Assembly (NCBI GenBank): GCA_051294375.1
Contig: CM119270.1
Span: 260,713-324,712, forward strand
Direction: 5' to 3'
Source of the DNA: Paraspadella gotoi
Taxonomy: Eukaryota > Animalia > Chaetognatha
DNA length: 64,000 nucleotides
Positions within the stretch are counted from its first letter, which is position 1. Each line of letters starts with the position of its first letter. Of the stretch, positions 1-64,000 are shown piece after piece. The notes below the pieces were generated by a model. That model was given only the letters and a program-made list of their open reading frames with translations, had not been told where the DNA came from and made no database searches. The position numbers and the translations under genes are program-made.

Positions 1-504
1 CTGGAGGCGCTGAATCGATTCTGAAAGTCAGAACAAAAGGAAAAAACAAAAATGAAAGTTGAGAGAGAAAAAGAAACAAAGAAAACAAATGAACATCGAA
101 TGAAAAGCGAATGAAGTTAAGAGACAAAAAACGTCAAACTTTTTTTGGAGAAAATGTTTTCTCCTTCGTTAACTTTTCCATTTCTCTCTTCTTTCTCTCT
201 CTCTCCTTCTCTCTCCTCTCTCTCGCTCCTCTCTCTCTCTCTCTTCTTCCTCTCTCTCTTGCTCTCTCTTCTCTCCTCTCTCTCTCTCTCTCCTCCTCAC
301 CTTGAGTTTCCTAATGCGAGGAAGTCCAAGCGTCTCGGGCCAATGAACAACGTCTCCGCTTTGCTGCTCAGAAATTTGTCCTGAGAACCGGAAAAAAGAA
401 ATTTAAGGCCGTATTTCCCATAAATCCCCATTTTAGCTTAAATTCAGAAGTTTTTTAAAATTGAAAACAATTTATCAGGTTTAGAAGAAGGGTCCCGGTT
501 AAAG

Positions 505-1153
505 TAGAGCCAAACTCGTCATGGGGTGGGGTCAGAAATTTGATTTTGGGAACTTTCCAAATGAATGTTTGTTCTTCAATACATTTCTGAGAAAACTTTT
601 CATGGAGCAAGATTTTCTAAAATGGCAAGGAAGCATTAAGTAAATTAATTTTTTAAATATTTAATTTAATAGATAAGATAAATGTCAAAAATTTTTTTTT
701 GATTTTTTGTATTTTTAAAAAGCAAATTCAATAGCTATGTAAGTTATCTAACACAAAGTATAATTCTTTTTTTCAAAATATTTTGATGATAAGTGTTGTG
801 TTTTAAAATTGAGAAAAACCTTAAAAAATCATCCATCATCATTCATCATCCACGATGATTTTAGCTAGTTTTTACTAATTTTTAGTAATAAAACATCAAA
901 AAATTTTAAAAAGTGTAAATTATATTTTTTGCTTAACTTTTTAAGATCATCAGAATCAATTAAAAAAACTTAAAATAATCCCAAAAAAATTTTTTAACAT
1001 TATATAGCAATAATAATAATATTAATTAGCGAATTACTCATGGTTCAGAACATTTTGCAAAAAAATTATTTAACGACAATAATTAATACCAAATTAATGG
1101 ATTAATGTTAATGCTGTTCCCATTAAAATTTGAAATTTGGTCGGCTACCGCTA
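505..1153. mobile_element. Putative non-autonomous DNA transposon (hAT-like MITE), TAG...CTA ends
   Basis: Absent from the paralogous block, where 17217-17235 joins GGTTAAAG directly to TTTTGGGTTATGG. Flanked by GGTTAAAG (497-504) and GTTTTAAAG (1154-1162), resembling an 8-bp TSD. Ends are imperfect inverted repeats: TAGAGCC...GGCTACCGCTA. Confidence 0.5.
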
Positions 1154-1274
1154 GTTTTAAAGTTTGGGGTTAATGGACTTCGTTTGCGATTTAAGGTGAA
1201 GAGAATGTAGGTTATGGATAAAAGGTTTAAAGGGTTCAGGGGGTGGCTGTGGGTAACCCTCCCGGTGGCTGTGG

Positions 1275-3180
1275 TAATTCCTACCCCACACGGGATTCTC
1301 CAACTGGATTCCTGCCCACACGGGATTCCTCCCACGCGGGATAACTCCCCGTGGGATTCCTCCCAACACCGGATTCCTTCCCACACGGGATTCCTCCCCG
1401 CGGGATTGCCTCCCACACGGAATTCTCCCCAGGAATTCCTCCCACACGGGATTCCTCCCCATGGAATTCCTCCTTCCATAGAATTCCTCCCACACGGGAT
1501 TCCTCCACACGGGATTCCTCCCAAAGAATCCTCCTTCACGCGGGATTCCTCCCACACGGGATTCCTCCCATGCAGGATTCCTCCCACACGGGATTCCTCC
1601 ACACGGGATCCTCCGACGTCGGGAATTCCTCCCACAAATCGGGAATTCCCATCCACACGGGATTTCCTCCCACGCAGGGATTCCTCCCACAGGGCGGATT
1701 GCCTCTCCACATGGATTCGCTCCCACACGGTATTCTCCCCCACAACGGGATTTCCTCACACTGAATTTCCCTCCCACACGGCGGGATTCCTCCCACACAG
1801 GATTCCTCCCACAATGGATTCCTTTACCTCCCACATGGATTCCTCCACACTGATTTCCTCCCACAGGGATTACTGCCCACACGTGATTCCTCCACACGGG
1901 ATTCCTCCCCTTAAAATTGTGAATTAACTTTCTTGTTGCATGTTCTTGTTGGTCAAGGAAAAAAATTGATTCATTACAAATAAAATTTTGTGTGTGGGTT
2001 AGGAAAGTATAATGATAAAGCTGGATATAAAATTTTTTGATGTAATCCGTAGTTGTGGAAAAAGAGTTCTTAGAAAACCAAAAGACACATTTATTGATTG
2101 ACCAATAATGCCAATTGAGCAAAAAATATGCCAGTTGAACCAACATTCTGCAGGTTGACGCAAATTATGGCATTGACCAAATGTATGCCTGTTGACCAAA
2201 TTAATCTCAGTTGACCAATTTTGTCAAGTTGACCAAGTTATGCCAGCTGACCCATGTGGGAGGAATCCCGCTCGGGAGGAATCCGTGTGGGAGGAACCTG
2301 TTGGTGGAAATCCCGCGTGGAGGAATCCGCATGGGAGGAATCCACGTGGGAGGGAATCGGCATGGGAGGAATCGCCCACGTGGGAGGAATCCCGCATGGG
2401 AGGAATCCGTGTGGGGAGGAATCCCGTGTGGGAGGAAATCCCGCGTGGGAGGAATCCCGCGTGGAGGAATCCGTGTGGAAGGATCCCGTGTGGGAGGAAT
2501 CCCGCTGGGAGGAATCACGTGGGAGGAATCCCGTGTGAAGGAATCCCAGCCGTGGGAGGAATTCCATGGGGAGGAATTCTGTGGGAGGACCTCGTGTGGG
2601 AGAATCCGCGTGTGGGAGGAATTCCTTTTGGAGGAAAATCCCGTGTGGGAGGAATTCTTTTGGGAGGAATCGCCGTTTTGGGAGCAATTCCATTGGGAGG
2701 ACCTTGGGAGGAATCCCGTGTGGGAGGAACCCGTGTGGGAAGGAACCCGGCGTGGGAGGAATCCCGCGTGGGAGGAACCTGTTGGGAGGAATCCCAATGG
2801 AAACCGTCTAATAATTTAATCGAATCCTTTAGTTCTATTCTAAATTTAATCCTTTTAGTCTAGATTCTAATTCTAATCCTTTAGTGTATTACTTATCTAA
2901 TCTTGAGTTAATTCTAATCTAATCCTTTAGTCTAATTCTAATCTAAATCCTATAGTCCTAAATCCCGCGTGGGAGGAATCCTGTTGGGAGGAATGGTTTC
3001 CATTGGGATTCCTCCCAACAGGATTCCCTCCCACGCGGGATTCCTCCCACGCGGGATTCCTCCCACAGGGTTAAATTAAAGGAATAAATTAGAATTAAAG
3101 ACTAAAGGATTCGATTAGAATTAGACTAGGATTAGTTAGAATTAAGATCTAAAGGATTAGATTAGAATTATTAAGGATAG
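1275..3180. repeat. ~16-bp satellite (GGGATTCCTCCCACAC)n in inverted arrays, foldback-like
   Basis: C-rich array 1275-1911, spacer, G-rich reverse-complement array 2253-2805, then TTCTAATC-rich tract / palindromic core (~2960-3070) / inverted GATTAGAA-rich tract. Confidence 0.9.
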
Positions 3181-3655
3181 AGTTTTTGGGTTAAAACCAA
3201 AAAAATTTTTATATAGTATTGAAGTAAGAAGATCATTTATCATGTATTTTAGTTAAATAATAAGATTGGAAGATGAAAATAAATTGGAGCCGCTATTTAC
3301 AAAATATTGCAATAGTTTGAGAGAGAGCAGAGACAGAGAGAAGAGAGAAAAGAGAGAGAGAAAGAAGGGAGAAGAGAGAGATAGAGAGAAGCGCCGCATC
3401 CGATTAAAGCGGGTAACACTTTATAAACTTTTTAACATTGCAAGTATGTATTAAAAAAATGATCTTATTCCTGATATAATCAATTGATTTATAATAAATC
3501 TTTTTCCAACTCGACAGAATTCGTAATATCCCCAAAAAGGCCTCAGAAACAAAGCGAACCGGTCGCGCGTCGTTGGCTATGGCAAACGTCCCCTCCACAA
3601 ATGCATAAATGCTTTAATTACGAGAAACCGAGAGAGAGGAGAGGAGAGAGAGAGA

Positions 3656-3712
<57 letters not shown>

Positions 3713-4414
3713 NNNNNNNNNNNNNNNNNNNNNNNNNGAGTTCTACTCGAAAACTTGCTCATTTTTAAAAATTCAGGATGTTCAGATTCCACACTAAATT
3801 TCCCATTTCAGTTTGCTCCTTCCATTTTTTCGTTAGATCATACCGTATAGAAGTTAGAGGCAAATAAATTGTACCTCAAGTTGAAGAATGCAGCGGAAAA
3901 ATCGCCTTTAGTTTTCCACAATTCTTGGTATTGAGTATTTGTTTTATTTCATATTTGAGTTAGTTATTTTTTTCATTGTTTTATAATTTGTTATGCCAAT
4001 AGAACAGCCCCTCTCTTCTGCTCATGTAAAAGGTGCAATTGTATCTAACTGCAGAAAAGAGATGAAGACCGCAACCAATTCTATCAGCAATAGACCTTGG
4101 CAATCCGCCCTCGTTCCAACGTCCTCATTGCAATTTTTACGGCGGAACAAAACAAATCAAAACATTTGCGTGTGTCAGCTTTTACGAGAGCCATGCCAGA
4201 CGAATGCAGCGCAGTGGTCGATGCTGAGGGAGGCATACCAATATTGAGAATGTCTTTACCCATGTTTTGTAATTTATAATAATGAATTTTTTAAAAAATG
4301 TTTCTAACTTTTTTCCTAGATAGTAGTTGTTCAGGATTTAGGTTTATCTTGATTTTATTGGTGGTAGACTAAAGGCTTTGATTGATATGATAGATTTGAT
4401 AAATTGAATCCAGT

Positions 4415-4575
4415 ATTAGTAACACCGCTTTATCAACATTTCCAGTTAAGCGCCTCGTCCCTCTGCTTTAACTTTAGGCAGCACCGTGCCTAGGACCTTT
4501 GGATTGGGAGGCCGGCTTGCATCGCCACCAATCGCCCGCTTGAATGACTGGTTGGTGGATTTGTAGTCACCATAA
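4415..4575 (-). mobile_element. Family B tRNA-head/twister repeat, degenerate copy
   Basis: GTTAAGCGCCTCGTCCCTCT...GGACCTTTGGATTGGGAGGC...GGTTGGTGGATTTGTAGTCACCATA matches the reverse complement of 50022-50170. Confidence 0.7.
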
Positions 4576-4926
4576 ATCCCAAAAGGCTCAAAACAAAGCG
4601 ACGTCGCCGTCGCTCCGTATGGAACGGTCCGCCTCCAAATAATCGCAAATTTATTCGACGCAGAGAGAGAGAGGATTGTGGGAGGATAGAGCAGAGAGGA
4701 GAGATGAGTTGAGAAGGAGAGAGAGAGAAGAGTTTATGTTATTCGCAAACCGACGTGTTTGCGCCGTCGGTTCCAGTTCCCTCTATCAATCGGAAGCGAA
4801 ATCAAACAAATGAACTCAAGGAGAAAAACATGGAATTCCCGTGATATTTGCAAATGCCGAGATTCTCTCTCTCTGTCGGAGAGTGCGAGTGTTCTCTCTT
4901 CTCTCCTCTCTCTCTCTTCTCTCTCG

Positions 4927-4959
<33 letters not shown>

Positions 4960-5024
4960 TCTTCTCCTCTTTTTTTCTCTCTCTCGTTATTTAGTTTTTT
5001 TTTGGTAGTTTGTTTGACATATTT

Positions 5025-5165
5025 TTGTCGCCTATAAATTCCTCCGTGACCGAATGGCTCAATGGTAAAAGAATCGGTTAATGACGATAACATACCGGGT
5101 TCAATTCTAACCCGTTACCTACCCTGAGGAAGCGTGACCCTCTTAATGGCGTACGACCTGCAACA
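5025..5165 (+). mobile_element. Family A tRNA-head repeat, 3'-truncated (also 12305-12450 and 18750-18905)
   Basis: A box TGGCTCAATG, B box CCGGGTTCAATTC, then TACCCTGAGGAAGCGTGA as in the family A consensus. Confidence 0.7.
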
Positions 5166-7409
5166 AAGGATTACTATCTAGAAAAATCATATAATATTTT
5201 AGTTAAATATTTACTCGGTTTGAATTAAAAAAATCAATATTTTTCAATATATAAAAATATTTTTCATTAGCTACTCTTTCCATTTTTTCGCGAGTTCAAA
5301 ATCAATTTAGAAGTAAAGGCAAAAAAGATTGCTACTTCAAATAGAAAATGAAAAGCGAAAATCGGCAGACAATGATTCACCCCTCTTTATGATGTAAAAA
5401 TTGCTAATAAACTCTTACAGAAATAGGGAAACAACGTGCAAACATCAAAGTCAACTGAAGAAAATTGCGTTAAACGATGTCGGAACAAATCATGAATACA
5501 AAGCAGTATCAGATCCAAAGAGGAATCAAAAAATATTCGAGAATGTTTTAATAATTATGCATTATTATATATTTTATTGAATATAAATTAAAAATTATTA
5601 ATTACATTTGTCACCTAAATAGTAGAAAAAAATAATATTGAACAAAAAATAGGATGAACAATGTCCTACATATAGACAGCACTTTATCTCACATAAATAC
5701 TAACAAATCAAAACTTCTCGAAACTTGAATGTCCATAATTTAACAAAGGAAGAATAAATTTAGAATAATTTACAACATAATAAATAATTTTACAAAAGAT
5801 AAAAAAACTCTTATATGAAAATGGACAATTACGAGAATTGGAGATTTGATTAATTCGTTAATCAGACAAAACCGATGTCGTTTTGTTTGCGCCGTCGGGT
5901 TCCCAGTTCCCTCTATCAATCGGAAGCGAAATCAAACAAATGAACTCAAGAGAAAAAACATGGAANNNNNNNNNNNNNNNNNNNNNNNNNAAGAGAGAGA
6001 TTTTTATTTCAATGAGCTTGGGTCGCATCTGACAGAAGTCACATTTAGCGGGTCAACTGCAAATGCCCGACTAATTAAAAATTAAGGAAACCACAAAACT
6101 TTACGAAACTAGTGAAAATATATATCTCGATTTCTTTAGTGTTTTTGTCATTTGTCATTTGTCGTTATCCAAACGGACAGATGGACAGACTAATCCTTTG
6201 GGAGAGGAAATTTGCAACGTCGCCTTAGTTTAGAGAGAATCTTACAAAATTATGACAAATCGTTAGAGCTTCGTCTCTCTCTTATCCTCTCACGTATCTC
6301 TCTCGCTCATCCTCCTCTCTCTCTCTCTCTCTCTGCTCTCATCAGCTTCAAAAATTAATGAAACAAAATCGGTTTTCCGTTTTTGGATTAGAGGTTTGCG
6401 AGAAGATGACTCTCTATCTAGTCTGTCTATCTATTTAATCTATCTATCTTATCTATCTAACAAATCAATATTTCTAAAGTAAAGTAATTAATTTCTTTTT
6501 TTCTTTTATCTTTTATCTTTTATGGCTATATTCTAATATTCTTGTATTCTAATATATCTATCCAATCTATATATCTAATCTATCTATCTATCTATCTATC
6601 TATGCTATCTTATCTATCTATCTATCTATCATCTATCTATCTATCTATCTATCCTATCTAAACAAATGCAACATTTTTTCTTAAGAAAAAGTAATTAATT
6701 TCTAATTTTCTTTTATTCCTAGAAATTTGTAAAGAAAAAGTTTACTAATGAGATTACTATGAGAATTACTATGAGATTACTATGAAGATTACTATGAGAT
6801 TTGCCAAAGAAAAAGTTTTATAGCGTCAGTCAAGAAACTAAGTAATCAAATATTAAAAACAAACAATTTTTTTTTTAAACCGTGTAAAACTCTTGTAAAT
6901 CTAAGGCTAATTACAAACAAATCTTCGCGGACAAAAAAGTCTTTATTGTTTTTTTCCTACTTTTTTCGCTCGACATTAACATGTTATTTGTGTTTGACGT
7001 CGTCGTCGTCGTCTTGTAGCGTAATCATTGTCGTCGTCCTGCGCTCCTCCTTCTCTTCCTCATCTTCCTGCATCTTCCTACTCCTTCTCTCCTTCTCCTC
7101 CTTCTTTTCCTCCTCCTCCTCTCCTCCTCCTCTTCTTCTCTTCCCCTACTTCCTCCATACCTCTTCCTCCTCCTCGCTCTTCCATCTCTTGCATCCTCTT
7201 TCTCATCCTCACTCCTCCTCCTTTCTCCTCCCCTTCTTCTTCCTCCTCTTCCTCATTCCTCCTCCTCCTCCTGCCTCTTCCAGTTTCAAGGCAATAAAAA
7301 GTTCCATCAGGTTCCTCGAAAATCCGTGAAGAGCTTCTTGCGTGTGATGAGAACCGATGGCTAGCTTGACTTTCGTGTGGGTGAAGACGCCTGGAAGAGA
7401 AACAAAAGT

Positions 7410-7930
7410 TCCTTCGTTCGCTTCCTTCGTTCGTTTCCTTTCGTTCGTTTCGTTCGTTCGGTTCGTTCGTTCGTATCGTTCGGGTTTTCGGTTTCGTTCA
7501 TCGTTAATTCGTTCATTCATTTCATTCATTCATTCATTCATTCATTCAATTCATTCATTCATTCATTCATTCATTCATTCATTCATGTTCCTTGCGTTCG
7601 TTCGCGTTCGTTCGTTCGTTCGAGTTCGTTTCGTTCATGAGAGTCGTTAAATTCGTTCATTCATTCATTCATTCATTCATTCATTCATTCATTCATTCAT
7701 TCATTCATTCATTCATTCATTCAATTCATTCATTCATTCTGTTCATTCGTTCGTTCGTTCGTTCGTTTCAGTGTCCCGGTTCGTTTCGTTCCATTCGTTA
7801 ATTTCGTTCATATCATATCATTCATTCATTCATTCATTCATTCATTCATTCAATTCATTCAGGTTCCCTTCCTTCGTTCGTTTCGTATCGTTCGTTCGGT
7901 TTCCGTTCATTCGTTAATTCGTTTCATCAT
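7410..7930. repeat. (TTCG)n/(TTCA)n microsatellite block (copy at 16140-16520)
   Basis: Read directly from the sequence. Confidence 0.95.
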
Positions 7931-8700
7931 TCATATCATTTATTACATTCTTTAATTCATTTAATTAATTCATCGATCATATTTAATCAAATCAAAAATG
8001 TAATCAATTTAATCGCTCACCCAATCACCTAATGAATAAATTAATCAAAATCCAAAAATCAAAAAAACCAATGCAAATCAATCATCAATAATCAAATTAA
8101 TATATGACACCTTGGTAATCCGTGATTATTTTCACGGTGGTGGTTGAGAGAGGCGCACTTCCGCTGGAGGCGCTGATCGATTCTGACAAGTCAAAAGAAC
8201 AAAAGGAAAAAACAACAAATGAAAGTTGAAGAAAAAAGAAACAAAGAAAACAAATGAACATCGAATGAAAACGAATGAATGTTTAAGAGACAAAAAACGT
8301 AAACTTTTTTTGGAGAAAATGTTTTTCTCACTTCTGTTAACTTTTCCATCTCTCTCTCTTCCTTTTCTCTCTCTCTCCTCTCTGCTCTCTCGTCTCTCTC
8401 TGGCATCCTCTCTCCTCTCTCAGTCTTCTCTCCTCTCTCTCCTCTCTCTCTTCTTCCGTCTCTCTCTCTCTCTCCTCCTCACCTGAGTTTCCTTAATGCC
8501 AGTGAAAGTCCAACGCGTCTCGGGCCATGAACAACGTCTCCGCTTTGCTGTCTCAGAAATTTGTCCTCGAAGAACGGAAAAAAGAAATTTTAAGGCCGCT
8601 ATTTCGCCATCCAAATCACCCATTTTAGCTTAATTCAGAAGTTTTTTTAAAATTTGAAAACAATTTATCAGTGTTTAGAAGGATAGGGTCCCGGTTAAAG

Positions 8701-9349
8701 TAGAGCCAAACTCGTCATGGGGTGGGGTCAGAAATTTGATTTTGGGAACTTTCCAAATGAATGTTTGTTCTTCAATACATTTCTGAGAAAACTTTTCATG
8801 GAGCAAGATTTTCTAAAATGGCAAGGAAGCATTAAGTAAATTAATTTTTTAAATATTTAATTTAATAGATAAGATAAATGTCAAAAATTTTTTTTTGATT
8901 TTTTGTATTTTTAAAAAGCAAATTCAATAGCTATGTAAGTTATCTAACACAAAGTATAATTCTTTTTTTCAAAATATTTTGATGATAAGTGTTGTGTTTT
9001 AAAATTGAGAAAAACCTTAAAAAATCATCCATCATCATTCATCATCCACGATGATTTTAGCTAGTTTTTACTAATTTTTAGTAATAAAACATCAAAAAAT
9101 TTTAAAAAGTGTAAATTATATTTTTTGCTTAACTTTTTAAGATCATCAGAATCAATTAAAAAAACTTAAAATAATCCCAAAAAAATTTTTTAACATTATA
9201 TAGCAATAATAATAATATTAATTAGCGAATTACTCATGGTTCAGAACATTTTGCAAAAAAATTATTTAACGACAATAATTAATACCAAATTAATGGATTA
9301 ATGTTAATGCTGTTCCCATTAAAATTTGAAATTTGGTCGGCTACCGCTA
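8701..9349. mobile_element. Second copy of the hAT-like MITE (inside the exact duplicate)
   Basis: Identical to 505-1153. Confidence 0.5.
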
Positions 9350-9470
9350 GTTTTAAAGTTTGGGGTTAATGGACTTCGTTTGCGATTTAAGGTGAAGAGA
9401 ATGTAGGTTATGGATAAAAGGTTTAAAGGGTTCAGGGGGTGGCTGTGGGTAACCCTCCCGGTGGCTGTGG

Positions 9471-11376
9471 TAATTCCTACCCCACACGGGATTCTCCAAC
9501 TGGATTCCTGCCCACACGGGATTCCTCCCACGCGGGATAACTCCCCGTGGGATTCCTCCCAACACCGGATTCCTTCCCACACGGGATTCCTCCCCGCGGG
9601 ATTGCCTCCCACACGGAATTCTCCCCAGGAATTCCTCCCACACGGGATTCCTCCCCATGGAATTCCTCCTTCCATAGAATTCCTCCCACACGGGATTCCT
9701 CCACACGGGATTCCTCCCAAAGAATCCTCCTTCACGCGGGATTCCTCCCACACGGGATTCCTCCCATGCAGGATTCCTCCCACACGGGATTCCTCCACAC
9801 GGGATCCTCCGACGTCGGGAATTCCTCCCACAAATCGGGAATTCCCATCCACACGGGATTTCCTCCCACGCAGGGATTCCTCCCACAGGGCGGATTGCCT
9901 CTCCACATGGATTCGCTCCCACACGGTATTCTCCCCCACAACGGGATTTCCTCACACTGAATTTCCCTCCCACACGGCGGGATTCCTCCCACACAGGATT
10001 CCTCCCACAATGGATTCCTTTACCTCCCACATGGATTCCTCCACACTGATTTCCTCCCACAGGGATTACTGCCCACACGTGATTCCTCCACACGGGATTC
10101 CTCCCCTTAAAATTGTGAATTAACTTTCTTGTTGCATGTTCTTGTTGGTCAAGGAAAAAAATTGATTCATTACAAATAAAATTTTGTGTGTGGGTTAGGA
10201 AAGTATAATGATAAAGCTGGATATAAAATTTTTTGATGTAATCCGTAGTTGTGGAAAAAGAGTTCTTAGAAAACCAAAAGACACATTTATTGATTGACCA
10301 ATAATGCCAATTGAGCAAAAAATATGCCAGTTGAACCAACATTCTGCAGGTTGACGCAAATTATGGCATTGACCAAATGTATGCCTGTTGACCAAATTAA
10401 TCTCAGTTGACCAATTTTGTCAAGTTGACCAAGTTATGCCAGCTGACCCATGTGGGAGGAATCCCGCTCGGGAGGAATCCGTGTGGGAGGAACCTGTTGG
10501 TGGAAATCCCGCGTGGAGGAATCCGCATGGGAGGAATCCACGTGGGAGGGAATCGGCATGGGAGGAATCGCCCACGTGGGAGGAATCCCGCATGGGAGGA
10601 ATCCGTGTGGGGAGGAATCCCGTGTGGGAGGAAATCCCGCGTGGGAGGAATCCCGCGTGGAGGAATCCGTGTGGAAGGATCCCGTGTGGGAGGAATCCCG
10701 CTGGGAGGAATCACGTGGGAGGAATCCCGTGTGAAGGAATCCCAGCCGTGGGAGGAATTCCATGGGGAGGAATTCTGTGGGAGGACCTCGTGTGGGAGAA
10801 TCCGCGTGTGGGAGGAATTCCTTTTGGAGGAAAATCCCGTGTGGGAGGAATTCTTTTGGGAGGAATCGCCGTTTTGGGAGCAATTCCATTGGGAGGACCT
10901 TGGGAGGAATCCCGTGTGGGAGGAACCCGTGTGGGAAGGAACCCGGCGTGGGAGGAATCCCGCGTGGGAGGAACCTGTTGGGAGGAATCCCAATGGAAAC
11001 CGTCTAATAATTTAATCGAATCCTTTAGTTCTATTCTAAATTTAATCCTTTTAGTCTAGATTCTAATTCTAATCCTTTAGTGTATTACTTATCTAATCTT
11101 GAGTTAATTCTAATCTAATCCTTTAGTCTAATTCTAATCTAAATCCTATAGTCCTAAATCCCGCGTGGGAGGAATCCTGTTGGGAGGAATGGTTTCCATT
11201 GGGATTCCTCCCAACAGGATTCCCTCCCACGCGGGATTCCTCCCACGCGGGATTCCTCCCACAGGGTTAAATTAAAGGAATAAATTAGAATTAAAGACTA
11301 AAGGATTCGATTAGAATTAGACTAGGATTAGTTAGAATTAAGATCTAAAGGATTAGATTAGAATTATTAAGGATAG
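9471..11376. repeat. Duplicate of the inverted 16-bp satellite block
   Basis: Identical to 1275-3180 at offset 8196. Confidence 0.9.
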
Positions 11377-11851
11377 AGTTTTTGGGTTAAAACCAAAAAA
11401 ATTTTTATATAGTATTGAAGTAAGAAGATCATTTATCATGTATTTTAGTTAAATAATAAGATTGGAAGATGAAAATAAATTGGAGCCGCTATTTACAAAA
11501 TATTGCAATAGTTTGAGAGAGAGCAGAGACAGAGAGAAGAGAGAAAAGAGAGAGAGAAAGAAGGGAGAAGAGAGAGATAGAGAGAAGCGCCGCATCCGAT
11601 TAAAGCGGGTAACACTTTATAAACTTTTTAACATTGCAAGTATGTATTAAAAAAATGATCTTATTCCTGATATAATCAATTGATTTATAATAAATCTTTT
11701 TCCAACTCGACAGAATTCGTAATATCCCCAAAAAGGCCTCAGAAACAAAGCGAACCGGTCGCGCGTCGTTGGCTATGGCAAACGTCCCCTCCACAAATGC
11801 ATAAATGCTTTAATTACGAGAAACCGAGAGAGAGGAGAGGAGAGAGAGAGA

Positions 11852-11912
<61 letters not shown>

Positions 11913-13214
11913 AGATTGATTAATTCGTTAATCAGACAAAACCGATGTCGTTTTGTTGCGCCGATCGGGTTCCAGTTCCCTCTATATCCGGAAGCGAAAT
12001 CAAAACAAATGAACTCAAGAGAGAAACATGGAATTCCCTTGGAATATTTCGGAAAATGCCGAGATTCACTCTCTCTCTGTAGGAGAGTGCGAGTGTTTCT
12101 CTCATTAGCTCTCCTCTTCTCCCTCCTCTTCTCTCTCGCTTCTCGTCTCTCTCTCTCTCTCCCTCCTCTCTCTCTCTTGCTCCCCCTCTCTCTCTTTCTC
12201 TCTCCTCTCTCACTTTTCTCTTTTTTTTTTTCTCTTCTTTTTATTTTTTTACATAGTTTAAATAATACAAACTTTTTTGTTAGTTTGTCTATGTCAAATC
12301 TTTTTGTCGCCTATAAACATTCCTCCGTGACAGAATGGCTCAATGAGTAAAAGAATCGGTTAATGACCATAATTTACCGGGTTCAATTCTAACCCGTTAC
12401 CTACCCTGAGGGAAGCGTGACCCTCTTAATGGCGTAACGACCCTGCAAACAAAGGATTACTATCTAGGAAAAATCATATCATATTTTTAGTCGAGAATAT
12501 TTACTCGTTTGATTTTAAAAAAATCAGAATATTTTCAAATATATATATTTTTTTCAGTAGCTTCCTTCCATTTTTTCGTAGTTCAAATCATTTAGAAGTT
12601 AGAGGCAAAAAAGATTGCTACTTCAAATGATAAATGGCGAAAATGGCGAAAATGGCATTGCACCTCTTTTTGTGTAAAAAATTGCTATTATATCTCTCAG
12701 AAAATAGGGAAAAACGTGCAACATCAATATCAAGGCTGAAAAGAATTGCGTTAAAGATGTGGAAAAACCAGATGAATACAAGCAGTCATCGAAGCCAAGA
12801 GATGGCATAACAAATATTGAGAATGTTTTATTTATGTTTTATATATTTTTTATTGAATAAATTAACAATTATGTAATATACTTTTGTCCTAAATAGTAGA
12901 GGATATTGAAAAAACTATGGATGTCATCTTTAGCCAACTTATCTCTTTCTCGTTCTCGTTGATGTCCATTTAAACAGGGTAAATCTTAGCTCTTAAAGAG
13001 ATGTTATTAATTTTACAAACATAATAAAAATAATTTAAAGCAAAAGATAAAAAAAAATTCCTCTTTTTGATGGGCACTCTTTTCCAGAAATATCCTATTT
13101 ATGTTTAATTTAGTTTTAACTATTATTTATAATACAACTTGTAAAATTAATCTTTTATCATCAACTTATGGATAAGGCACTTAATTGACTTAAGAGTTTT
13201 ATCCAAAACTTTTT

Positions 13215-13425
13215 TAACCCCTCTGGCAGCCAAGGAACAGGTTTTATGCTTAGAACCAAGCTTGGTGGTTGTCCAGGCCCCTAAGGTAGTTTAAGTACGT
13301 TCTCACGCTTCCCGCAGGGTAAGTATTATTGGTGATTGATTTTATACCTTTTTACTGAGCAACTGGGTCATAACAGAAAGATATATTTTTATAAGCAAAG
13401 TGAACTTGGTAAAATATACTACAAC
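13215..13425 (-). mobile_element. Family A repeat, degenerate (copy at 19690-19900)
   Basis: Minus strand reads CCCTGCGGGAAGCGTGAGAACG...GGGGCCTGGACAACC...GCTTGGTTCTAAGC. Confidence 0.7.
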
Positions 13426-14656
13426 AAACCCTATACCCAAATCCCAAACCATAATTTTGACCCCATTACCTAACCTAATCCCTCACCCCCTAACCTAACC
13501 TTTAAACCGGGATCCAAATCTACAAACTCACAAACTTAATTCCGAATTTAAAACGAAATGAGGCGCTTTGAGAAAATAAGGCCAACCTGATGCGTGTAAG
13601 TGGTTTTGATGAAGAAATCCAAGGCGTCCGTCGGCGCCTCTGGATCAGAATGGAAGATGGTTCGTCGATGCGACGAGAGAGTTGGATGATGGTAGAGTCG
13701 TTCCCAAGGATGTTGCTGCAGTGAAGGTTTGGAGAAAGAGGAGAGAGATGGGGTTCTTTCTTTCTTTCTTTCTTTCTTTCTTTTCTTTCAACTTTCCACA
13801 GATTGTGTCAAAACCCTAAAGTCGCCTTATATTTACAATTAATCTCTTTCCATCTTGTTAGTTGCGCCGCGAGTAGAGCAACTCTATAGGTCGGTCGGTC
13901 GATTGAAATTTCAACAGAAACAAATAGCGCTACCTTTTGTTTTAAAAAGAAAATATGAATAGAATAAAAGATCGAATTTGGATGCAGTATTATTCAATTA
14001 TTCAATTAGCGCTACCTTTTGTTTTAAAAAGAAAATATGAATAGAATAAAAGATCGAATTTGGATGCAGTATTATTCACGTTTTCACACAAAAATAAATG
14101 TGAAAGGAAGTCTCGTAAGTAGCAAATATGCAATATGCAAATGAGTTTTTAAAATGAGGCTCGTAAAAACAAATGAACACTTATTTCACCTTTTGCGCGA
14201 GTCTGGTCGGCATTTTGAAAGTCCTGAAGTTTCTCTCGTTTCTTCCAATAAAATCGTCGTCGTTTTGTAATTTTGGAAAAGGATAAGGATTTCTCAGTGA
14301 CTGACCGACCGACCCGATATGGTAAGGGGCGGTAAGTGTGGTCGCCATAGCTTCGGCCGGCATTGCCTATTGTGACAAAAAAAATGGAACAAAGGAAATG
14401 TAATATTTAAAGTCCATTGAATTATTTTATTTTATTTTTTTTTTTAAATTTTAATATTCAAAGATTCAACTTGATTAAAACTACGCGGAAGTTTTGAATG
14501 AAGCGATTTATTACAGATGAGTCTCTTGAATAAATAAATAATTATTAATCAATTAATCGATTATTTTGTTTGTAAAATTTACCTATGTTTGTCTAGGGAA
14601 TTTCCGAAACGCCAGAGTTTTGAAAGACTAAATTTTATTAATCCTTGCGTGCTGCT

Positions 14657-14689
<33 letters not shown>

Positions 14690-16931
14690 NNNNNNNNNNN
14701 NNNNNNNNNNNNNNNNNNNNNNNNNNNNNNNNNNNNNNNNNNNNNNNNNNNNNNNNNNNNNNNNNNNNNNNNNNNNNNNNNNNNNNNNNNNNNNNNNNNN
14801 NNNNNNNNNNNNNNNNNNNNNNNNNNNNTCTCTCTCTCGCATGAAATTCGCTTGTTGCGTTGGAAACAAGAGGCTGGAAACCCGGAGACTAGAAATGAAA
14901 AGGAAAAGGAAAGAAAGGAAAATGAAGAGAAAGGAAGAGGAAAAAAGGAAGGGAACAAAAGAAAAAAGAGCGAAGAAAGGAAGATAAAGAAAAGAAGAGA
15001 TGTTATTATATTATTATATATATATTATATTAAATCAATATTAACAATTAATCAAACTGAAAAAAAAACCAGCAAAACAAATAACGTTATATTGTTTTAT
15101 TTTCTCTTCATCTGAGTATCGAGTTTTCTCCCAAACTCTCGACCTCTAAAAAGGTCATACTCTCTCTCTCTCTCTTTCTCTTTCTCTCTCNNNNNNNNNN
15201 NNNNNNNNNNNNNNNGGGAGAGATTCTATCTGTCTATGCTATTTATCTAACTAATCTTTTATCTATCTAACAAAGACAATATTTCTTAAAGTAAGTAATT
15301 AATTTCTGTTTTTTCTTTTATCTTTTATTCTTTTATGCTATATTCTATAATTCTTTATTCTATATCTCTATCCAATATATATACTCTATCTATCTATCTA
15401 TCTAATCTATCTATCTATCTATCTACTATCTATCTAAATCTATCTATCTATCTATCTAAACAAATCAACATTTCTTAAAGAAAAAGTAATTAATTTCTGT
15501 TTTTCTTTTATTCCTATGAGATTTGCAAAGAAAAAAGTTTTATAGCCAGCCAAGAAACATTAACGTATGTATCTTCCGCAAAATAGGCAAAGTAATCAAT
15601 ATTAAAACAAACAATTTTTTTTTTAAAACCGTGAAAACTCTTGTATCTAACGCTAATTACAACAAAATCTCGCGAACAAAAAAAGTCTTATTGTTTTTCC
15701 TACTTTTTTCTCGCGACATTAACTATGTTATTGTGTTTGACCGTCGTCGTCGTCGCTTTAGCGTAGTCATTGTCGTCGTCTGCCTCCTCCTTCTTCTTCC
15801 TCCTCCTTCCTCAATCTTCCTACTCCTCCTTCTCCTCCTCTCCACCTCCTTTTCCTCGCTCCTCACTCTTCTCCTCCCTCCTCTTCTGCTTCCCCTTCTT
15901 CTCATACTCTTCCTCCTCTCTCTTCCATCTCTTCATCCTCATTTCTCATCCCTCACTCCTCCTCTTTTCCTCCCCTTCTTCTCCTCCTCTTCCTCACTTC
16001 TCTCCTCCTCCTCCCTCCCAGTTTCAAGGGCAATAAAAAGTTCCATCAGGTTTCCTCGAAAAATCCGTGAAGAGCTTCTTGCGTGTGATGAGAAGCGATG
16101 GCGAGTTTGACTTCGTGTGGGTGAAGACGCCTGAGGACAATTGTTCCTTCGTTCCTTCGTTCCTTCGTTCCTTCGTTTCTATAGTTCGTTCCTTCGTTCG
16201 TTCGTTCGTTCCGTTCGTTAGTTCGTTCTCGTTTCGTTCGTTCGTTCGTTCGGCCGGTTCGTTCCGGTTCGTTCGTTCGTTTCGTTTCGTTTCATTCGTT
16301 AATTCGTTCATTCATTCATTCATTCATGGTCATTCATGTCATTTCATTCTTCATTCATTCATTCATTCATCTCATTCATTCATGTCTCGTTCGTGCGTTC
16401 GTTCGCGTTCGTTTTTCGTTTCATGATCGTTATCGTCATTCATTCAGAATTCCATTCCATTCATTCATTCCCCCCCAAAATTTATCATTTCATTCATTCA
16501 TTCATTCATTCATTCATTGCTTTAAATTCATTTATTAAATTCATTCGATCTATATTTAATCAATCAAATGTAATCAATTAAATCGCTCAACCAAATTCAC
16601 CTTAATGAATAAATTAATCATCAAAATCAAAAAAACCAATCAATCAAAATGCAAATCAATTAATCAAATTAATTATGACCTCTGGTAAACGTGATTATTT
16701 TCACAGGGGTTGGTTGAGGAGGAGGCGCCACTTCGCTGGAGGCGCTGAATCGATTCTCGACGTAAAAACAAAAGGAAAAACAAAATGAAAGTTGAAAAGA
16801 AAAAAAGAAACAAAGAAACAAATGAACATCGAATGAAAACGAATGCAAGTTAAGAGACAAAAAACGTGAAACTTTTTTTTGGAGAAAATGTTTCTCCCCT
16901 TCGTTAACTTTTCCATTTCTCTCTTCCTTTC

Positions 16932-16962
<31 letters not shown>

Positions 16963-18024
16963 ATCTCTCTCGGTCTTCTCTCTCTCTCTCTCTCCTCGTC
17001 TCTTCTCTCTTCACATTGAGTTTCCTAAATGCAGGAAGTCCAAGCGTCTTCGGGCATGAACAACGTCTCCGCTTTGCCTGATCAGAATTTGTCCTGAAAG
17101 AAGGCGAGAAAGAAAGTTTAGGCCGTATTTTCCCAATAAAATCTCCCATTCTTAGCTTAATTCAGAAGTTTTTTAAAAATTTGAAAACATTTATCAGGGG
17201 TTAGAGATAAGGGTCCCGGTTAAAGTTTTGGGTTATGGAACTTGGTTGGCGATTAGTAAAGAATTTTAGGTTATGGATAAAGGTTTACATCTAGAAAAAA
17301 AGTTAGAAACCATTTTTAATTGAGGATATCTACTCGAAAACTTGCTCGAATTTTTTAAAAATCAGGATGTTTCAGATTCCACACTAAAAATTTCCTTTCA
17401 AGTTGCTTCCTTCCATTTTTTCGTAGACCCAACCGTAAATAGAAGTTAGAGGCAAAATAAGATTGCTACCTCAAGTGAAAAATGGCGGAAAAAATCGCCT
17501 TAGTTTCCACAACTTCTTGGTATTGAGTTATTTTGTTTTTATTGTCAAATTGAGTTAGTTATTTTTTTTTCCATTTTTTAAATTTGGTTATGCGAATAAG
17601 TACAGCCCCTCTCTTGGTTCATAAAGGTGCAATTGTAGCTCTGAGAAAAGAGGGAAAGACGTAAACAATTCATCAGAATAGACTTGGATCCCTCGTTCCA
17701 GCCATTAGCAAAATTTTTTACGGCGATACAACAAATCAAAACATTTGGTGTGTCAGCTTTAACGAGAGCATGCCCCAGACGAATGGCAGGCAGTGGTCGA
17801 TGCGAGGGAGGGGCATACCAAATTTATTGAGAATGTTTTACCCCATGTTTTGTATAATTTTTTATTGAATAAATGAACTTTTAAAAAAAAATGTTTCTAA
17901 CTTTTTTCCCTAGATAGTAAGGGTTAAAGGATTAGGTTTATTTGATTATTATTGGTGGTTAGACTAAAGGTTTAGATTAGAATTAGACTAAAGGGATTAG
18001 ATTAGAATTAGACTCAAGGATTTA

Positions 18025-18205
18025 GTAAAACACCCGCTTATGAACCATGTTACAACGGGTTAAGCGCCTCGTACTCTTAATCTGTTTAGCAAGCCAACCG
18101 TGCCTAGAACCCCGGAACCTTTTGGATGGGAGGCCGAAATGACACTTGCATCCGGCACCAAATCGCCGCTGATGAAAATGGTTGGTGGATTTTAGTCAAC
18201 CATAA
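18025..18205 (-). mobile_element. Family B repeat, degenerate copy
   Basis: CCATGTTACAACGGGTTAAGCGCC...GGTTGGTGGATTTTAGTCAACCATA. Confidence 0.7.
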
Positions 18206-18341
18206 TATCCCCAAAAGGCCAGAAACAGAAAGCGACCGTCCGCGCTCGGTTCTATGGCAACGTCCGCCTCCGACACAATGCCATAAATGCTTAATTAACG
18301 ACCGCGAGAGAGAAGAGAGAGAGAGAGAGGAGAGAGCAGAG

Positions 18342-18381
<40 letters not shown>

Positions 18382-18620
18382 AGAAAGAGAATTGGAGATT
18401 TGATTAATTCGTTAATCAACAAAAACCGATGTCGTTTTGTTTGCGCGTCGGGTTCCATTCCCTCTATCAATCGGAAGCGAATCTACACAAATGAACTCAA
18501 GAGAAATGGAATTCCCTAGGAATATTTTGGAATGCCGAGATTCACTCTCTCTGTCGGAGAGTGCGAGTGTTTTCTCTCATTAGCTCTCCTCTCGATCTCA
18601 TCTCTCTCTCTCTCTTCTCT

Positions 18621-18661
<41 letters not shown>

Positions 18662-20303
18662 TTCTCTTTTTTTCTCTCTCTTTATTTTTTTAGATAGTTT
18701 TAATAATAGCAAAACCTTTTTTTGGTAGTTTGTCTTTTGTCAAATCTTTTTGTCGCCTATAAAAACATTCCTCCGTGACAGAAATGGCTCAATGAGTAAA
18801 AAATCGGTTAATGACGATACATAACCGGGTTCAATTCTAAACCCGTTACCCTACCCTGAAGGGAAGCGTGAACCCTCTTAATGGCGTCACGACCCTGCAA
18901 ACAAGGATTACTATCTAGGAAAAATCCATATCATATTTTTAGCGAGAATATTTACTCGTTTGAATTTTAAAAAATCAGAATATTTTTCAAAATAATATAT
19001 ATTTTTTTCAGTAGGCTCCTTCCATTTTTTCGTAGTTCAAAATCAATTAGAAGTTAGAGGCCCAAAAAAGATTGCTACTTCACAATGATAAATGGCGAAT
19101 GGCGAAAATGGCATTGCCCTTTTTGTGTAAAATTGCTATTAATATCTCTCAGAAAAAATAGGAAAAAACGTGCAAACATCAAAATATCAAGGCTGAAAAG
19201 AAATGCGTTAAAAGATGTGGAAAAAACCAGATAATACAAGCAGTCATCGAAGCAAGAGATGGCATAAATAACAAATATTGAGAAAATGTTTATTTATGTT
19301 TATATATTTTTTATTGAAAATAAATTGAACATCTATGTAATAATACTTTTTTCCTAAATAGTAGAGGATATTGAAAAACTATGGATGTCAATGTCATCTT
19401 TAGGCAACTTATCTCCTATCTAAAAATATTTCTCGTTGATGTCCATTTACAGGGTAAATTCTAGCTTCATTAAAGAGATTTATTAATTTACAAGACATAA
19501 TAAAAATAATTTAAAGCAAAAGATAAAAAAAAATTCCTCTTTTTGATGGCACTCTTTTCCAGAAATATCCTATTATGTTTTAATTTAGTTTTAACTATTA
19601 TTATAATACAACTTGTAAATAATCTTTTTGTCATCAATTATGGATAAGAGCCACGTTAATTGACTTTAAGAGTTTTATCCAAAACTTTTTAACCCTCTGG
19701 CAGCCCAGGAACAGGTTTATACTTAGAACAAAGCTTGGTGGTTGTCCAGGCCCTAAGGTAAGTTTAAAGTACGTTCTCACGCTTCCCGCAGGTAAGTATT
19801 ATTGGTGATTGATTTATACCTTTACTGAGCACTGGGTCATAACAGAAAGATATCTTTTTTATAAAGAGCAAGTGTAACTATGCTAAAAAATATACTACAA
19901 AAAACCCATAACCCAAATCCCAAACGATAATTTTGACCCCAATACCTAAGCCTAATCCTCCCTACCCTCACCCCCAACCTAACTTTAAACCGGGATCCAA
20001 ATCTACAAACTCACAAACTTAATTCCGAATTTAAAACAAATGAGCGCTTTTAGAAATAAGCCAACCTGATGCGTGTAAGTGGGTTTTGATGAAGAAATCC
20101 AAGCGCCGTCGGCGCCTCTGATCAAGAATGGAAGATGGTTCGTCGATGCGAACGAAGAGTTGGATGATGGTAGAGTCGTTCCAAAGGATGTTGCTGCAAA
20201 GTGAAGGTTTGGAGAAAAAGAGGAGAAGAGAATGGGCTTCTTTTTCTTTCTTTCTTTCTTTTCTTTTCTTTCTCTTTCTTTCTTTCTTCTTTTCTTTCAA
20301 TTC

Positions 20304-20340
<37 letters not shown>

Positions 20341-23151
20341 TATACCAAAAACACATAAGATATGACAAGTTAATCTGGTCGTTTATAATGTTATTTTAAA
20401 AAATATTTTACATTTAACTGATAGGAAATGATGTCAATATTGTTGAATGTAACATTTCAAATTCAATCGACCCCACAGCCGGTTGAAAATAATCAACAAA
20501 AAAAATGGTCATTTTCCACGCCCAATTTTTAAACAAATCTGCGTCGTTTAAATCTTTTCTTTTTGGTCCACTTAAATTTTTACTTTTGCCGAGTGACTTC
20601 ATTGGTATAAAAAAATTGATTTTCTTTGATATCTTTGAACCAAAAATGATAGAAACGATGAGACTGGTATCAATATTACAACCATAATTAATGGGGCATC
20701 TTTTCCATATAATTTTTTCTCAAAATATTTCGCAACGTGATTTTCTTAAAAAATCTGGATCGAAATCTTAGTCAAAAAGTATAACAACTTTTAAAATTAA
20801 ATTAAACACACCTTTGCTGTATTAAAAAAATAATGAATATAGATTCTGAAAGAGAACAAATTTGAATTATGTTTCTGATTATAACAAAAATTTTCTATAC
20901 CTGCAAATGTTTATATAAATTACTAAGGAAAATGAATTATCATTTTGTTGAAAACCAAAAATAAAAATTCATGAAGGAACTTAAAAAACATATGATTTAA
21001 ATAATGAAAATTTAGGAGTTTCAACTTTGTTCCGCGATTTAAAAACCTACTGACATAGGGCTAAAAGGCCTATAAAAATTAATCAGATTTTTAAATTTTT
21101 GTCCAATCTTCAGGTTGCAAATTAAAACCTTTGCCATAATGCCCATTAGCTATATTAATATAACTATTTTTTATTAAAAAAAGCATAAAACAATCTTTTT
21201 TAATAACACGCCAAAGCATGTAGCTGTATGTAAAATTGTTGTTTTTTTAATTTTTTTATTATTATACAAGGCTTTATCAAAATAAAGGGGTAATTGCAAA
21301 GAAAATAGTTATTTCAGGCTCCAATATTGATAACTATGATATCAATGAATTTCTTTGTTCCCGGCAAAGAAATGTACCTAAGACATTGTAAGTTCATTAG
21401 CTTAATCTTTTATTTTATAATTTTAAAAGGGCAATGTTTGGCAAAAACAGTAAGAAAACAAAAATGACAAAAATTTTTGGAGAAAAATTTGGATTAATTT
21501 GCTATTAATTTCTTACTATGTCGTCAATTTTTTTTTCGTTAATGTGCTTTGAAAGTTAGGCTAAAACCCAACAAAATCGCGAATCATGCATGAACCGCTG
21601 TATATTTAATTGATTTATACAGTAAGATACCGCAATAAAAAAAAATTTAAAAAAGAATTCAGACCAAGCGTCGTGTTATTTTCAGTATTTTTTTTTAGTC
21701 AAGACCTTAATGGATTTTCTTTGTTCCGGCGGCGTTGGATAGCCCAACACTGCAGTTTCAGAAATCATCCATGGTTTTGTAAATATTTACTGCGCTAAAC
21801 TGGTGGCAAAAAATTGGCTAGGAACCAAATTATCAAAACCGCTTCGTTCTTTCGGATTTTTTTTTAACGCGGAGCGTCATATCTAAAAACAGTATTGACA
21901 AAAATCAAAAACAGTAATTCAGTGTAAAACTAGAACCAGCAGTAACAAGTAAAACTAAAACTATTAAAATTCAACAAAAAAAAGACACTAACAGTTTAAA
22001 ATTGACTCATAAATAAAATGTTATGAAACTAATTCATAAGACTATAAAAATATAACGTTCAAGGAAACGCTTCCAAATTTCAAATTTTTAAAACAAAAAA
22101 ACATCAAAAACAAAGACACAAACGTTTAAATGGACTCAAGACAAACAAAAACAAAACACAAAAATATAAAGCAAAACGAAAAACAACGTTAATAAAAGTA
22201 ATAAACAAAAAAAAATTAATAAAAAAAAAAAAAAGAAACAAAAAGAAAAAATATAAGCATAAATGAAAATATACCTAAAATGTATAATTATAATGTGTTA
22301 AAAGTAAAGGGCAAAACTAGATTTTTTAAAATAATTTTAATAAATCGTAAAACCGGAAAAGTAAAAAAGTGTTTAAAGTAAAAAACAAAAAAATGTCTAG
22401 TATAAAAAGTGTATAATGCGAAAATGTAATAAACGAAAAACGTAAAACGTCATGGTTTTTATTTTTAAAAGCCGTCATTATAAGTATTTACATGCTTAGT
22501 GTATAACATATACCCAAAAATTTATAATTACAAATGTGTTAAAGTAAAGGGCAGAGGGACCACAACGCTATTAATAGAAATAAAAAACTACAATCAATAT
22601 ATATATATATATATACACACATACACATATTTTTAAATAATAATCAACAGAAAGACAACTAATAAAACAAAGACGCTAAAAACAGAAAGACACTAATAAA
22701 AACAAAAGACCTAAAAACATAAAGACACTAATAAAAACAAAAGACGCTATAAAACGCTATAAAAACGCTAATAAAACAGAAAATAAAACAAAAACAAAAG
22801 ACGCTAATTAAAACAAAGAGACGCTAAAAACAAAATGAGAACGCTAATAAATACTCAAACCTATATTAATAATACAAACAGACGCTAATAAACAAAGATA
22901 TAGATATGTGGTCCCATCAATACCTGAATAAGCCAAATACCCAATACGAAGATACCCTCATTGATTAATAAGTTCCCAATAGCCAATTTTAACCTCCGTT
23001 TAATTAAGTTTCCCCACTCTACAGTCCCATTCTGGTGGTGCCCTATCACCAACAGATAAATTAAAGGCTGTTGCTTTCGCATGCGCCTCGGTGGCTCAGT
23101 GGAACTAATGCACCAATCCCAATGTGCGTCCCTGTTCGAGCCCTGAGGTTG

Positions 23152-23234
23152 TCATAGTAAGAAAGTGGATGGACCGGGTAACCGCCTGTAGGCATGGGCC
23201 TACTTTGCCAGATCCAAAAGCTCTGACTACATGA
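23152..23234 (+). ncRNA. Putative P5-type twister ribozyme (family C, copy 1)
   Basis: P5 TCAT(a)GTA(a)G/CTACATGA; GA-TGGA (T1'); TAA cleavage motif; GC (T2); P3 GTAGGC/GCCTAC; P4 CAGA/TCTG; L4 TCCA-(A)AAGC. Confidence 0.65.
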
Positions 23235-23613
23235 ACATGCTGTCTCGCTGTCGCCAACGAGGTGGACACCGCTGCACGGGTGTGGCGCCCTGTAACCTCC
23301 TCCTTTCAATGGTGAGCCCGACTGATCCCGAACACGCACCCGGCATGATATACTCCTCTGCCTTGATGTGGGTTTGAAGCACACAGCCTGCCACTCAACG
23401 CAAAGGCCACCAGCAATGAAGAGAAGGTTCACGAAGAGACATGCGCTTCCATCCCCTGCTTCGTAACTCTCATATGCGAGAGTCCTGGGGCGGCTGTCTG
23501 GTGTCCCTATCACCAACAGATTAAATTAAAAGTGTTGCTTCGCAGCGCGCTCGGTGGCTCAGTGGGACTAATGCACCAATCCCAATGTGCGTCCCTGGTT
23601 CGAGCCCTGAGTG

Positions 23614-23693
23614 TCATGTAGAAAGTGGGATGGGACCGGTAACCCGCTGTAGGCATGGCCTAATGCCAAGATCCAAAGCTCTGGACTACATGA
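23614..23693 (+). ncRNA. Putative P5-type twister ribozyme (family C, copy 2)
   Basis: Perfect P5 TCATGTAG/CTACATGA; TAA-CCC-GC; P3 TAGGC/GCCTA; L4 TCCAAAGC; P4' TCTGG. A few 1-bp indels relative to copy 1. Confidence 0.65.
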
Positions 23694-25236
23694 ACATATA
23701 GCTGTCTCGCTGTCGCACGAGGTGACAACCCGCTCGGGTGTGGCGCCCTGTAAAACCAAGCCCCTCTTCACCACATCATTTAATGTGTTCCAACCTAAAG
23801 TCGCCTATATTTTACAATTAATCTCTTTCATTTGTTAAGTGCGCCGCGAGTTAGAGCACTCTATAGTCGTCGTCGGTCGAAATGTCAACAAGAAACAAAA
23901 TAGCGCTAAAACCTTTGTTTAAAAAAGAAAATATGAATAGAATAAAAGATCGAATTTGGATGCAGTATTATCAATTAATTCATTAGCGCTACCTTTTGTT
24001 TTAAAAAGAAATATGAATAGAATAAAAGATCGAATTTGGAAATGCAGTATTATTCAATTATTCAATTAGCGCTACCTTTTGTTTTAAAAAGAAAATATGA
24101 AATAGAATAAAAGATCGAAATTTTGGATGCAGTATTATTCTCGTTTTCACCACAAAAATAAAATGTGAAAGGAATCCTCGTAAGTTTAGCAAATATGCAA
24201 ATATGCAAATGAGTTTTTAAAATGAGGCTCGTAAAAACAAATGAACACTTAATTTCAACCTTTTGCGCGAGTCTGGTCGGCATTTTGAAAGTCCCTGAAT
24301 TTCTCTCGTTTCTTCCAAAATCGTCGTCGTTTTTGTAATTTGGAAAAGGATAAGATTTCTCATGACTGACCGAGCCACCGATAATGGTAGGGGCGGTAAG
24401 TGTGGTCGCCATAGCTTCGGCCGCATTGCCTATTGTGACAAAAAAATGAACAAAAAGGAAATGTAAATATTTAAAGTCCATTGAATATTTATTTTTAATT
24501 TTTTTTTTTAAAATTTTAATATTCAAAGATTCAACTTTGATTAAAACTACGCGAAAGTTTTGAATGAAAGCGATTTATTACAGTAATGAGTCTCTGAATA
24601 AATAAATAATTATTAATCAATTAATCGATTATCTTTGTTTGTAAAAAATTTACCGTATGTTTGTCTAGGGAATTTCCGAAACGCCAAGAGTTTTGAAAGA
24701 CTAAATTTATTAATTCCTTGCCGTGCTGCTGCTCTCTCTCTCTTCTTCTCTCTCTCTCTCAGTTCTCTCTCTCTCTCTCCTCTCTCTCTTTCTCTCTCTC
24801 TTCTCTCTCTCTCTTCTCTTCTTCTCTCTTCTCATCCTCTCTCTCTCGTCTCCTTCTCTCTCTCTCGCATGAAATTCGCGTTGTTGCGTTGGAAACAAGA
24901 AGGCTGGAAACCCGGAACTAGAAATGAAAAGGAAAGGAAAGAAAGGAAATGAAGAGAAAAGGAAAGAGGAAAAACGGAAGGGAACAAAGAAAAAAGAGGC
25001 GAAGAAAGGAAGATAAAGAAAAGAAGAATGTTTATTATATTATTATAATATATATTATATTAATTCATTTAACAATTAATCAAACTGAAAAAAACCAAGC
25101 AAAACAAATAACGTTTATATTGTTTTATTTTCTCTTCAATCTGAGTATCGAGTTTTCTCGCCAAACTCCTCGACCTCTAAAAAGGTCATACTCTCTCTCT
25201 CTCTCTTCCTCTTTCTCTCTCTTTCTCTCTCTTCTC

Positions 25237-25289
<53 letters not shown>

Positions 25290-25393
25290 TCTCTCCTTTC
25301 CAATATTTAAAGCTTCGGGTCAAAGTTCGAAAAAAGAAAAACCTGAGAAAACGATTTAGTTCAGGTAAACGAGCCAAGAAGGGAGAAGAAGGT

Positions 25394-25465
<72 letters not shown>

Positions 25466-26369
25466 ATCTCAGTGTGGCCATTTGACCTTTTTTACTTTTA
25501 TATCACTTTTATTTCCCTGTGATTTTGTACACTGACTTGACCACAAATGACTCACAGTGCCAAACGTAATTGTCGTTCATTCCTTTGGCAACAATAATAA
25601 TTATTTCTCATCGACTTGCCATGCCATGCCTTGCCATGAGGTACAAAGGTCTGAAAGATTATTGCTTTCTACTTTTCTCTAAAAAGAAAAGATAGATTAA
25701 GAAAGGTAAAATTATTTTTGGCTTTAGACAACATAAACACATAAAAACTGAAATCTCGAGAAATGTTTGATCCTTGCTAAGTTACCATAACGAACGTAAA
25801 TGATTTGAGTAGTGTTATTACCAAAAAATAAATTAGACATGAATATTTGTTTGCCCAGAAATATATAGTTATATACATTATACAATACACTTTTTAGTTT
25901 CCAAATAAAAAAATTTAAAAAAAAAAATTCTTAAAAAAGAAAAAGACCGAGATTCCTTGTTCTTTTGTTTTATATTAGCGATTCTCAATTAAATTTGGTC
26001 GATGCTGCCACCTATCAACAAATTTAGTCAAGAGCATTCGATGAATAACAAAAGACTCAGAGGAATGAAAACTTTTCGTTTTAAATTAAATTTATTTATT
26101 CGATAAATAATATTTATTATTCCATTTATAAATGTAAAAACTCAGACTCATGTTATCAAGAATATAAAATACGTAAAAAAATAATTCGAATTTTTCTGTC
26201 TTTATTCGTATAGCGATCAATTTAAGTACTGAACTATCCTGTCTGTCTTGTTAAAAAGTTTTAAAATAACTTGATACAAAATCCATCGATAAAACTATAA
26301 ACTTAACAAGAAATAAAAAAAATTAATTAACAGTCGATTCAACAAAGGAAATGAAAATAAACAATAATA

Positions 26370-26397
26370 TTAAGGATTAACATTCAATTCGTCTTTA

Positions 26398-26433
<36 letters not shown>

Positions 26434-29274
26434 TCTTCCTCCCCCACTTCCTCTTCCTCTTCTTCCTCTTCTCCCTCTCCCCTCTTCCTCCCTCTCGTCA
26501 TCCAGCCCGCCAAAATGACCGACGACGCGACCAGCAAACTGCCCGACACCAAGACGACGCTCTCGTAAATGCCCGACGCGTCGGCTAGCCATCCAGCGAA
26601 GGGAGGGACGCAAAAGATCATGATACCCGCTACAAGACCGATCACGCCCGACGTCCGGTGGAGTAGGGCTGACCCGAAATTGTCGGTCAGGACGGACCAA
26701 TAGAGGGCAGCCCAAACACCGCGGCAAACGCCAAAGAGACTGCCGGTCAGAGCGAGTTGCTGTGAAAGGGGNNNNNNNNNNNNNNNNNNNNNNNNNNNNN
26801 NNNNNNNNNNNNNNNNNNNNNNNNNNNNNNNNNNNNNNNNNNNNNNNNNNNNNNNNNNNNNNNNNNNNNNNNNNNNNNNNNNNNNNNNNNNNNNNNNNNN
26901 NNNNNNNNNNNNNNNNNNNNNNNNNNNNNNNNNNNNNNNNNNNNNNNNNNNNNNNNNNNNNNNNNNNNNNNNNNNNNNNNNNNNNNNNNNNNNNNNNNNN
27001 NNNNNNNNNNNNNNNNNNNNNNNNNNNNNNNNNNNNNNNNNNNNNNNNNNNNNNNNNNNNNNNNNNNNNNNNNNNNNNNNNNNNNNNNNNNNNNNNNNNN
27101 NNNNNNNNNNNNNNNNNNNNNNNNNNNNNNNNNNNNNNNNNNNNNNNNNNNNNNNNNNNNNNNNNNNNNNNNNNNNNNNNNNNNNNNNNNNNNNNNNNNN
27201 NNNNNNNNNNNNNNNNNNNNNNNNNNNNNNNNNNNNNNNNNNNNNNNNNNNNNNNNNNNNNNNNNNNNNNNNNNNNNNNNNNNNNNNNNNNNATCCCTGA
27301 AACCTAATCTTATAAAAAAAAATGTAGTAATTTAATAAGAAAATACAGCGAAACCGACAATTTGACCAAACTCTTAACTCGACTTACGTCAGATAAAGAA
27401 TGAAGGAAGATGACATTAAAATCTTTGATTCGACCGTTAAATGTCGGTTTCGTCGCCTTGACAACGGGGACGCATCTGTCGGCTTCGTCCCTGACATTGT
27501 CGGCTTCGTCGTCGTCTTCGTCGCTGACATTGTCGGCATCGTCGTCGTTGTTGTTGTCGTTGTTTTCTTCAAAAATGAATCTTTTAGTAAAAGTTTGTAT
27601 CCTCCTCCTCCTCTTCCTCCTCCTCTCTCGCTCCTCCCCTCCCTTTCTCCTCTTCCCCCCATCGTCATGGCAACGGGACATATCTGCAGCATCGCTCCAG
27701 CGGCTAACATCAAAGCTCCTCTCCATCCAAACTCCAGCCGCAGCCACTCTGCCGCTACTGGAGCGGCCATGCTTCCCAGGGTGCAGCCGGCCTCAGCCAC
27801 GGCGAAGGCGGCGGCTCTGTTCCGCGCGGGGCTCTCGTCGGCCACGTGGACGAAGCCGGGGGCGTAAACGGCCGAAGCGCCGGCGAAGGCCACGACGCCG
27901 GCGAGGAGAAAGAGCGCCGCTAGATGAGGGGCGAATGACGCCGCGAAGAGAGAAATTGAGGCGAGAAGAGCGCCGGAAAATATGACCTGATGATGGAAGT
28001 GTGGAACCGGGAATTTCAATATGTTCACCCCGCCGTTCACTTTCAGTTTTCACAGATCATTTCACGCAATGAGTTCCACGTTTTCTCACCCATCAATCTT
28101 TTGGAAATCATTTTTTCAGAAATTCCACTCGCAAGCAAATCATTTCTTCAAAGTTTTCTTCTACCCCGGATCACACTAACTCAATGACTTTCACAAGGAN
28201 NNNNNNNNNNNNNNNNNNNNNNNNNNNNNNNNNNNNTCTCACATTTAATGATCACGGCCAGCTACACCTCACATTGCTCCCTCTCCTTCTCTCTCATCAC
28301 ATCTCTCTCTCTCTTTCTCTCTCTGTCTCTCCTCTCCTCTCTCTCTCTCGTCTCTCTCTCACCTTTCGGGTTCGAATAGCTGACGAGTAGAAGTAGCCAT
28401 CGAAAATGGAGCAGCGAGATATTTATCATCGCGTAAGCAGAAGACGTGATCCAAGATGTTAAGGCTTTTGAGCTTCCGAATTCTCGCTGAGTTAAGAATC
28501 TCATGTTTGTATAGAGAGACATATTTTCGAGGTTTAATTAAATAGATTTAAATTTTATTTTATTTGATAAATATAAAAGTTAAGTATTGTGGCGGAATAT
28601 ACCGCCACAGTATTAAATATTCCCACGAGGACGACGCCATAAGCCTCGCTAAGCCGTGATCCGCCTCCACACGATTTAACCCAGCTCAGGGTTTTTCCCG
28701 AGTCAATATAACCTTTGTTTATATTTCCTCTTATCCTCTACCCTACTGATCAAGTAGACAGTTCCAACTCCGAGCTGGATCTCCAGGTCACCAGTATTCT
28801 AATTTAAAAAAATAATCTTATGAATTTTTTGTTGTTCATTTTTTTTTCGGTTTATTTATATTCCGACTTTCTATTGCAAATAAATAATTAAATTCAATTT
28901 GGATAACATTTTGTTAACAGTTAACCGATTGTTTCGAAATGTACTGTTGTATGTAAATTAATTTTGTGCATGTTCCTGGCTAATGTACTCACTTGGATCT
29001 ACTTAGTACGAATTGTTGTTTTTTTTCGTGGGAAAAAATAAACTAAAATTGTATGTTAAAACGGCTTGCCTCTTTCAATGAAATTAAATTATTAAATTAA
29101 ATATCAGGTAATTCAATCGTCATATTCTATATTTTATATTTCGAAAATATTCTCCCCTGCCAATCGACGAAAAAGAGAGACAAGCAGCTTGCAACGCCGA
29201 AAACGACGCCGTTGTTCCAAGCGGACGCCGCGCAAGAGGACCAAGCTCGCGTTCGCCATTTAACGCCGGTCGAT

Positions 29275-29312
<38 letters not shown>

Positions 29313-29411
29313 TGACGATTTCTCGACGCCGGAAGGAGTCGTGGCGCCGACGTTGACCGGATCAGTGACCCGACGGGTCAGAGGCGGCGTTGTCAAGGAA
29401 ACGGAGGGCAT
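26370..29411 (-). CDS. Monocarboxylate transporter (SLC16/MCT-like, MFS), spliced, with gaps and frameshifts
   Basis: Exons ~29157-29411, 28363-28486, 27388-27986, [gap 26772-27292], 26370-26759. MCT-like motifs: WQ|REFGSSKALTSWITS, VIFSGALLASISLFAASFA, FGWRGALM, PPFAGWLADASGIYE. Confidence 0.85.
26772..27292. other. Largest assembly gap (others near 3713, 5966, 14690, 15191, 28200, 32215, 46215)
   Basis: Runs of N. Confidence 1.
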
Positions 29412-30119
29412 TGTCACGTGACCTGTCAGTTTTGATTTATTTTTAATTTATTATTTTTTTAATTTTTGTCTTTTGGGTGAAAAATTTAATCGAGGGAGAG
29501 AGAGAGAGAGATTTCGCCAAAGACTCAAGACAAGTTCGCGAGGTGGTGAGGGTAAAGTCCCCTAAAGTGAGAGAGAGAGAGAGACTTGACAAAGAAAATG
29601 ATACGTAGTGAAATTTTAAGTTGTGAAATTACGTAAGTTAATTTTCGTTTTTATTTAATTTTTCTTTTGTTTTTTTTCTCGTTCATCTTTATATTTTGTC
29701 TTTCTTTCTTTCTTTCTTTCTTTTTTTCTTTCTTTCTTTCTATCTTTCAATCTTTCAATCTGTATTTCTCTTTCTCATTTTATTTTTTGTATCTTTCTTT
29801 CTCTCTTTCTCCCTTTACATACTTACTTTATTTTTTGCAAAATTTTTTGCCAAATTACAATAAATTACAATAATACCTTTAAAAGTCCGGCCTTTTTTTG
29901 TCGTCGCTTCATAAAATTAAAAGGGTAAACATGAGAGAATAAATCATAGTAGATGAAAGGAATCCCAAGTGATAAAAATTAGCGACAAAAATTTTCACAT
30001 CCGCATTTATGACATTATAAGTTTCAACTTTAATTTTGCTCGAGTTGTATTATATTTTTTTCCATGTCATTCAGTTTTGACCTTAAAGGGTTTCTGCATA
30101 GATATAAATTTACTGAAAG

Positions 30120-30560
30120 ATTATCATCATCATGATCATCACATCATCAGTTATCATCAATCGTCACATCATCATCAATCATGCATCATTATCACCAATA
30201 ATCACTAGTTGTTTGTCATCTTCATCATCACAATAATAATCATCACTGTCATCGTCATCAACATCATCAATGTTTTTGTCATCCTCATCATCACAATAAT
30301 AATCATCATCGTCATCATCATCGGTATCATCATCGTTATCATAATCATAATCTTCATCATCATCATCATCTCATCATCACCATCATCACTGTTTTTGTCA
30401 TCTTCATCATCACAATAATAATCATTAGCGTCATCATCATCGCTATTATCATCATCGTTTTCATAATCATCATCTTCATCATCATCATCATAATCATCAT
30501 CTTCATCATCATCATCAAAATGATCATCTCATCATCATCATCATCATCATCATCATGACC
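30120..30560. repeat. (TCA)n-like trinucleotide microsatellite
   Basis: Read directly from the sequence. Confidence 0.95.
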
Positions 30561-31774
30561 GTCATAATTTTCCTTTGTGATCACGTGACCCCATTACAAA
30601 CTGTCACGTGACCTAAAAGATCACATGAACTCGGAATCACGTGAAAATTTAGGTTAAATTATTATCAGGTTAAGCATTCACGAGTTTACTACGTGATAGC
30701 TTAAGGTCAAATCTTTCTCGTCGTAAAAAAAGATTTTAACCCCAAAAAAACTATATTTTCGTTTTTACTTTTTCAATTGTAAGAAAATGAAGAGTGCGTG
30801 TTGAAAGGGCAAGAGAGAGAGAGTAGAGAGAGAGAGAGAGAGAGATGGAGGAGAGCAAGAGAGAGGGAGAAGGCAGTAGAGAGGAGAGAGAGAGGAAGAG
30901 AGAGAGAGAGAGAAGAGAGGAGAGAGAGATAGAGAGAGAGGAGAGAGAGAGAGAGAAGGAGAGAGAGAGAGAGGAGAGACGAGAGAGAGGAGGGAGCAGA
31001 GAGAGAAGAGAGAGAGAGAGAGGAAGGGAGAGAGAGAGAGAATTTTTTCATTAATGAGGAAAACAAATTGTAACGTTTGGAATACATTGATATCACATTG
31101 AAATCACATTGCTATTGACATGACATTGACATGACATTGACATGACATTATTATTGACACGACATTGATATTGATATTGACATAGACATTGCATAGGCAA
31201 AGAGAAATCATAAACCCTCTTGAGTCTTATTGCTAGATATGTAGACTGATAGAGTCTTGATCGAAAGCTTGGGCAAAAAAAATCTCGCAAACCCACTAGG
31301 CATACTAAGTGTGGGAGCTATGCACACCGTTCTATTAATTAGATCCAAATTTCCGAAAAGAGAAACCATTTTCTACAATTAGCAAAGTCGAAATGCCCCT
31401 CATGTTGAGCGATATAAAGTTCATAGATATTTATAATTTTATTCCAACACGTTGACAAACCTTAGAGCAAAAAAAAAAAAAAGAGTTGGGGCATGAAAAG
31501 GTTTATGAAGACGTTTAATAACGCCAAACCAAGTTGTCCTTTCATCAACCGCATTTTTCTTTTCATAATAAATACAATGAGAAGAACTGGAATGAAATCC
31601 GGCATCAGAAGGCAAACGAACCACCCGAACCCACTGAAAAGCGGTTCATTGCGTTGCTGCTCTGAACGGTAACTCGTTTTTGCTGATGAGACTAACTGGA
31701 CGGGAAAAACTGAACATGTGACCAAGTATTTAGATGATGATAGGAGCTGATCTGAGTCTAAGACTACGATCCGT

Positions 31775-31915
31775 ATCTTCTTTGCACGCCTCAGCAGATA
31801 TGGAACGGGTCCTGGGCTTGGAACCAGGCTTGAGGATGGGATTGAAACCCGGTACCTAGTGGTCATGAGCTGATGGCTTCACTCAACGAGATTAAAAAAC
31901 GGTAGGGTCATGCCA
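31775..31915 (-). mobile_element. Family A repeat with internal deletion
   Basis: GGGTCCTGGGCTTGGAACCAGGCTTGAG joined directly to GGGATTGAAACCCGGTACC...GGTCATGAGCTGATGGC. Confidence 0.8.
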
Positions 31916-32054
31916 CAGTATTATCTTGCAAGTTTTGTTAGTTTATTTATTAATTAAATGGAAAATTTTATAATGTGTGTACCAATTTAATATAATAACA
32001 AAAAACTGAAAACAAAATTTAAAAAAAAATTGACACGAGGATTCTTTCTTTCTT

Positions 32055-32093
<39 letters not shown>

Positions 32094-32762
32094 CACTGAA
32101 ATTACACTGAAACAGGACACTCAAAATGACAACTTTAAAAGTTTAACACACATATTACTCCACACACAAACTCGAAAACTTTAAGCGACGAACGGTAAAT
32201 TACTGGATTATACTNNNNNNNNNNNNNNNNNNNNNNNNNNNNNNNNNNNNNNNNNNNNNNNNNNNNNNNNNNNNNNNNNNNNNNNNNNNNNNNNNNNNNN
32301 NNNNNNNNNNNNNNNNNNNNNNNNNNNNNNNNNNNNNNNNNNNNNNNNNNNNNNNNNNNNNNNNNNNNNNNNNNNNNNNNNTCTCTCTCTCTCTCTCTCT
32401 CGTCTTTCTGTTCGTCGAACATAAAAAGACTAAAAAATAAAATCAATAATCTTCTTTATTTTTTTCTTCTTTATTCTTCTCCTCTTTTTTTTCGATCGAT
32501 GCCAAAATAATCTTTTAAAAATAATCTTAAACGCCCGGTTTTTAAAAAACAAATTAAAAAACTAAACTAACAAAATTACTAAACTTACGCACACAAAACA
32601 GAAAATATCTTGTTCGGGAATTCTAATCATAAACTCGTGACATGAGATGACAGAAAAAGATTTGACAGTCTGTCATCGAGATTCGAGTTGTTTGTCGTTC
32701 CTCAAAAAATCTAAACTTCTTCCTGTCAAAAAAACAACTCTGTCCACAGTGTATCATCAAAT

Positions 32763-34630
32763 ATGGAGGAAAATAACGAGAGGTAAAACGACGTCACAGT
32801 GGTTTTAAATTTACCTGTCGATTGAAAGAATTATTACGTTGCAAATTAGTTATCAATAAATTTAGGTATAAATATATTTAAAAAATGGCCCGCTTTATCT
32901 TAAATTTGGAATTGACCGGTCGATCGGTATAGACCGGTTGGTGGTTATAACCGGTCGGTCGGTATTGACGGGTCGGTCGGTATTGACCCAAACAATGATA
33001 CAGTAGCATTGTTCGCTCGATCGTTCACTCGATTTTTAACTCAATCGTTCGCTCGATCGTTCGCTTAATCGTTCGCTTAATCGTTCATTAAACAATTGTT
33101 CAGTGCCGCCGCCGCCGCCGCCGCCGCTGCCCCTGAGGACCGCGCCGACCCTGAGGACGACGCCGCCACTCAATCGACGCCGCTACCCGACGCCGCTTCA
33201 ATTCAAACGACGGACGACAAATCGACGCCGAATTTAGAGGAGCAAGAGACCGAATCTCCTGTCGCCGCTTCTCCTGCTCCAGTAGCCAATTCTTCCGCTC
33301 CACTCGCCTTTCCTACAACATCAACGGACGCTACAGTATCAACAGAGCCAACAGGCATTACTTCAGCTGCTGGAGCCGACCCAGCAGCTCCTTTGGAAGG
33401 AGCAACTGCTCCAAAAGAGGACTCTGTAACAGCAGCAGCCGCTATTCTCGCTCCAGCAAGCCCCGTTTCCGCTCTTCAAGGTCCAGCGAAGAACACCAAG
33501 TACCCCAGCGCAGGAGCCGGGCGATCCGCTTTGCTGGAGCGACGCCTCTCCCGTGGAGTTCCTAAATATTTTGACTCTGGGGATTACAATCTGGCCAAGG
33601 CTGCAAGGGATCCCAGGAACAAGAAGGTGAGAAGAACAAGAGATATAATGAACAAAAAGGTTATGAGAAAAAGAGATCTAATGAACAAAAAGGTGAGAAG
33701 AACAAGGGTTATAGGAACAAGAAGGTGAGAAGAACAAGAGAACTAATGAACAAAAATGTTTTGAGGATAAGAGATCTAATGAACAAAAAAGTGAGAAGAA
33801 CAAGAGATCTTAGGAACAAGAAGGTGAAGGAACAAAATAACTTAGGAATAAAAAGGTTGAAAAAACAAAAGATCTAATGAACAGAAAAGTTGAAGAACAA
33901 GATAAATTATGAAAAAAAAAGATTGAGAGAACAAGAGATCTAATGAACAAAAAGGTGAAGGAACAAAAGAACTCAGGAACAAAAAGGTTGAAATAACAAA
34001 AGATCTAATGAACACAAAGGTTGAGAAAACAAGAGATCTAAAGAACAAGTTATTCTCAGAAAAAAAATTTAAAAACATCAACTTCGTAAGCATAATTATT
34101 TATAAACCGAAAAAGTTTGATAATTTTCGAAAGGGATAGTTCGCAGGGCAGGGTTTAAGTGTGTTATTGTCATATAAGGCGCTGACACACACTGACCCTC
34201 CTTAGTCTTTAATGTGCAAGATAGCTCATTTATTAAATGAAGGGATAATTTTTTCATATTTTCATATTTTTCATAGCTAATGTTAAAAGATTATTACAAA
34301 AATACAAATGATAAAAATCCTCTCATCTCTAAATCTCTTTCTCAGCCAATCGACCTCACGTATCCAGCTTCTCTTCGCGACAAGTCGCCCTCCGCTTCTT
34401 CCTCCACGCCCTCGGCAACCCCATCCCCCGACCCGCCCGCCAAGGCCACCCCTAACCCGCTCGTGCCCGAGACGGTTCCTCCAACGGCCTCCGTGCCCGA
34501 TGGGTCATCCACGACCGCGACGGCTCCTCGGCCGCCCTCGTCGATCGCTTTGCAACATCGTCGCCTTTCGCGTCAAAGATCCAAACTCGTTGATGACGGA
34601 GAGTTTGGGGTGGAGACGATGAAGGCTTGA
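32763..34630 (+). CDS. ENSA: Endosulfine / ARPP-19 family PP2A-B55 inhibitor
   Basis: Exons 32763-32782, 33104-33626 and 34346-34630 are phase-compatible with GT/AG. Signature KYP...LLERRLSRGVPKYFDSGDYNLAKA; C-terminal RRLSRQRSKL. Confidence 0.9.
33615..34050 (+). repeat. ~33-bp minisatellite starting at the ENSA exon 2 donor
   Basis: Unit ~AACAAAAAGGTGAGAAGAACAAGAGATCTAATG, about 13 copies. Confidence 0.9.
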
Positions 34631-34949
34631 AGGGGAGTTGGGGGGAGACAGGTGCAATGGGAGGTGCAAGGGGGAGATGCTGTGGATACTGGATAGGTAC
34701 TTCGGCAGGTGCATGCGGAAATTGTGAGAGTGGCAAGCGAAAATATCAAGTAGAAGGGAGATGCCAACGCAGGTGCAAGTAGTAGCTGGGGGAGGTGCAA
34801 GGAGATGCTGGGGGAGGTGCAAGGAGATACTGGGGGAGGTGCAAGATTCTGGAGGAGGTGCGAACGTTTAAAAGGGAGCAGATGCAAACAGAATGGCGAG
34901 ACGAATAAGATATTAGCTTAATTGGATTCTAGATCGTAGACGGAAACAC

Positions 34950-35000
<51 letters not shown>

Positions 35001-35746
35001 AACGGAAAAAGACAGACGGACACGCGCAAATTTTTCATTTCCGATTAAAAATAATTATTAATTAAATTCTCAGTGCTTTACGCCCTAACGGAGTTTTTAG
35101 CAGAAGAAACAATTGAATGTCTCGCCTCCTCTTGGTTTGAGGTGTTTAATTTAAAAATATCTATGTACTCTCGTTCTATACTAATTAATTGCCTATATGA
35201 AGTGTTAATGGACGCCCTTTGTGTGAGATTCGTCTTTATTAATGCGATGAATAATAAAAGAATAACAGTTGTTAACTAAACAATGCGTGTTTTTCAATGA
35301 TAAATAAAAAAAATCTTTAAAAGTAGTCAGCACGATGTAACAAAAAATGGAAAGAAAAGGTAGAACTAAATTACTCTATTATGCCTAAGAGTATTACTAC
35401 TAGTAGTACTACGATTATTACTACTAGTAGTACTACGAGTATTACTACAACTACAAGTAGTACTATTAGTATTACTACTAATAGTACTAGTAACTAAATT
35501 AAACAAAACAGGAATTTCTTTTTTACCAAATCGAAGTAAGAATTTTTTGCGCAAATTGCATAAAATGAAAAGTTTCAGCGAATATAAAAACAACAATTCA
35601 TCAATAAAATAAATTTTTTAGGTAATGATTTTAATCAATTTACTAAAATTTATTGCAAAAAAATAGTTTGTTAATAACGAAAGATAAATTTGTATTTTCT
35701 TTTTTTTTTCTTCTTTCCTTCTTTCTCTTTCATTCTGGGCAATCGG

Positions 35747-35816
<70 letters not shown>

Positions 35817-35817
<1 letters not shown>

Positions 35818-37937
35818 TACCTCTCCTTCCCATACCCCGGATAGAACATCTCCAGCAACCCTCCCAATCTCTCATCCACTTCTCCATCAAACTCTTTCCC
35901 TAAATAAAACCTACACATCGGACACCCGAATGCCTCAGCATCGAACGCCCGCCGCAGACACCCGCGGCAGACGAGATGTCCGCAAGGCGTCCTCACGGGC
36001 TTCGCCAAGAGATCCAGACAGACCACGCAATTGAAGAGACGCTGGACGGCGTCGAGAAAGGAGCGCCGGCCCGAAGCGGCGCCGGCGGCGAGGGCTTCGT
36101 TCCACGAGGCGGCGTTGTGGCGGTCGGCGGCGATTTTGGCGCCGACGGTGGCGGTTGGGTGGAAGGGTGAGGTTTTTGTGGGTAAGGACTTAAGGGGAGG
36201 AAGGGGAGAAAGTGTATGGGTAGGTTAATTAGTTATTAGATTATGAAATTGATACAACCAATATATAAATTATCCATTCATTTAATAAACAAGCTTTCTT
36301 GCCCCTGATTTGGGACAGGCTTTGGTGGTTTAAGGCCTCCATCACTCTGACAAGATAATGACATAGCAGGTCCCTTCAAACTTTCAATCAAGACTCTCTC
36401 ACAGTCTCATTTATTCTCTCCCAGAGAACATGGCTTCCCTAACAAAGATGTGGTACAATACTTCAAAGAATGTTTCTATTGAATAACGGGTCACTCACTT
36501 ATGTGATGCGTCACTTATGAAAACTAAAAATTGATGAAATTTTAAAGATTTTATCCAACTAAGTCCCTATTTTTTATTTTTAATAGTTATACAAAGAGTT
36601 AATTATTAAATAAAGATTATATTATTAATCCATTTTTCTTTATCTTTTTAACCTTTAAATTCCTTGGGCACCATTTTCTGAAAACGCCCGTTTTCTGTTC
36701 TTACTTTTACTATCCCTATCCCTAACCTACTAACATAATCTTTAAACTTAAAGATTTAATTCTTAATTGATATTGAAATAGTATAATTTTAGAAAATAAA
36801 GCTACCCTATTCTTTACCCCCTTTCCCTCTACCCCTATGCCCTTCCTTACCCCTTTCTTCTCTCCCCACCCTTCGGGGTATTCCATCGATAGTCCCAATT
36901 CCTTTATTCTTTTATTTCCTTTTGTTGTCCAAGGGGCAGAGGAGGCATCGTCTCTTTTTAACTCGAATCTCCAAACGCGAAATCCAAAGCGACTTAATTC
37001 GGGCCAATAGCGGGTCACCCGGTAGATCCCGTCATATCTGAAAAAGTGAATAAAAATTTACTAGTTTTGGTATCTTGAACTTGATCCTAAACCTTTAACC
37101 TTATCTTTAAATTAAAAAAAATTAATTCAATTCCGAATTTAAGATAAAATGGGGCATTCTGGGAAAATAATGCCCCCCCCCGTCCTTTACAATTCTCGCC
37201 TTTACCTGAACCCTTCCTTGGGCGCGAACTTGGAATACTTTCTCGCTTTGTGTCCCCTACAGACCCGCACTGGCTTGCCCCTTCGCCAGTTGAGGGCTGA
37301 GGCGCCTTTGTGAGGGTCGACCGGAGCGGCACAGTTGCGGGCGAGGGCCAAGTTGAAGCCTGTCAGGGTCTGATCAAAAGTTTGAGGGGCGGTTCTTTTA
37401 AAAAGAGGAGGAGGAGGGGGAAGGGGTAAGAGGGGGAGGGAGGAAGAGGAGGAGGCGGGAAGGCGGAAGAGAAAGAGGAGGATGGATGAGAAAAAATCAA
37501 TATAGGAATCAATCAATCAATGAATATATGAATCAATCAATCATTAAAACAATCAATCAATCAAATCACCTCTTATTCCCCGTCTTCAAATCTTTCCCTC
37601 CACTTCCCGTAAAGACGAAAACGTCTCCTTCGTCAACATCGTCGTCGTATCCCCCAGCGAGGACGAGCGATTGCGCTCCAGTAGAGCTGGAGCCGGACAC
37701 TCCACTAACGGGGGGGCGGTGGACTCCGGCTTCGGAGACTTGGATACGGTAGACCCAGGAGGAGCCGACTTCGACGCCTTGGAGGGAGACGGAGAGGGAG
37801 AGGGAGAGGAAGGGAACGATGGGAGGGAGAAGAGAGGAGGGAGGGGAGAGGGATAAGGGGGAAAGAGGTAGGGAGAGAGACAGGGTGGGAGAGAGGGAAA
37901 GAGGAGAGAGAGAGTGAATGGCGAGAGAGAGAGACAG

Positions 37938-38010
<73 letters not shown>

Positions 38011-41000
38011 AAGGAGCGAGAAAGAATATTGAATTAAATTCATTTCTCATATTTCTAGAAATACCGATAAAAAACATTTCTAATAAAAACGATACCAACC
38101 GACAACGAAAAAAATAACAAAAACACTTTGACACAAAATCGCTAAAACAACAGAAACGACAACAACAACAAACTCCACCACAACCATCTGCAATGACAAC
38201 GCCACCAACTGATACCCAAATCCTCTTCCCCCTCCCTACTTCTCACCCGGAATGGGTCCGAAATGATCCTTGGCCACGACTGTGCATTCCTTCGTTCTTC
38301 CTGCTGTCGCCATTCCTCTTCCCCAATCCCGGCTGCAGGACCGCGTCCGCGACGGAGCAGCGGCCTTTCTCTTCGACGCTGTTAGAGCTGCAGAGCCGCG
38401 GACGACGCTGGCTGCGTCGTTGCGGCAGGAAGGACAGAACCAATCAGAGTCGAGATCGTTGTCAGCGGCGGCGGTCGGTGATGGCTGATGTGAAAAAATG
38501 ATAATACAAATCATAGTAATATTTATGTATTTTTTAAACAAAGTTGAAAATTTAATGGAACACTCTTTTTTTTTAACTTTTCCCTGTAGATAAGGCGCTG
38601 AATGGGCTGAAAATACTTTTGTACCCACTCTGAGTGGGCTACTCAGTAGCAATAGAATGGCTGGTAGGCTTGTTTTCCAGGCCCCCAAAGTAGCTTACGG
38701 CCGTCCTCTAATCCTAAACATTATCCTTTAATCCTAAACATTATCCTCTAATCTCTAAACATTATCCTCTAATCTTTAAACATTATCCTCTAATCCTAAA
38801 CCTTATCCTCTAATCCTAAACCTTATGCTCTAATCCTAAACTTTATCCTATAATCCAAAACATTATCCTCTAATTCAAAACCTTATTCTCTAATCCTAAA
38901 CATTATCCTCTAATCCTAATCAATTTCCTCTAATCCTAAACATTATCTTCTAATCCTAAACCTTTTCCTTTAATCCCTAAACATCATCCTTTAATCCTCA
39001 ATTCGAATTCTTAACCTAACCCAATTTGATCTCATCTTTAAAATTAAAAAAATTAATTCAAAGCTGAATTGGGGCAGTTATGGAAAGTATGACCCTTAAG
39101 AGCATTACAGAAGATTTTAGAAACTCAAAAGATGGAATCAAATGGAACCGGATGGAATCAGATCATAGACTCGGAGAGAAATCACCGAAAATGGAATCGA
39201 GCTCTCTGATTGGTCAAGAGCCAGATAGAACCGGCCAATAGGCGGATGGGCTTTGTTCAACCTCGAAATTCTATTCACGTCTCTGATCCACTTGTATTGT
39301 ATAAATTGAATTGGTTTTTGTACTTGATCATTCTGTCCAAAAAATTGACACCGTCTTCATGTCTCTTTTCTCTAAATAATTTCCACTTTGGATTCATGTT
39401 GAAATCCCTATCTTCTTACTTAAATGTGGTGGCAGCGGTGGAATTCGAACCCACGCCTCCAAAGAGACTGAAATCCCAGTCTTCTAACTTAAATGTGGTG
39501 GCAGCGGTGGGATTCGAACCCACGCCTCCGAAGAGACTGAAATCCCTGTCTTTTTACTTAAATGTGGTGGCAGCGGTGGAATTCAAACCCACGCCTCCGA
39601 AGAGACTGAAATCCCTGTCTTTTTACTTAAATGTGGTGGCAGAAGTCAGATTCGAACCCACGACTCCAAAGAGACTGAAATCCCAGTCTTCTAACTTAAA
39701 TGTGGTGGCAGCGGTGGGATTCGAACCCACGCCTCCGGAGAGAATGATCCTTTTATAAAAGAGAAACGATTCCTTTAAAAACATTATCAAGCTCAATTGA
39801 AAGAAAAGCCAGATACTCTGAGACTGTGAGAGAATCTTGATTGCAGAGTCTTGCCATGTTATCTTGTATGAGGGACGTGGGCCATTCATAGCCTGACCAA
39901 ATGTATTAATTGAATATTGTTTGTATCAATTTCGTTGTCGTTTGTATAGAAATCGAAACGAAAAAACGAAAATTAGTCTGATAAATTAATTTAAGTCAAG
40001 ATGTTTTCTCATGATATATTTTTTATATATTAATTTCGAAGTGATATATTTATTATATATTAATTTCGAAGTGATATATTTTTATATATTAATTTCGAAG
40101 TGATATATTTTTTATATATTAATTTCGAAGTGATATATTCTGTTTCCGAAACCCATTGTCATAAAATTTCAGTCGGAAAATATATTATTCCGGTAATAAA
40201 AAAATTAGAAAATCGGTAATAACGAGATTCGATTTAATTTTCTTTTTTCGCCAAAATTTGAGACAAAAAAAATGGGAAAAACGAGATAAAATCGTTGGAA
40301 CCAAAATGTTTACGTTAAATCGAACACGAAATCAATTTCAAGTGTCTGAGTGATGTCTTTCTGTCTGTTCGTCCATCCGTCTGTCAGTCATTTACGTTTA
40401 GATCTGGATATGTTGCGCGTTGGTTTGAAAATAATCGGAATTTTAAATTAATTGAAATATGACTTAACGCAATAAAATTATATATTTTCAATCTCCCTGT
40501 CTTAATCTGAAAATACTTTTAAAAAAGAGTTATATAAATTGTAACAATGTCATACACCATTAGAACTGTAATATTTTGACTTAATTTCTGATTGGAATAA
40601 AATTGTTTACACAGAGAATAAACGATTGGGATAAGATAATTTTGCTTCATAAAATATTCCCAAAAAAATATTATTACACTTTTGAATTAAACCGCGGTTC
40701 CTGTATTTTTAAATTTTACAGATTGATTATCTTTTTTAAATTTTACAGATTGATTATCTTTTTTAAATTTTACAGATTGATTATCTTTTTTAAATTTTAC
40801 ATTACATCTCGATGTGGTGACGAAAATGTTTGGAAAAATAATGGTCCAGTTTACGTTTGTCTCGGTCGCAACTTGCGCCACGTATGCGAACCGAGGTTAG
40901 CGAGAATCGATAAAACATATTTGACTGATTGGTAGATTTATTGGTAGATTGATTGGTAGAATGATTGGTTTATTTTATTAATGATTTTTTTATTCATTCA

Positions 41001-42160
41001 TCTGTTTCATCGATTAAAGGCGTTTTTGTAATCTAATAATATAATAATATAATATAATAATAATAATAATATAATAATAATAATAATCTAATCTAATTCA
41101 TTTAATCAAGTTGATTGTTCGATTGTTAACAACATTACTTAATAAAATTTATTTTTATCCGGGATCAGGGAGACTGCACTCAACTTCCTTTCTTAATCTC
41201 AAAGAAAAAGATCACGAAATAACATTTGTCAATTCGAGAATTAGTTGTGCCAATTATTGCGATAAAATTGAATGTCCTGGCTTCCTTATGGACATTAGTT
41301 TTCCTTATAGGGTAAGAAATAAAATGTAAATTGTTTCTTTTATTAATCAGATTATAAATACACTTTTATCATTCCTAAAATTTTCCTACTATTTTATTAT
41401 AACGCTTTTATTTCTTTTTTATACTTTTTTCAATAAATTAAAGAAAAAATATTATTAATTTATTATTATGATAAATTAATACAGCCTATAAAAATTACAA
41501 TATTTTCTTTTAATCAGGGTTCGCATCGCTATTCAAAATTTTTAAAGTCTGCGGCTTTTGGCTCAGAAAAAATTCGCTGTGTGATTTTGAAAAATCAAAC
41601 AATTGTTGATGAAATTTTGAAATCAATCGAAAAAACCGGACGTCATTTAATCTTTACTCCAGGTTATAGTTTAAAACTTAAAATATGCAATATTGGAGTT
41701 TCGAACACTTAACCTAGCATCCACGAGCTAATGCCCAGCCGATGTCGCCACTTTGGCATTCAGTTTTCCTACATTTAGAAACTTATATATTAATTTATAT
41801 AACTGTCACTTCTTGATCTTTTGTTATTACCAATGAAGGTATAATTTTAATTGGTTGTTACCAATTTCATATCACATCTATGATTACAAAAAGTAGTATT
41901 CAATTTGTTACGAATTCAAACTTATGCTATCATTTTCTTCTTTTAATTATCCATCCATGTATTTATCCCTCCATCCATCCATATATCCTTCAATCCATCT
42001 AACTGTCCCTAAAAATATCCATCAATCAATCTATCTGTACATCTAACAATCCATCCATCAATACAGCGGCTTGTGGATTCAAATTTTTCTCTGAATCAAT
42101 GATGAGCGCTTTTCCATTGAACAAATTTGGATCAGAAAAAATCGTAAAGGAAGGTGGGCG

Positions 42161-42223
<63 letters not shown>

Positions 42224-42284
42224 GTAAAGAGAGCTAAAAAGAGAGAGAGGTGTAAGAGAGAGAGAGAGAGAGGTGTAAAGAAAA

Positions 42285-42354
<70 letters not shown>

Positions 42355-45300
42355 CAGATAGAGAGAAAGATAGTGAAGTAATTTTCAATCGTCTTTTCGT
42401 TTTTTCAGATTTGTTCAAAAATCCCCAAATGTTCTTCTCCGGTCGAGACTTTCCCTCTGACAGTCCCATGGACCATCCTTTCGGCAGTCCCCATGGCAGT
42501 CCCCAAGGCAGTCCCCATGGCAGACCCTACGGCAGACTCCATGTCAGACCCCAAGGCATTCTCAAAGGCAAAGGCAAGCCCATCGACGTGACTTCTCTCC
42601 TGGAATCAATATCTTCACAAGGAATAATTGAATTCACCATCGATGCGAAAATTACCTTCGAGGAAAAAGGAATGAATGGTGAGAGAGAGATATCTCAACG
42701 TTGTGAGTTGCTCACGATGTCACTTTATGAGTCACTTTTTGGTCGGTCCGTCGGTCCATCAGTCAGGCCCTTATGTTTTAATAATTTAAATAGTTTAAAA
42801 CTCGGGTAATACCACATTATTTAATAGATTGTAGTTAAATAATGTAACCAGTGCAAGTTTAATAGTATTTGCTCCGTCACCTGATTCTCTGATAAAAAGG
42901 TTATATAATGGAAAATATAATGTGGCATAATTCATATGAATACTGAATATTTTAGGATAACACTTAAAATAAATATTGGGAATCAATAAACACCATAAAA
43001 ATATTTACTACATGGTAACATGATTAAAGATTAATACAGCTGTTTTGTATAACATTTGATTATTATAATCAATATGTTTTATAATTGTAGAGTCAAGTAA
43101 TTGTGTTCAAATGCATCTTCCAAAGAAAATCACTGTAGCGCTACATTCTTTTTTTTTATCACAAGCGTGAGGTCTTTCGTCAAAATCGCCAAATAATTCA
43201 TGAGCTTAATTACCAGGTCTGGGATTTATGCTGAATATTTCTCCGGCATTGCAAATCGGCTTTGAAATAAAAAGTCAACAAATACGAATCTATGTAAAAA
43301 AACTACATGAAATAACCATTAATGATTGTTTATTACCTGGGCGACTTAATAGCAAATCTGAACTTGGACTTACTCTGGCTTGGAAAAGGGGTTTATGCAA
43401 CGTCTTCATTGATGGAAATAAAATGGGACCCAATTTACAATCTGGCAAAGGTATGTGGATAGGGCGCTAAGTGGGCTGAAGACTCCTATCCGTAACTTCT
43501 GTGCCACCTCAGCAGCCATGAAACGGGACCTGGGCTTGGAACCAGGCTTGAGAGTTATCCAGGACCCCAAAGCTTCCCCAACGCTTCCCGCAGGGTAGAT
43601 ACCGGGTTGGGATTGAACTCGGTACCAGGTGGTCATGAGCTGAGGGCTTTACTCAATGAGCCACTGGGTCGTAAATGGTCTGCTAGGTCTTAAGAGTCTG
43701 CTTAAAAGTCTTAGGAGTCTTCTTAAAGGTCGGCGTTATATTCCCAGAATTCCCAATTCCATGTTAAATTCAGAATTAGATTAGGGATTAAGTTAGTGAT
43801 TAGGGTTAACGATTAGGTTAGGCATTATGGTTAAGGATTAGGGTAGCGATTAGGTTAGTGATGACTATCCATAACTTCTATAAACCCCTCTAGCAGCCAT
43901 AGAACGGGTCCTGGGCTTGGAACCAGGCTTGAGGGTTATCCAGGACCCCAAAGCTTCCCCAAGCTTCCCGCAGGGTAGGTACCGGGTTGGGATTGAACCC
44001 GGTAACTGGTGGTCATGAGCTGATGGCTTTACTCAATGAGCCAATGAGCCACAACTGAAAGTGTCATGCTTATAGGCGGGGTGAACCTAGGCAATGCCCG
44101 ACTACAGTGATTAGGATTAAGTATTAGGTTAGTGATTCGGGTTAGGAATTAGTTTAGAGATAATGGTTAGGGATTACGTTAGGGATTAGTATTAGAGACC
44201 AGGGCTTAAGGTTAGACGTTAGTTAACATCGCCCTATCTATAATTACCAATAACAATGATTAATAATTACTTTTAATTATTATTATTAATTAGTATTCAT
44301 TATCTTTATTACCAGTACCAATGATAATGTTTTTTTTTCTTTTAAGGCGAAATTATTCTTCATTCACCATCTCACAACCAAAGTATTTTCATCGGAAGCA
44401 AACCAAATTCACGCATCACATTGAAGAGCCTTCGCGTCTGGAACAAAGCTCTCACGGACGAAGAAGTGAAGGGAGAGAAGACGATTCACAGAAATCACGT
44501 GGTGCTCGATTCACCCGCGACTTATCACTACGACATTCAGGGAGGAATGGAGCAAATTAATTGTCATTCGTGAGGGAAAAAATAATTAAATATCAAAAAA
44601 TCTCTAATGATTAATTTCATAGAGAAGAAAATAATAATCTTTGAATTTGATTACAGATCTATGGATTCAAACTAATACTAAATATTAATCCTTTAAAATG
44701 AATAAAATTTAAAAAAAATAATACTAAAAGGCAACAACGATTTTTTTTTTGTTACACTTGTCAAAAAACACTTATGGAGAACATTTTCAAAAATGTAATA
44801 CTGTCGCACGCTTTTTTACATATTTGTACTACTTATTTAATATTTATACTAATTTTCTAATCACAAGTTTTGTTGTATTGTAGTGGCCACACTGAAAAAA
44901 ATATTGAGAATTGACATCAATGGGGCGCGAACCAATTGTTCCTTCGTGAGAAGAGAGAATGCTCCAATTTAAACCACAGTATAATAAATACTCGTCACTT
45001 CTACAGCTACGTTTCTCAAATCACTAATTAAATAAATTTTTATATTGGTTGTACCAATTTCTTAAATTAAAAAATATTATAACCATAAACTCCGGCTCTT
45101 CACCTTCAAAGCCGACCCCTTTTTACCACCTTTTAAAACCACCCAATCCACTTTCGACCCCCACCCAACATTCGACAGAACACCTTTCTAAACCATCTTT
45201 CGTCTCTAAATTACTTTCGACCAGTGTTAGATCCAAAGACTCGCGAATCGTGATATCTGAGTTCGAACTTTACTTCGTCACAAGGATTTATCGTTTGGAT

Positions 45301-46373
45301 CATTTCGTCATTCGTGCTTTGGTTTATTCATTGGTTTTTGAGTTTATACTGATTTTTGTCATTCTTTTGAGTGTTTAAATAATAATTTTGATAATTATTC
45401 TTTATTGTACTGTTTGGAATATCTATATGCTTTGATTATTTTATTAAGGTACCCTTTTTAAAGAAATAAAGAGACTTTTTGATCGTCGATCCGCTCAAGC
45501 AACCAAATCATGCCTTTGAAGAATCACTGGACTACCGAAGCATCTCGCCGGGGTTGAGGAGTTTCCTCAAATATTCTTCGAATATTCTCGGGGGCGTTTT
45601 AGGAGGAGGACGGACCGGCGGGTCCTAACACCAGCGGGACGGGTCCTGGACTTGGAACCAGGTTTGATAGTTTTCTTCGCCCCCAAAGCGATTTACGAAC
45701 ATCTACACGCTTTCTCCAGGAGTAGGTACCATTGGGGATGGATCGATCGATCCCGGTACCTGATGGTCATGAGCTGATGATATTACTAAATGAGCCACAG
45801 GGTCACGACTGAAGGTTGCATACTTATAGACAGGGTGAACATTAGCGCGGAGTATAAATACAAAACATGAAAAATCTAACTTCGAGCCCTCTTGATTTTT
45901 TGACTTGGATATAAACTTATTACCTAGGGTATAAAAAACTAAAATTCCATCGCCCAGTTTTCCCGTCCTAGCCAGTTTATAATAGGACCGAAAGTCAAAA
46001 AATGCAAAAAAATTAACAATATATGAAATTAAAGATGTCAGTTTTAATTAATATTTTTTCATATATTATTGCTAAAATTAAAGTAATATTGACAGATTTT
46101 ATGATTTAAAACATAAAATATTGATATTATAAATTTTTTAAATTCTATAAATTATGAATTATTCTATCCAGAAACCGCAAAATTGAGCAAAATGGGAAAA
46201 ATTGGCGCCCCTAANNNNNNNNNNATAATCCGCGCTAGTGAACATATTGCGATGCAGAAGAGACAACAATTAATTATAAATCTCTCTCTCTCTCTCTCTC
46301 TGCCCCTTACCCCCGGGCACATCCTTTTCTCCAAACAGCTAAAGTGAAACGCATCGTTTCATTCGTCTCCATG

Positions 46374-46412
<39 letters not shown>

Positions 46413-49400
46413 TCCTTACCCCAGGCCGCATCCTTTCCTCCAAACATCTCAAGTGAAACGCATCGTTGCATTCGTCGCACAAAATCTGCTCCTCCTCTTC
46501 CTCCTTTCCTCCGCAGCGTCGGCAGCCGCATTCCCTGCAGCTTCGATCCGCGTCGTCGCCGCAGTAGCCGCATTGAGGCTTCGTGCGGCGGAGACGCGGC
46601 TGAGCGGCGGCGGCGCGGCGACGGCTGCCTGATGCGTCGGCGGAGATTTTGAAAACGTCGTTAGAGATGAAGTCGACGACGCGTTCGTGAAGAGGGGAGA
46701 GAGAGGCGCCGGCGAAGAGAGAGACAATTAACTGGCGACGCCGGTTGTGGAAAAGGACGCCGGTAACGACGCCGTCGTACCAGTAGCCTGGGGGGGAGAG
46801 TGGCAGAGAGGGAGAGTGGGAAGGGTGGAGAGAGAGAGAGAGAGGGATAGAGAGGGAGAGAGAGAGAGAGAGAGGGGGAAGGGAGATTGAAGGAGTTATT
46901 TTAAATTTAATTAATGTTGACATCTCGTAAGGGTAACGTTACATCGTCACTCACTACTATCGGTCATAAATCTTAAAAAATAATTCCGAACAGTAAACTC
47001 ACTAACCTTTACTTTCAAAAGTTGCTTTTACATATTTAGTCCATTTTGAAAGAAAAAATTGAAACCAACCAAATCGCTGAACTTTCCCTCAACCCCCACC
47101 GCCTCTTAAGTCTTAACCACACTCACCCAGCTGCCCTGGTGCCTCCAAATTGTGGTTGACCATCACCGTCTCGCCCAAAACAATATCCTCCACTTTTTTC
47201 ACTCTCTCTCCTTCTCCAACGCGCGGACGAAGCGACGTCGAACTCAATTCGTCTTTAGCGAATTTTCCTTCGTAGCGAATGAGGTAACGAAATCCGTCGA
47301 GGGGATATTTCGGGGGCTGGAAGAGGTCGTGGAGACAAAGACGGGGCGTGGAAGAGGGGGAGAGGGGATGGATGGAGTTGGTGGTAAATGATTGGATTGG
47401 ATGGAGGTCAGAAGAGTTTGTTGGAAGAGTGTGAGAGAGATCCTTGGGATTGATGTTGTTATTGTTTTCTTTTTTGATGTTGTTATTGTTTTCTTTTTTG
47501 TTGTTTCCATTGCAATTGTGATCAACGAAAGACTCCATCTTGTTTTTGGCAGAATCTGCGATGGAACCGACCCATGAACTTTGACCAAAATCTTCGGAAC
47601 AGCGACCAATCAGTGAATCCGTTTTCATAGACGAACGAAGCAGAATGTCGTCTGATTGGTGGCTCGAACTCACGATTTGATTGATTGATTGATTGCTCGT
47701 CGCGTCGTCAAAGTTATCCTGAGTTTCGTCGACGGAGTTATTGGCCGAATCTCTGCAAAGAGGAAGAGGCGACGACCGTGGAGTTTTAAAATCGTCGTCG
47801 TCTTCGTTGTCGTCGTCCTCCTCTTTTTCTTCCTCCTCTTCCTCTTCCTCATGCCGTGGCGTCGACGCCGGCGTCCGATACTGTAAAGGGGTATCAACGC
47901 CTTCCGGAGTATCGTCCGTGATCATCGGATGCTGCGAAGAACCTCCGATGCTGTCGGGAGCTAAAGAATGCTGTAGAGAAGTATCGATGCCGCTTGGATG
48001 CTGTATTGAGGTATCCCTGACGATCTCTTCCACAACCGCCTCCCACCAACCGCCGGTCACGGGGTCACGTGCGTCCACCAAATCGCCCACCTTGAAGAGT
48101 GGTTGCGCAAGGTGGTTGGAAGAGGTGGTTGACTTAAAGTTGAAGGTGGTCAATTTATCTTTTACTTTGGGTGATCGATTGTCATATAACGAATTTGATA
48201 GAAGAGTGGATTGATTACCAGGGTATTGATTGTCCGTGCTTTCCTTCTGATTGTCAGTGTAGAGGAAATGATTGTCTGTGCTTTCCTTCTTTTCGTCAGT
48301 TATCGACGAATGCTTGGTAGTTGTAGCGAAATGGTTTTTGTTTTTTTCTGGTTGAGTTACGAGATCTGAGGAATGATTGTCTTCTTTGTCTGATTGCTTG
48401 GTCTTGTCGAAGTTGGTCGATTGCTTGTCAAGACTATTGAGACCGAGTGGTCCGAGTTCTTCGGTGCTTGGTCGACTGCTTGTTCTACGCGATGCTTGCT
48501 CCTCCGATTGCGTCGGGGATTCTGAAACCGAAATTCCAGAGTCGAAATCTTCGTCGTGGATCGAATTTAATTTTCGTCTTTTCGTCGCGAATTCGTCGTA
48601 GATTTCGTCGTCCGAACTTCGCCGCGACTTCGACTTTTCGCCGTAGATTTCGCCGTCGATCTTCGTCGTATTTTCTTCGGATTTTCGTCGTATTTTCTTC
48701 GCGATTTCGTCCAATAATTCGTCTCTTTCGACGACGACGTGGCAGGGCTGAGATTTTTAAAAAAGGGACAAACTATTGAAAATATTTAAAATTAAAATAA
48801 AAATATTAATTTTTTAAAGTCTATTAGCATTACAAATTGACCTGATTAATACAAAATTAAAAAAAGAAAAACACATTTTTTTTCGTTCATAATGTACAAT
48901 CACGAAAATCAGGATTATAACTAAGACGTCGTTTATTAAAATAAAGTCAGTTTGTAAAACGTTTAATTTATTTAATAACTCTATCTAATTTATGATTAGC
49001 TAACAAATCTTTTATCCCTTTTACCTTGGTTTGAATTCTCGGTTGATTTGATTCTCCCCCTTCGACGAAAACCTGAGATCGACAAAAGAAATAATTAATT
49101 AATATAAATAGTATCAATCAAAAGTGCAATGACTAATATTCAAAAATGAGTATGTACGTAAATTCCATAAATAACACAATAGAAAATTATTCACGATTAA
49201 TCTTCTTCTATTGTGAAAAATAAAAATAAAATTAAAACATAAACAACAACAACAACACATGAAGAAAAAACGCAAACTAATACAAAAACAACATATACAA
49301 ATATACAAATAAACAATAACTACATCATAAACCAGAACGACAATTAAAACAAAAACAATGTAAACAACAAATATTCTAACCACATACAAACAACAACATA

Positions 49401-49921
49401 AAAATCACAAACAACAACATCAATAACGTAAACAACATCTATTGATATACACTTCATCAACAATGTAAACAACAACATAGCAAAAACAACCACATAAACA
49501 ACGTGATTAAATGAGACTGTGAGAGAGTATTGATTGAAAGCTTGCAGGGATCTGCTATGTCAGTATTTTTTAAGAGTGATGGAGGCCTTAAACCACCAAA
49601 GTCTCTCCAAAGTCAGGGGCAAGATAGCTTATTTATTAATAATGGATAATTTTTATTTTGTTCTACCAATTCCATAAACATAAGCAACAACAACAACAAC
49701 AACGTCCCAACCTGTACGACGCTATTGATTCCCACATCGAAATGAAACAGCGCCATCTCGTCCACGAGTCTTTCCCGCGAAAGAAGAGACGTTGACGCTC
49801 TGACCACGCCCAGGCCACGCCCCCTCGACGCGCGACTTGAGCGACGCCACGGACGTACGGCGGAGACGCCGTCGATACGGACAGTGAGGCGTCCGTCCAT
49901 CGTGCGTACGCGAAGCCACAT
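35817..49921 (-). CDS. UHRF1: E3 ubiquitin ligase UHRF1 (UBL-TTD-PHD-SRA-RING), 9 exons
   Basis: Exons 49712-49921, 49025-49072, 47127-48747, 46420-46787, 38247-38484, 37570-37777, 37206-37394, 36851-37037, 35817-36188; all GT-AG and phase-compatible. Motifs: [116 protein letters not shown]. Exon 1 has internal frameshifts. Confidence 0.96.
36295..36415 (+). mobile_element. Family D short interspersed repeat (copies 49505-49625 -, 39800-39905 -, fragment ~55737-55770 +)
   Basis: Shared GCCCCTGA(C/T)TT(T/G)GG...CTTTGGTGGTTTAAGGCCTCCATCACTCT...CAATCAA(G/T)ACTCTCTCACAGTCTCA. Confidence 0.7.
38588..38712 (-). mobile_element. Family A fragment retaining the GA-GGAC-GGCCG-TAA core
   Basis: Minus strand reads GAGGACGGCCGTAAGCTACTTTGGGGGCCTGGAAAAC...TTCAGCCCATTCAGCGCCTTATC. 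Confidence 0.65.
38705..39000. repeat. 20-bp minisatellite (TAATCCTAAACATTATCCTC)n
   Basis: About 14 copies, read directly. Confidence 0.95.
39400..39745 (-). repeat. 5 x 69-bp tandem array of tRNA-Leu 3' halves ending in CCA
   Basis: The minus-strand unit contains CAGTCTCTTCGGAGGCGTGGGTTCGAATCCCACCGCTGCCA+CCA, i.e. the variable arm, T arm and acceptor 3' strand of eukaryotic tRNA-Leu (NAG). No 5' half is present. Confidence 0.85.
41169..44573 (+). CDS. Nested antisense gene in UHRF1 intron 4 with a C-terminal LamG/pentraxin (ConA-like) domain; 5' end unresolved
   Basis: Phase-compatible GT-AG exons 41169-41311, 41518-41662, 42067-42153, 42409-42678, 43217-43450, 44347-44573 (TGA); AATAAA at 44701. 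C-terminal [34 protein letters not shown] is typical of LamG/pentraxin folds. Confidence 0.75.
43458..44106 (-). mobile_element. Family A head-to-tail dimer (copies 43458-43675 and 43865-44106)
   Basis: GGGCTTGGAACCAGG recurs 381 bp apart. tRNA-like A box TGGCTCATTGAG and B box GGTTCAATCCC, then P5 GCGGG/CCCGT, P3, P4 CCTGG-TTCCAAGC-CCAGG. The TAA core is deleted. Confidence 0.85.
45625..45845 (-). mobile_element. Family A repeat
   Basis: Minus strand reads ...AAGCGTGTAGATGTTCGTAAATCGCTTTGGGGG...CCTGGTTCCAAGTCCAGGACCCGT. Confidence 0.8.
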
Positions 49922-50021
49922 CGTTGGTTGTTGCGTTGAAAGGCGGTGCTCGTTAAGTGGATTCCTTTTGATGGATGGATGGATGGATGGATGGATAGAT
50001 AGAAGAAACAGATAGATAGAT

Positions 50022-50260
50022 AGTATGGTGGACTAAAATCCACCAACCGTTCATTAGCGGCCATTGGCCGGAGGCAAGTCATTCGCCTCCCAACCCAAAG
50101 GTCCGGGGTTTCTAGCCTGGTGGTCGCCTAGCAGTTAAGAGGGACGGGGCGCTTAACCCGCCTGTAACATGGTGTTACAGCCTGATCCGAAGCTCAGGGA
50201 CTGCTTATATAGAACGGTTCTGTCATTAACAAATATCAATAATTACTGTCTCTTCAATAG
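50022..50260 (+). mobile_element. Family B, best-preserved copy: terminal hairpin + tRNA-Gly-like head + twister
   Basis: Hairpin GGTGGACTAAAATCCACC; tRNA-like 50057-50127 (acceptor GCGGCCA/TGGTCGC, TTCGCCTCCCA, GGTTTCTAGCC); twister 50130-50205; enclosing stem AACCGTTC (50045)/GAACGGTT (50212). The same ends occur in the copies at 58.2 and 59.2 kb. Confidence 0.85.
50130..50205 (+). ncRNA. Putative intact P5-type twister ribozyme
   Basis: P5 AGCAGT/ACTGCT; P2' GAGG; conserved GA 50143-44; T1' CGGG; TAA (predicted cut 50154|50155); P2 CCC; T2 GC; P3 TGTAACA/TGTTACA; P4 CCTGA/TCAGG; L4 TCCG-AA-GC. P1 is minimal or absent. Confidence 0.8.
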
Positions 50261-51408
50261 ATAGATAGATAGTTAGGGAGATACAAAGATGGATTAAATA
50301 TAAAATTATATAGATATTTACACTTTGCTAAAAGATAGCCAGCAGACAGCGACAATCACATAAACAGATTGACAGATAGTCATACGATAAGATTGACGAG
50401 GCAAATTAAACATAGACAGTCTAAATCAAAATTAGATTAAAACAATAATCGATCAATATTACCGTCAATGATAATTATCCATCGTTTCCATAAAACTCGC
50501 GCGAAATTTGATGAGTCATCGAATCGAATACAAAAAATCCCTTGTTGATCTTTACAATGGAAACCGCAGCTGCCATGAGTGGAGTGACTCTCTCTCTCTC
50601 TCTCTCTTCGGCTTCGTTCCTCTCGCGCTCTCTCTCGCTGGCCCCGAGAGTTGACGATAAATGACCGGCGTCCCAGTTTGGAGTTTAGACCAAAGTCAAT
50701 CAAAATCTTTTGTTCGAGAAAAAAGAAAAACTTTTTGGTTAAGATTCCGTCCCTCTGGCGGGAGCTTGAGGAAGCGAAGTGAAAACAAAAGATTTGGAAT
50801 CGTGGGTCGTGAAAGATTATAATTAATATAATTAATATAAAGGTTTTCGAGTTGCTCAGCGTGGACTTGAGAAATTAATCAATTTAGGGTCGGTCCGACT
50901 GTCCGTCAGTCCGTCGATCAGAGCTGCTAACGTTCAAATGTGATTAACTCGTTTAATACTTGAGTCATTTTGATTAATACTTTCGAAATAGTTGTACGAT
51001 GAGACCCAGAAGTTTCCAACTAATGTAGTGTCGTTATGACTACGGGATGCGATCCCGGAAAAATAAATTTATGTTCATTGAACAAATCAGTGAACTTACT
51101 CTTCATAGAATTTTTACCGTAATTACGATTTTAAACTGTTGATGTTTATATACCAAACGTGACTCTTGACAATAAATCAGCCGGCTCGATAATAATTTGC
51201 CTAATATGCCAAATACTAGGGGGTGGAAATTGACTATCACATAAACATTTTATGTCGAAAGGTCGGAAAATTTTTGGGATGAATTTCTCTCTACAAGTTT
51301 CACCGGCGTAATTGAATTAACAATGTAATATTAATATTAATGGTAATTATCGTTTGATTTTACTACATCGAATTAAATGGGTTTTTTTTACCTGATGGGG
51401 AAATGTTG

Positions 51409-51467
<59 letters not shown>

Positions 51468-51842
51468 AAAAACAAGCAACCATCATACAAATAGAAGTGA
51501 ATGTAATTCGTGTTATTTTAACGTTAACAACATTTAGAAATTACGCATATATACTGTTTATTATATAAATAGACTATGCAGCGGGAAAATCACCGTCCAA
51601 GTGATTAAAACTTTTTCGCGATTTTATAATAATAATAATAATAATAAAAATAAGACGCGAATTTTGTCTGAATTTAAACATTTTATAATAATAATAATAA
51701 TAAAAATAAGACGCGAATTTTTGTCTTAATTTAAACATTTTAACGTCCGACAATTAAGAAAATTCTATTCTATTAATAAAAAAAGTAAGTTTCTATTAAT
51801 AAGAAAAGTAAGTTTCTATTAATAGGAAAAGTAAGTTTCTTT

Positions 51843-52954
51843 TTATCTGACTCCTGAGTCACTGAGATCCCCGTTAATTCCCGAGTTGTTGTTGTTGTTG
51901 TTGTTGTTGTCGCCGTCGTCGGGGGCTAAGTTGTTGTTGTTGTTGTTGTTGTCGTTGTTGTTATCGCCGTCGTCGGGGGCTAAGTTGTTGTTGTTGTTGT
52001 TATTATTCTGTTCTAAATTATCCGGAGTTCTTCTTTCTTCCGGAGTTTTAAATCCGTTGGGCAGAGGACTTGATCCTGGGGAAAAAAGGCGGAGAAAGTT
52101 TTAAATGGAATGAAAAAGTGAGACAAAGTGAGGCTTTTTAAGTTTTGGATCCGTTTTTGCGACAATTAAGAACTGGCACGAAGTATGCTAGTAAAATAAA
52201 CAAAGTCCGCTGTGGTTAATTACGCTCACTGATACAGTTGATAGCCCTCCAGTCAATAATGATTCTAATGCACGAGTCCCTTTTTTTAAAAGGCAAAGAG
52301 ATATTTCGTATTCAAGTAGTTTTATCTCTAAAAGAAATGACGCCAGGTTCTAGCCTTGGCCAGAACGGTCCTTGCCAGGTTCTAGCCCTGGTCAGCGCGG
52401 CCCTTGCCAGGTTCTAGCCCTGGTCAGCGCGGTCCTTGCGCAGAAGTGTCGGGCCGGTTAAACCAGCAGTAGCAAGCCCGATTAGGGAAGCAGGGCCCAC
52501 TGGTCGCTTCAAGAGTGGGAGCGAGCAATGAACACTTGGAAGGGAACTTGGCTTCCTGCTTTACATTCTCGGTCACTGAGGCCGCCTTATTTCCCTGTTA
52601 CCATCTTAAACGCTAAAAACGCCACTAAAGAACGCCATTAAAAATGCCCCTGAAGATCGCCATTAAGAACGCCACTAAAGAACGCCATTAAAAATGCCCC
52701 TGAAGATCGCCATTAAGAACGCCACTAAAGAACGCCTCTCTCTTCGCTCACCATCTTCGGCGCTAAAGGGCGCCGGTGTGTTCCCTCTCGGCGTTGTCGA
52801 CGGCGTCACTTCTTCATTATAAAGTGGACTGTTGACCTCGACGTCCCAGAGCGGCGCCAAACCTGGAGTCTCGTAGACATCGTCGGCGTTGTCCATGGAG
52901 AGAGAGTTCACAGGTTCCATCTAAAGAAGTTATTGGGTTAATAGAGGGATGAAG

Positions 52955-53024
<70 letters not shown>

Positions 53025-55379
53025 ACCTGATTCTTCTCTCTCTCCATCTGCAACATCCTCTCCTTCTCTCTCTGATATTGAAACTTCTGCGCGCTGAGAG
53101 CGAGTGCTCCGTCCATAGCGCCGACTCCTCCGTACGGACCATAGGCCGGATTGGCTCCGGCATAATTGCCGAGAGAGGGAACTGTTTTGATGTTGTAAGT
53201 CGGACTGTCACCGTAGGCGATCTGTAAAAGAGGATGAAGTAGAGGAAGAGAGATGAAGAATAAGAATTTTAACAAAAACCTTATTACACTGTCCTTTTTA
53301 ATATTGGTTATGCTTTGCATTAATGTTTGGCTAATTGCCTACCAAGTGAAAAATAGTTTAGGTTATGACACTACTAAGTAGGGTTAAATGGATATATTTT
53401 TAAAGTTTTAATTATACATCTTTGAGACTAAATACCCGTATCTGAGCTATGTACCTCGAGGAGGTAGGAAAATCCTATTGAACTTTTACCCATTTTTAAG
53501 TAATTGAAAACTTGGTTTTTGTTCACCGTTCCTTTTATCAATTTAAACTTAAAAATAAATATAAAAACTGTCATTATCTCACCATTGATATACTTGAGAT
53601 AAAGCATTACCATGTATATCATAAAAATTTTACCATTGTCATATCTAAATATAGCTATCTAAAAGTCAGCATCGCCATTTTTAAATGTAGAAATTGTCCT
53701 ATATTAATAATATCTTAATTTTGATATTACTAAATCTGTATATTATTTATCGGGTAAGTCTTTACACAAACCTCCCTTACCTCTTGAGTCATTTTTGCAT
53801 TCCTTCTCAGCCTGATGACACAGACCGTGATAAAGATGACGGCGATAGCGCCAGCAACGCCACAGACAGTGACAATGATGAGAAAGTAAACGTTAGAGAA
53901 TTCGCCCTCGGCCGCTGCTAGAGGGACGGCCTAAATGGGAAGAAGAAGAAAATTCTAAAATCTCATTTACATATTGGAGTGTAAGTAGAAGTCTAAGTTT
54001 GAGGGTGTTAGTTTATTTTTAAGAGAAAAATCTAAATCAGAAAAAAAAATATAAATTCTTAGTTTTAACTTTTAAAAAGAATCAGTTCTTAAAATTATCA
54101 GTTTTATATCTGATTTTTAGATTTAGTTTGGCATCTTTGCAACAGATTCAATAAGGCACAGTTGCACTAGATTCACAGATCACACTCACAGTGACTCCGC
54201 TGTTCTGCTGTTTTTGGATTCGCTTTTTTTCTTCTTTCGATTTTTCTTCTAAATTCGCGTCTTTTCTTTTAGACCGAGAATTCATATCCGATGAATCTGA
54301 AAAAGGAATAAAAATTCATAGGAGAATTTAATTCACGTGAGGATGTGACATGATATGCTGTTCATCGAAACGTTAACTACCAGCACAACTTCGTGGCTCA
54401 CTGCTCGACAGACCAAACGACCAATTTACTAACACCTCATCTTTAATCATTCATCAATTTTATAAAGTTTTGCTTTACATCCAGTTCGCCATATATACCG
54501 ACCATTCATCTGCTAGCAAAACTTAGCGAATCATAGCCCACAGACAGACCCCTCAACTTGCATTTTGACCCCTTGTGTCTCATTGAGATTCATAAATTTT
54601 TTTATCATTGACCGACCCACCAACCTCCCAATTGCCAGCCCGACTTAATGATTCACTGCCCGACAGAGAGACCGACCAACTGACCCGGTATTCCGACCCG
54701 CTCCGTTTCATCGTCCGTCAATCGACGTCGAGATTCGACAAAACTTTTCTTCTCTTCGACTTTGTCTTCGGTGAGAGATGGAATGAAGACGACGTCGGGG
54801 TCCGCTGTTGGTTGGATTAGAGGAGAAGTCTTTCATTTGTAAAGTTACAATAATAACGTGAAGGATATTAATAATATTTGGAAAACTTAATGATTTTGAA
54901 ATCTTATTTAAATTATCCTTAAAAAGGTAATTTTAATATTAAAAAAAAACCGAATCAAAAGATATGATAAACCAACTTAGCATCTACAATATGCAAATAA
55001 GATTTAAAAAATCGATCACATTTAAATCGAACCAATAGTTTCTCTGCTACAGAGGAGAGAGACGGAAGATAGAACGAAATGTAGGATTCTCGCTCAAAAA
55101 TGTAATTTTAATTACACTGAACCCTTTAAATGATTCAAAATATTGCAACCCTCACTACCTCCAATTATCGTCCCTCACTCCTGTGAAATCACAACGCTCA
55201 CTACCTCCAAATTAGTTTCGCTCACTCCTGTGAAATCACAACGCTCACTACCTCCAAATTAGCGTCGCTCACTCACCGAATTCCATGGCGGCGCCGTCGA
55301 CGAGTCCGGGATTTTCGGCGCCGCAAGTTGACGCCGCTAGCGCCGCCAACGACCCCAGCATAAGTTTGATCAAAATCAT
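51843..55379 (-). CDS. NPDC1: NPDC1 / cab-1 family type I membrane protein, 7 exons
   Basis: Exons 55277-55379, 54685-54804, 54190-54296, 53781-53930, 53027-53221, 52752-52920, 51843-52075; all phase-compatible. Signal peptide MILIKLMLGSLAALAASTCG, TM YFLIIVTVCGVAGAIAVIFITVCVI, then DGALALSAQKFQYQREKERML...VYETPGLAP.WDVEVNSPLY, matching the NPDC1 cytoplasmic motif. Confidence 0.85.
52342..52440 (+). repeat. 3 x 31-bp repeat of a T-arm-like hairpin (CCAGGTTCTAGCCCTGG)
   Basis: Read directly; resembles the family B T arm. Confidence 0.8.
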
Positions 55380-57379
55380 TTCGTTTCCCTTTTGTTTATT
55401 TAGTGTTTTTCTTGTTGTTGTTGTTGTAGTTGCGACGAGTTGTGGATGAGAGAAAGAGATGATCTCATCTCATCTCATTTCTTTCTTCTTTTTCTCTCAT
55501 CGCGAGAAAAACTTTTTTAGGGAAAATTTAACATTTCTTTTGTTTACTTATTTTTTATTAAAAAACCTAAAAAAAGAAAAATGGAAATCGTGCAATTTTT
55601 GCCCTTCATAAAAAAAAAAATATTGTGAAACGTGAAACTTGAAATATAAAATTTAAAATTATCTATTTTGTTGGGTTTTTTTTTAATCTTAAAAAAATTA
55701 TGATATTATCGTTTCATTCAATAAATTAATTAAATTCCCTCCTGACTTTGGACAGGCTATAAGGCATCCGATAAAAAATTGCAGTAAATCGGTCGATGCG
55801 CACGAAAATTAAACGATATAACTTTATAAATATGTATTACTTCCGGTTCAAGTTTTCATGTCTGTAAAAAAAAAAAATTAAACTACAACGCAATGACATA
55901 AAAGCCGAGAGGCGTAAACTGTCTGCTCAGTTTTTTCCCGCCTCGCCGTAAAATTACGCCCATCGCGACAAATAAATATATTCTTGTCTTTTTTTAATAG
56001 ACACGTTTGTACAGACAAACAAATTTAGATGGAATTGAAGTTTAAAGAAAAGAAAGGAATCCACCAATTTTCCAGTCGTAGATTAAATGAAGACCTTACG
56101 TAACCTTTATCAAACTGTGACGAGTTAAGTCTGAAAAACAGGATTTCTTGACTAAAATCTAGAAAATAAAAGAAATAAATATTGAGTGGAGAAAAAAGAA
56201 AAATAAATAGAATTCAGACAGAAACTCGTGATAAAATAACAAAAAATAAGCCGTTGGTAAATTAGTAACTTATTGATAGCATTTAGCGGTAGGCTTAATC
56301 ATATTAAAAACACCTTTATGAAGAAGAAAATATAGACAAATTGACGTCCTGAAGCAGTTATCTGCACTGCGGATCTGACTGAAAACAGTTAATTTTTTTT
56401 TCCTTTGAAGAAAATATGGTATCATACTGACAGAAAGTTAAACATTCAGACGTAGAAAAAAATGACAGAAAGACAAGTCTACTAATATGCGTATTTAAAA
56501 CGTGCAGGACGCTATCTATAAAATTATAAATGTAAGTTAAATAGATTTTTAAAACTCGCATATGAGTCGAGATGAAAAAATTTCGATACGAAACTTGAAT
56601 TTTACTTCGTTTTTTTTTGTACAAAAATTAGAGTTTAATTTGGTATCGCAGTAGTAAAATGAATTAAAATTTAGTTAAAAACACGTAGCGAAATGTAAAA
56701 ACTGTAATATAGTAGCAAAAACTAATTAAGTATGAGATTAGAACGGTATGATTTTTTTTTTACAAACAAGGCATGCGAAAATAAAGCCGAAAAAGGTCCG
56801 GTTTCTTTATTCAAAATTGTTGTTTGTAAACGTTCTAACGTTCTAAGATTAAATAATAATTTATTAATCAATAATAAATGTAATAACGATGTTTTGGTTC
56901 AAATAGATTTTAAATAATTTTTTCATCAACGTAAGATTTTCAGCAAACTTCTTTTTTCTTTTGTTAATATTTTTTTATGTTTTATCTTATTATTAATACA
57001 ATTTTTAATCCATTTTTTTTTCTACAGGGTTGAACGCACTCAGTCAACGGAGGCGAAATTCCCATAAAAAAATTTCGCTTATTCTATTCAATTAACCAAA
57101 TTATAATTGAGGTGTTTTTTTAGTCCACAGTATAATTTTCAACCTGGAGAGATAAATGTAATATCATTAAAGTCACGACTTTTTTTAAGGTAAGCCTTAT
57201 TCAGTACCACATTAGATATGGGCCTGCCTGATGACAACCACCCAATAAAGGGGTCATGCTGTATTGTTATCTTGTTAGAGAAAAGATAATTTGTTCAAAT
57301 TCCAAAGTCAGAAGGCAAAAAGAATGGATGAATTTTCGTTTTGCTTTCACTTATTTATTTAAGTATTCGTGGATAATAA

Positions 57380-57635
57380 ACAACCTGGGCTGAAGAATGC
57401 TTTCCGCAACTTTTTTAACACCTCGCAGCCATGTAACGATTCTTGGGCTTGGAAACAGGCAAGAGGGTTTCCCAGGGCCGCAAGGGGGTCTACGGCCGTC
57501 CTCACGCTTCCCGCCGGTTATTTACCATTAGGGGATCGATCCCGGTACCTGATGGTATTACTCAAAGAGCCACCGGGTCACGACTGAAGGTTACATGCTT
57601 ATAGGCGAGATGAACATATTGAAATTCCCGACTAT
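57380..57635 (-). mobile_element. Family A repeat with a degenerate twister (57436-57514)
   Basis: Minus strand reads GCGGG AA GCGT GA GGAC GGCCG TAG...G CCTGT TTCCAAGC CCAAG A ATCGT. Confidence 0.8.
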
Positions 57636-58221
57636 CTATTCATCTTTTGCCAAAAAAATATTCTTATATTTGCGTCGTTAATTATAAGCGAATTATATAT
57701 TATTATATATATTATTATTATATAATATACCATAATTGCAAGTTGTTAAAAATTCTCTTTTGTGATTAAATCATTTCTAGTCGAACAAACCAAAAAAATT
57801 ATCTCAAATAGTATTTGTTCCCCTGGGAATTTGTTCCCCTGGGAATTTGTTCCCAGGAGATTATTTTTTTTTATTCCAGGGGATCAATTTCACAAGAGAT
57901 CAATTTCACAGGTGGTCCTTCGCAGAGTCACATTAGTTGTCGTTGTTGTGATCTTTGATGCGGGCGAGAGACAGATTATCTTTTTGACGGAGGTGGGAAT
58001 TTTAACGCGAGAGAAAAAAGAGGAAGGAAAACGTAAAATGATTGGGAGGTGACCATTACGGTGATTGGTGGTGATTGGTAGTGATTGGGGGTGAGTGGAG
58101 GGTAGGGGTGGTGGTTGGTAGTGATTTGTAGTGATTAATAGTGATAAAAAGTGTTCGTAACGGCTTAATCTTTATAATAAATAAGTTATTTTGAAAAATA
58201 GCGAACTCACGATATTTACAA

Positions 58222-58425
58222 TATTGAAGAGACAGTAATTATTGTTATGTGTTAGTGACAGAACCGTTCAATTTAAGCAGTACCAGGCGGGTTAAGCGCC
58301 CCGTCCCTCTTAACTGCTCGGCGACCACTGGGCTAGAACCCTGGACCTTTGGGTTGGGAGGCGAATGACTTGCCTCCGGCACCAATGGCCGCTGACCAAC
58401 GGTTGGTGGATTTTTATCCACCATA
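58222..58425 (-). mobile_element. Family B copy with P3/P4 deleted
   Basis: TAAGCAGTACCAGGCGGGTTAAGCGCCCCGTCCCTCTTAACTGCT...GGTTGGTGGATTTTTATCCACCATA. Confidence 0.85.
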
Positions 58426-59228
58426 AATTATTATGGCATAATATCAAAGTAATTTTTAAATTTCTCTGTTTCTAGGAAATATTTTAATTTGTAAGTTAAC
58501 AAAGGACATAATATAATTCGGAAAATGTTATAAGTGAATGCAATATCATCAATGATAAATCGTTAATGAAATCGTTAATGATATCAATGATAAATCATTA
58601 ATGCTATCGTTAATGACATCAATGATTAATCGTTAATCTTCGCTTCTAATGCGATGACGACGAAAATTATTCCTGTTTTGAAATTAAATTTTTTTGTTTA
58701 TTTCCTCAAAAATCAGGTCCACGCCGTTGTTGACTTTTTCGATAGCTAATGTCGGTGGATTAAGTTTAAATATTTCAGCGTTAGAGCGTTTAGTTTTTTT
58801 TCGTTTCCCTTTTCCTGTTCGTTGGTTGGTTTGGAAAATAAAACTTAATTATATAACTGTTTATGAAACGATTTACATGTTCAGAGAATTAAATCGAAGT
58901 CAACCTTTCCTTTTTCGGGTAAGTATTTCCAGTAACGAGCTGCATTCTCCGCGGCAGCAGCGTCGCAGCGCAAAAAAAAAAAAATTGCGGATCCTGAGTT
59001 AGTTTTTTTCTATTGAGTTTTTCGATCGCAAAAGCAGCAGTTGAGCTGCCGCGTCAGAAGCGACAGCAGACTTACCGCATCAGGGAAACAGCGGCAACCA
59101 TAAAATCGAGAAGAGACGAACAGGTTTCGGAGCCGAACAAAGATCGGGACTCCATCGGACGAATATTTTTGGTCGGTCAGTCCGCTCTTGTCTGTCGGTC
59201 GGTCTGGTTAATCGGTTAATAAATTAAT

Positions 59229-59445
59229 CTATTGAAGAGACAATAATAATTGTTAAGAGTTAGTGACAAAATCGTTTAACATAAACAGGGCTTCGGATCA
59301 CCCTGCAACACAGTGTTGCAGGCGGGTTAAGCGCCCCGTCCCTCTTCACCGGACTAGATCCCCGGACCTTTTGGTTGGGAGGCGAATGACTTGCCTCCTG
59401 CACCAATTAACGATTATGAACGGTTGGTGGATTTTAGTCCACCAT
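59229..59445 (-). mobile_element. Family B copy with a compensatory P3 change
   Basis: P3 reads TGCAACA/TGTTGCA versus TGTAACA/TGTTACA at 50163; L4 TCCGAAGC is retained; P4 and P5 are damaged. Confidence 0.85.
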
Positions 59446-60107
59446 ACCATAGAAGATGGAATCGGAACCAAAAACGATCAGTATTTATACCATTAAGTTT
59501 ATTTTTTTGTTATTATGCTATTAATCTAGTTATTTGGTTGATAATTTAGTTGATAGTTAGTTTATAGTTTACAGTTAGTTTAATTTAGTTTAATATTTTA
59601 GTTTATTGGCTGAGTTATTTTATTCGTATATTAAATTTCTTCCATAAATTAGTTGATCTGATTGGTGAATCTGGTCGATCCATTCAGTTCACTTATAAAT
59701 AGTTGTTATTATTTATAAATATGTTAGCCATTCTAGTATAATTATGTTACATCGGTTTTTTCTGTAAGTCAATACTAGTATATAGGCAGTAACAAGTTTT
59801 GCTAAGTTCGTTCGTCTTGATCGTTTCGATTATTTTATTTTTATTTGTTGAATGTATTAAATAGTAAGTATTAATTAAATATTTCAGGGTCCCGTTTCGA
59901 TTCTTTTATTTTTTAAAATTTTTTCTAGTTTTCGTCACCAATGAGTCCTTCATTAGAGAGAGCAAAAATTCGTAACGATTCTGTAGTAGAGAATTTGTAA
60001 CGAGAACAGAGAAATAAAAGAACCTGAATTTCGAGAGGGAGCAAAAAGGGGAGAGAGAGAGACAGAGATAATTGAATTAAGGCGATTGAAGAATAAAAGC
60101 AGCGCGT

Positions 60108-60165
<58 letters not shown>

Positions 60166-60774
60166 TCTCTCTCTACCTGAATGAAGAAACAGTCGGGCAA
60201 AGTCAATGCCCAAACGGGTCAAATAGCAAATGGCATTTTAATGGTTTTTTGATGGTAAAGAGAGAATATTTCATATGGCATTGATATATTTTTAAAGGAT
60301 CTTAATTGTCAAATTGTCTAATGCGTCAATAGTTTTTATTAAAGTGCCTTAAGTCTAATTACGGCTCATATGGTATTAAAGTTTGTTTATATAAATTTTT
60401 GCTAGAAAAATATGATGGAAGGCTGATATAGCTAACTTTTAAGCAATGGATAATAATAAACAATGAAGCAAAGGTTCAGTTGACGTTGTCTGATAAAAAT
60501 GTTCAATTGGAAGTAAAATATTTTTTTGACTTAACGGTAAATTTCCGTTGATTGTGAGAAACGTTATTATTTTAAATTTTATGAGAATAATGAATATAGA
60601 ATTTAGAATTACTGATTACTACGAAGGAAATAAATGAAAGTATCAATGAATAAATAAATGAATCACTCAATCGATCGATAAATCAATCAATCAATCCAAT
60701 CAATCAATAACTATAAATAAATAAGATAAATAAATAAATAAATAAATATATAAATAAATAAAATAACAAATTAG

Positions 60775-60808
<34 letters not shown>

Positions 60809-61092
60809 CAATCCATCAATCAATAATTTTTGTGGGTGGGTTTGTAGTAAAACAAAGCAATTAATAGCAATCCAAGAAAAAAAAAAAACAGAACAAAAGC
60901 AAAATAAAAAGCAAAACCAAAAAAAAAGAAAAAATGGAGCGAAGGTTTCGTTGTTTTTTTTGTTTTGTTTTTTTTTTTAGCTCATTTTTTTTTTTTTTTT
61001 TTTTTGCGCGCTGGCGCAATCAATATGAAAAATAATTTATTGTCATAATAATTCCTGGGTCCAATTTGGTCTATGCTTCTGCTCTCTCTCTG

Positions 61093-61168
<76 letters not shown>

Positions 61169-61367
61169 GGGGCGTTTATTTTTAAAAGCCCGCACCGCAA
61201 AAAAATAAGCCTCCGCCCATGACGAAAAAATTATCAATCCTTTTTGGAAGATTAGATTTGTTTATATTCTTGTTTTTTCTTTTTTATTGTTTATGTTGTT
61301 TTTTGATTGATTACTTTTTTGTTGTGCGGCATTGTATTTTATTCCTTTACATCACGTAATAAAAGTA

Positions 61368-61487
61368 TAGCGGGTTGGGATTGAACCCAGCAGCAAGTGG
61401 CCGATGGCTCTACCCAATGAGCCACGGGGTCACGATTGAACCTGTTATGCTTAAAGGCGGGGTGAACTTATGCAATACCCGACTACA
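61368..61487 (-). mobile_element. Family A 5' part (upstream extension plus tRNA head)
   Basis: Minus strand reads GTAGTCGGGTATTGC...TTCACCCCGCC...GTGGCTCATTGGG...GGGTTCAATCCCAACCCG. Confidence 0.8.
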
Positions 61488-63249
61488 AATTTAATCAGAT
61501 TTTATTTAGATCAGTTTCTCAGTTACTTTTGAATTTGACACGGTATTCAGTGCAGTGCACAGCAACCATCGAGAGGAAAAGGGACCTAATTTCCAAAAGT
61601 GTCCAATTTCTGTTTCAAATTTAAAAACTAATCGTAATTTTTTTTTTTTTTAAAGTTTAATCCAATCATTAACCTTAATCTCTGACCTTAACCTATCTTT
61701 AATTCTAATCTTTATTCATTAATACAAATCTTTAACTAAAATTAACTAATTAACCCTAATCATTACCAATATTCTTTACTTTAGCCTGTCTTATAATCGA
61801 TATTTTAATTTGAATTTAAGCTGAAAAGGGGTCCTTTTGGAAAAGAAGGCAATTTAATTACCGTTCAATTACGTCATTATGTTATACTGGATAAATATAT
61901 ACTATCTGACTGTTTACTATTAAACGGTTACTTTCAGATGAAATTGAGTCTAATTTGCCGTTTATAAATTGTAAGATGTCAAATGTCAAGTTGCAATAAT
62001 TAAATGTCAAATAAGAAAATACAACTTGAACAGGATCGTAAAATCATTCAAAGTTAAATATATTACGTTATTTGAATTAAATCTAGTTAATATTTTTTAA
62101 TGAAGTTTCTTACATTTGAATTTAAAAAAATAATTAGAAAGATTTGTATTTGGGATATGAAATAATATTTTGAAAAGTTTGAAATTAGATTCGACAACGA
62201 TTTTATTTTTTACATAGAAAAAACCGGACATGTTTCGGCTTTCAGTGCAAATTTGTTTTTTTTATATAAAATTAGAATTGGAATTATTTAATCAACGTAT
62301 CGACACCGCCGCCGTTGCAGCTGTTACTTATCATGACCTTTAATTGTCACTTCGAAATGTAGTAGTAAGGGCCTTTTTATTTTAGCTTGGGGCGTTTTCT
62401 TTTTGTTTTTTATTACTAATCTCATTTATGTTTCTTATGTCGCTTTCAACTTAAAACTCCTTCAAAATCTTTTGTTTATGAAGTTTCTGATACTCGACGT
62501 CAGTTGTCGCTTCATTTCGAGGAATTAAAAAAAGGCAAACATTTTCTTCAACTTTAAAAAGTATAGATATTCGGCCTTTATAACTCACTTTATAAATGAG
62601 TAAGAAAGATAAAAATCCTCTGAAGGTGAGGCTTGCCTAAGTGCCTTACCATTTATCTCGTCTCGTCATAGGACGTAGCTGATGCTGCGTCTGAATCGGC
62701 TGCGGATGCAGGGGCGAGCAGAGTTAGTCTGGGACGAAAGAAGCGCGAATTGACGGAAGCAGCTAAAACCCGGTCCGACATTTCATTAGGAAATTGAAAG
62801 AAGAATAATGAAAGAAAAAGAAATTTTGAATGAATTTAACATTCATAATTAGTATTAACCAAGCGCTCGTATTACACTTGTATAATAAAGTATTTTTGAC
62901 ATTACTAACTCTTGTACGTCATTTTGGCATTTTGCTCAAGAATAGAAAAAGACTTAGCATTAACATTATCGAGCATCCTCTTTTCCTACCCAATGGTTTC
63001 GGGTTCGCGCCCCATTAGTGTCAATGTTACTAATCGGGTTTGAACTTTTAACCTGCCTGTAGTTGAGGATTACAGTTCTGCAGTTATTGGCCGCTGTTCG
63101 TCCAGTAAGGAGCTATACATTTTAAGTAATAAGGTAAATCAAAGGTAATGCAGTAATTCATACTTTACTTTATTTTATATCACAACTGAATTATTCAAAA
63201 TAAAAGAGGCAATAATTACAAGGAGTCCTGTTACGTGACAAGGGGAGCC

Positions 63250-63545
63250 TTCACGTGATTGGCGGCGTCTGTCACGTGACTATAGGCGCCATCACCCGAT
63301 GGGCGGCGTCTGTCACGTGACTAGGTGGCGCCCTCACCCGCGATGGGCGGACTCTGTCATCGTGACTAGTGGCGCCATCACCGATGGGCGGCGTCTGTGT
63401 CACGTGACTAAGTGGCGCCATCACCCGATGGGCGGCGTCTGTCACGTGACTAGTGGACGCCATCACCCGATGGGAGGCGTCTGTCACGTGACTAGTGGCG
63501 CCATCACCGATGGGCGGCGTCTGTCACGTGACTAGTGGCGCCTAC
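63250..63545. repeat. ~41-bp GC-rich minisatellite, each unit with palindromic GTCACGTGAC
   Basis: Unit GGGCGGCGTCTGTCACGTGACTAGTGGCGCCATCACCCGAT, about 7 copies. Confidence 0.95.
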
Positions 63546-64000
63546 GGCTAACGCGAATTTTTTCCTTTTGATCGGATTCAACGACTCGAGGTTCGCCTTT
63601 CGGAGGTTGAAATTCAATCCCAATGAGGAGAGAGCGACATGAGATGAGAGAGAGAGAGAGAGAGAGAAGACGAGAGAGGAGAGAGAGAGAGACGGTGTAC
63701 GTCCTCGCCATAAATTTGTATCTAGTTTCACTAAGAACAATATAGTTTTTTGTGAGGAATTATGTGTGAGAGACTTTCTTGGAGACGATGATAACGACAA
63801 CAACAAGAATAGAATAGAGATGACATGGACGAAAAAAAATTAACAACAACAAACTAGAGGGAAGTTATGAGCGATCTCTCTCTCTCTCTCTCTCTCTCTC
63901 TAGGAGGAGAGAGGGAAAGTGAAGGAAAAGAAAGCGAAGAAGGAAGAAGAAGAAGAAAGGAGGAAGTGAGATAAGAAGGAATGAGAGGTTTTTTTTAGTA

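Follow-up and report, generated by a model that had tools for sequence, protein, structure and literature searches.

A Helenus-type TRIM with a tRNA-derived head and a predicted twister variant in each LTR: a candidate LTR retrozyme in the chaetognath Paraspadella gotoi

Introduction

The Helenus/TRIMp3 elements (Kojima 2024, PMC10886601) are, in the available portions of that paper, non-coding TRIMs of less than 1.3 kb with A and B boxes in each LTR, a primer-binding site (PBS), a polypurine tract (PPT), solo LTRs and several families per genome. Their target-site duplications are 4 bp (animal) or 5 bp long, and a PBS for tRNA-Trp is found in wasp Helenus and in Gypsy-32_NVi. The head lies near the 3' end of the LTR and, as judged by eye, is mostly followed shortly by a T-run. 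No ribozyme is reported in those portions, where "twister" is not mentioned and "ribozyme" occurs once, in a reference; in the supplement, in the form available, 12 short twister-core motifs gave no match in a twister-like context, although line breaks may hide matches.

Plant LTR retrozymes (Cervera et al. 2016, PMC4918200, as excerpted) are also non-coding, with a PBS, a PPT, short duplications and solo LTRs, and they carry a ribozyme in each ~300-bp LTR. The stretch from one cut site to the other would form a circle that a Gypsy enzyme copies. Their ribozyme is a type III hammerhead, their PBS matches tRNA-Met, their circles measure 600-1000 nt and they are described as lacking an internal promoter. 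Among animals, short ribozyme-bearing repeats include SM-alpha, which has a Pol III promoter, the animal non-LTR retrozymes and the Penelope minimal hammerheads (PMC6765202, PMC7229834, PMC7761336 and bioRxiv 10.64898/2026.07.22.740005, in the parts available); these have type I hammerheads, tandem arrays and a Penelope link, and are described there without LTR, PBS or PPT. The Penelope hammerheads have a short palindromic stem III and cleave as dimers. Twisters are linked to an animal retroelement in the schistosome RTE element Perere-3 (PMC8501958, in part), where P1 is weak or missing; they are of type P1 with a canonical 4-bp P2, and sit at the 5' end of a coding LINE that has no LTR, PBS or tRNA head.

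Results

Repeat families in the window

The window is a 64,000-nt stretch of the P. gotoi assembly GCA_051294375.1 (contig CM119270.1, positions 260,713 to 324,712), and all coordinates below are counted from its first letter. A sequence-only reading of this DNA had described three families, A, B and C, each with an A/B-box head followed by a P5-permuted twister-like fold, in roughly 20 copies or fragments. All three are present as described, and nhmmer counts 19 loci: 13 family A matches at E<=6.5e-9 make up 12 loci (one is split in two), and families B and C have five and two copies, respectively. The first ~25 kb of the window is a redundant, noisy assembly, and collapsing it leaves ~15 independent copies. 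A model built without any family F sequence picked up this further family (E 0.001 and 0.006), and a single decayed copy represents a family D. The shared design of tRNA-like head plus twister holds for A, B and C; the head is not obligatory, since family F has the twister and no A/B boxes. No relative was found beyond the window: the pattern matched one metagenome, no prokaryote genome and three viral sequences, and the three of these four that were scored lack the pairings.

Family C is a complete LTR element

The two family C copies form the LTR pair of a single 741-bp element (23030-23770), the only complete LTR-to-LTR element in the window, in sequence of raw-read quality. Its parts are as follows:

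23030..23308, + strand: 5' LTR, 279 bp, CA at its end; 5' TG damaged by read noise
23092..23143, + strand: tRNA-derived head of LTR1, A box at 23092-23102 (0 mismatches against the consensus) and B box at 23133-23143 (1 mismatch)
23152..23234, + strand: P5-type twister variant of LTR1, noisy copy, predicted cut between 23179 and 23180
23309..23494, + strand: 186-bp interior, present once in the window, with stop-free frames of 61 codons at most
23310..23326, + strand: PBS complementary to the tRNA-Trp 3' end, 1 nt past the LTR1 end
23487..23494, + strand: G-rich tract (8-mer) adjoining LTR2, a weak polypurine tract (purines at 12 of the final 20 positions, noisy sequence)
23495..23770, + strand: 3' LTR, 276 bp, TG...CA, A box at 23555 and B box at 23597
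23614-23693, + strand: intact twister core of LTR2, predicted cut between 23640 and 23641
23180..23640, + strand: predicted 461-nt unit bounded by the two cuts, a candidate circular RNA deduced from coordinates

Boxes were scored here and below against the A- and B-box consensus. The element is non-coding and falls within the Helenus size limit of ~1.3 kb. Its PBS agrees at 12 of 13 nt with the PBS for tRNA-Trp given in Fig. S2 of PMC10886601 (as available), and it is the only site in the window that matches such a PBS with one mismatch or fewer. The frame of the sequence-only reading, a SINE-like, SM-alpha or animal non-LTR retrozyme type with a Penelope or RTE partner, gives way to that of a TRIM, and an LTR pair with a tRNA-Trp PBS indicates an LTR retrotransposon as partner; by analogy with animal Helenus, the partner enzyme is likely that of a Gypsy element. 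The two LTRs differ by 4 substitutions and 32 gap events, an error pattern like that of the redundant flanks, where read noise gives 2 substitutions with 46 gap events. The locus has an assembly duplicate without the element, and that duplicate also misses 2.7 kb to the left. The target-site duplication is approximate (CCCA left, CCACA right).

Families A and F resemble solo LTRs

The remaining copies, with the strand of each, are these:

57368..57636, - strand: full-length family A copy, likely a solo LTR, 4- or 5-bp flanking duplication, decayed twister 57435-57516
43832..44106, - strand: family A, intact 5' end, 11-nt deletion through the cut site
43454..43700, - strand: family A, intact 3' end, same deletion
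45622..45866, - strand: family A, truncated, twister decayed
13167..13423, - strand: family A, full-length and decayed, assembly duplicate 19640-19899, no clear duplication of flanks
38585..38720, - strand: family A 3' fragment; its end is the inverted counterpart of the A 5' ends (TGTAG/CTACA)
31735..31890, - strand: family A fragment with internal deletions
61368..61487, - strand: family A 5' end and head only (nhmmer match)
12307..12420, + strand: family A-like head, 3' part diverged, assembly duplicates at 5030 and 18752
49512..49674, + strand: family F, TG...CA, 4-bp duplication, no A/B boxes
49565-49625, + strand: twister variant of this F copy, without P3, T2 = AC/GT
36244..36409, - strand: second full family F copy, 3 of 4 flank bases duplicated
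50024..50259, + strand: best family B copy, 5' hairpin, tRNA cloverleaf 50057-50128, long-range stem around cloverleaf and twister (z -2.69)
50130-50205, + strand: intact twister variant of this B copy, predicted cut between 50154 and 50155
58222..58425, - strand: family B, P3-P4 deleted, no target-site duplication
59230..59446, - strand: family B, P5 5' strand deleted, P4 damaged, no target-site duplication
18043..18204, - strand: family B, decayed and 3'-truncated, assembly duplicate 4444-4573
52340..52610, + strand: family D, decayed, B-type B box in short tandem duplications, GA missing
52453-52458, + strand: palindromic linker within this D copy

Families A (termini TGTAG...CYACA) and F resemble solo LTRs in having TG...CA ends and, in some copies, 4-5-bp duplications, and many animal Helenus LTRs have similar termini in the available text of PMC10886601. 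The duplication is exact in one of the two full A copies (absent in the other) and in one of the two F copies; at 57368..57636 its chance expectation is 1.8% for a 5-mer and 5.2% for a 4-mer. Copies of both families are likely solo LTRs of relatives of the family C element. Family B copies, with TA...TA-like termini and no target-site duplication in either of two informative copies, are possibly solo LTRs of such relatives as well.

Could these repeats instead be tRNA-headed SINE-like or non-LTR retrozymes moved by the enzyme of a LINE (RTE) or of a Penelope element, with the C pair as a tandem dimer and its PBS as a coincidence? The absence of duplications and TG...CA ends in family B would suit this explanation, as would SM-alpha, which joins a Pol III promoter to a hammerhead, and the P3-P4 of B and C, which by eye resembles that of the RTE-linked schistosome twister. 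The PBS match, however, is placed directly after the CA end, and in A, B and C the tRNA head is preceded by 33-70 nt of conserved sequence that a SINE would not copy. The repeats have fixed 3' ends with no common poly(A) or simple-repeat tail, the 186-bp spacer is unrepeated, and the animal non-LTR retrozymes, in the sources available, have no LTR, PBS or PPT. We regard this alternative as quite improbable, noting that it could hold for B alone. Unlike a tRNA-derived SINE or SM-alpha, the element does not begin at the head and has no LINE-like or A-rich tail.

A twister-type fold with shared departures

The fold was sought with a descriptor based on the published twister core (maximum score 11), the design of which was partly post hoc. 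Two sites in the window have the full score, and a score of 10 was reached in none of 200 shuffles. As in twister type P5 (PMC5408937, in the portion available), the order is P5-P2-GA-T1-(P1)-UAA-P2-GC-P3-P4-L4-P4-P5, with two pseudoknots and the catalytic G and A in place; the conserved GA, UAA, GC and U-NNN-AA-GC occur in the published order. The UAA at the cut site, the GA in L1 and the U-NNN-AA-GC in L4 are intact in B 50130 and C 23614, and the F 49565 core has AA-GT, compensated by a change in T2.

In line with the co-variation claimed by the sequence-only reading, 77.2% of cells pair in a 7-copy alignment (60.9+/-3.3% when shuffled), both partners having changed in 13 of 18 pairs, and in a further test 81.3% of cells pair against 61.0+/-3.0%, with two-sided change in 11 of 14 pairs and slid controls at or below 44%, these counts coming from 7-9 related copies from which the structure itself was read. 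T1 (3 bp) is paired in 81.5% and T2 (2 bp) in 72.2% of cells, with two-sided changes in both. The one mismatch ascribed to family A in T1 disappears when T1 is taken as the 3 bp of the crystal structures (CCG/CGG, CCA/TGG and TCC/GGA, all paired); the P4 given for family C occurs in full in neither C copy (no regex match).

The fold departs from the known type in several respects. P2 is 3 bp with a one-base bulge, complete in 9 of 14 copies and in none the canonical 4 bp. Four pairs is the P2 length in all twister structures, and altering it has been suggested to perturb the active site. In place of P1 there is a 6-nt linker that forms one intramolecular pair at most; its central four bases are self-complementary in 12 of 14 copies, as four different tetramers, and it is palindromic in 9 of 12 descriptor matches (mean 0.39 and never more than 3 across 300 shuffles). 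P1, though conserved, is dispensable for cleavage in vitro, so that the linker would not have to dimerise. The P4 closing pair, described as an essentially invariant G-C in twisters, is G-C in A and F and A-U in B and C. Family F, absent from model building, keeps T1 and the compensated T2 (AC/GT) and follows both the bulged P2 and the palindromic linker. The Rfam twister models give no match in the window at E<=10, and the Rfam scan found no hammerhead there. The P2 and P1 departures, alike across families, had been overlooked in the sequence-only reading. Our model is that the repeats carry a predicted self-cutting P5-type twister, non-canonical in the same way across families.

Retroviral RNAs have 6-nt palindromic dimer-initiation loops. 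The element might be a Helenus-type TRIM whose twister-derived fold is non-catalytic or fossil and now serves, through its palindrome, only in RNA dimerisation or packaging. We hold this to be distinctly unlikely. It would fit the non-canonical P2 and P4, the family A sub-lineage in which two well-preserved copies (43522 and 43903) share an 11-nt deletion across the cut site, and the state of the core, damaged in 11 of 14 scored copies and whole in three (B 50130, C 23614 and F 49565), no family A copy in the window being intact. But decay is expected in inserted copies, the cut-site-deleted A copies have lost the palindrome too, and the catalytic G-A and U-A-A are common to A, B, C and F, whose helices differ through compensated changes.

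The promoter and the RNA 3' end

Family C and the best family A copies carry A and B boxes with no more than one mismatch each (family A range 1-2 for the A box, 0-3 for the B box). Family B has a B box with 1-3 mismatches, a weak A box and a head that scores only 14.5 bits as tRNA (Rfam), and family F has neither box. From its sequence, the head of the family C LTRs is likely an RNA polymerase III promoter. Where the head is mostly followed by a T-run in Helenus (PMC10886601, by eye in the available part), it is followed here by the P5-permuted twister and 55-100 nt free of TTTT. TTTT is absent from the sense strand of 771 nt spanning family C (TTTT-free 680-nt windows number 47 of 2291 overall and 29 of 276 at >48% GC), and the distance from B box to first TTTT is 186-666 nt in all six heads tested.

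The twister thus occupies the place of the Helenus T-run; would its role be only to make the RNA 3' end? Pol III would start in LTR1, the first ribozyme would often be passed uncut and the LTR2 cut would replace the missing T-terminator, giving a linear RNA with a ~95-nt terminal repeat, an ordinary LTR strand jump and no circle. A weak P1 could slow cutting, and the predicted 461-nt circle has no unusual stability (61% paired, z -0.20, no better than shuffles; LTR2 alone, z -0.26, likewise no better), while known retrozyme circles are described, in the sources available, as highly self-paired. Yet the ribozyme is the same in the two LTRs, which leaves no evident reason for the first to be spared, and cuts at both sites remove the terminal repeat, a problem that plant retrozymes solve by circularising. 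This version appears unlikely to us.

Discussion

The reading that we favour, with somewhat better than even confidence, is that family C is a complete Helenus-type TRIM with a tRNA head and a predicted twister in each LTR, that A and F are likely solo LTRs (B possibly), and that the element probably propagates in the manner of an LTR retrozyme, by self-cutting and a likely circular RNA. The earlier proposal of a diversified non-autonomous retroelement group with twister instead of hammerhead is supported. The element differs from the plant retrozymes in its animal host, twister variant, tRNA-Trp PBS, 461-nt unit and built-in A/B boxes, and from type P5 twisters, as far as PMC5408937 is available, in its P2 (3 bp plus one-base bulge rather than 4 bp), its missing intramolecular P1, its A-U P4 closing pair (B, C), its AC/GT T2 (F) and its escape from Rfam detection.

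The life cycle may be pictured as follows: Pol III would start at the LTR1 head (~23085) and transcribe to the first flanking TTTT (23810), and the predicted twisters would cut between U and A in both LTRs. This would release a 461-nt unit that begins with a 5'-OH and finishes in a cyclic phosphate. Given the P5-permuted fold, half a ribozyme would lie on each end of this unit and the ends would be held together. By analogy with plant retrozymes, a host ligase would close the circle, tRNA-Trp would prime at the PBS, and a Gypsy-type reverse transcriptase would round the circle and rebuild both LTRs without a strand jump. More tentatively, since the 6-nt palindrome cannot pair fully inside one molecule, P1 may form between two ribozyme copies, so that cutting may require a ribozyme dimer; it would then be favoured in the two-LTR precursor and the one-ribozyme circle would be spared.

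Taken to its full extent, this would be the first retrozyme based on a twister, and the first of the LTR kind to bring its own promoter: a Pol III TRIM of an animal, with a new twister subtype (3-bp bulged P2) in its LTR and P1 formed only between two copies. Cutting would then take place in the two-LTR precursor, solo-LTR transcripts and the circle would be spared, and a Gypsy enzyme would copy the 461-nt circle. That whole is a tentative proposal, to which we give perhaps one chance in three. A full-text literature search outside Repbase, Dfam and subscription journals found no such combination of twister, Pol III head and LTR.

If true, the finding would join Helenus, whose LTRs hold a Pol III promoter and no reported ribozyme, to the LTR retrozymes, which have a ribozyme in the LTR (mainly in plants, hammerhead only), and would offer testable answers to how a Pol III LTR element passes its first LTR yet defines its RNA end, and to how retrozymes get transcribed. 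A twister that naturally depended on dimers would be a parallel to the dimeric hammerheads. Since this subtype breaks a 4-bp P2 rule thought to be structural and escapes Rfam, twisters in animal repeats may be undercounted.

Organization of the C element

The two copies of family C, one of the repeat families with a tRNA-like head and a twister-type fold, lie 461–463 bp from each other, with 4 substitutions and 32 gap events between them. An error yardstick for such differences comes from the window itself: its first ~25 kb (1–25200) holds 2–3 noisy versions of one locus, 75–98% identical with numerous single-base gaps (for example, 11720–13796 and 18203–20278 are 87% identical with 203 gap columns), and is uncollapsed long-read sequence. 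The duplicated flanks of the element show 2 substitutions and 46 gap events in 762 bp; the gap pattern of the C copies is the same error pattern, and thus the two copies are probably near-identical. They are arranged as follows:

23030–23308, first C copy (LTR1), with its CA end at 23308
23309–23494, interior
23495–23770, second C copy (LTR2), with its TG start at 23495

One base beyond the CA end begins a 13-mer that agrees at 12 of 13 positions with the tRNA-Trp primer-binding site (PBS) listed for a wasp Gypsy element and for Helenus, a miniature LTR retrotransposon (TRIM) with A and B boxes in its LTR (PMC10886601, available in part); with one mismatch or fewer allowed, it is the sole such site in the window. 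Next come a 186-bp single-copy interior and a G-rich tract, which leads into the second copy. Paired copies, PBS, interior and G-rich tract together very probably constitute a 741-bp TRIM. The sequence-only reading had proposed a diversified superfamily of non-autonomous, twister-based retroelements, comparable to animal retrozymes and SM-alpha; a diversified non-autonomous group with a twister-type fold stands, but the C copies are better described as the LTR pair of this TRIM with its tRNA-Trp PBS.

The C flanks are consistent with a 5-bp duplication without proving one. In the assembly duplicate of the locus, the element is missing together with the 2.7 kb on its left (20300–23029). This 2.7-kb segment opens with a long T-run and adjoins the element; it is possibly a separate minus-strand retro-insertion or an assembly chimera.

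The eukaryotic window is ~37% GC and has many GA microsatellites. GC-rich minisatellites lie at 63228–63542 (unit ~41 bp) and, as inverted arrays with a perfect hairpin near 2965–3038, at 1273–3070 (duplicate 9469–11266). Exons of an NPDC1-like gene (52675–53930, minus strand) and of an endosulfine-like gene (33081–34630, plus strand; 4 relatives of the protein at 86–92% identity) give Pfam matches below cut-offs, and these weak matches suggest that the window includes introns of animal genes.

Copies and shared fold of families A, B and C

All family, copy and structure counts cover the 64-kb window. Profile searches matched family A 13 times at 12 loci, B 5 times and C twice, in line with the ~20 copies or fragments first estimated, but only ~15 are independent once assembly duplicates are removed. 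Every family does have, as originally described, A and B boxes (identified against the general box consensus) and, behind them, a fold whose elements run in P5-permuted twister order. The Rfam scan found no twister and no hammerhead match in the window. A descriptor of the published core, tuned on these same copies, scored 11/11 at two sites, and none of 200 shuffles got to 10. The core is complete in 3 of 14 scored copies (B 50130, C 23614 and F 49565, F being a family added later).

The pair counts are in keeping with the proposed covariation. Among 7 copies 77.2% of positions are paired versus 60.9 ± 3.3% in shuffles, with 13 of 18 pairs changed on both sides; among 9 copies including the new families the values are 81.3% versus 61.0 ± 3.0% (slid controls ≤44%) and 11 of 14, where both counts take in three linker pairs and related copies and are not probabilities. 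Whole-copy similarity exceeds shuffles for C with B, D and E and not for A with B or C, so the kinship of A rests on the core fold.

A variant twister-type fold with a palindromic linker

The P2 stem of canonical twisters has four pairs (PMC5408937, available in part); such a stem occurs in none of the 14 copies. Their P2 is three pairs around a bulged base that varies by family, and is complete in 9 of 14. The place of P1 is taken by a six-base linker. Its middle tetramer can pair with itself in 12 of 14 copies, and four versions of it occur; of the other two copies, one has the palindrome shifted by one base and one is decayed. Scanning the window for the core's 5′ half returned 12 matches (300 shuffles: mean 5.2, maximum 11), 8 of them family copies; 9 are palindromic, versus a shuffle mean of 0.39 and maximum of 3. 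For B, D, A 57498 and LTR1 of C the linker self-duplex is predicted at −8.1 to −10.7 kcal/mol, and it is weaker (−5.9 and −4.4 kcal/mol) in two other copies; 1.4% of all hexamers reach −8 kcal/mol.

The inner pairs of the palindrome are impossible within one strand, and their conservation therefore points to intermolecular pairing. Retroviral RNAs pair through dimer loops. Penelope hammerheads whose short stem is palindromic are described as cleaving as dimers (in the available part of PMC6765202); against a need for dimers, a twister lacking P1 cleaves at near the wild-type rate (PMC5408937). We regard it as possible, if somewhat doubtful, that the predicted cleavage depends on a ribozyme dimer. 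Intact copies are likely to be active in self-cleavage.

Proposed transcription and circularization

TTTT is absent from the sense strand over 771 nt spanning C, and first appears after C at 23810, past LTR2; TTTT-free 680-nt windows number 47 of 2291 overall and 29 of 276 among GC-rich ones, the C element itself included. Those Helenus LTRs that were judged by eye (PMC10886601) mostly have a T-run close behind the head. A Pol III transcript from ~23085 is proposed to run through both LTRs, and cuts at 23179|23180 and 23640|23641 would release a 461-nt unit. Such a unit would have no terminal repeat; it could be circularized and copied around the circle from a tRNA primer, as plant retrozymes are described to do to overcome the same lack (PMC4918200, available in part). 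Monomers of animal retrozymes are efficiently ligated by RtcB in vitro (PMC7229834, likewise in part). Animal Helenus and Gypsy elements have primer sites in common (PMC10886601), which makes Gypsy the likely partner. The predicted 461-nt circle and LTR2 fold no better than shuffles (z = −0.20 and −0.26), and B folds better (z = −2.69); read errors of ~10% may depress the C values. Overall, by analogy with plant retrozymes, we lean slightly towards a circle-based replication cycle.

Families A, B, D and F

The copies outside C discussed by position include:

57368–57636, full A copy, 4- or 5-bp duplication (chance 1.8–5.2%)
52340–52610, family D, one decayed copy

A copies start with TGTAG and end with CYACA; the other full A copy has no duplication. 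B has fixed ends that resemble the inner ends of C, to which it is related in sequence, and no target-site duplication in either of its two informative copies. Readings of the B copies at 59446 and 58425, and likewise of the A copies at 44106 and 43700, as the LTR pair of one element were rejected, as there is no PBS and no common duplication. ARAGORN's single call, tRNA-Pyl at 52353–52431, was rejected as a tRNA gene; it sits on short tandem duplications of family D.

Several A copies lie within or beside TTAGGG-rich, telomere-like tracts in both orientations (43780–43860, 44110–44220, 38700–39000, 13430–13510). These tracts are part of a different repeat with a common end (37086–37174, 39015–39070), and a target preference of A is possible. 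An additional A-like 5′ end and head at 6010–6075 (minus strand) is interrupted by an N gap.

Family F was picked up at 49565 (E = 0.001) and 36296 (E = 0.006) by a covariance model trained on families A, B and C. F copies are 163–166 bp long, run from TG to CA, have an exact 4-bp duplication at one of two full copies, and carry a twister without P3, with both sides of pseudoknot T2 changed and no A or B boxes. Fragments of the F 3′ part lie at 31939–31998, 34190–34255, 41832–41871, 45035–45068 and 55704–55769, and at 31920–31940 the F P5 strands are apparently joined with the intervening twister deleted. Each of five 69-bp tandem units at 39400–39747 includes a tRNA 3′ half in complement; the start of this complement matches the tRNA-Leu PBS of Fig. 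S2 in PMC10886601, and a decayed F-like LTR starts at 39819, 70 bp downstream. The units possibly represent a PBS that belonged to an F-type TRIM and was amplified.

The model also weakly matched a duplicated region at 4048–4134 and 17640–17720 (E = 0.003), perhaps an old twister remnant, and weak twister-like remnants in two related repeats with a B-box-like motif at 62960–63090 and 44915–45000 (E = 0.45 and 2). The matches at 4048, 63025 and 44944 were left out of the counts, as a second model did not recover them.

Comparison with known elements

Architecture patterns gave no match in viral sequences, none in prokaryote genomes and one in metagenomes, and looser patterns gave 3 and 0 in viral sequences. 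The three of these four matches that were scored (L001, L003 and L004; L002 was left out) lack T1, P4 and the palindrome and were rejected, leaving no relative among the scored matches from these collections. Full-text literature searches turned up neither a naturally occurring dimeric twister nor a twister placed in an LTR, a TRIM or a repeat with a tRNA head. The available part of the Helenus paper (PMC10886601) mentions no ribozyme in these elements, and that of PMC7761336 mentions truncated twisters at RTE 5′ ends as unpublished.

C shares all tested features of Helenus except a clean duplication and a clean tract. It is proposed, by analogy, to work like the LTR retrozymes of plants, but without the hammerhead that each of their LTRs carries. 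The fold resembles the twister ribozyme overall, but it departs from three canonical features and the Rfam models do not recognize it. The repeats are a genuine, unusual group of elements.

Follow-up and report, generated by a model that had tools for sequence, protein, structure and literature searches.

A likely miniature LTR retrotransposon with a predicted twister-like ribozyme in each LTR in the chaetognath Paraspadella gotoi

A non-coding element of 741 bp with an LTR-internal-LTR layout (279 + 186 + 276 bp) was identified in the chaetognath Paraspadella gotoi, within a stretch of 64,000 nt (assembly GCA_051294375.1, contig CM119270.1, positions 260,713 to 324,712 of the forward strand) that is referred to here as the window. 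As judged from its sequence, the element is likely a miniature LTR retrotransposon, namely a Helenus-type TRIM, and each of its LTRs contains a tRNA-like head with a predicted Pol III promoter and a twister-like fold (Table 1). It probably copies itself through an RNA circle, and we incline, by a modest balance of probability, towards regarding it as an animal counterpart of the plant LTR retrozymes, in which a Pol III transcript would undergo double cleavage, circularisation and Gypsy-type reverse transcription.

Table 1. Coordinates (in the window) of the features of the element and of the copies of a second family, X
Feature	Position	Strand	Details
Candidate left TSD, CCCA	23026..23029	+	Imperfect relative to the right side, CCAC
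5' LTR-like repeat (LTR1)	23030..23308	+	Begins TT (LTR2: TG), closes TTTCA
tRNA-like head 1	23081..23153	+	Box A 23092-23102, box B 23134-23143
Twister-like fold 1, P5 permutation	23152..23233	+	Predicted catalytic G 23168, cut U23179/A23180; 6-nt linker 23173-23178 with CCGG core; loop L4 from 23213
Predicted cut-to-cut RNA, 461 nt	23180..23640	+	129 nt LTR + 186 internal + 146 LTR
Unique non-coding internal region, 186 bp	23309..23494	+	Single copy in window
tRNA-Trp primer-binding site	23310..23326	+	1 nt past CA of LTR1
Candidate polypurine tract, weak	23478..23494	+	Adjoins TG of LTR2
3' LTR-like repeat (LTR2)	23495..23770	+	TG...CA, closes CTCTTCA
tRNA-like head 2	23546..23615	+	Box A 23555-23565, box B 23597-23607
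Twister-like fold 2	23614..23693	+	Predicted catalytic G 23629, linker 23634-23639, cut U23640/A23641, L4 from 23672
Candidate right TSD, CCAC	23771..23774	+	
X copy, 3' part absent	4445..4574	-	In block duplicated with 18-kb copy
X copy, 3' part absent	18044..18204	-	Catalytic G altered
X copy, complete, solo-LTR-like	50024..50256	+	Head 50057-50128, predicted cut after U50154, flanks ATAG/ATAG
X copy without P3-P4	58225..58425	-	Flanks AATT/ATAT
X copy, internal deletions	59233..59446	-	Compensatory change in P3; flanks ATGG/ATAG

A sequence-only reading of this locus had proposed a head-to-tail tandem of a 462-bp SINE unit. The repetition was instead found to be confined to about 277 bp (23031-23308 and 23495-23770, 85-87% identity) flanking a unique middle, of which no second copy was detected, the best match elsewhere in the window having E 0.39. 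Other parts of that reading were borne out: two twister-like folds with outer stems beginning near 23152 and 23614 were recovered on the same strand by a descriptor scan, with predicted cuts 461 nt apart, boxes A and B were present ahead of both, and the sequence carries indel noise, with six substitutions between the repeats alongside 28 gap events, of which 20 involve a single base. The anticipated product also stands, in that double cleavage at the UA sites would release an RNA of 461 nt that contains the promoter, whereas the SINE framework does not, as the LTR-like repeats and the tRNA-Trp primer site point to propagation via tRNA-primed, Gypsy-type reverse transcription and integration rather than as SINE monomers.

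The repeats end exactly where the hallmarks of LTRs start, with a terminal CA and the primer site one nucleotide on, which favours the LTR reading. The primer-site motif, taken from Fig. S2 of PMC10886601, where it agrees with tRNA-Trp and with Gypsy-32_NVi, was matched at 12 of 13 positions, the best match in the window (0.44 expected by chance at up to two mismatches), and by eye at 16 of 18 with one gap; the chance of its placement was roughly 2e-4, allowing for four offsets and 50 tRNAs. The candidate polypurine tract had purines at nine of 15 positions, a proportion equalled or exceeded by 28% of the 15-mers of the element, and some wasp Helenus tracts in the supplement of PMC10886601 are, by eye, likewise poor. 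The mismatch between the candidate target site duplications (TSDs) could have arisen by a single-base slip within the C run. A paralogous block at 13.8 kb, which resumes within some 10 bp of the end of LTR2 and has TTCA in common with the element end by chance, backs the right boundary only roughly; no clean empty site was obtained from it in the window, since it lacks both the element and the 2.7 kb to its left. Several noisy duplicated blocks are present in the window (84-98% identity, with gap-dominated differences). Open reading frames (ORFs) overlapping the internal region gave no Pfam matches. Nor was a reverse transcriptase, integrase or GIY-YIG match, and hence an autonomous partner, seen among the 106 window ORFs scanned against Pfam (10 + 96, drawn from 173 candidates outside the first duplicated block plus long ORFs). 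The window also carries a UHRF1-type gene that is divided by introns and encodes tandem Tudor, PHD, SRA and RING domains.

The two heads constituted the only pairs of A and B boxes found in the window. The box A (TRGCY..YGG) and box B (GGTTC) motifs were exact in LTR2, whilst box B of LTR1 was one G short. Hairpin z scores of -2.63 (head 1) and -2.93 (head 2) were obtained, and neither head was called as a tRNA by ARAGORN or Rfam. No T4 run occurs inside the element, the first being at 23810, but this absence has no statistical weight, as T4 was also missing from 1639 of 2000 shuffles.

The descriptor scan returned three matches in the window, with the U preceding the predicted cut at 23179, 23640 and 50154, against one match in 60 shuffled windows and none in 3000 element shuffles, the descriptor having been composed after these copies were seen. 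The folds share with the type P5 twisters of PMC5408937 the U/AA site, a predicted catalytic G with A as the next base, the two pseudoknots T1 and T2, and stems P3, P4 and P5, and depart from them in three respects. P2 has three pairs and a bulge in place of four pairs (LTR2 and family X; two C in LTR1), an alteration of length that may disrupt the active site according to that review; the P4-closing G-C pair, there termed 'essentially invariant', is A-U in LTR1, LTR2 and the 50-kb X copy; and the P1 hairpin is absent, its place being taken by a self-complementary 6-nt linker that could pair as P1 between two copies. No Rfam twister match was returned for the folds, even at E 10, and no hammerhead core was found in the element. 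The minimum-energy structure of fold 2 placed P5, P2, P3 and P4 about a four-way junction (z -1.64), whilst that of fold 1, the noisier copy, lacked the twister secondary structure. T1 was paired in all four aligned copies, with one two-sided change; in this comparison, limited to four sequences with copy 1 misaligned, T1 (U-A versus C-G) and P4 covaried between the families and P3 covaried inside family X. The linkers of the two families differ in sequence (CCGG core versus GGCGCU, the latter in all five X copies) and are each self-complementary, such a core being expected in one of 16 hexamers; the register of the linker differed between LTR1 and LTR2. P1 is conserved among twisters yet dispensable in vitro, so dimer gating is not required.

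Family X is represented by five solo-LTR-like copies with the same modules, namely the head, the fold and the 3' end, and every copy begins at one and the same base, which lies about 33 nt upstream of its head. Three of the five close at CTCTTCA, as does LTR2, whilst neither the head nor the cut site forms the start of any copy and no A-rich tail was seen. Their ends are TA...CA, and TSD matches were 4/4, 3/4 and 2/4, the first of these, at the 50-kb copy, being weakened by the location of its flanks inside a GATA microsatellite. The copy at 4445..4574 is not an independent insertion, since it shares a duplicated block with the 18-kb copy. The head of the 50-kb copy gave an Rfam tRNA match below threshold (14.5 bits). 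The element and family X were alignable only in the ribozyme (63 columns, 70%, a weak E of 0.026). Searches for relatives in sequence collections returned chance matches only, comprising one metagenome locus that shared a 20-mer alone, none and one locus in the viral collections and 18 loci among prokaryotes; the upstream G-A and the T1 partner were present together in none of these 19 loci.

According to the preferred reading, Pol III would start at head 1 (about 23081) and run to the first T4 run, both folds would cut at U/A, and the cut-to-cut RNA would be ligated into a circle, with RtcB, described as circularising animal retrozyme RNA in vitro, as the candidate ligase. Pairing of the self-complementary linkers may allow the two folds of one transcript to cut in concert, in which case solo-LTR transcripts would stay intact. 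A Gypsy-type partner, primed by a host tRNA-Trp, would then carry out reverse transcription, rebuild both LTRs and integrate the element with a 4-bp duplication. An RNA with the promoter inside and without a terminal repeat would suit circularisation, and as normal strand transfer would be impossible for such a molecule, ligation into a circle is the likely route; PMC4918200 makes the case for a circle model where both LTRs of an element carry a ribozyme. The predicted monomer folded like its shuffles (z -0.54), as computed on a noisy copy. The weak points of this reading are a single two-LTR copy, itself noisy, the TT start of LTR1, the imperfect TSD and the poor polypurine tract. More broadly, it is possible, if doubtful, that animal LTR retrozymes exist as Pol III-driven, Trp-primed elements that pass through an RNA circle and bear ribozymes of different classes, such as the hammerhead of gall wasps and the twister variant of P. 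gotoi, the present twister being an obligate dimer with a palindromic linker that would cut only with both LTRs in one transcript.

A rather unlikely reading, which nonetheless has several observations in its favour, is that the same TRIM propagates without a circle, the fold being a captured relic or cutting at one LTR per transcript. A single cut could form the 3' end in place of a terminator or trim the 5' end, and from the coordinates it would leave a terminal repeat of about 100 or 129 nt, sufficient for ordinary strand transfer. The three departures from the twister consensus, the missing Rfam match and the unremarkable monomer fold are consistent with this, as is the apparent lack, by eye, of a ribozyme in most of the published Helenus sequences available. 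However, two LTRs with identical ribozymes should each be cleaved, the self-complementary linker suggests that the folds cut as a pair, and the restriction of alignability between families to the ribozyme core, together with its compensatory changes, argues for selection. It is improbable that the locus is a head-to-tail dimer of a tRNA-derived SINE, with a ribozyme that frees unit-length RNA and a second unit truncated at its 3' end, akin to the Schistosoma Pol III/hammerhead repeats or the animal non-LTR retrozymes. A circular template can give 1.6-unit copies of similar first appearance, the polypurine tract and TSD are weak, and a Pol III promoter followed by a ribozyme, freed from tandems, is known from the SINE-like hammerhead repeats of Schistosoma (PMC6765202). 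Against this stand the position of the primer-binding site exactly at the repeat end, the unique middle, the start of copies some 33-50 nt upstream of the head and the fixed ends and tailless form of the X copies; the animal non-LTR retrozymes, as described in PMC7229834, have no LTRs, primer-binding site or polypurine tract.

The repeats are still less probably the pseudo-LTRs of a non-autonomous Penelope-like (Naiad-type) element. Penelope-like elements are not known to use tRNA primers, whereas the present element has a Trp primer site, and the scanned ORFs held no GIY-YIG or reverse transcriptase remnant. In support of such an origin, the paralogous block without the element and the adjoining 2.7 kb allows for a larger insertion, and animal hammerhead retrozymes are derived from Penelope pseudo-LTRs in bioRxiv 10.64898/2026.07.22.740005. 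The ribozyme itself may have been captured from a Penelope-like element, which is compatible with the preferred reading. The least probable account attributes the duplication to a read or assembly error. The duplicated blocks elsewhere in the window show the same gap-dominated differences, but an artefact would not halt at the CA before a primer site in one copy and begin at TG in the other, and would bring flanks along, and family X shows the same ends independently.

In the published view, as given in the available texts, LTR elements armed with ribozymes belong primarily to plants and use hammerheads, and animal retrozymes are without LTRs and primer sites (PMC7229834). No ribozyme-armed LTR element with a twister was found in the openly accessible literature outside Repbase, where the design is so far known from plants alone and with another ribozyme. 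If the preferred reading is true, the element joins two classes that have been treated apart, the Pol III-driven TRIMs and the retrozymes, and the twister, whose known link is with non-LTR elements, gains a role in LTR retrotransposition. The element would also offer a small system for testing the unproven claim that LTR-type reverse transcription can copy a circular RNA, and a twister gated naturally by dimerisation could be of use in circular RNA production.

The element resembles Helenus (TRIMp3; Kojima 2024, PMC10886601) in being non-coding, shorter than 1.3 kb and probably of Gypsy type, with two LTRs bearing a box A/box B head, and a primer-binding site; the animal members described there span 311-1263 bp, are Gypsy-linked, have 4-bp TSDs and include wasp families with tRNA-Trp among their primers. 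Most published Helenus LTRs stop soon after box B, whereas here about 160 nt more follow, with the twister-like fold, and the available text of PMC10886601 names ribozymes only in one reference title. In Helenus-2_SyJa and Helenus-2_SyUm of Synergus gall wasps, the internal part opens with a Trp primer site, as here, the head lies early in the LTR and, by eye, an apparent ribozyme follows about 30 nt past box B. It looks like a type III hammerhead whose loops are complementary, in contrast to the twister-like fold of the present element, and appears by eye to occupy the same place as that fold, unremarked in the available text. The hammerhead core word occurred five times in the Helenus supplement (the two Synergus LTRs and three fungal sequences), whilst six twister L4 words gave 0, 1, 0, 0, 0 and 5 matches, none in a twister context, line breaks in that file being able to hide matches. 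The T-variant twisters of S. mansoni (PMC8501958) lie in non-LTR elements, at the 5' end of a LINE, and not in LTRs. With the metazoan non-LTR retrozymes (PMC7229834; bioRxiv 10.64898/2026.07.22.740005), the element has in common an animal host and two ribozymes that would free a unit-length RNA, and some hammerheads of those retrozymes must dimerise; they and the Schistosoma repeats differ from it in being true, Penelope-linked tandems with type I hammerheads.

The plant LTR retrozymes (Cervera et al. 2016, PMC4918200) likewise have a ribozyme motif in each LTR (predicted here), a non-coding middle with a primer-binding site and polypurine tract (here a weak candidate), a 4-bp TSD (here a candidate with an imperfect match) and solo LTRs (here the solo-LTR-like copies of family X). 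They employ a type III hammerhead and a tRNA-Met primer, as opposed to a twister-like fold and tRNA-Trp, and the available text describes no tRNA-like head, which is present here. Their circles are experimental, highly paired and larger, at 697-776 nt in Jatropha, compared with a predicted RNA of about 460 nt that folds no better than its shuffles. The cut-to-cut RNA of the plant design, like the one predicted here, lacks an R region, and for the plant elements it is proposed that the circle is copied by Gypsy enzymes, as the preferred reading would have it in P. gotoi.

The analysis was based on the 64-kb window sequence together with published papers. Two similar segments on the plus strand (85-87% identity) were found to be separated by 186 bp occurring only once in the window, and the head-to-tail 462-bp SINE-like unit proposed in the sequence-only reading was therefore absent, only about 277 bp being duplicated on either side of this unique middle. 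The same reading had described two twister folds, each behind a tRNA-like head; in each repeat the window scan recovered a head with boxes A and B and a fold here called twister-like. The indel noise, also described there, was confirmed for the window and for the repeats. Between the repeats there are 6 substitutions against 28 gap events; 20 of the gap events are single-base, 13 of these in homopolymers, and with differences of this kind the two copies may in truth be almost the same.

The first repeat ends with TTTCA and is separated by 1 nt from a following 13-mer identical at 12 of 13 positions to the tRNA-Trp primer site of Gypsy-32_NVi (Fig. S2 of PMC10886601), with a rough chance of 2e-4 when 4 offsets and 50 tRNAs are allowed for. 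The second repeat begins with TG behind a weak G-rich tract and ends with CTCTTCA; the 4-mers flanking this single noisy copy are CCCA (left) and CCAC (right). Judged from its sequence, the element has the layout of a TRIM, and the tRNA-like heads inside its LTRs fit Helenus (TRIMp3), the TRIM-type mini LTR elements of PMC10886601. An LTR-type architecture is held to be very probable.

Features of the window
Feature	Position	Strand	Remark
LTR1	23030-23308	+	similar to LTR2 from 23031
Unique middle	23309-23494	+	186 bp
LTR2	23495-23770	+	similar to LTR1
Family X copy	50024-50256	+	tRNA-like head and twister-like fold
Family X copy	59233-59446	-	tRNA-like head and twister-like fold family
Family X copy	58225-58425	-	tRNA-like head and twister-like fold family
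Family X copy	about 18044-18204	-	inside duplicated block
Family X copy	4445-4574	-	inside duplicated block
Third family copies	43472-44106, 45639-45842, 57386-57634, 61368-61487, 13189-13340, 31766-31890, 12336-12419, 5055-5136		box B-like words on minus strand
Duplicated pair	1-3712 and 8164-11908		75-98% identity range, gap-dominated differences
Duplicated pair	11720-14688 and 18203-24760		75-98% identity range, gap-dominated differences
Duplicated pair	6417-8701 and 15225-17226		75-98% identity range, gap-dominated differences
DUF3695 exon	13551-13787		within a duplicated block
AT-rich stretch	20300-23029		2.7 kb, opens with 32-T run
UHRF1-type gene exons	35820-48756	-	tandem Tudor, PHD, SRA, RING
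Tandem-Tudor exon	47113-48756	-	interrupted by long low-complexity insert
tRNA-Leu-like tandem	39400-39747	-	about five 69-bp units
Hammerhead-core words	28380, 31683, 43476	+	loose matches
Hammerhead-core word	48299	-	loose match

The five copies of a second repeat family, family X, share an identical start base about 33 nt upstream of the tRNA-like head; three of the five end with CTCTTCA, as does LTR2, and flanking 4-mers agree at 4/4, 3/4 and 2/4 positions. No copy begins at the head or at the predicted cut, and A-rich tails are absent, which fits solo LTRs better than SINEs; the five copies probably represent the solo LTRs of a related element. Clear similarity between the two families was confined to the ribozyme (63 columns, 70%, E 0.026). 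A third dispersed family, in which the twister descriptor found no match, is probably an ordinary tRNA-derived SINE.

This descriptor (G-A, three bases, linker, UAA, short P2, GY, stem, and a loop with the T1 complement) matched three times in the window, with U at 23179, 23640 and 50154, compared with one match in 60 shuffled windows and none in 3000 element shuffles, a result that speaks for non-randomness and not for function because the descriptor was built with these copies in view. The minimum-energy structures of LTR2 and of the complete family X copy near 50 kb contained P5, P2, P3, P4 and a four-way junction, with modest z-scores (-1.64 and -1.65, respectively), and that of LTR1 was without this fold. 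When four sequences were aligned, every T1 cell was paired, with one two-sided change, and two-sided changes were also present in P3 and P4, though the covariation totals are soft, part of the counted changes stemming from misaligned LTR1. Of the twister consensus given in PMC5408937, the motif has the U/AA site, the catalytic G, the A-A partner and both T1 and T2; it departs from that consensus in P2 (three pairs with a bulge), in the A-U pair that closes P4 and in P1, which forms no hairpin. Owing to these departures, and since an Rfam scan of the folds recognised no twister, the motif is named twister-like rather than a twister member. A 6-nt linker separates T1 from the cut. Its sequence is not the same in the two families but is self-complementary in each, and its register differs between LTR1 and LTR2; linkers of two copies could pair, each supplying P1 for the other, and P1 is reported in PMC5408937 as dispensable in vitro. 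An active ribozyme, as predicted from sequence, is considered fairly probable. The window also holds four loose hammerhead-core word matches.

The window is eukaryotic and microsatellite-rich, and contains exons of a UHRF1-type gene and of others, from which an animal host seems likely. The 69-bp units each carry, on the minus strand, the 3' half of a tRNA-Leu-like sequence, CCA included; their plus strand resembles a lengthened primer-binding site for tRNA-Leu (see Fig. S2 of PMC10886601 for comparison). The tRNA-Pyl called by ARAGORN at 52353-52431, inside a tandem repeat that is short and imperfect, is probably spurious. Several blocks are duplicated at 84-98% identity, and the large local duplications suggest a tandem array whose assembly drew on long reads without polishing or on haplotypes left uncollapsed. 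The paralogous block 11720-14688 is without the whole stretch from the T run near 20307 through the end of LTR2, such that the element and 2.7 kb of AT-rich DNA are missing at 13.8 kb; neither terminal repeats nor coding matches were seen in the latter, and the difference may stem from a second insertion, from a deletion or from the assembly.

In the proposed cycle, Pol III would initiate at the first head and reach the first T4 at 23810 (the absence of T4 inside the element is not significant), and cuts in both LTRs would release an RNA of 461 nt (23180-23640) with its promoter internal and no terminal repeat. Primed by tRNA-Trp, this RNA would be copied as a circular template by Gypsy enzymes, as argued for plant retrozymes from their missing R region (PMC4918200). 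Animal retrozyme monomers have been circularised by RtcB in vitro, according to PMC7229834. The main rival retains the same TRIM, with the ribozyme a relic or cutting singly. The fold of the predicted monomer is no more stable than those of shuffled sequences (z -0.54, a score of the kind that read errors depress), which disfavours a typical retrozyme circle; overall, the circle-based cycle is slightly favoured.

Literature searches, judged mostly from listings, showed neither a twister-bearing LTR retrozyme nor an animal LTR retrozyme; a review (PMC7761336) alludes to as yet unpublished insect elements carrying type III hammerheads. In its proposed workings the element resembles plant LTR retrozymes, but its ribozyme type, primer and host place it outside that class. 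Unlike it, animal non-LTR retrozymes are described in PMC7229834 as without LTRs, primer-binding site or polypurine tract. The mechanism of the sequence-only reading already exists in the Pol III/hammerhead tandems of Schistosoma (PMC6765202), from which the element also differs. With Helenus it agrees on the core features tested, the candidate polypurine tract being weak and the candidate target-site duplication imperfect (CCCA/CCAC) in this noisy copy. The two families in the supplement of PMC10886601, Helenus-2_SyJa and Helenus-2_SyUm of Synergus wasps, that begin with the Trp primer site by eye carry in their LTRs an apparent type III hammerhead core directly 3' of the tRNA-like head, with helices I and II capped and loops complementary over 11 nt. 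The text of that paper makes no mention of this hammerhead, a literature search for it led to that paper alone, and no ribozyme was seen by eye in the remaining animal LTRs examined in the supplement. If the Synergus reading holds, head, ribozyme and Trp primer form a recurring combination that draws on two classes of ribozyme.

Follow-up and report, generated by a model that had tools for sequence, protein, structure and literature searches.

The window, by which we mean the whole 64-kb stretch of DNA analysed here, carries on its reverse strand a gene at 35817-49921 (start at about 49921) which we take, from a motif at its start, to be UHRF1-like, and along which lie tandem tudor (47.1-48.8 kb), PHD (46.3-46.9 kb) and RING (35.8-36.2 kb) domains; such a gene points to a eukaryotic and probably animal host. 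Roughly 100 bp upstream of the gene's start codon lies a 233-base repeat (50024..50256, forward strand), here called family A, which holds a compact twister-type motif in P5 order with P3 and P5 (50130..50205, forward strand), a P1 of at most 1 bp and a bulged P2 of 3 bp. Since the element is antisense to the gene and upstream of its start codon, it would not cut the UHRF1-like pre-mRNA. Elsewhere in the window are an exon of a major facilitator superfamily transporter (27387-28049, reverse strand) and, at 39400-39770, a 69-bp tandem repeat with weak, sub-threshold matches to the tmRNA model that are probably spurious.

Read 5' to 3' on the forward strand, sequence and parse give P5 (AGCAGT, 50130-35), P2' (GAGG, 50139-42), a GA dinucleotide (50143..50144), T1' (CGGG, 50145-48), a 5-nt linker (50149-53), UAA (50154..50156), P2 (CCC, 50157-59), T2 (GC, 50160-61), P3 (50162-80), P4 (50181-85), L4 (TCCGAAGC, 50186-93), P4' (50194-98) and P5' (50200-05), and every part of the P5-permuted twister named in the original prediction was found where it had been placed. 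G50143, whose position agrees with the Rfam Twister-P5 consensus, is the predicted general base, the role being that given in PMC5408937. By analogy, the RNA is predicted to be cut at 50154|50155, with A50155 as the predicted general acid. The T1 strand of L4 pairs with 50145-47 and its GC with 50160-61 (T2). The T1 and T2 pairing claimed earlier holds as well: all pairs of the two pseudoknots (3 bp in T1, 2 bp in T2) can form, together with an L4 of the form N4-AA-GC closed by P4, and they show compensatory changes between families. Nothing is missing from the two pseudoknots, the catalytic G and A, the second A or the adenines of L4 in this copy, which follows the family A majority throughout the motif and has no frequent indel in contigs of three runs; UAA at the cut site and the opposing GA are present in family A and also in families B and D, described below.

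In its order (P2'-GA-T1'-P1-UAA-P2-GC-P4-L4), its catalytic G and A, both pseudoknots and an L4 ending in AAGC, the motif is like the type-P5 twister RF02684. It differs in a P1 of at most 1 bp (about 8 in RF02684), a P2 of 3 bp plus a bulge (4 bp in RF02684), a full P3, a closed P5 and a eukaryotic repeat context, and it goes undetected by the model. The short P1 and bulged P2, already noted in the original prediction as deviations, are real and represent a family state common to the other families rather than decay of the 50-kb copy: in 8/8 parsed copies a 3-nt P2 strand faces a 4-nt strand with a bulge, and the P1 hairpin is replaced by a 5-nt linker, with a single pair possible in families A, C and D and none in B. 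In phage twisters, P1 opens with a pair between N-2 and the fourth base downstream of GA, so T1 of family A is better read as 3 bp and its P1 as one G.U pair with a 4-nt closing loop. The motif is predicted to work like a twister but lies outside RF02684 by its P1, its P2 and its score.

The similarity to covariance models that the original prediction had led us to expect proved weak. Rfam scans returned no twister at E<=10 in the whole window, in 201 nt or 88 nt around the motif, or in the family B LTR, and the Rfam twister models gave no match to the motif at that level, which leaves it below the gathering threshold. The same models found 10/10 phage control loci: 7/7 P5-order loci matched RF02684 above threshold, and 3/3 P1-order loci matched RF03160 at E<=7e-8, yet below threshold. 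Since these controls are detected, the blank at the motif reflects real departures from the consensus, and it is the P1 of at most one pair and the bulged 3-bp P2 that cause the Rfam models to miss it. When four phage twisters with a P3 were used to build a model, the motif aligned over its full length and in the correct register, but only weakly, ranking fifth of 14 matches (14.1 bits, E 0.14).

The blank Rfam scans, together with a folding z of only -1.61 for the motif region, could be taken to mean that this is a GC-rich repeat resembling a twister by chance. Against this stands a P5-order descriptor, permissive and composed after the motif had been seen, that matched two places in the 64-kb window, the motif itself (50143) and the previously unknown 23629, and had no match in 20,000 element shuffles, in 100 window shuffles, or at 45 phage loci that had been selected by sequence pattern only. 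As a positive control, the same descriptor logic was applied to 233 further phage loci, where it picked out 20 different strings in P5 order and 20 in P1 order. Sequence patterns were also used on their own: the first canonical pattern found 40 phage loci, none of which passed the descriptor; a family-specific pattern had 0 matches in metagenome contigs; variant patterns found 5 and 3 phage loci and 28 metagenome loci, with the complete stem set in none; and none of 31 places where phage or metagenome contigs fit a sequence pattern combines P3, P4 and P5. The shuffle descriptor test and the comparison of four families given below have already largely refuted a chance origin, which we consider extremely improbable. 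The motif is not a chance resemblance, and conserved catalytic positions and covariation across the four families give good support to a P5-order twister-type fold. That 50133-50148 might resemble box A of 5S rRNA was rejected, there being no Rfam 5S match. Among the phage sequences, both twister patterns match at the same place in gut-phage loci L078, L087 and L094 and related ones, and locus L195 carries two P1-order twisters about 560 bp apart.

A model built from the 50-kb and 23.6-kb motifs gave 19 matches at E<=5 and pointed to two further families, C and D. Two unrelated-looking matches, at 63397 (E 0.018) and 63018 (E 0.045), score like family C, so the assignment of C and D rests on the parse of their copies and not on E-values. 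By this parse, family D is a repeat (49505..49677, forward strand) whose twister keeps the layout but lacks P3 and has its T2 changed to AC/GU; a second, damaged copy lies at 36241-36416 on the reverse strand. Family C is a tRNA-like repeat (57400..57634, reverse strand) whose twister has the same arrangement but is degenerate, and its other copies, near 13.2, 31.8, 43.5, 43.9, 45.7 and 61.4 kb, are all damaged or truncated. The layout common to the eight parsed copies runs from a 4-nt P2' with its second base bulged through GA, four bases and a linker (5 nt in 8/8) to UAA, a 3-nt P2, the two T2 bases, either P3 or a short junction, P4 and an L4 of 8 nt, and the 3-nt P2 strand is the majority state in family B contigs too.

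Pairing was compared by a script that tabulated one copy, the best, from each of the four families, and in this set 23/24 of the P2, T1 and T2 pairs are kept. Several of them differ in identity between families: P2 pair 1 is C-G/C-G/A-U/A-U, the inner T1 pair G-C/A-U/A-U/C-G, the outer T1 pair C-G/C-G/C-G/U-A and T2 pair 1 G-C/G-C/A-U/broken, where the change from G-C to A-U is that of family D. The bulged P2' base is A/U/A/C, and the putative first P1 pair is G.U in A, A-U in D and C-G in C, and is absent in B. The commonest T1 changes among contigs lie on CpG sites and are not countable as covariation. The compensatory changes between families in P2, T1 and T2 show that a twister-type fold has been conserved over four repeat families. 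P3 of A and B resembles P3 of the Rfam twister-P1 consensus, and family D has a CAAAG junction, as in phage twisters L266 and L306. Two other places recall parts of this layout. At 63000-63090 (forward strand) a B-box-like stretch precedes TAA and, three bases further on, GC and a hairpin resembling P3, which may make this a decayed fifth relative. At 52346-52520 (forward strand) an ARAGORN tRNA-Pyl call (52353-52431), probably not a real tRNA, coincides with a tandem repeat of a B-box hairpin like that of family A and is followed by a degenerate twister-like 5' half with no recognisable L4.

Whether a motif of this kind can cut depends on how far the core tolerates its reduced helices, and the published work points both ways. 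Wild-type activity without P1 has been reported (PMC5408937), and a screen of >2,600 natural type-P1 twisters, with P5-order forms outside it, found defects in P1 and P2 well tolerated and changes to pseudoknots or catalytic positions not tolerated (PMC11662667). On the other side, cleavage without P1 has been termed inefficient (PMC8501958), and the same review that reports P1-less activity relays a suggestion that altering the length of P2 in any way could perturb the active site (PMC5408937). In the predicted fold of the 50-kb copy, P5, P3 and P4 have pair probabilities of 0.97, 0.83 and 0.99. A pseudoknot-free fold of the family A copy contains a rival hairpin of 50145-48 with 50157-60 at a probability of 0.82-0.99, with P2 at 0; this hairpin would block T1 and P2, and family B has a similar one.

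A twister-derived fold that no longer cleaves, and that persists because its structure acts as a signal (for packaging or RNA stability) or because it travels as a passenger in recently amplified repeats, would fit the dominance of this competing hairpin in the predicted fold and the mostly broken state of the copies in the window. It would also fit the joint alteration of two consensus helices, given that phage P5-order twisters keep a P1 hairpin of 14-34 nt in 20/20 cases and a 4-nt P2 strand in 19/20. Such a relic should not, however, have kept its catalytic G and A, its second A and both pseudoknots in four divergent families while the pairs covary, and the competing, bulge-free register, which holds 4/5 pairs in A and 5/5 in B, fails in C and D (2/5 in each). 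We therefore regard loss of cleavage as unlikely and think it likely, by analogy with known twisters, that the family A motif would cleave itself in vitro at the predicted site, 50154|50155. A natural 3-nt P2 strand is found in one phage P5-type twister (L294:84-141, forward strand), which has a normal P1 and scores 49.5 bits.

The element that carries the motif is bounded by a pile-up of family A contig ends at 50024 and 50256/57, beyond which flanks are diverse (agreement about 0.4), and this defines a probable solo LTR with termini TA...CA. The family is dispersed and high in copy number, with 13,362 contig pieces in run X5 (depth not being equal to copy number) and five copies in the window. 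A candidate 4-bp target duplication, ATAG (50020..50023 and 50257-50260, forward strand), is weak, lying within a GATA microsatellite; over four loci such duplications match at 4/4 (this one), 3/4, 3/4 and 2/4 positions and are clean in 1/4 loci. A terminal 7-bp hairpin (50026..50045, forward strand) has a counterpart in the TGGTG...CACCA hairpin at the start of the family B LTR. The tRNA-like region, a putative internal Pol III promoter (50057..50128, forward strand), begins 33 nt inside the element and scores 14.5 bits (E 1.8) with the Rfam tRNA model, below its gathering score of 29; its A and B boxes are accordingly weak, those of family B canonical. The description of a tRNA-headed repeat in the original prediction survives only as far as the presence of this weak tRNA-like region, since the element starts 33 nt upstream of it and is more likely an LTR than a SINE.

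The other family A copies in the window all lie on the reverse strand. Comparison and parse of the copy at 59233..59446 (59.3 kb) confirm the compensatory T-A to C-G change in P3 to which the original prediction had drawn attention, with P4 and P5 pairing lost in the same copy. By comparison, the copy at 58225..58425 has lost P3, P4 and L4 in a deletion of about 33-38 nt, and those at 18044..18209 and about 4445-4578 are 3'-truncated and degenerate. The 58- and 59-kb copies were considered as the LTR pair of one element and rejected, since the stretch separating them holds neither a PBS nor a purine tract. Family A was seen only as solo copies, in the window and in contig-count tables that under-represent a shared internal region, and never as a full-length element with these two features; in a second organism only the family A 3' end was matched, by 2 contigs.

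The 23629 match of the descriptor led to family B, a complete element at 23031-23770 (forward strand) with two LTRs, a PBS, a non-coding interior and a purine tract. Its 3' LTR (23495..23770, TG...CA) has canonical A and B boxes at 23555-23606, followed by a twister of the same layout as in family A (23614..23693, predicted cut 23640|23641), found blind by the descriptor and then parsed. LTR comparison places the 5' LTR, with tRNA-like region and twister, at 23031..23308, so that a predicted self-cleaving motif sits in both LTRs. The two LTRs align with 249 matches, 11 mismatches and 34 gap columns, and the 5' LTR, its twister included, has many indels in the assembly at which short-read contigs carry other letters. 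The assembly is indel-prone in this part of the window, as the family B contigs show; segmental duplications (1-3712 with 8164-11908, and 3.7-25 kb) of 75-98% identity with many indels are also found here. Between the LTRs, comparison gives a non-coding interior of 186 nt (23309..23494) that ends in a short G-rich purine tract before TG, and an antisense frame overlapping it has no Pfam match. The PBS (23310..23326) is complementary to tRNA-Trp and matches 16/18 positions of the Trp site in Fig. S2 of PMC10886601, or 17/18 in contigs with one extra base; all these features lie on the forward strand. In run X4 the junction of LTR end and PBS has a depth of 2287 and that of purine tract and LTR start 2222, against about 10-50 for single-locus contigs. 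With its LTR pair, PBS, PPT and short non-coding interior, family B matches the structural definition of Helenus / TRIMp3.

LTR identity between A and B is only 0.57 (shuffles 0.50, maximum 0.53), and the two have in common the terminal hairpin, the order from tRNA-like region to twister and the end CTCTTCA. These shared features bear on the idea that family A is a tRNA-derived SINE which took its twister from an RTE-kind LINE, with only family B being an LTR element. The tRNA-like 5' part, the mostly monomeric, dispersed copies and a P3 resembling the Schistosoma type would be in keeping with such an origin, as would the known twisters at the 5' end of Perere-3 (PMC8501958) and in RTE elements (PMC7761336, which mentions unpublished truncated ones). 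But a tRNA-derived SINE has its 5' end at the tRNA-like head and carries a poly(A) or tandem-repeat tail, and family A starts 33 nt before the tRNA-like part and ends sharply at CA with no tail of either kind; both of its termini and its layout are held in common with the B LTR; and a cut in mid-element would destroy a linear SINE template. A SINE origin is in our judgement distinctly unlikely, and family A is probably the LTR of a miniature LTR retrotransposon.

Combining these observations, we lean towards a reading in which the 50-kb motif, predicted to be self-cleaving, lies inside a likely solo LTR, left by a miniature LTR retrotransposon without coding capacity that would replicate as a self-cut, probably circular RNA. 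Pol III would start in the 5' LTR and read through into the 3' LTR, and cuts at both U|A sites would release a monomer, 461 nt in the B copy, without a terminal repeat. As has been argued for plant retrozymes (PMC4918200), a monomer of this kind could not use strand transfer and would need to circularise, after which tRNA-Trp would prime the reverse transcriptase of a Gypsy-type partner. Solo LTRs like the 50-kb copy may arise through LTR-LTR recombination or from short cDNAs, and the competing hairpin might be an off state of the circle or might simply spoil the ribozyme. The predicted 461-nt circle of the indel-rich B copy, 61% of it paired, has no unusual stability when compared with 60 shuffles (z -0.7).

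An active ribozyme could also serve mainly to form 3' ends in place of a Pol III terminator, cutting slowly and often only in the 3' LTR; transcripts would then retain a tRNA-like region at each end, which would serve as an R repeat, and undergo ordinary strand transfer, with no circle. TTTT is absent from both A and B, whereas the examined Helenus LTRs have a T-run after the tRNA-like part, the competing hairpin and missing P1 could slow cleavage, and the B circle is not especially structured, all of which would suit this arrangement. Absence of TTTT is, however, common in shuffles (1019 and 1488 of 2000) and so not significant, and because the two LTR ribozymes are equivalent, selective cutting would need a kinetic bias. 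We hold 3'-end formation as the main role to be fairly improbable and continue to prefer replication through a self-cut RNA.

Understood as such an element, the finding joins three known things: the twister, the tRNA-promoter TRIM and the retrozyme. Plant LTR retrozymes (Cervera et al. 2016, PMC4918200) are alike in their non-coding LTR-PBS-internal-PPT-LTR structure with a self-cleaving motif in each LTR, in solo LTRs, in Gypsy-type priming and in a ribozyme predicted in a blocked fold. They differ in having a type III hammerhead and a tRNA-Met primer where we find a twister and tRNA-Trp; the present element is smaller, has a tRNA-like internal promoter and an animal host, and its circle, not unusually stable, does not match the highly paired monomer RNA of plant retrozymes. 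Rfam scans of the window and the B LTR gave no hammerhead match. Animal retrozymes have been reported without LTR, PBS or PPT (PMC7761336, PMC4918200). Schistosome hammerhead SINEs and animal non-LTR retrozymes share with our element a promoter and self-cleaving motif in a short animal repeat, but carry hammerheads, form tandem arrays, are linked to Penelope-like elements and have no PBS or PPT (PMC6765202; 10.64898/2026.07.22.740005). The twister variants of Schistosoma Perere-3 (PMC8501958) resemble ours in their weak P1, their animal retrotransposon context and a similar P3 and L4, but are P1-type and belong to an autonomous non-LTR element, where they lie at the 5' end, in contrast to the P5 order and mid-LTR position in a non-coding element seen here.

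Also close in structure are Helenus / TRIMp3 elements (Kojima 2024, PMC10886601), TRIMs of similar size with a tRNA-like sequence in each LTR, many solo LTRs, a PBS (Trp in one wasp family) and 4-bp target duplications in animals; here, unlike in Helenus, the tRNA-like part is followed by 130-160 nt with a ribozyme and there is no T-run. The portion of PMC10886601 available makes no mention of a twister, and 7- and 8-mer searches of the part of its sequence file at hand, in which line breaks can hide matches, gave no twister L4 in an LTR setting; an 11-nt match to Ajax LTRs was treated as chance. The available parts of PMC5680766, PMC6765202 and the preprint 10.64898/2026.07.22.740005 contain no twister LTR element, and a literature search with few subscription papers, and with twister-screen supplements, Repbase and Dfam outside its scope, found no published twister-bearing LTR element.

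More tentatively, and with confidence somewhat short of even, we suggest that animals harbour a varied superfamily of LTR retrozymes whose common core is a natural mini-twister. At least four families within this one 64-kb window would share a twister lacking P1, with a 3-bp P2 and invisible to current Rfam models, and at least some of them would add an internal Pol III promoter, a primer site for a tRNA and replication of a circular RNA by the proteins of Gypsy elements. Elements of this sort could be common and have been catalogued as SINEs or as unnamed LTRs. If active, the motif would be a natural twister without P1 and with a shortened P2, bearing on the minimal catalytic core, and would expose a blind spot in ribozyme searches. 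It would further extend LTR retrozymes from plants and hammerheads to an animal and a second ribozyme class, pointing to convergent use of self-cleavage, and would give eukaryotic twisters a concrete role and Pol III-driven LTR elements a way to set their RNA ends.

Within the UHRF1-like gene, all four twister copies on the sense strand (family C at 43.5, 43.9 and 45.7 kb, family D at 36.3 kb) are broken in their core, a hint, in tiny numbers, of selection against cutting the UHRF1-like pre-mRNA. The near-intact family D copy at 49.6 kb is antisense to the gene.
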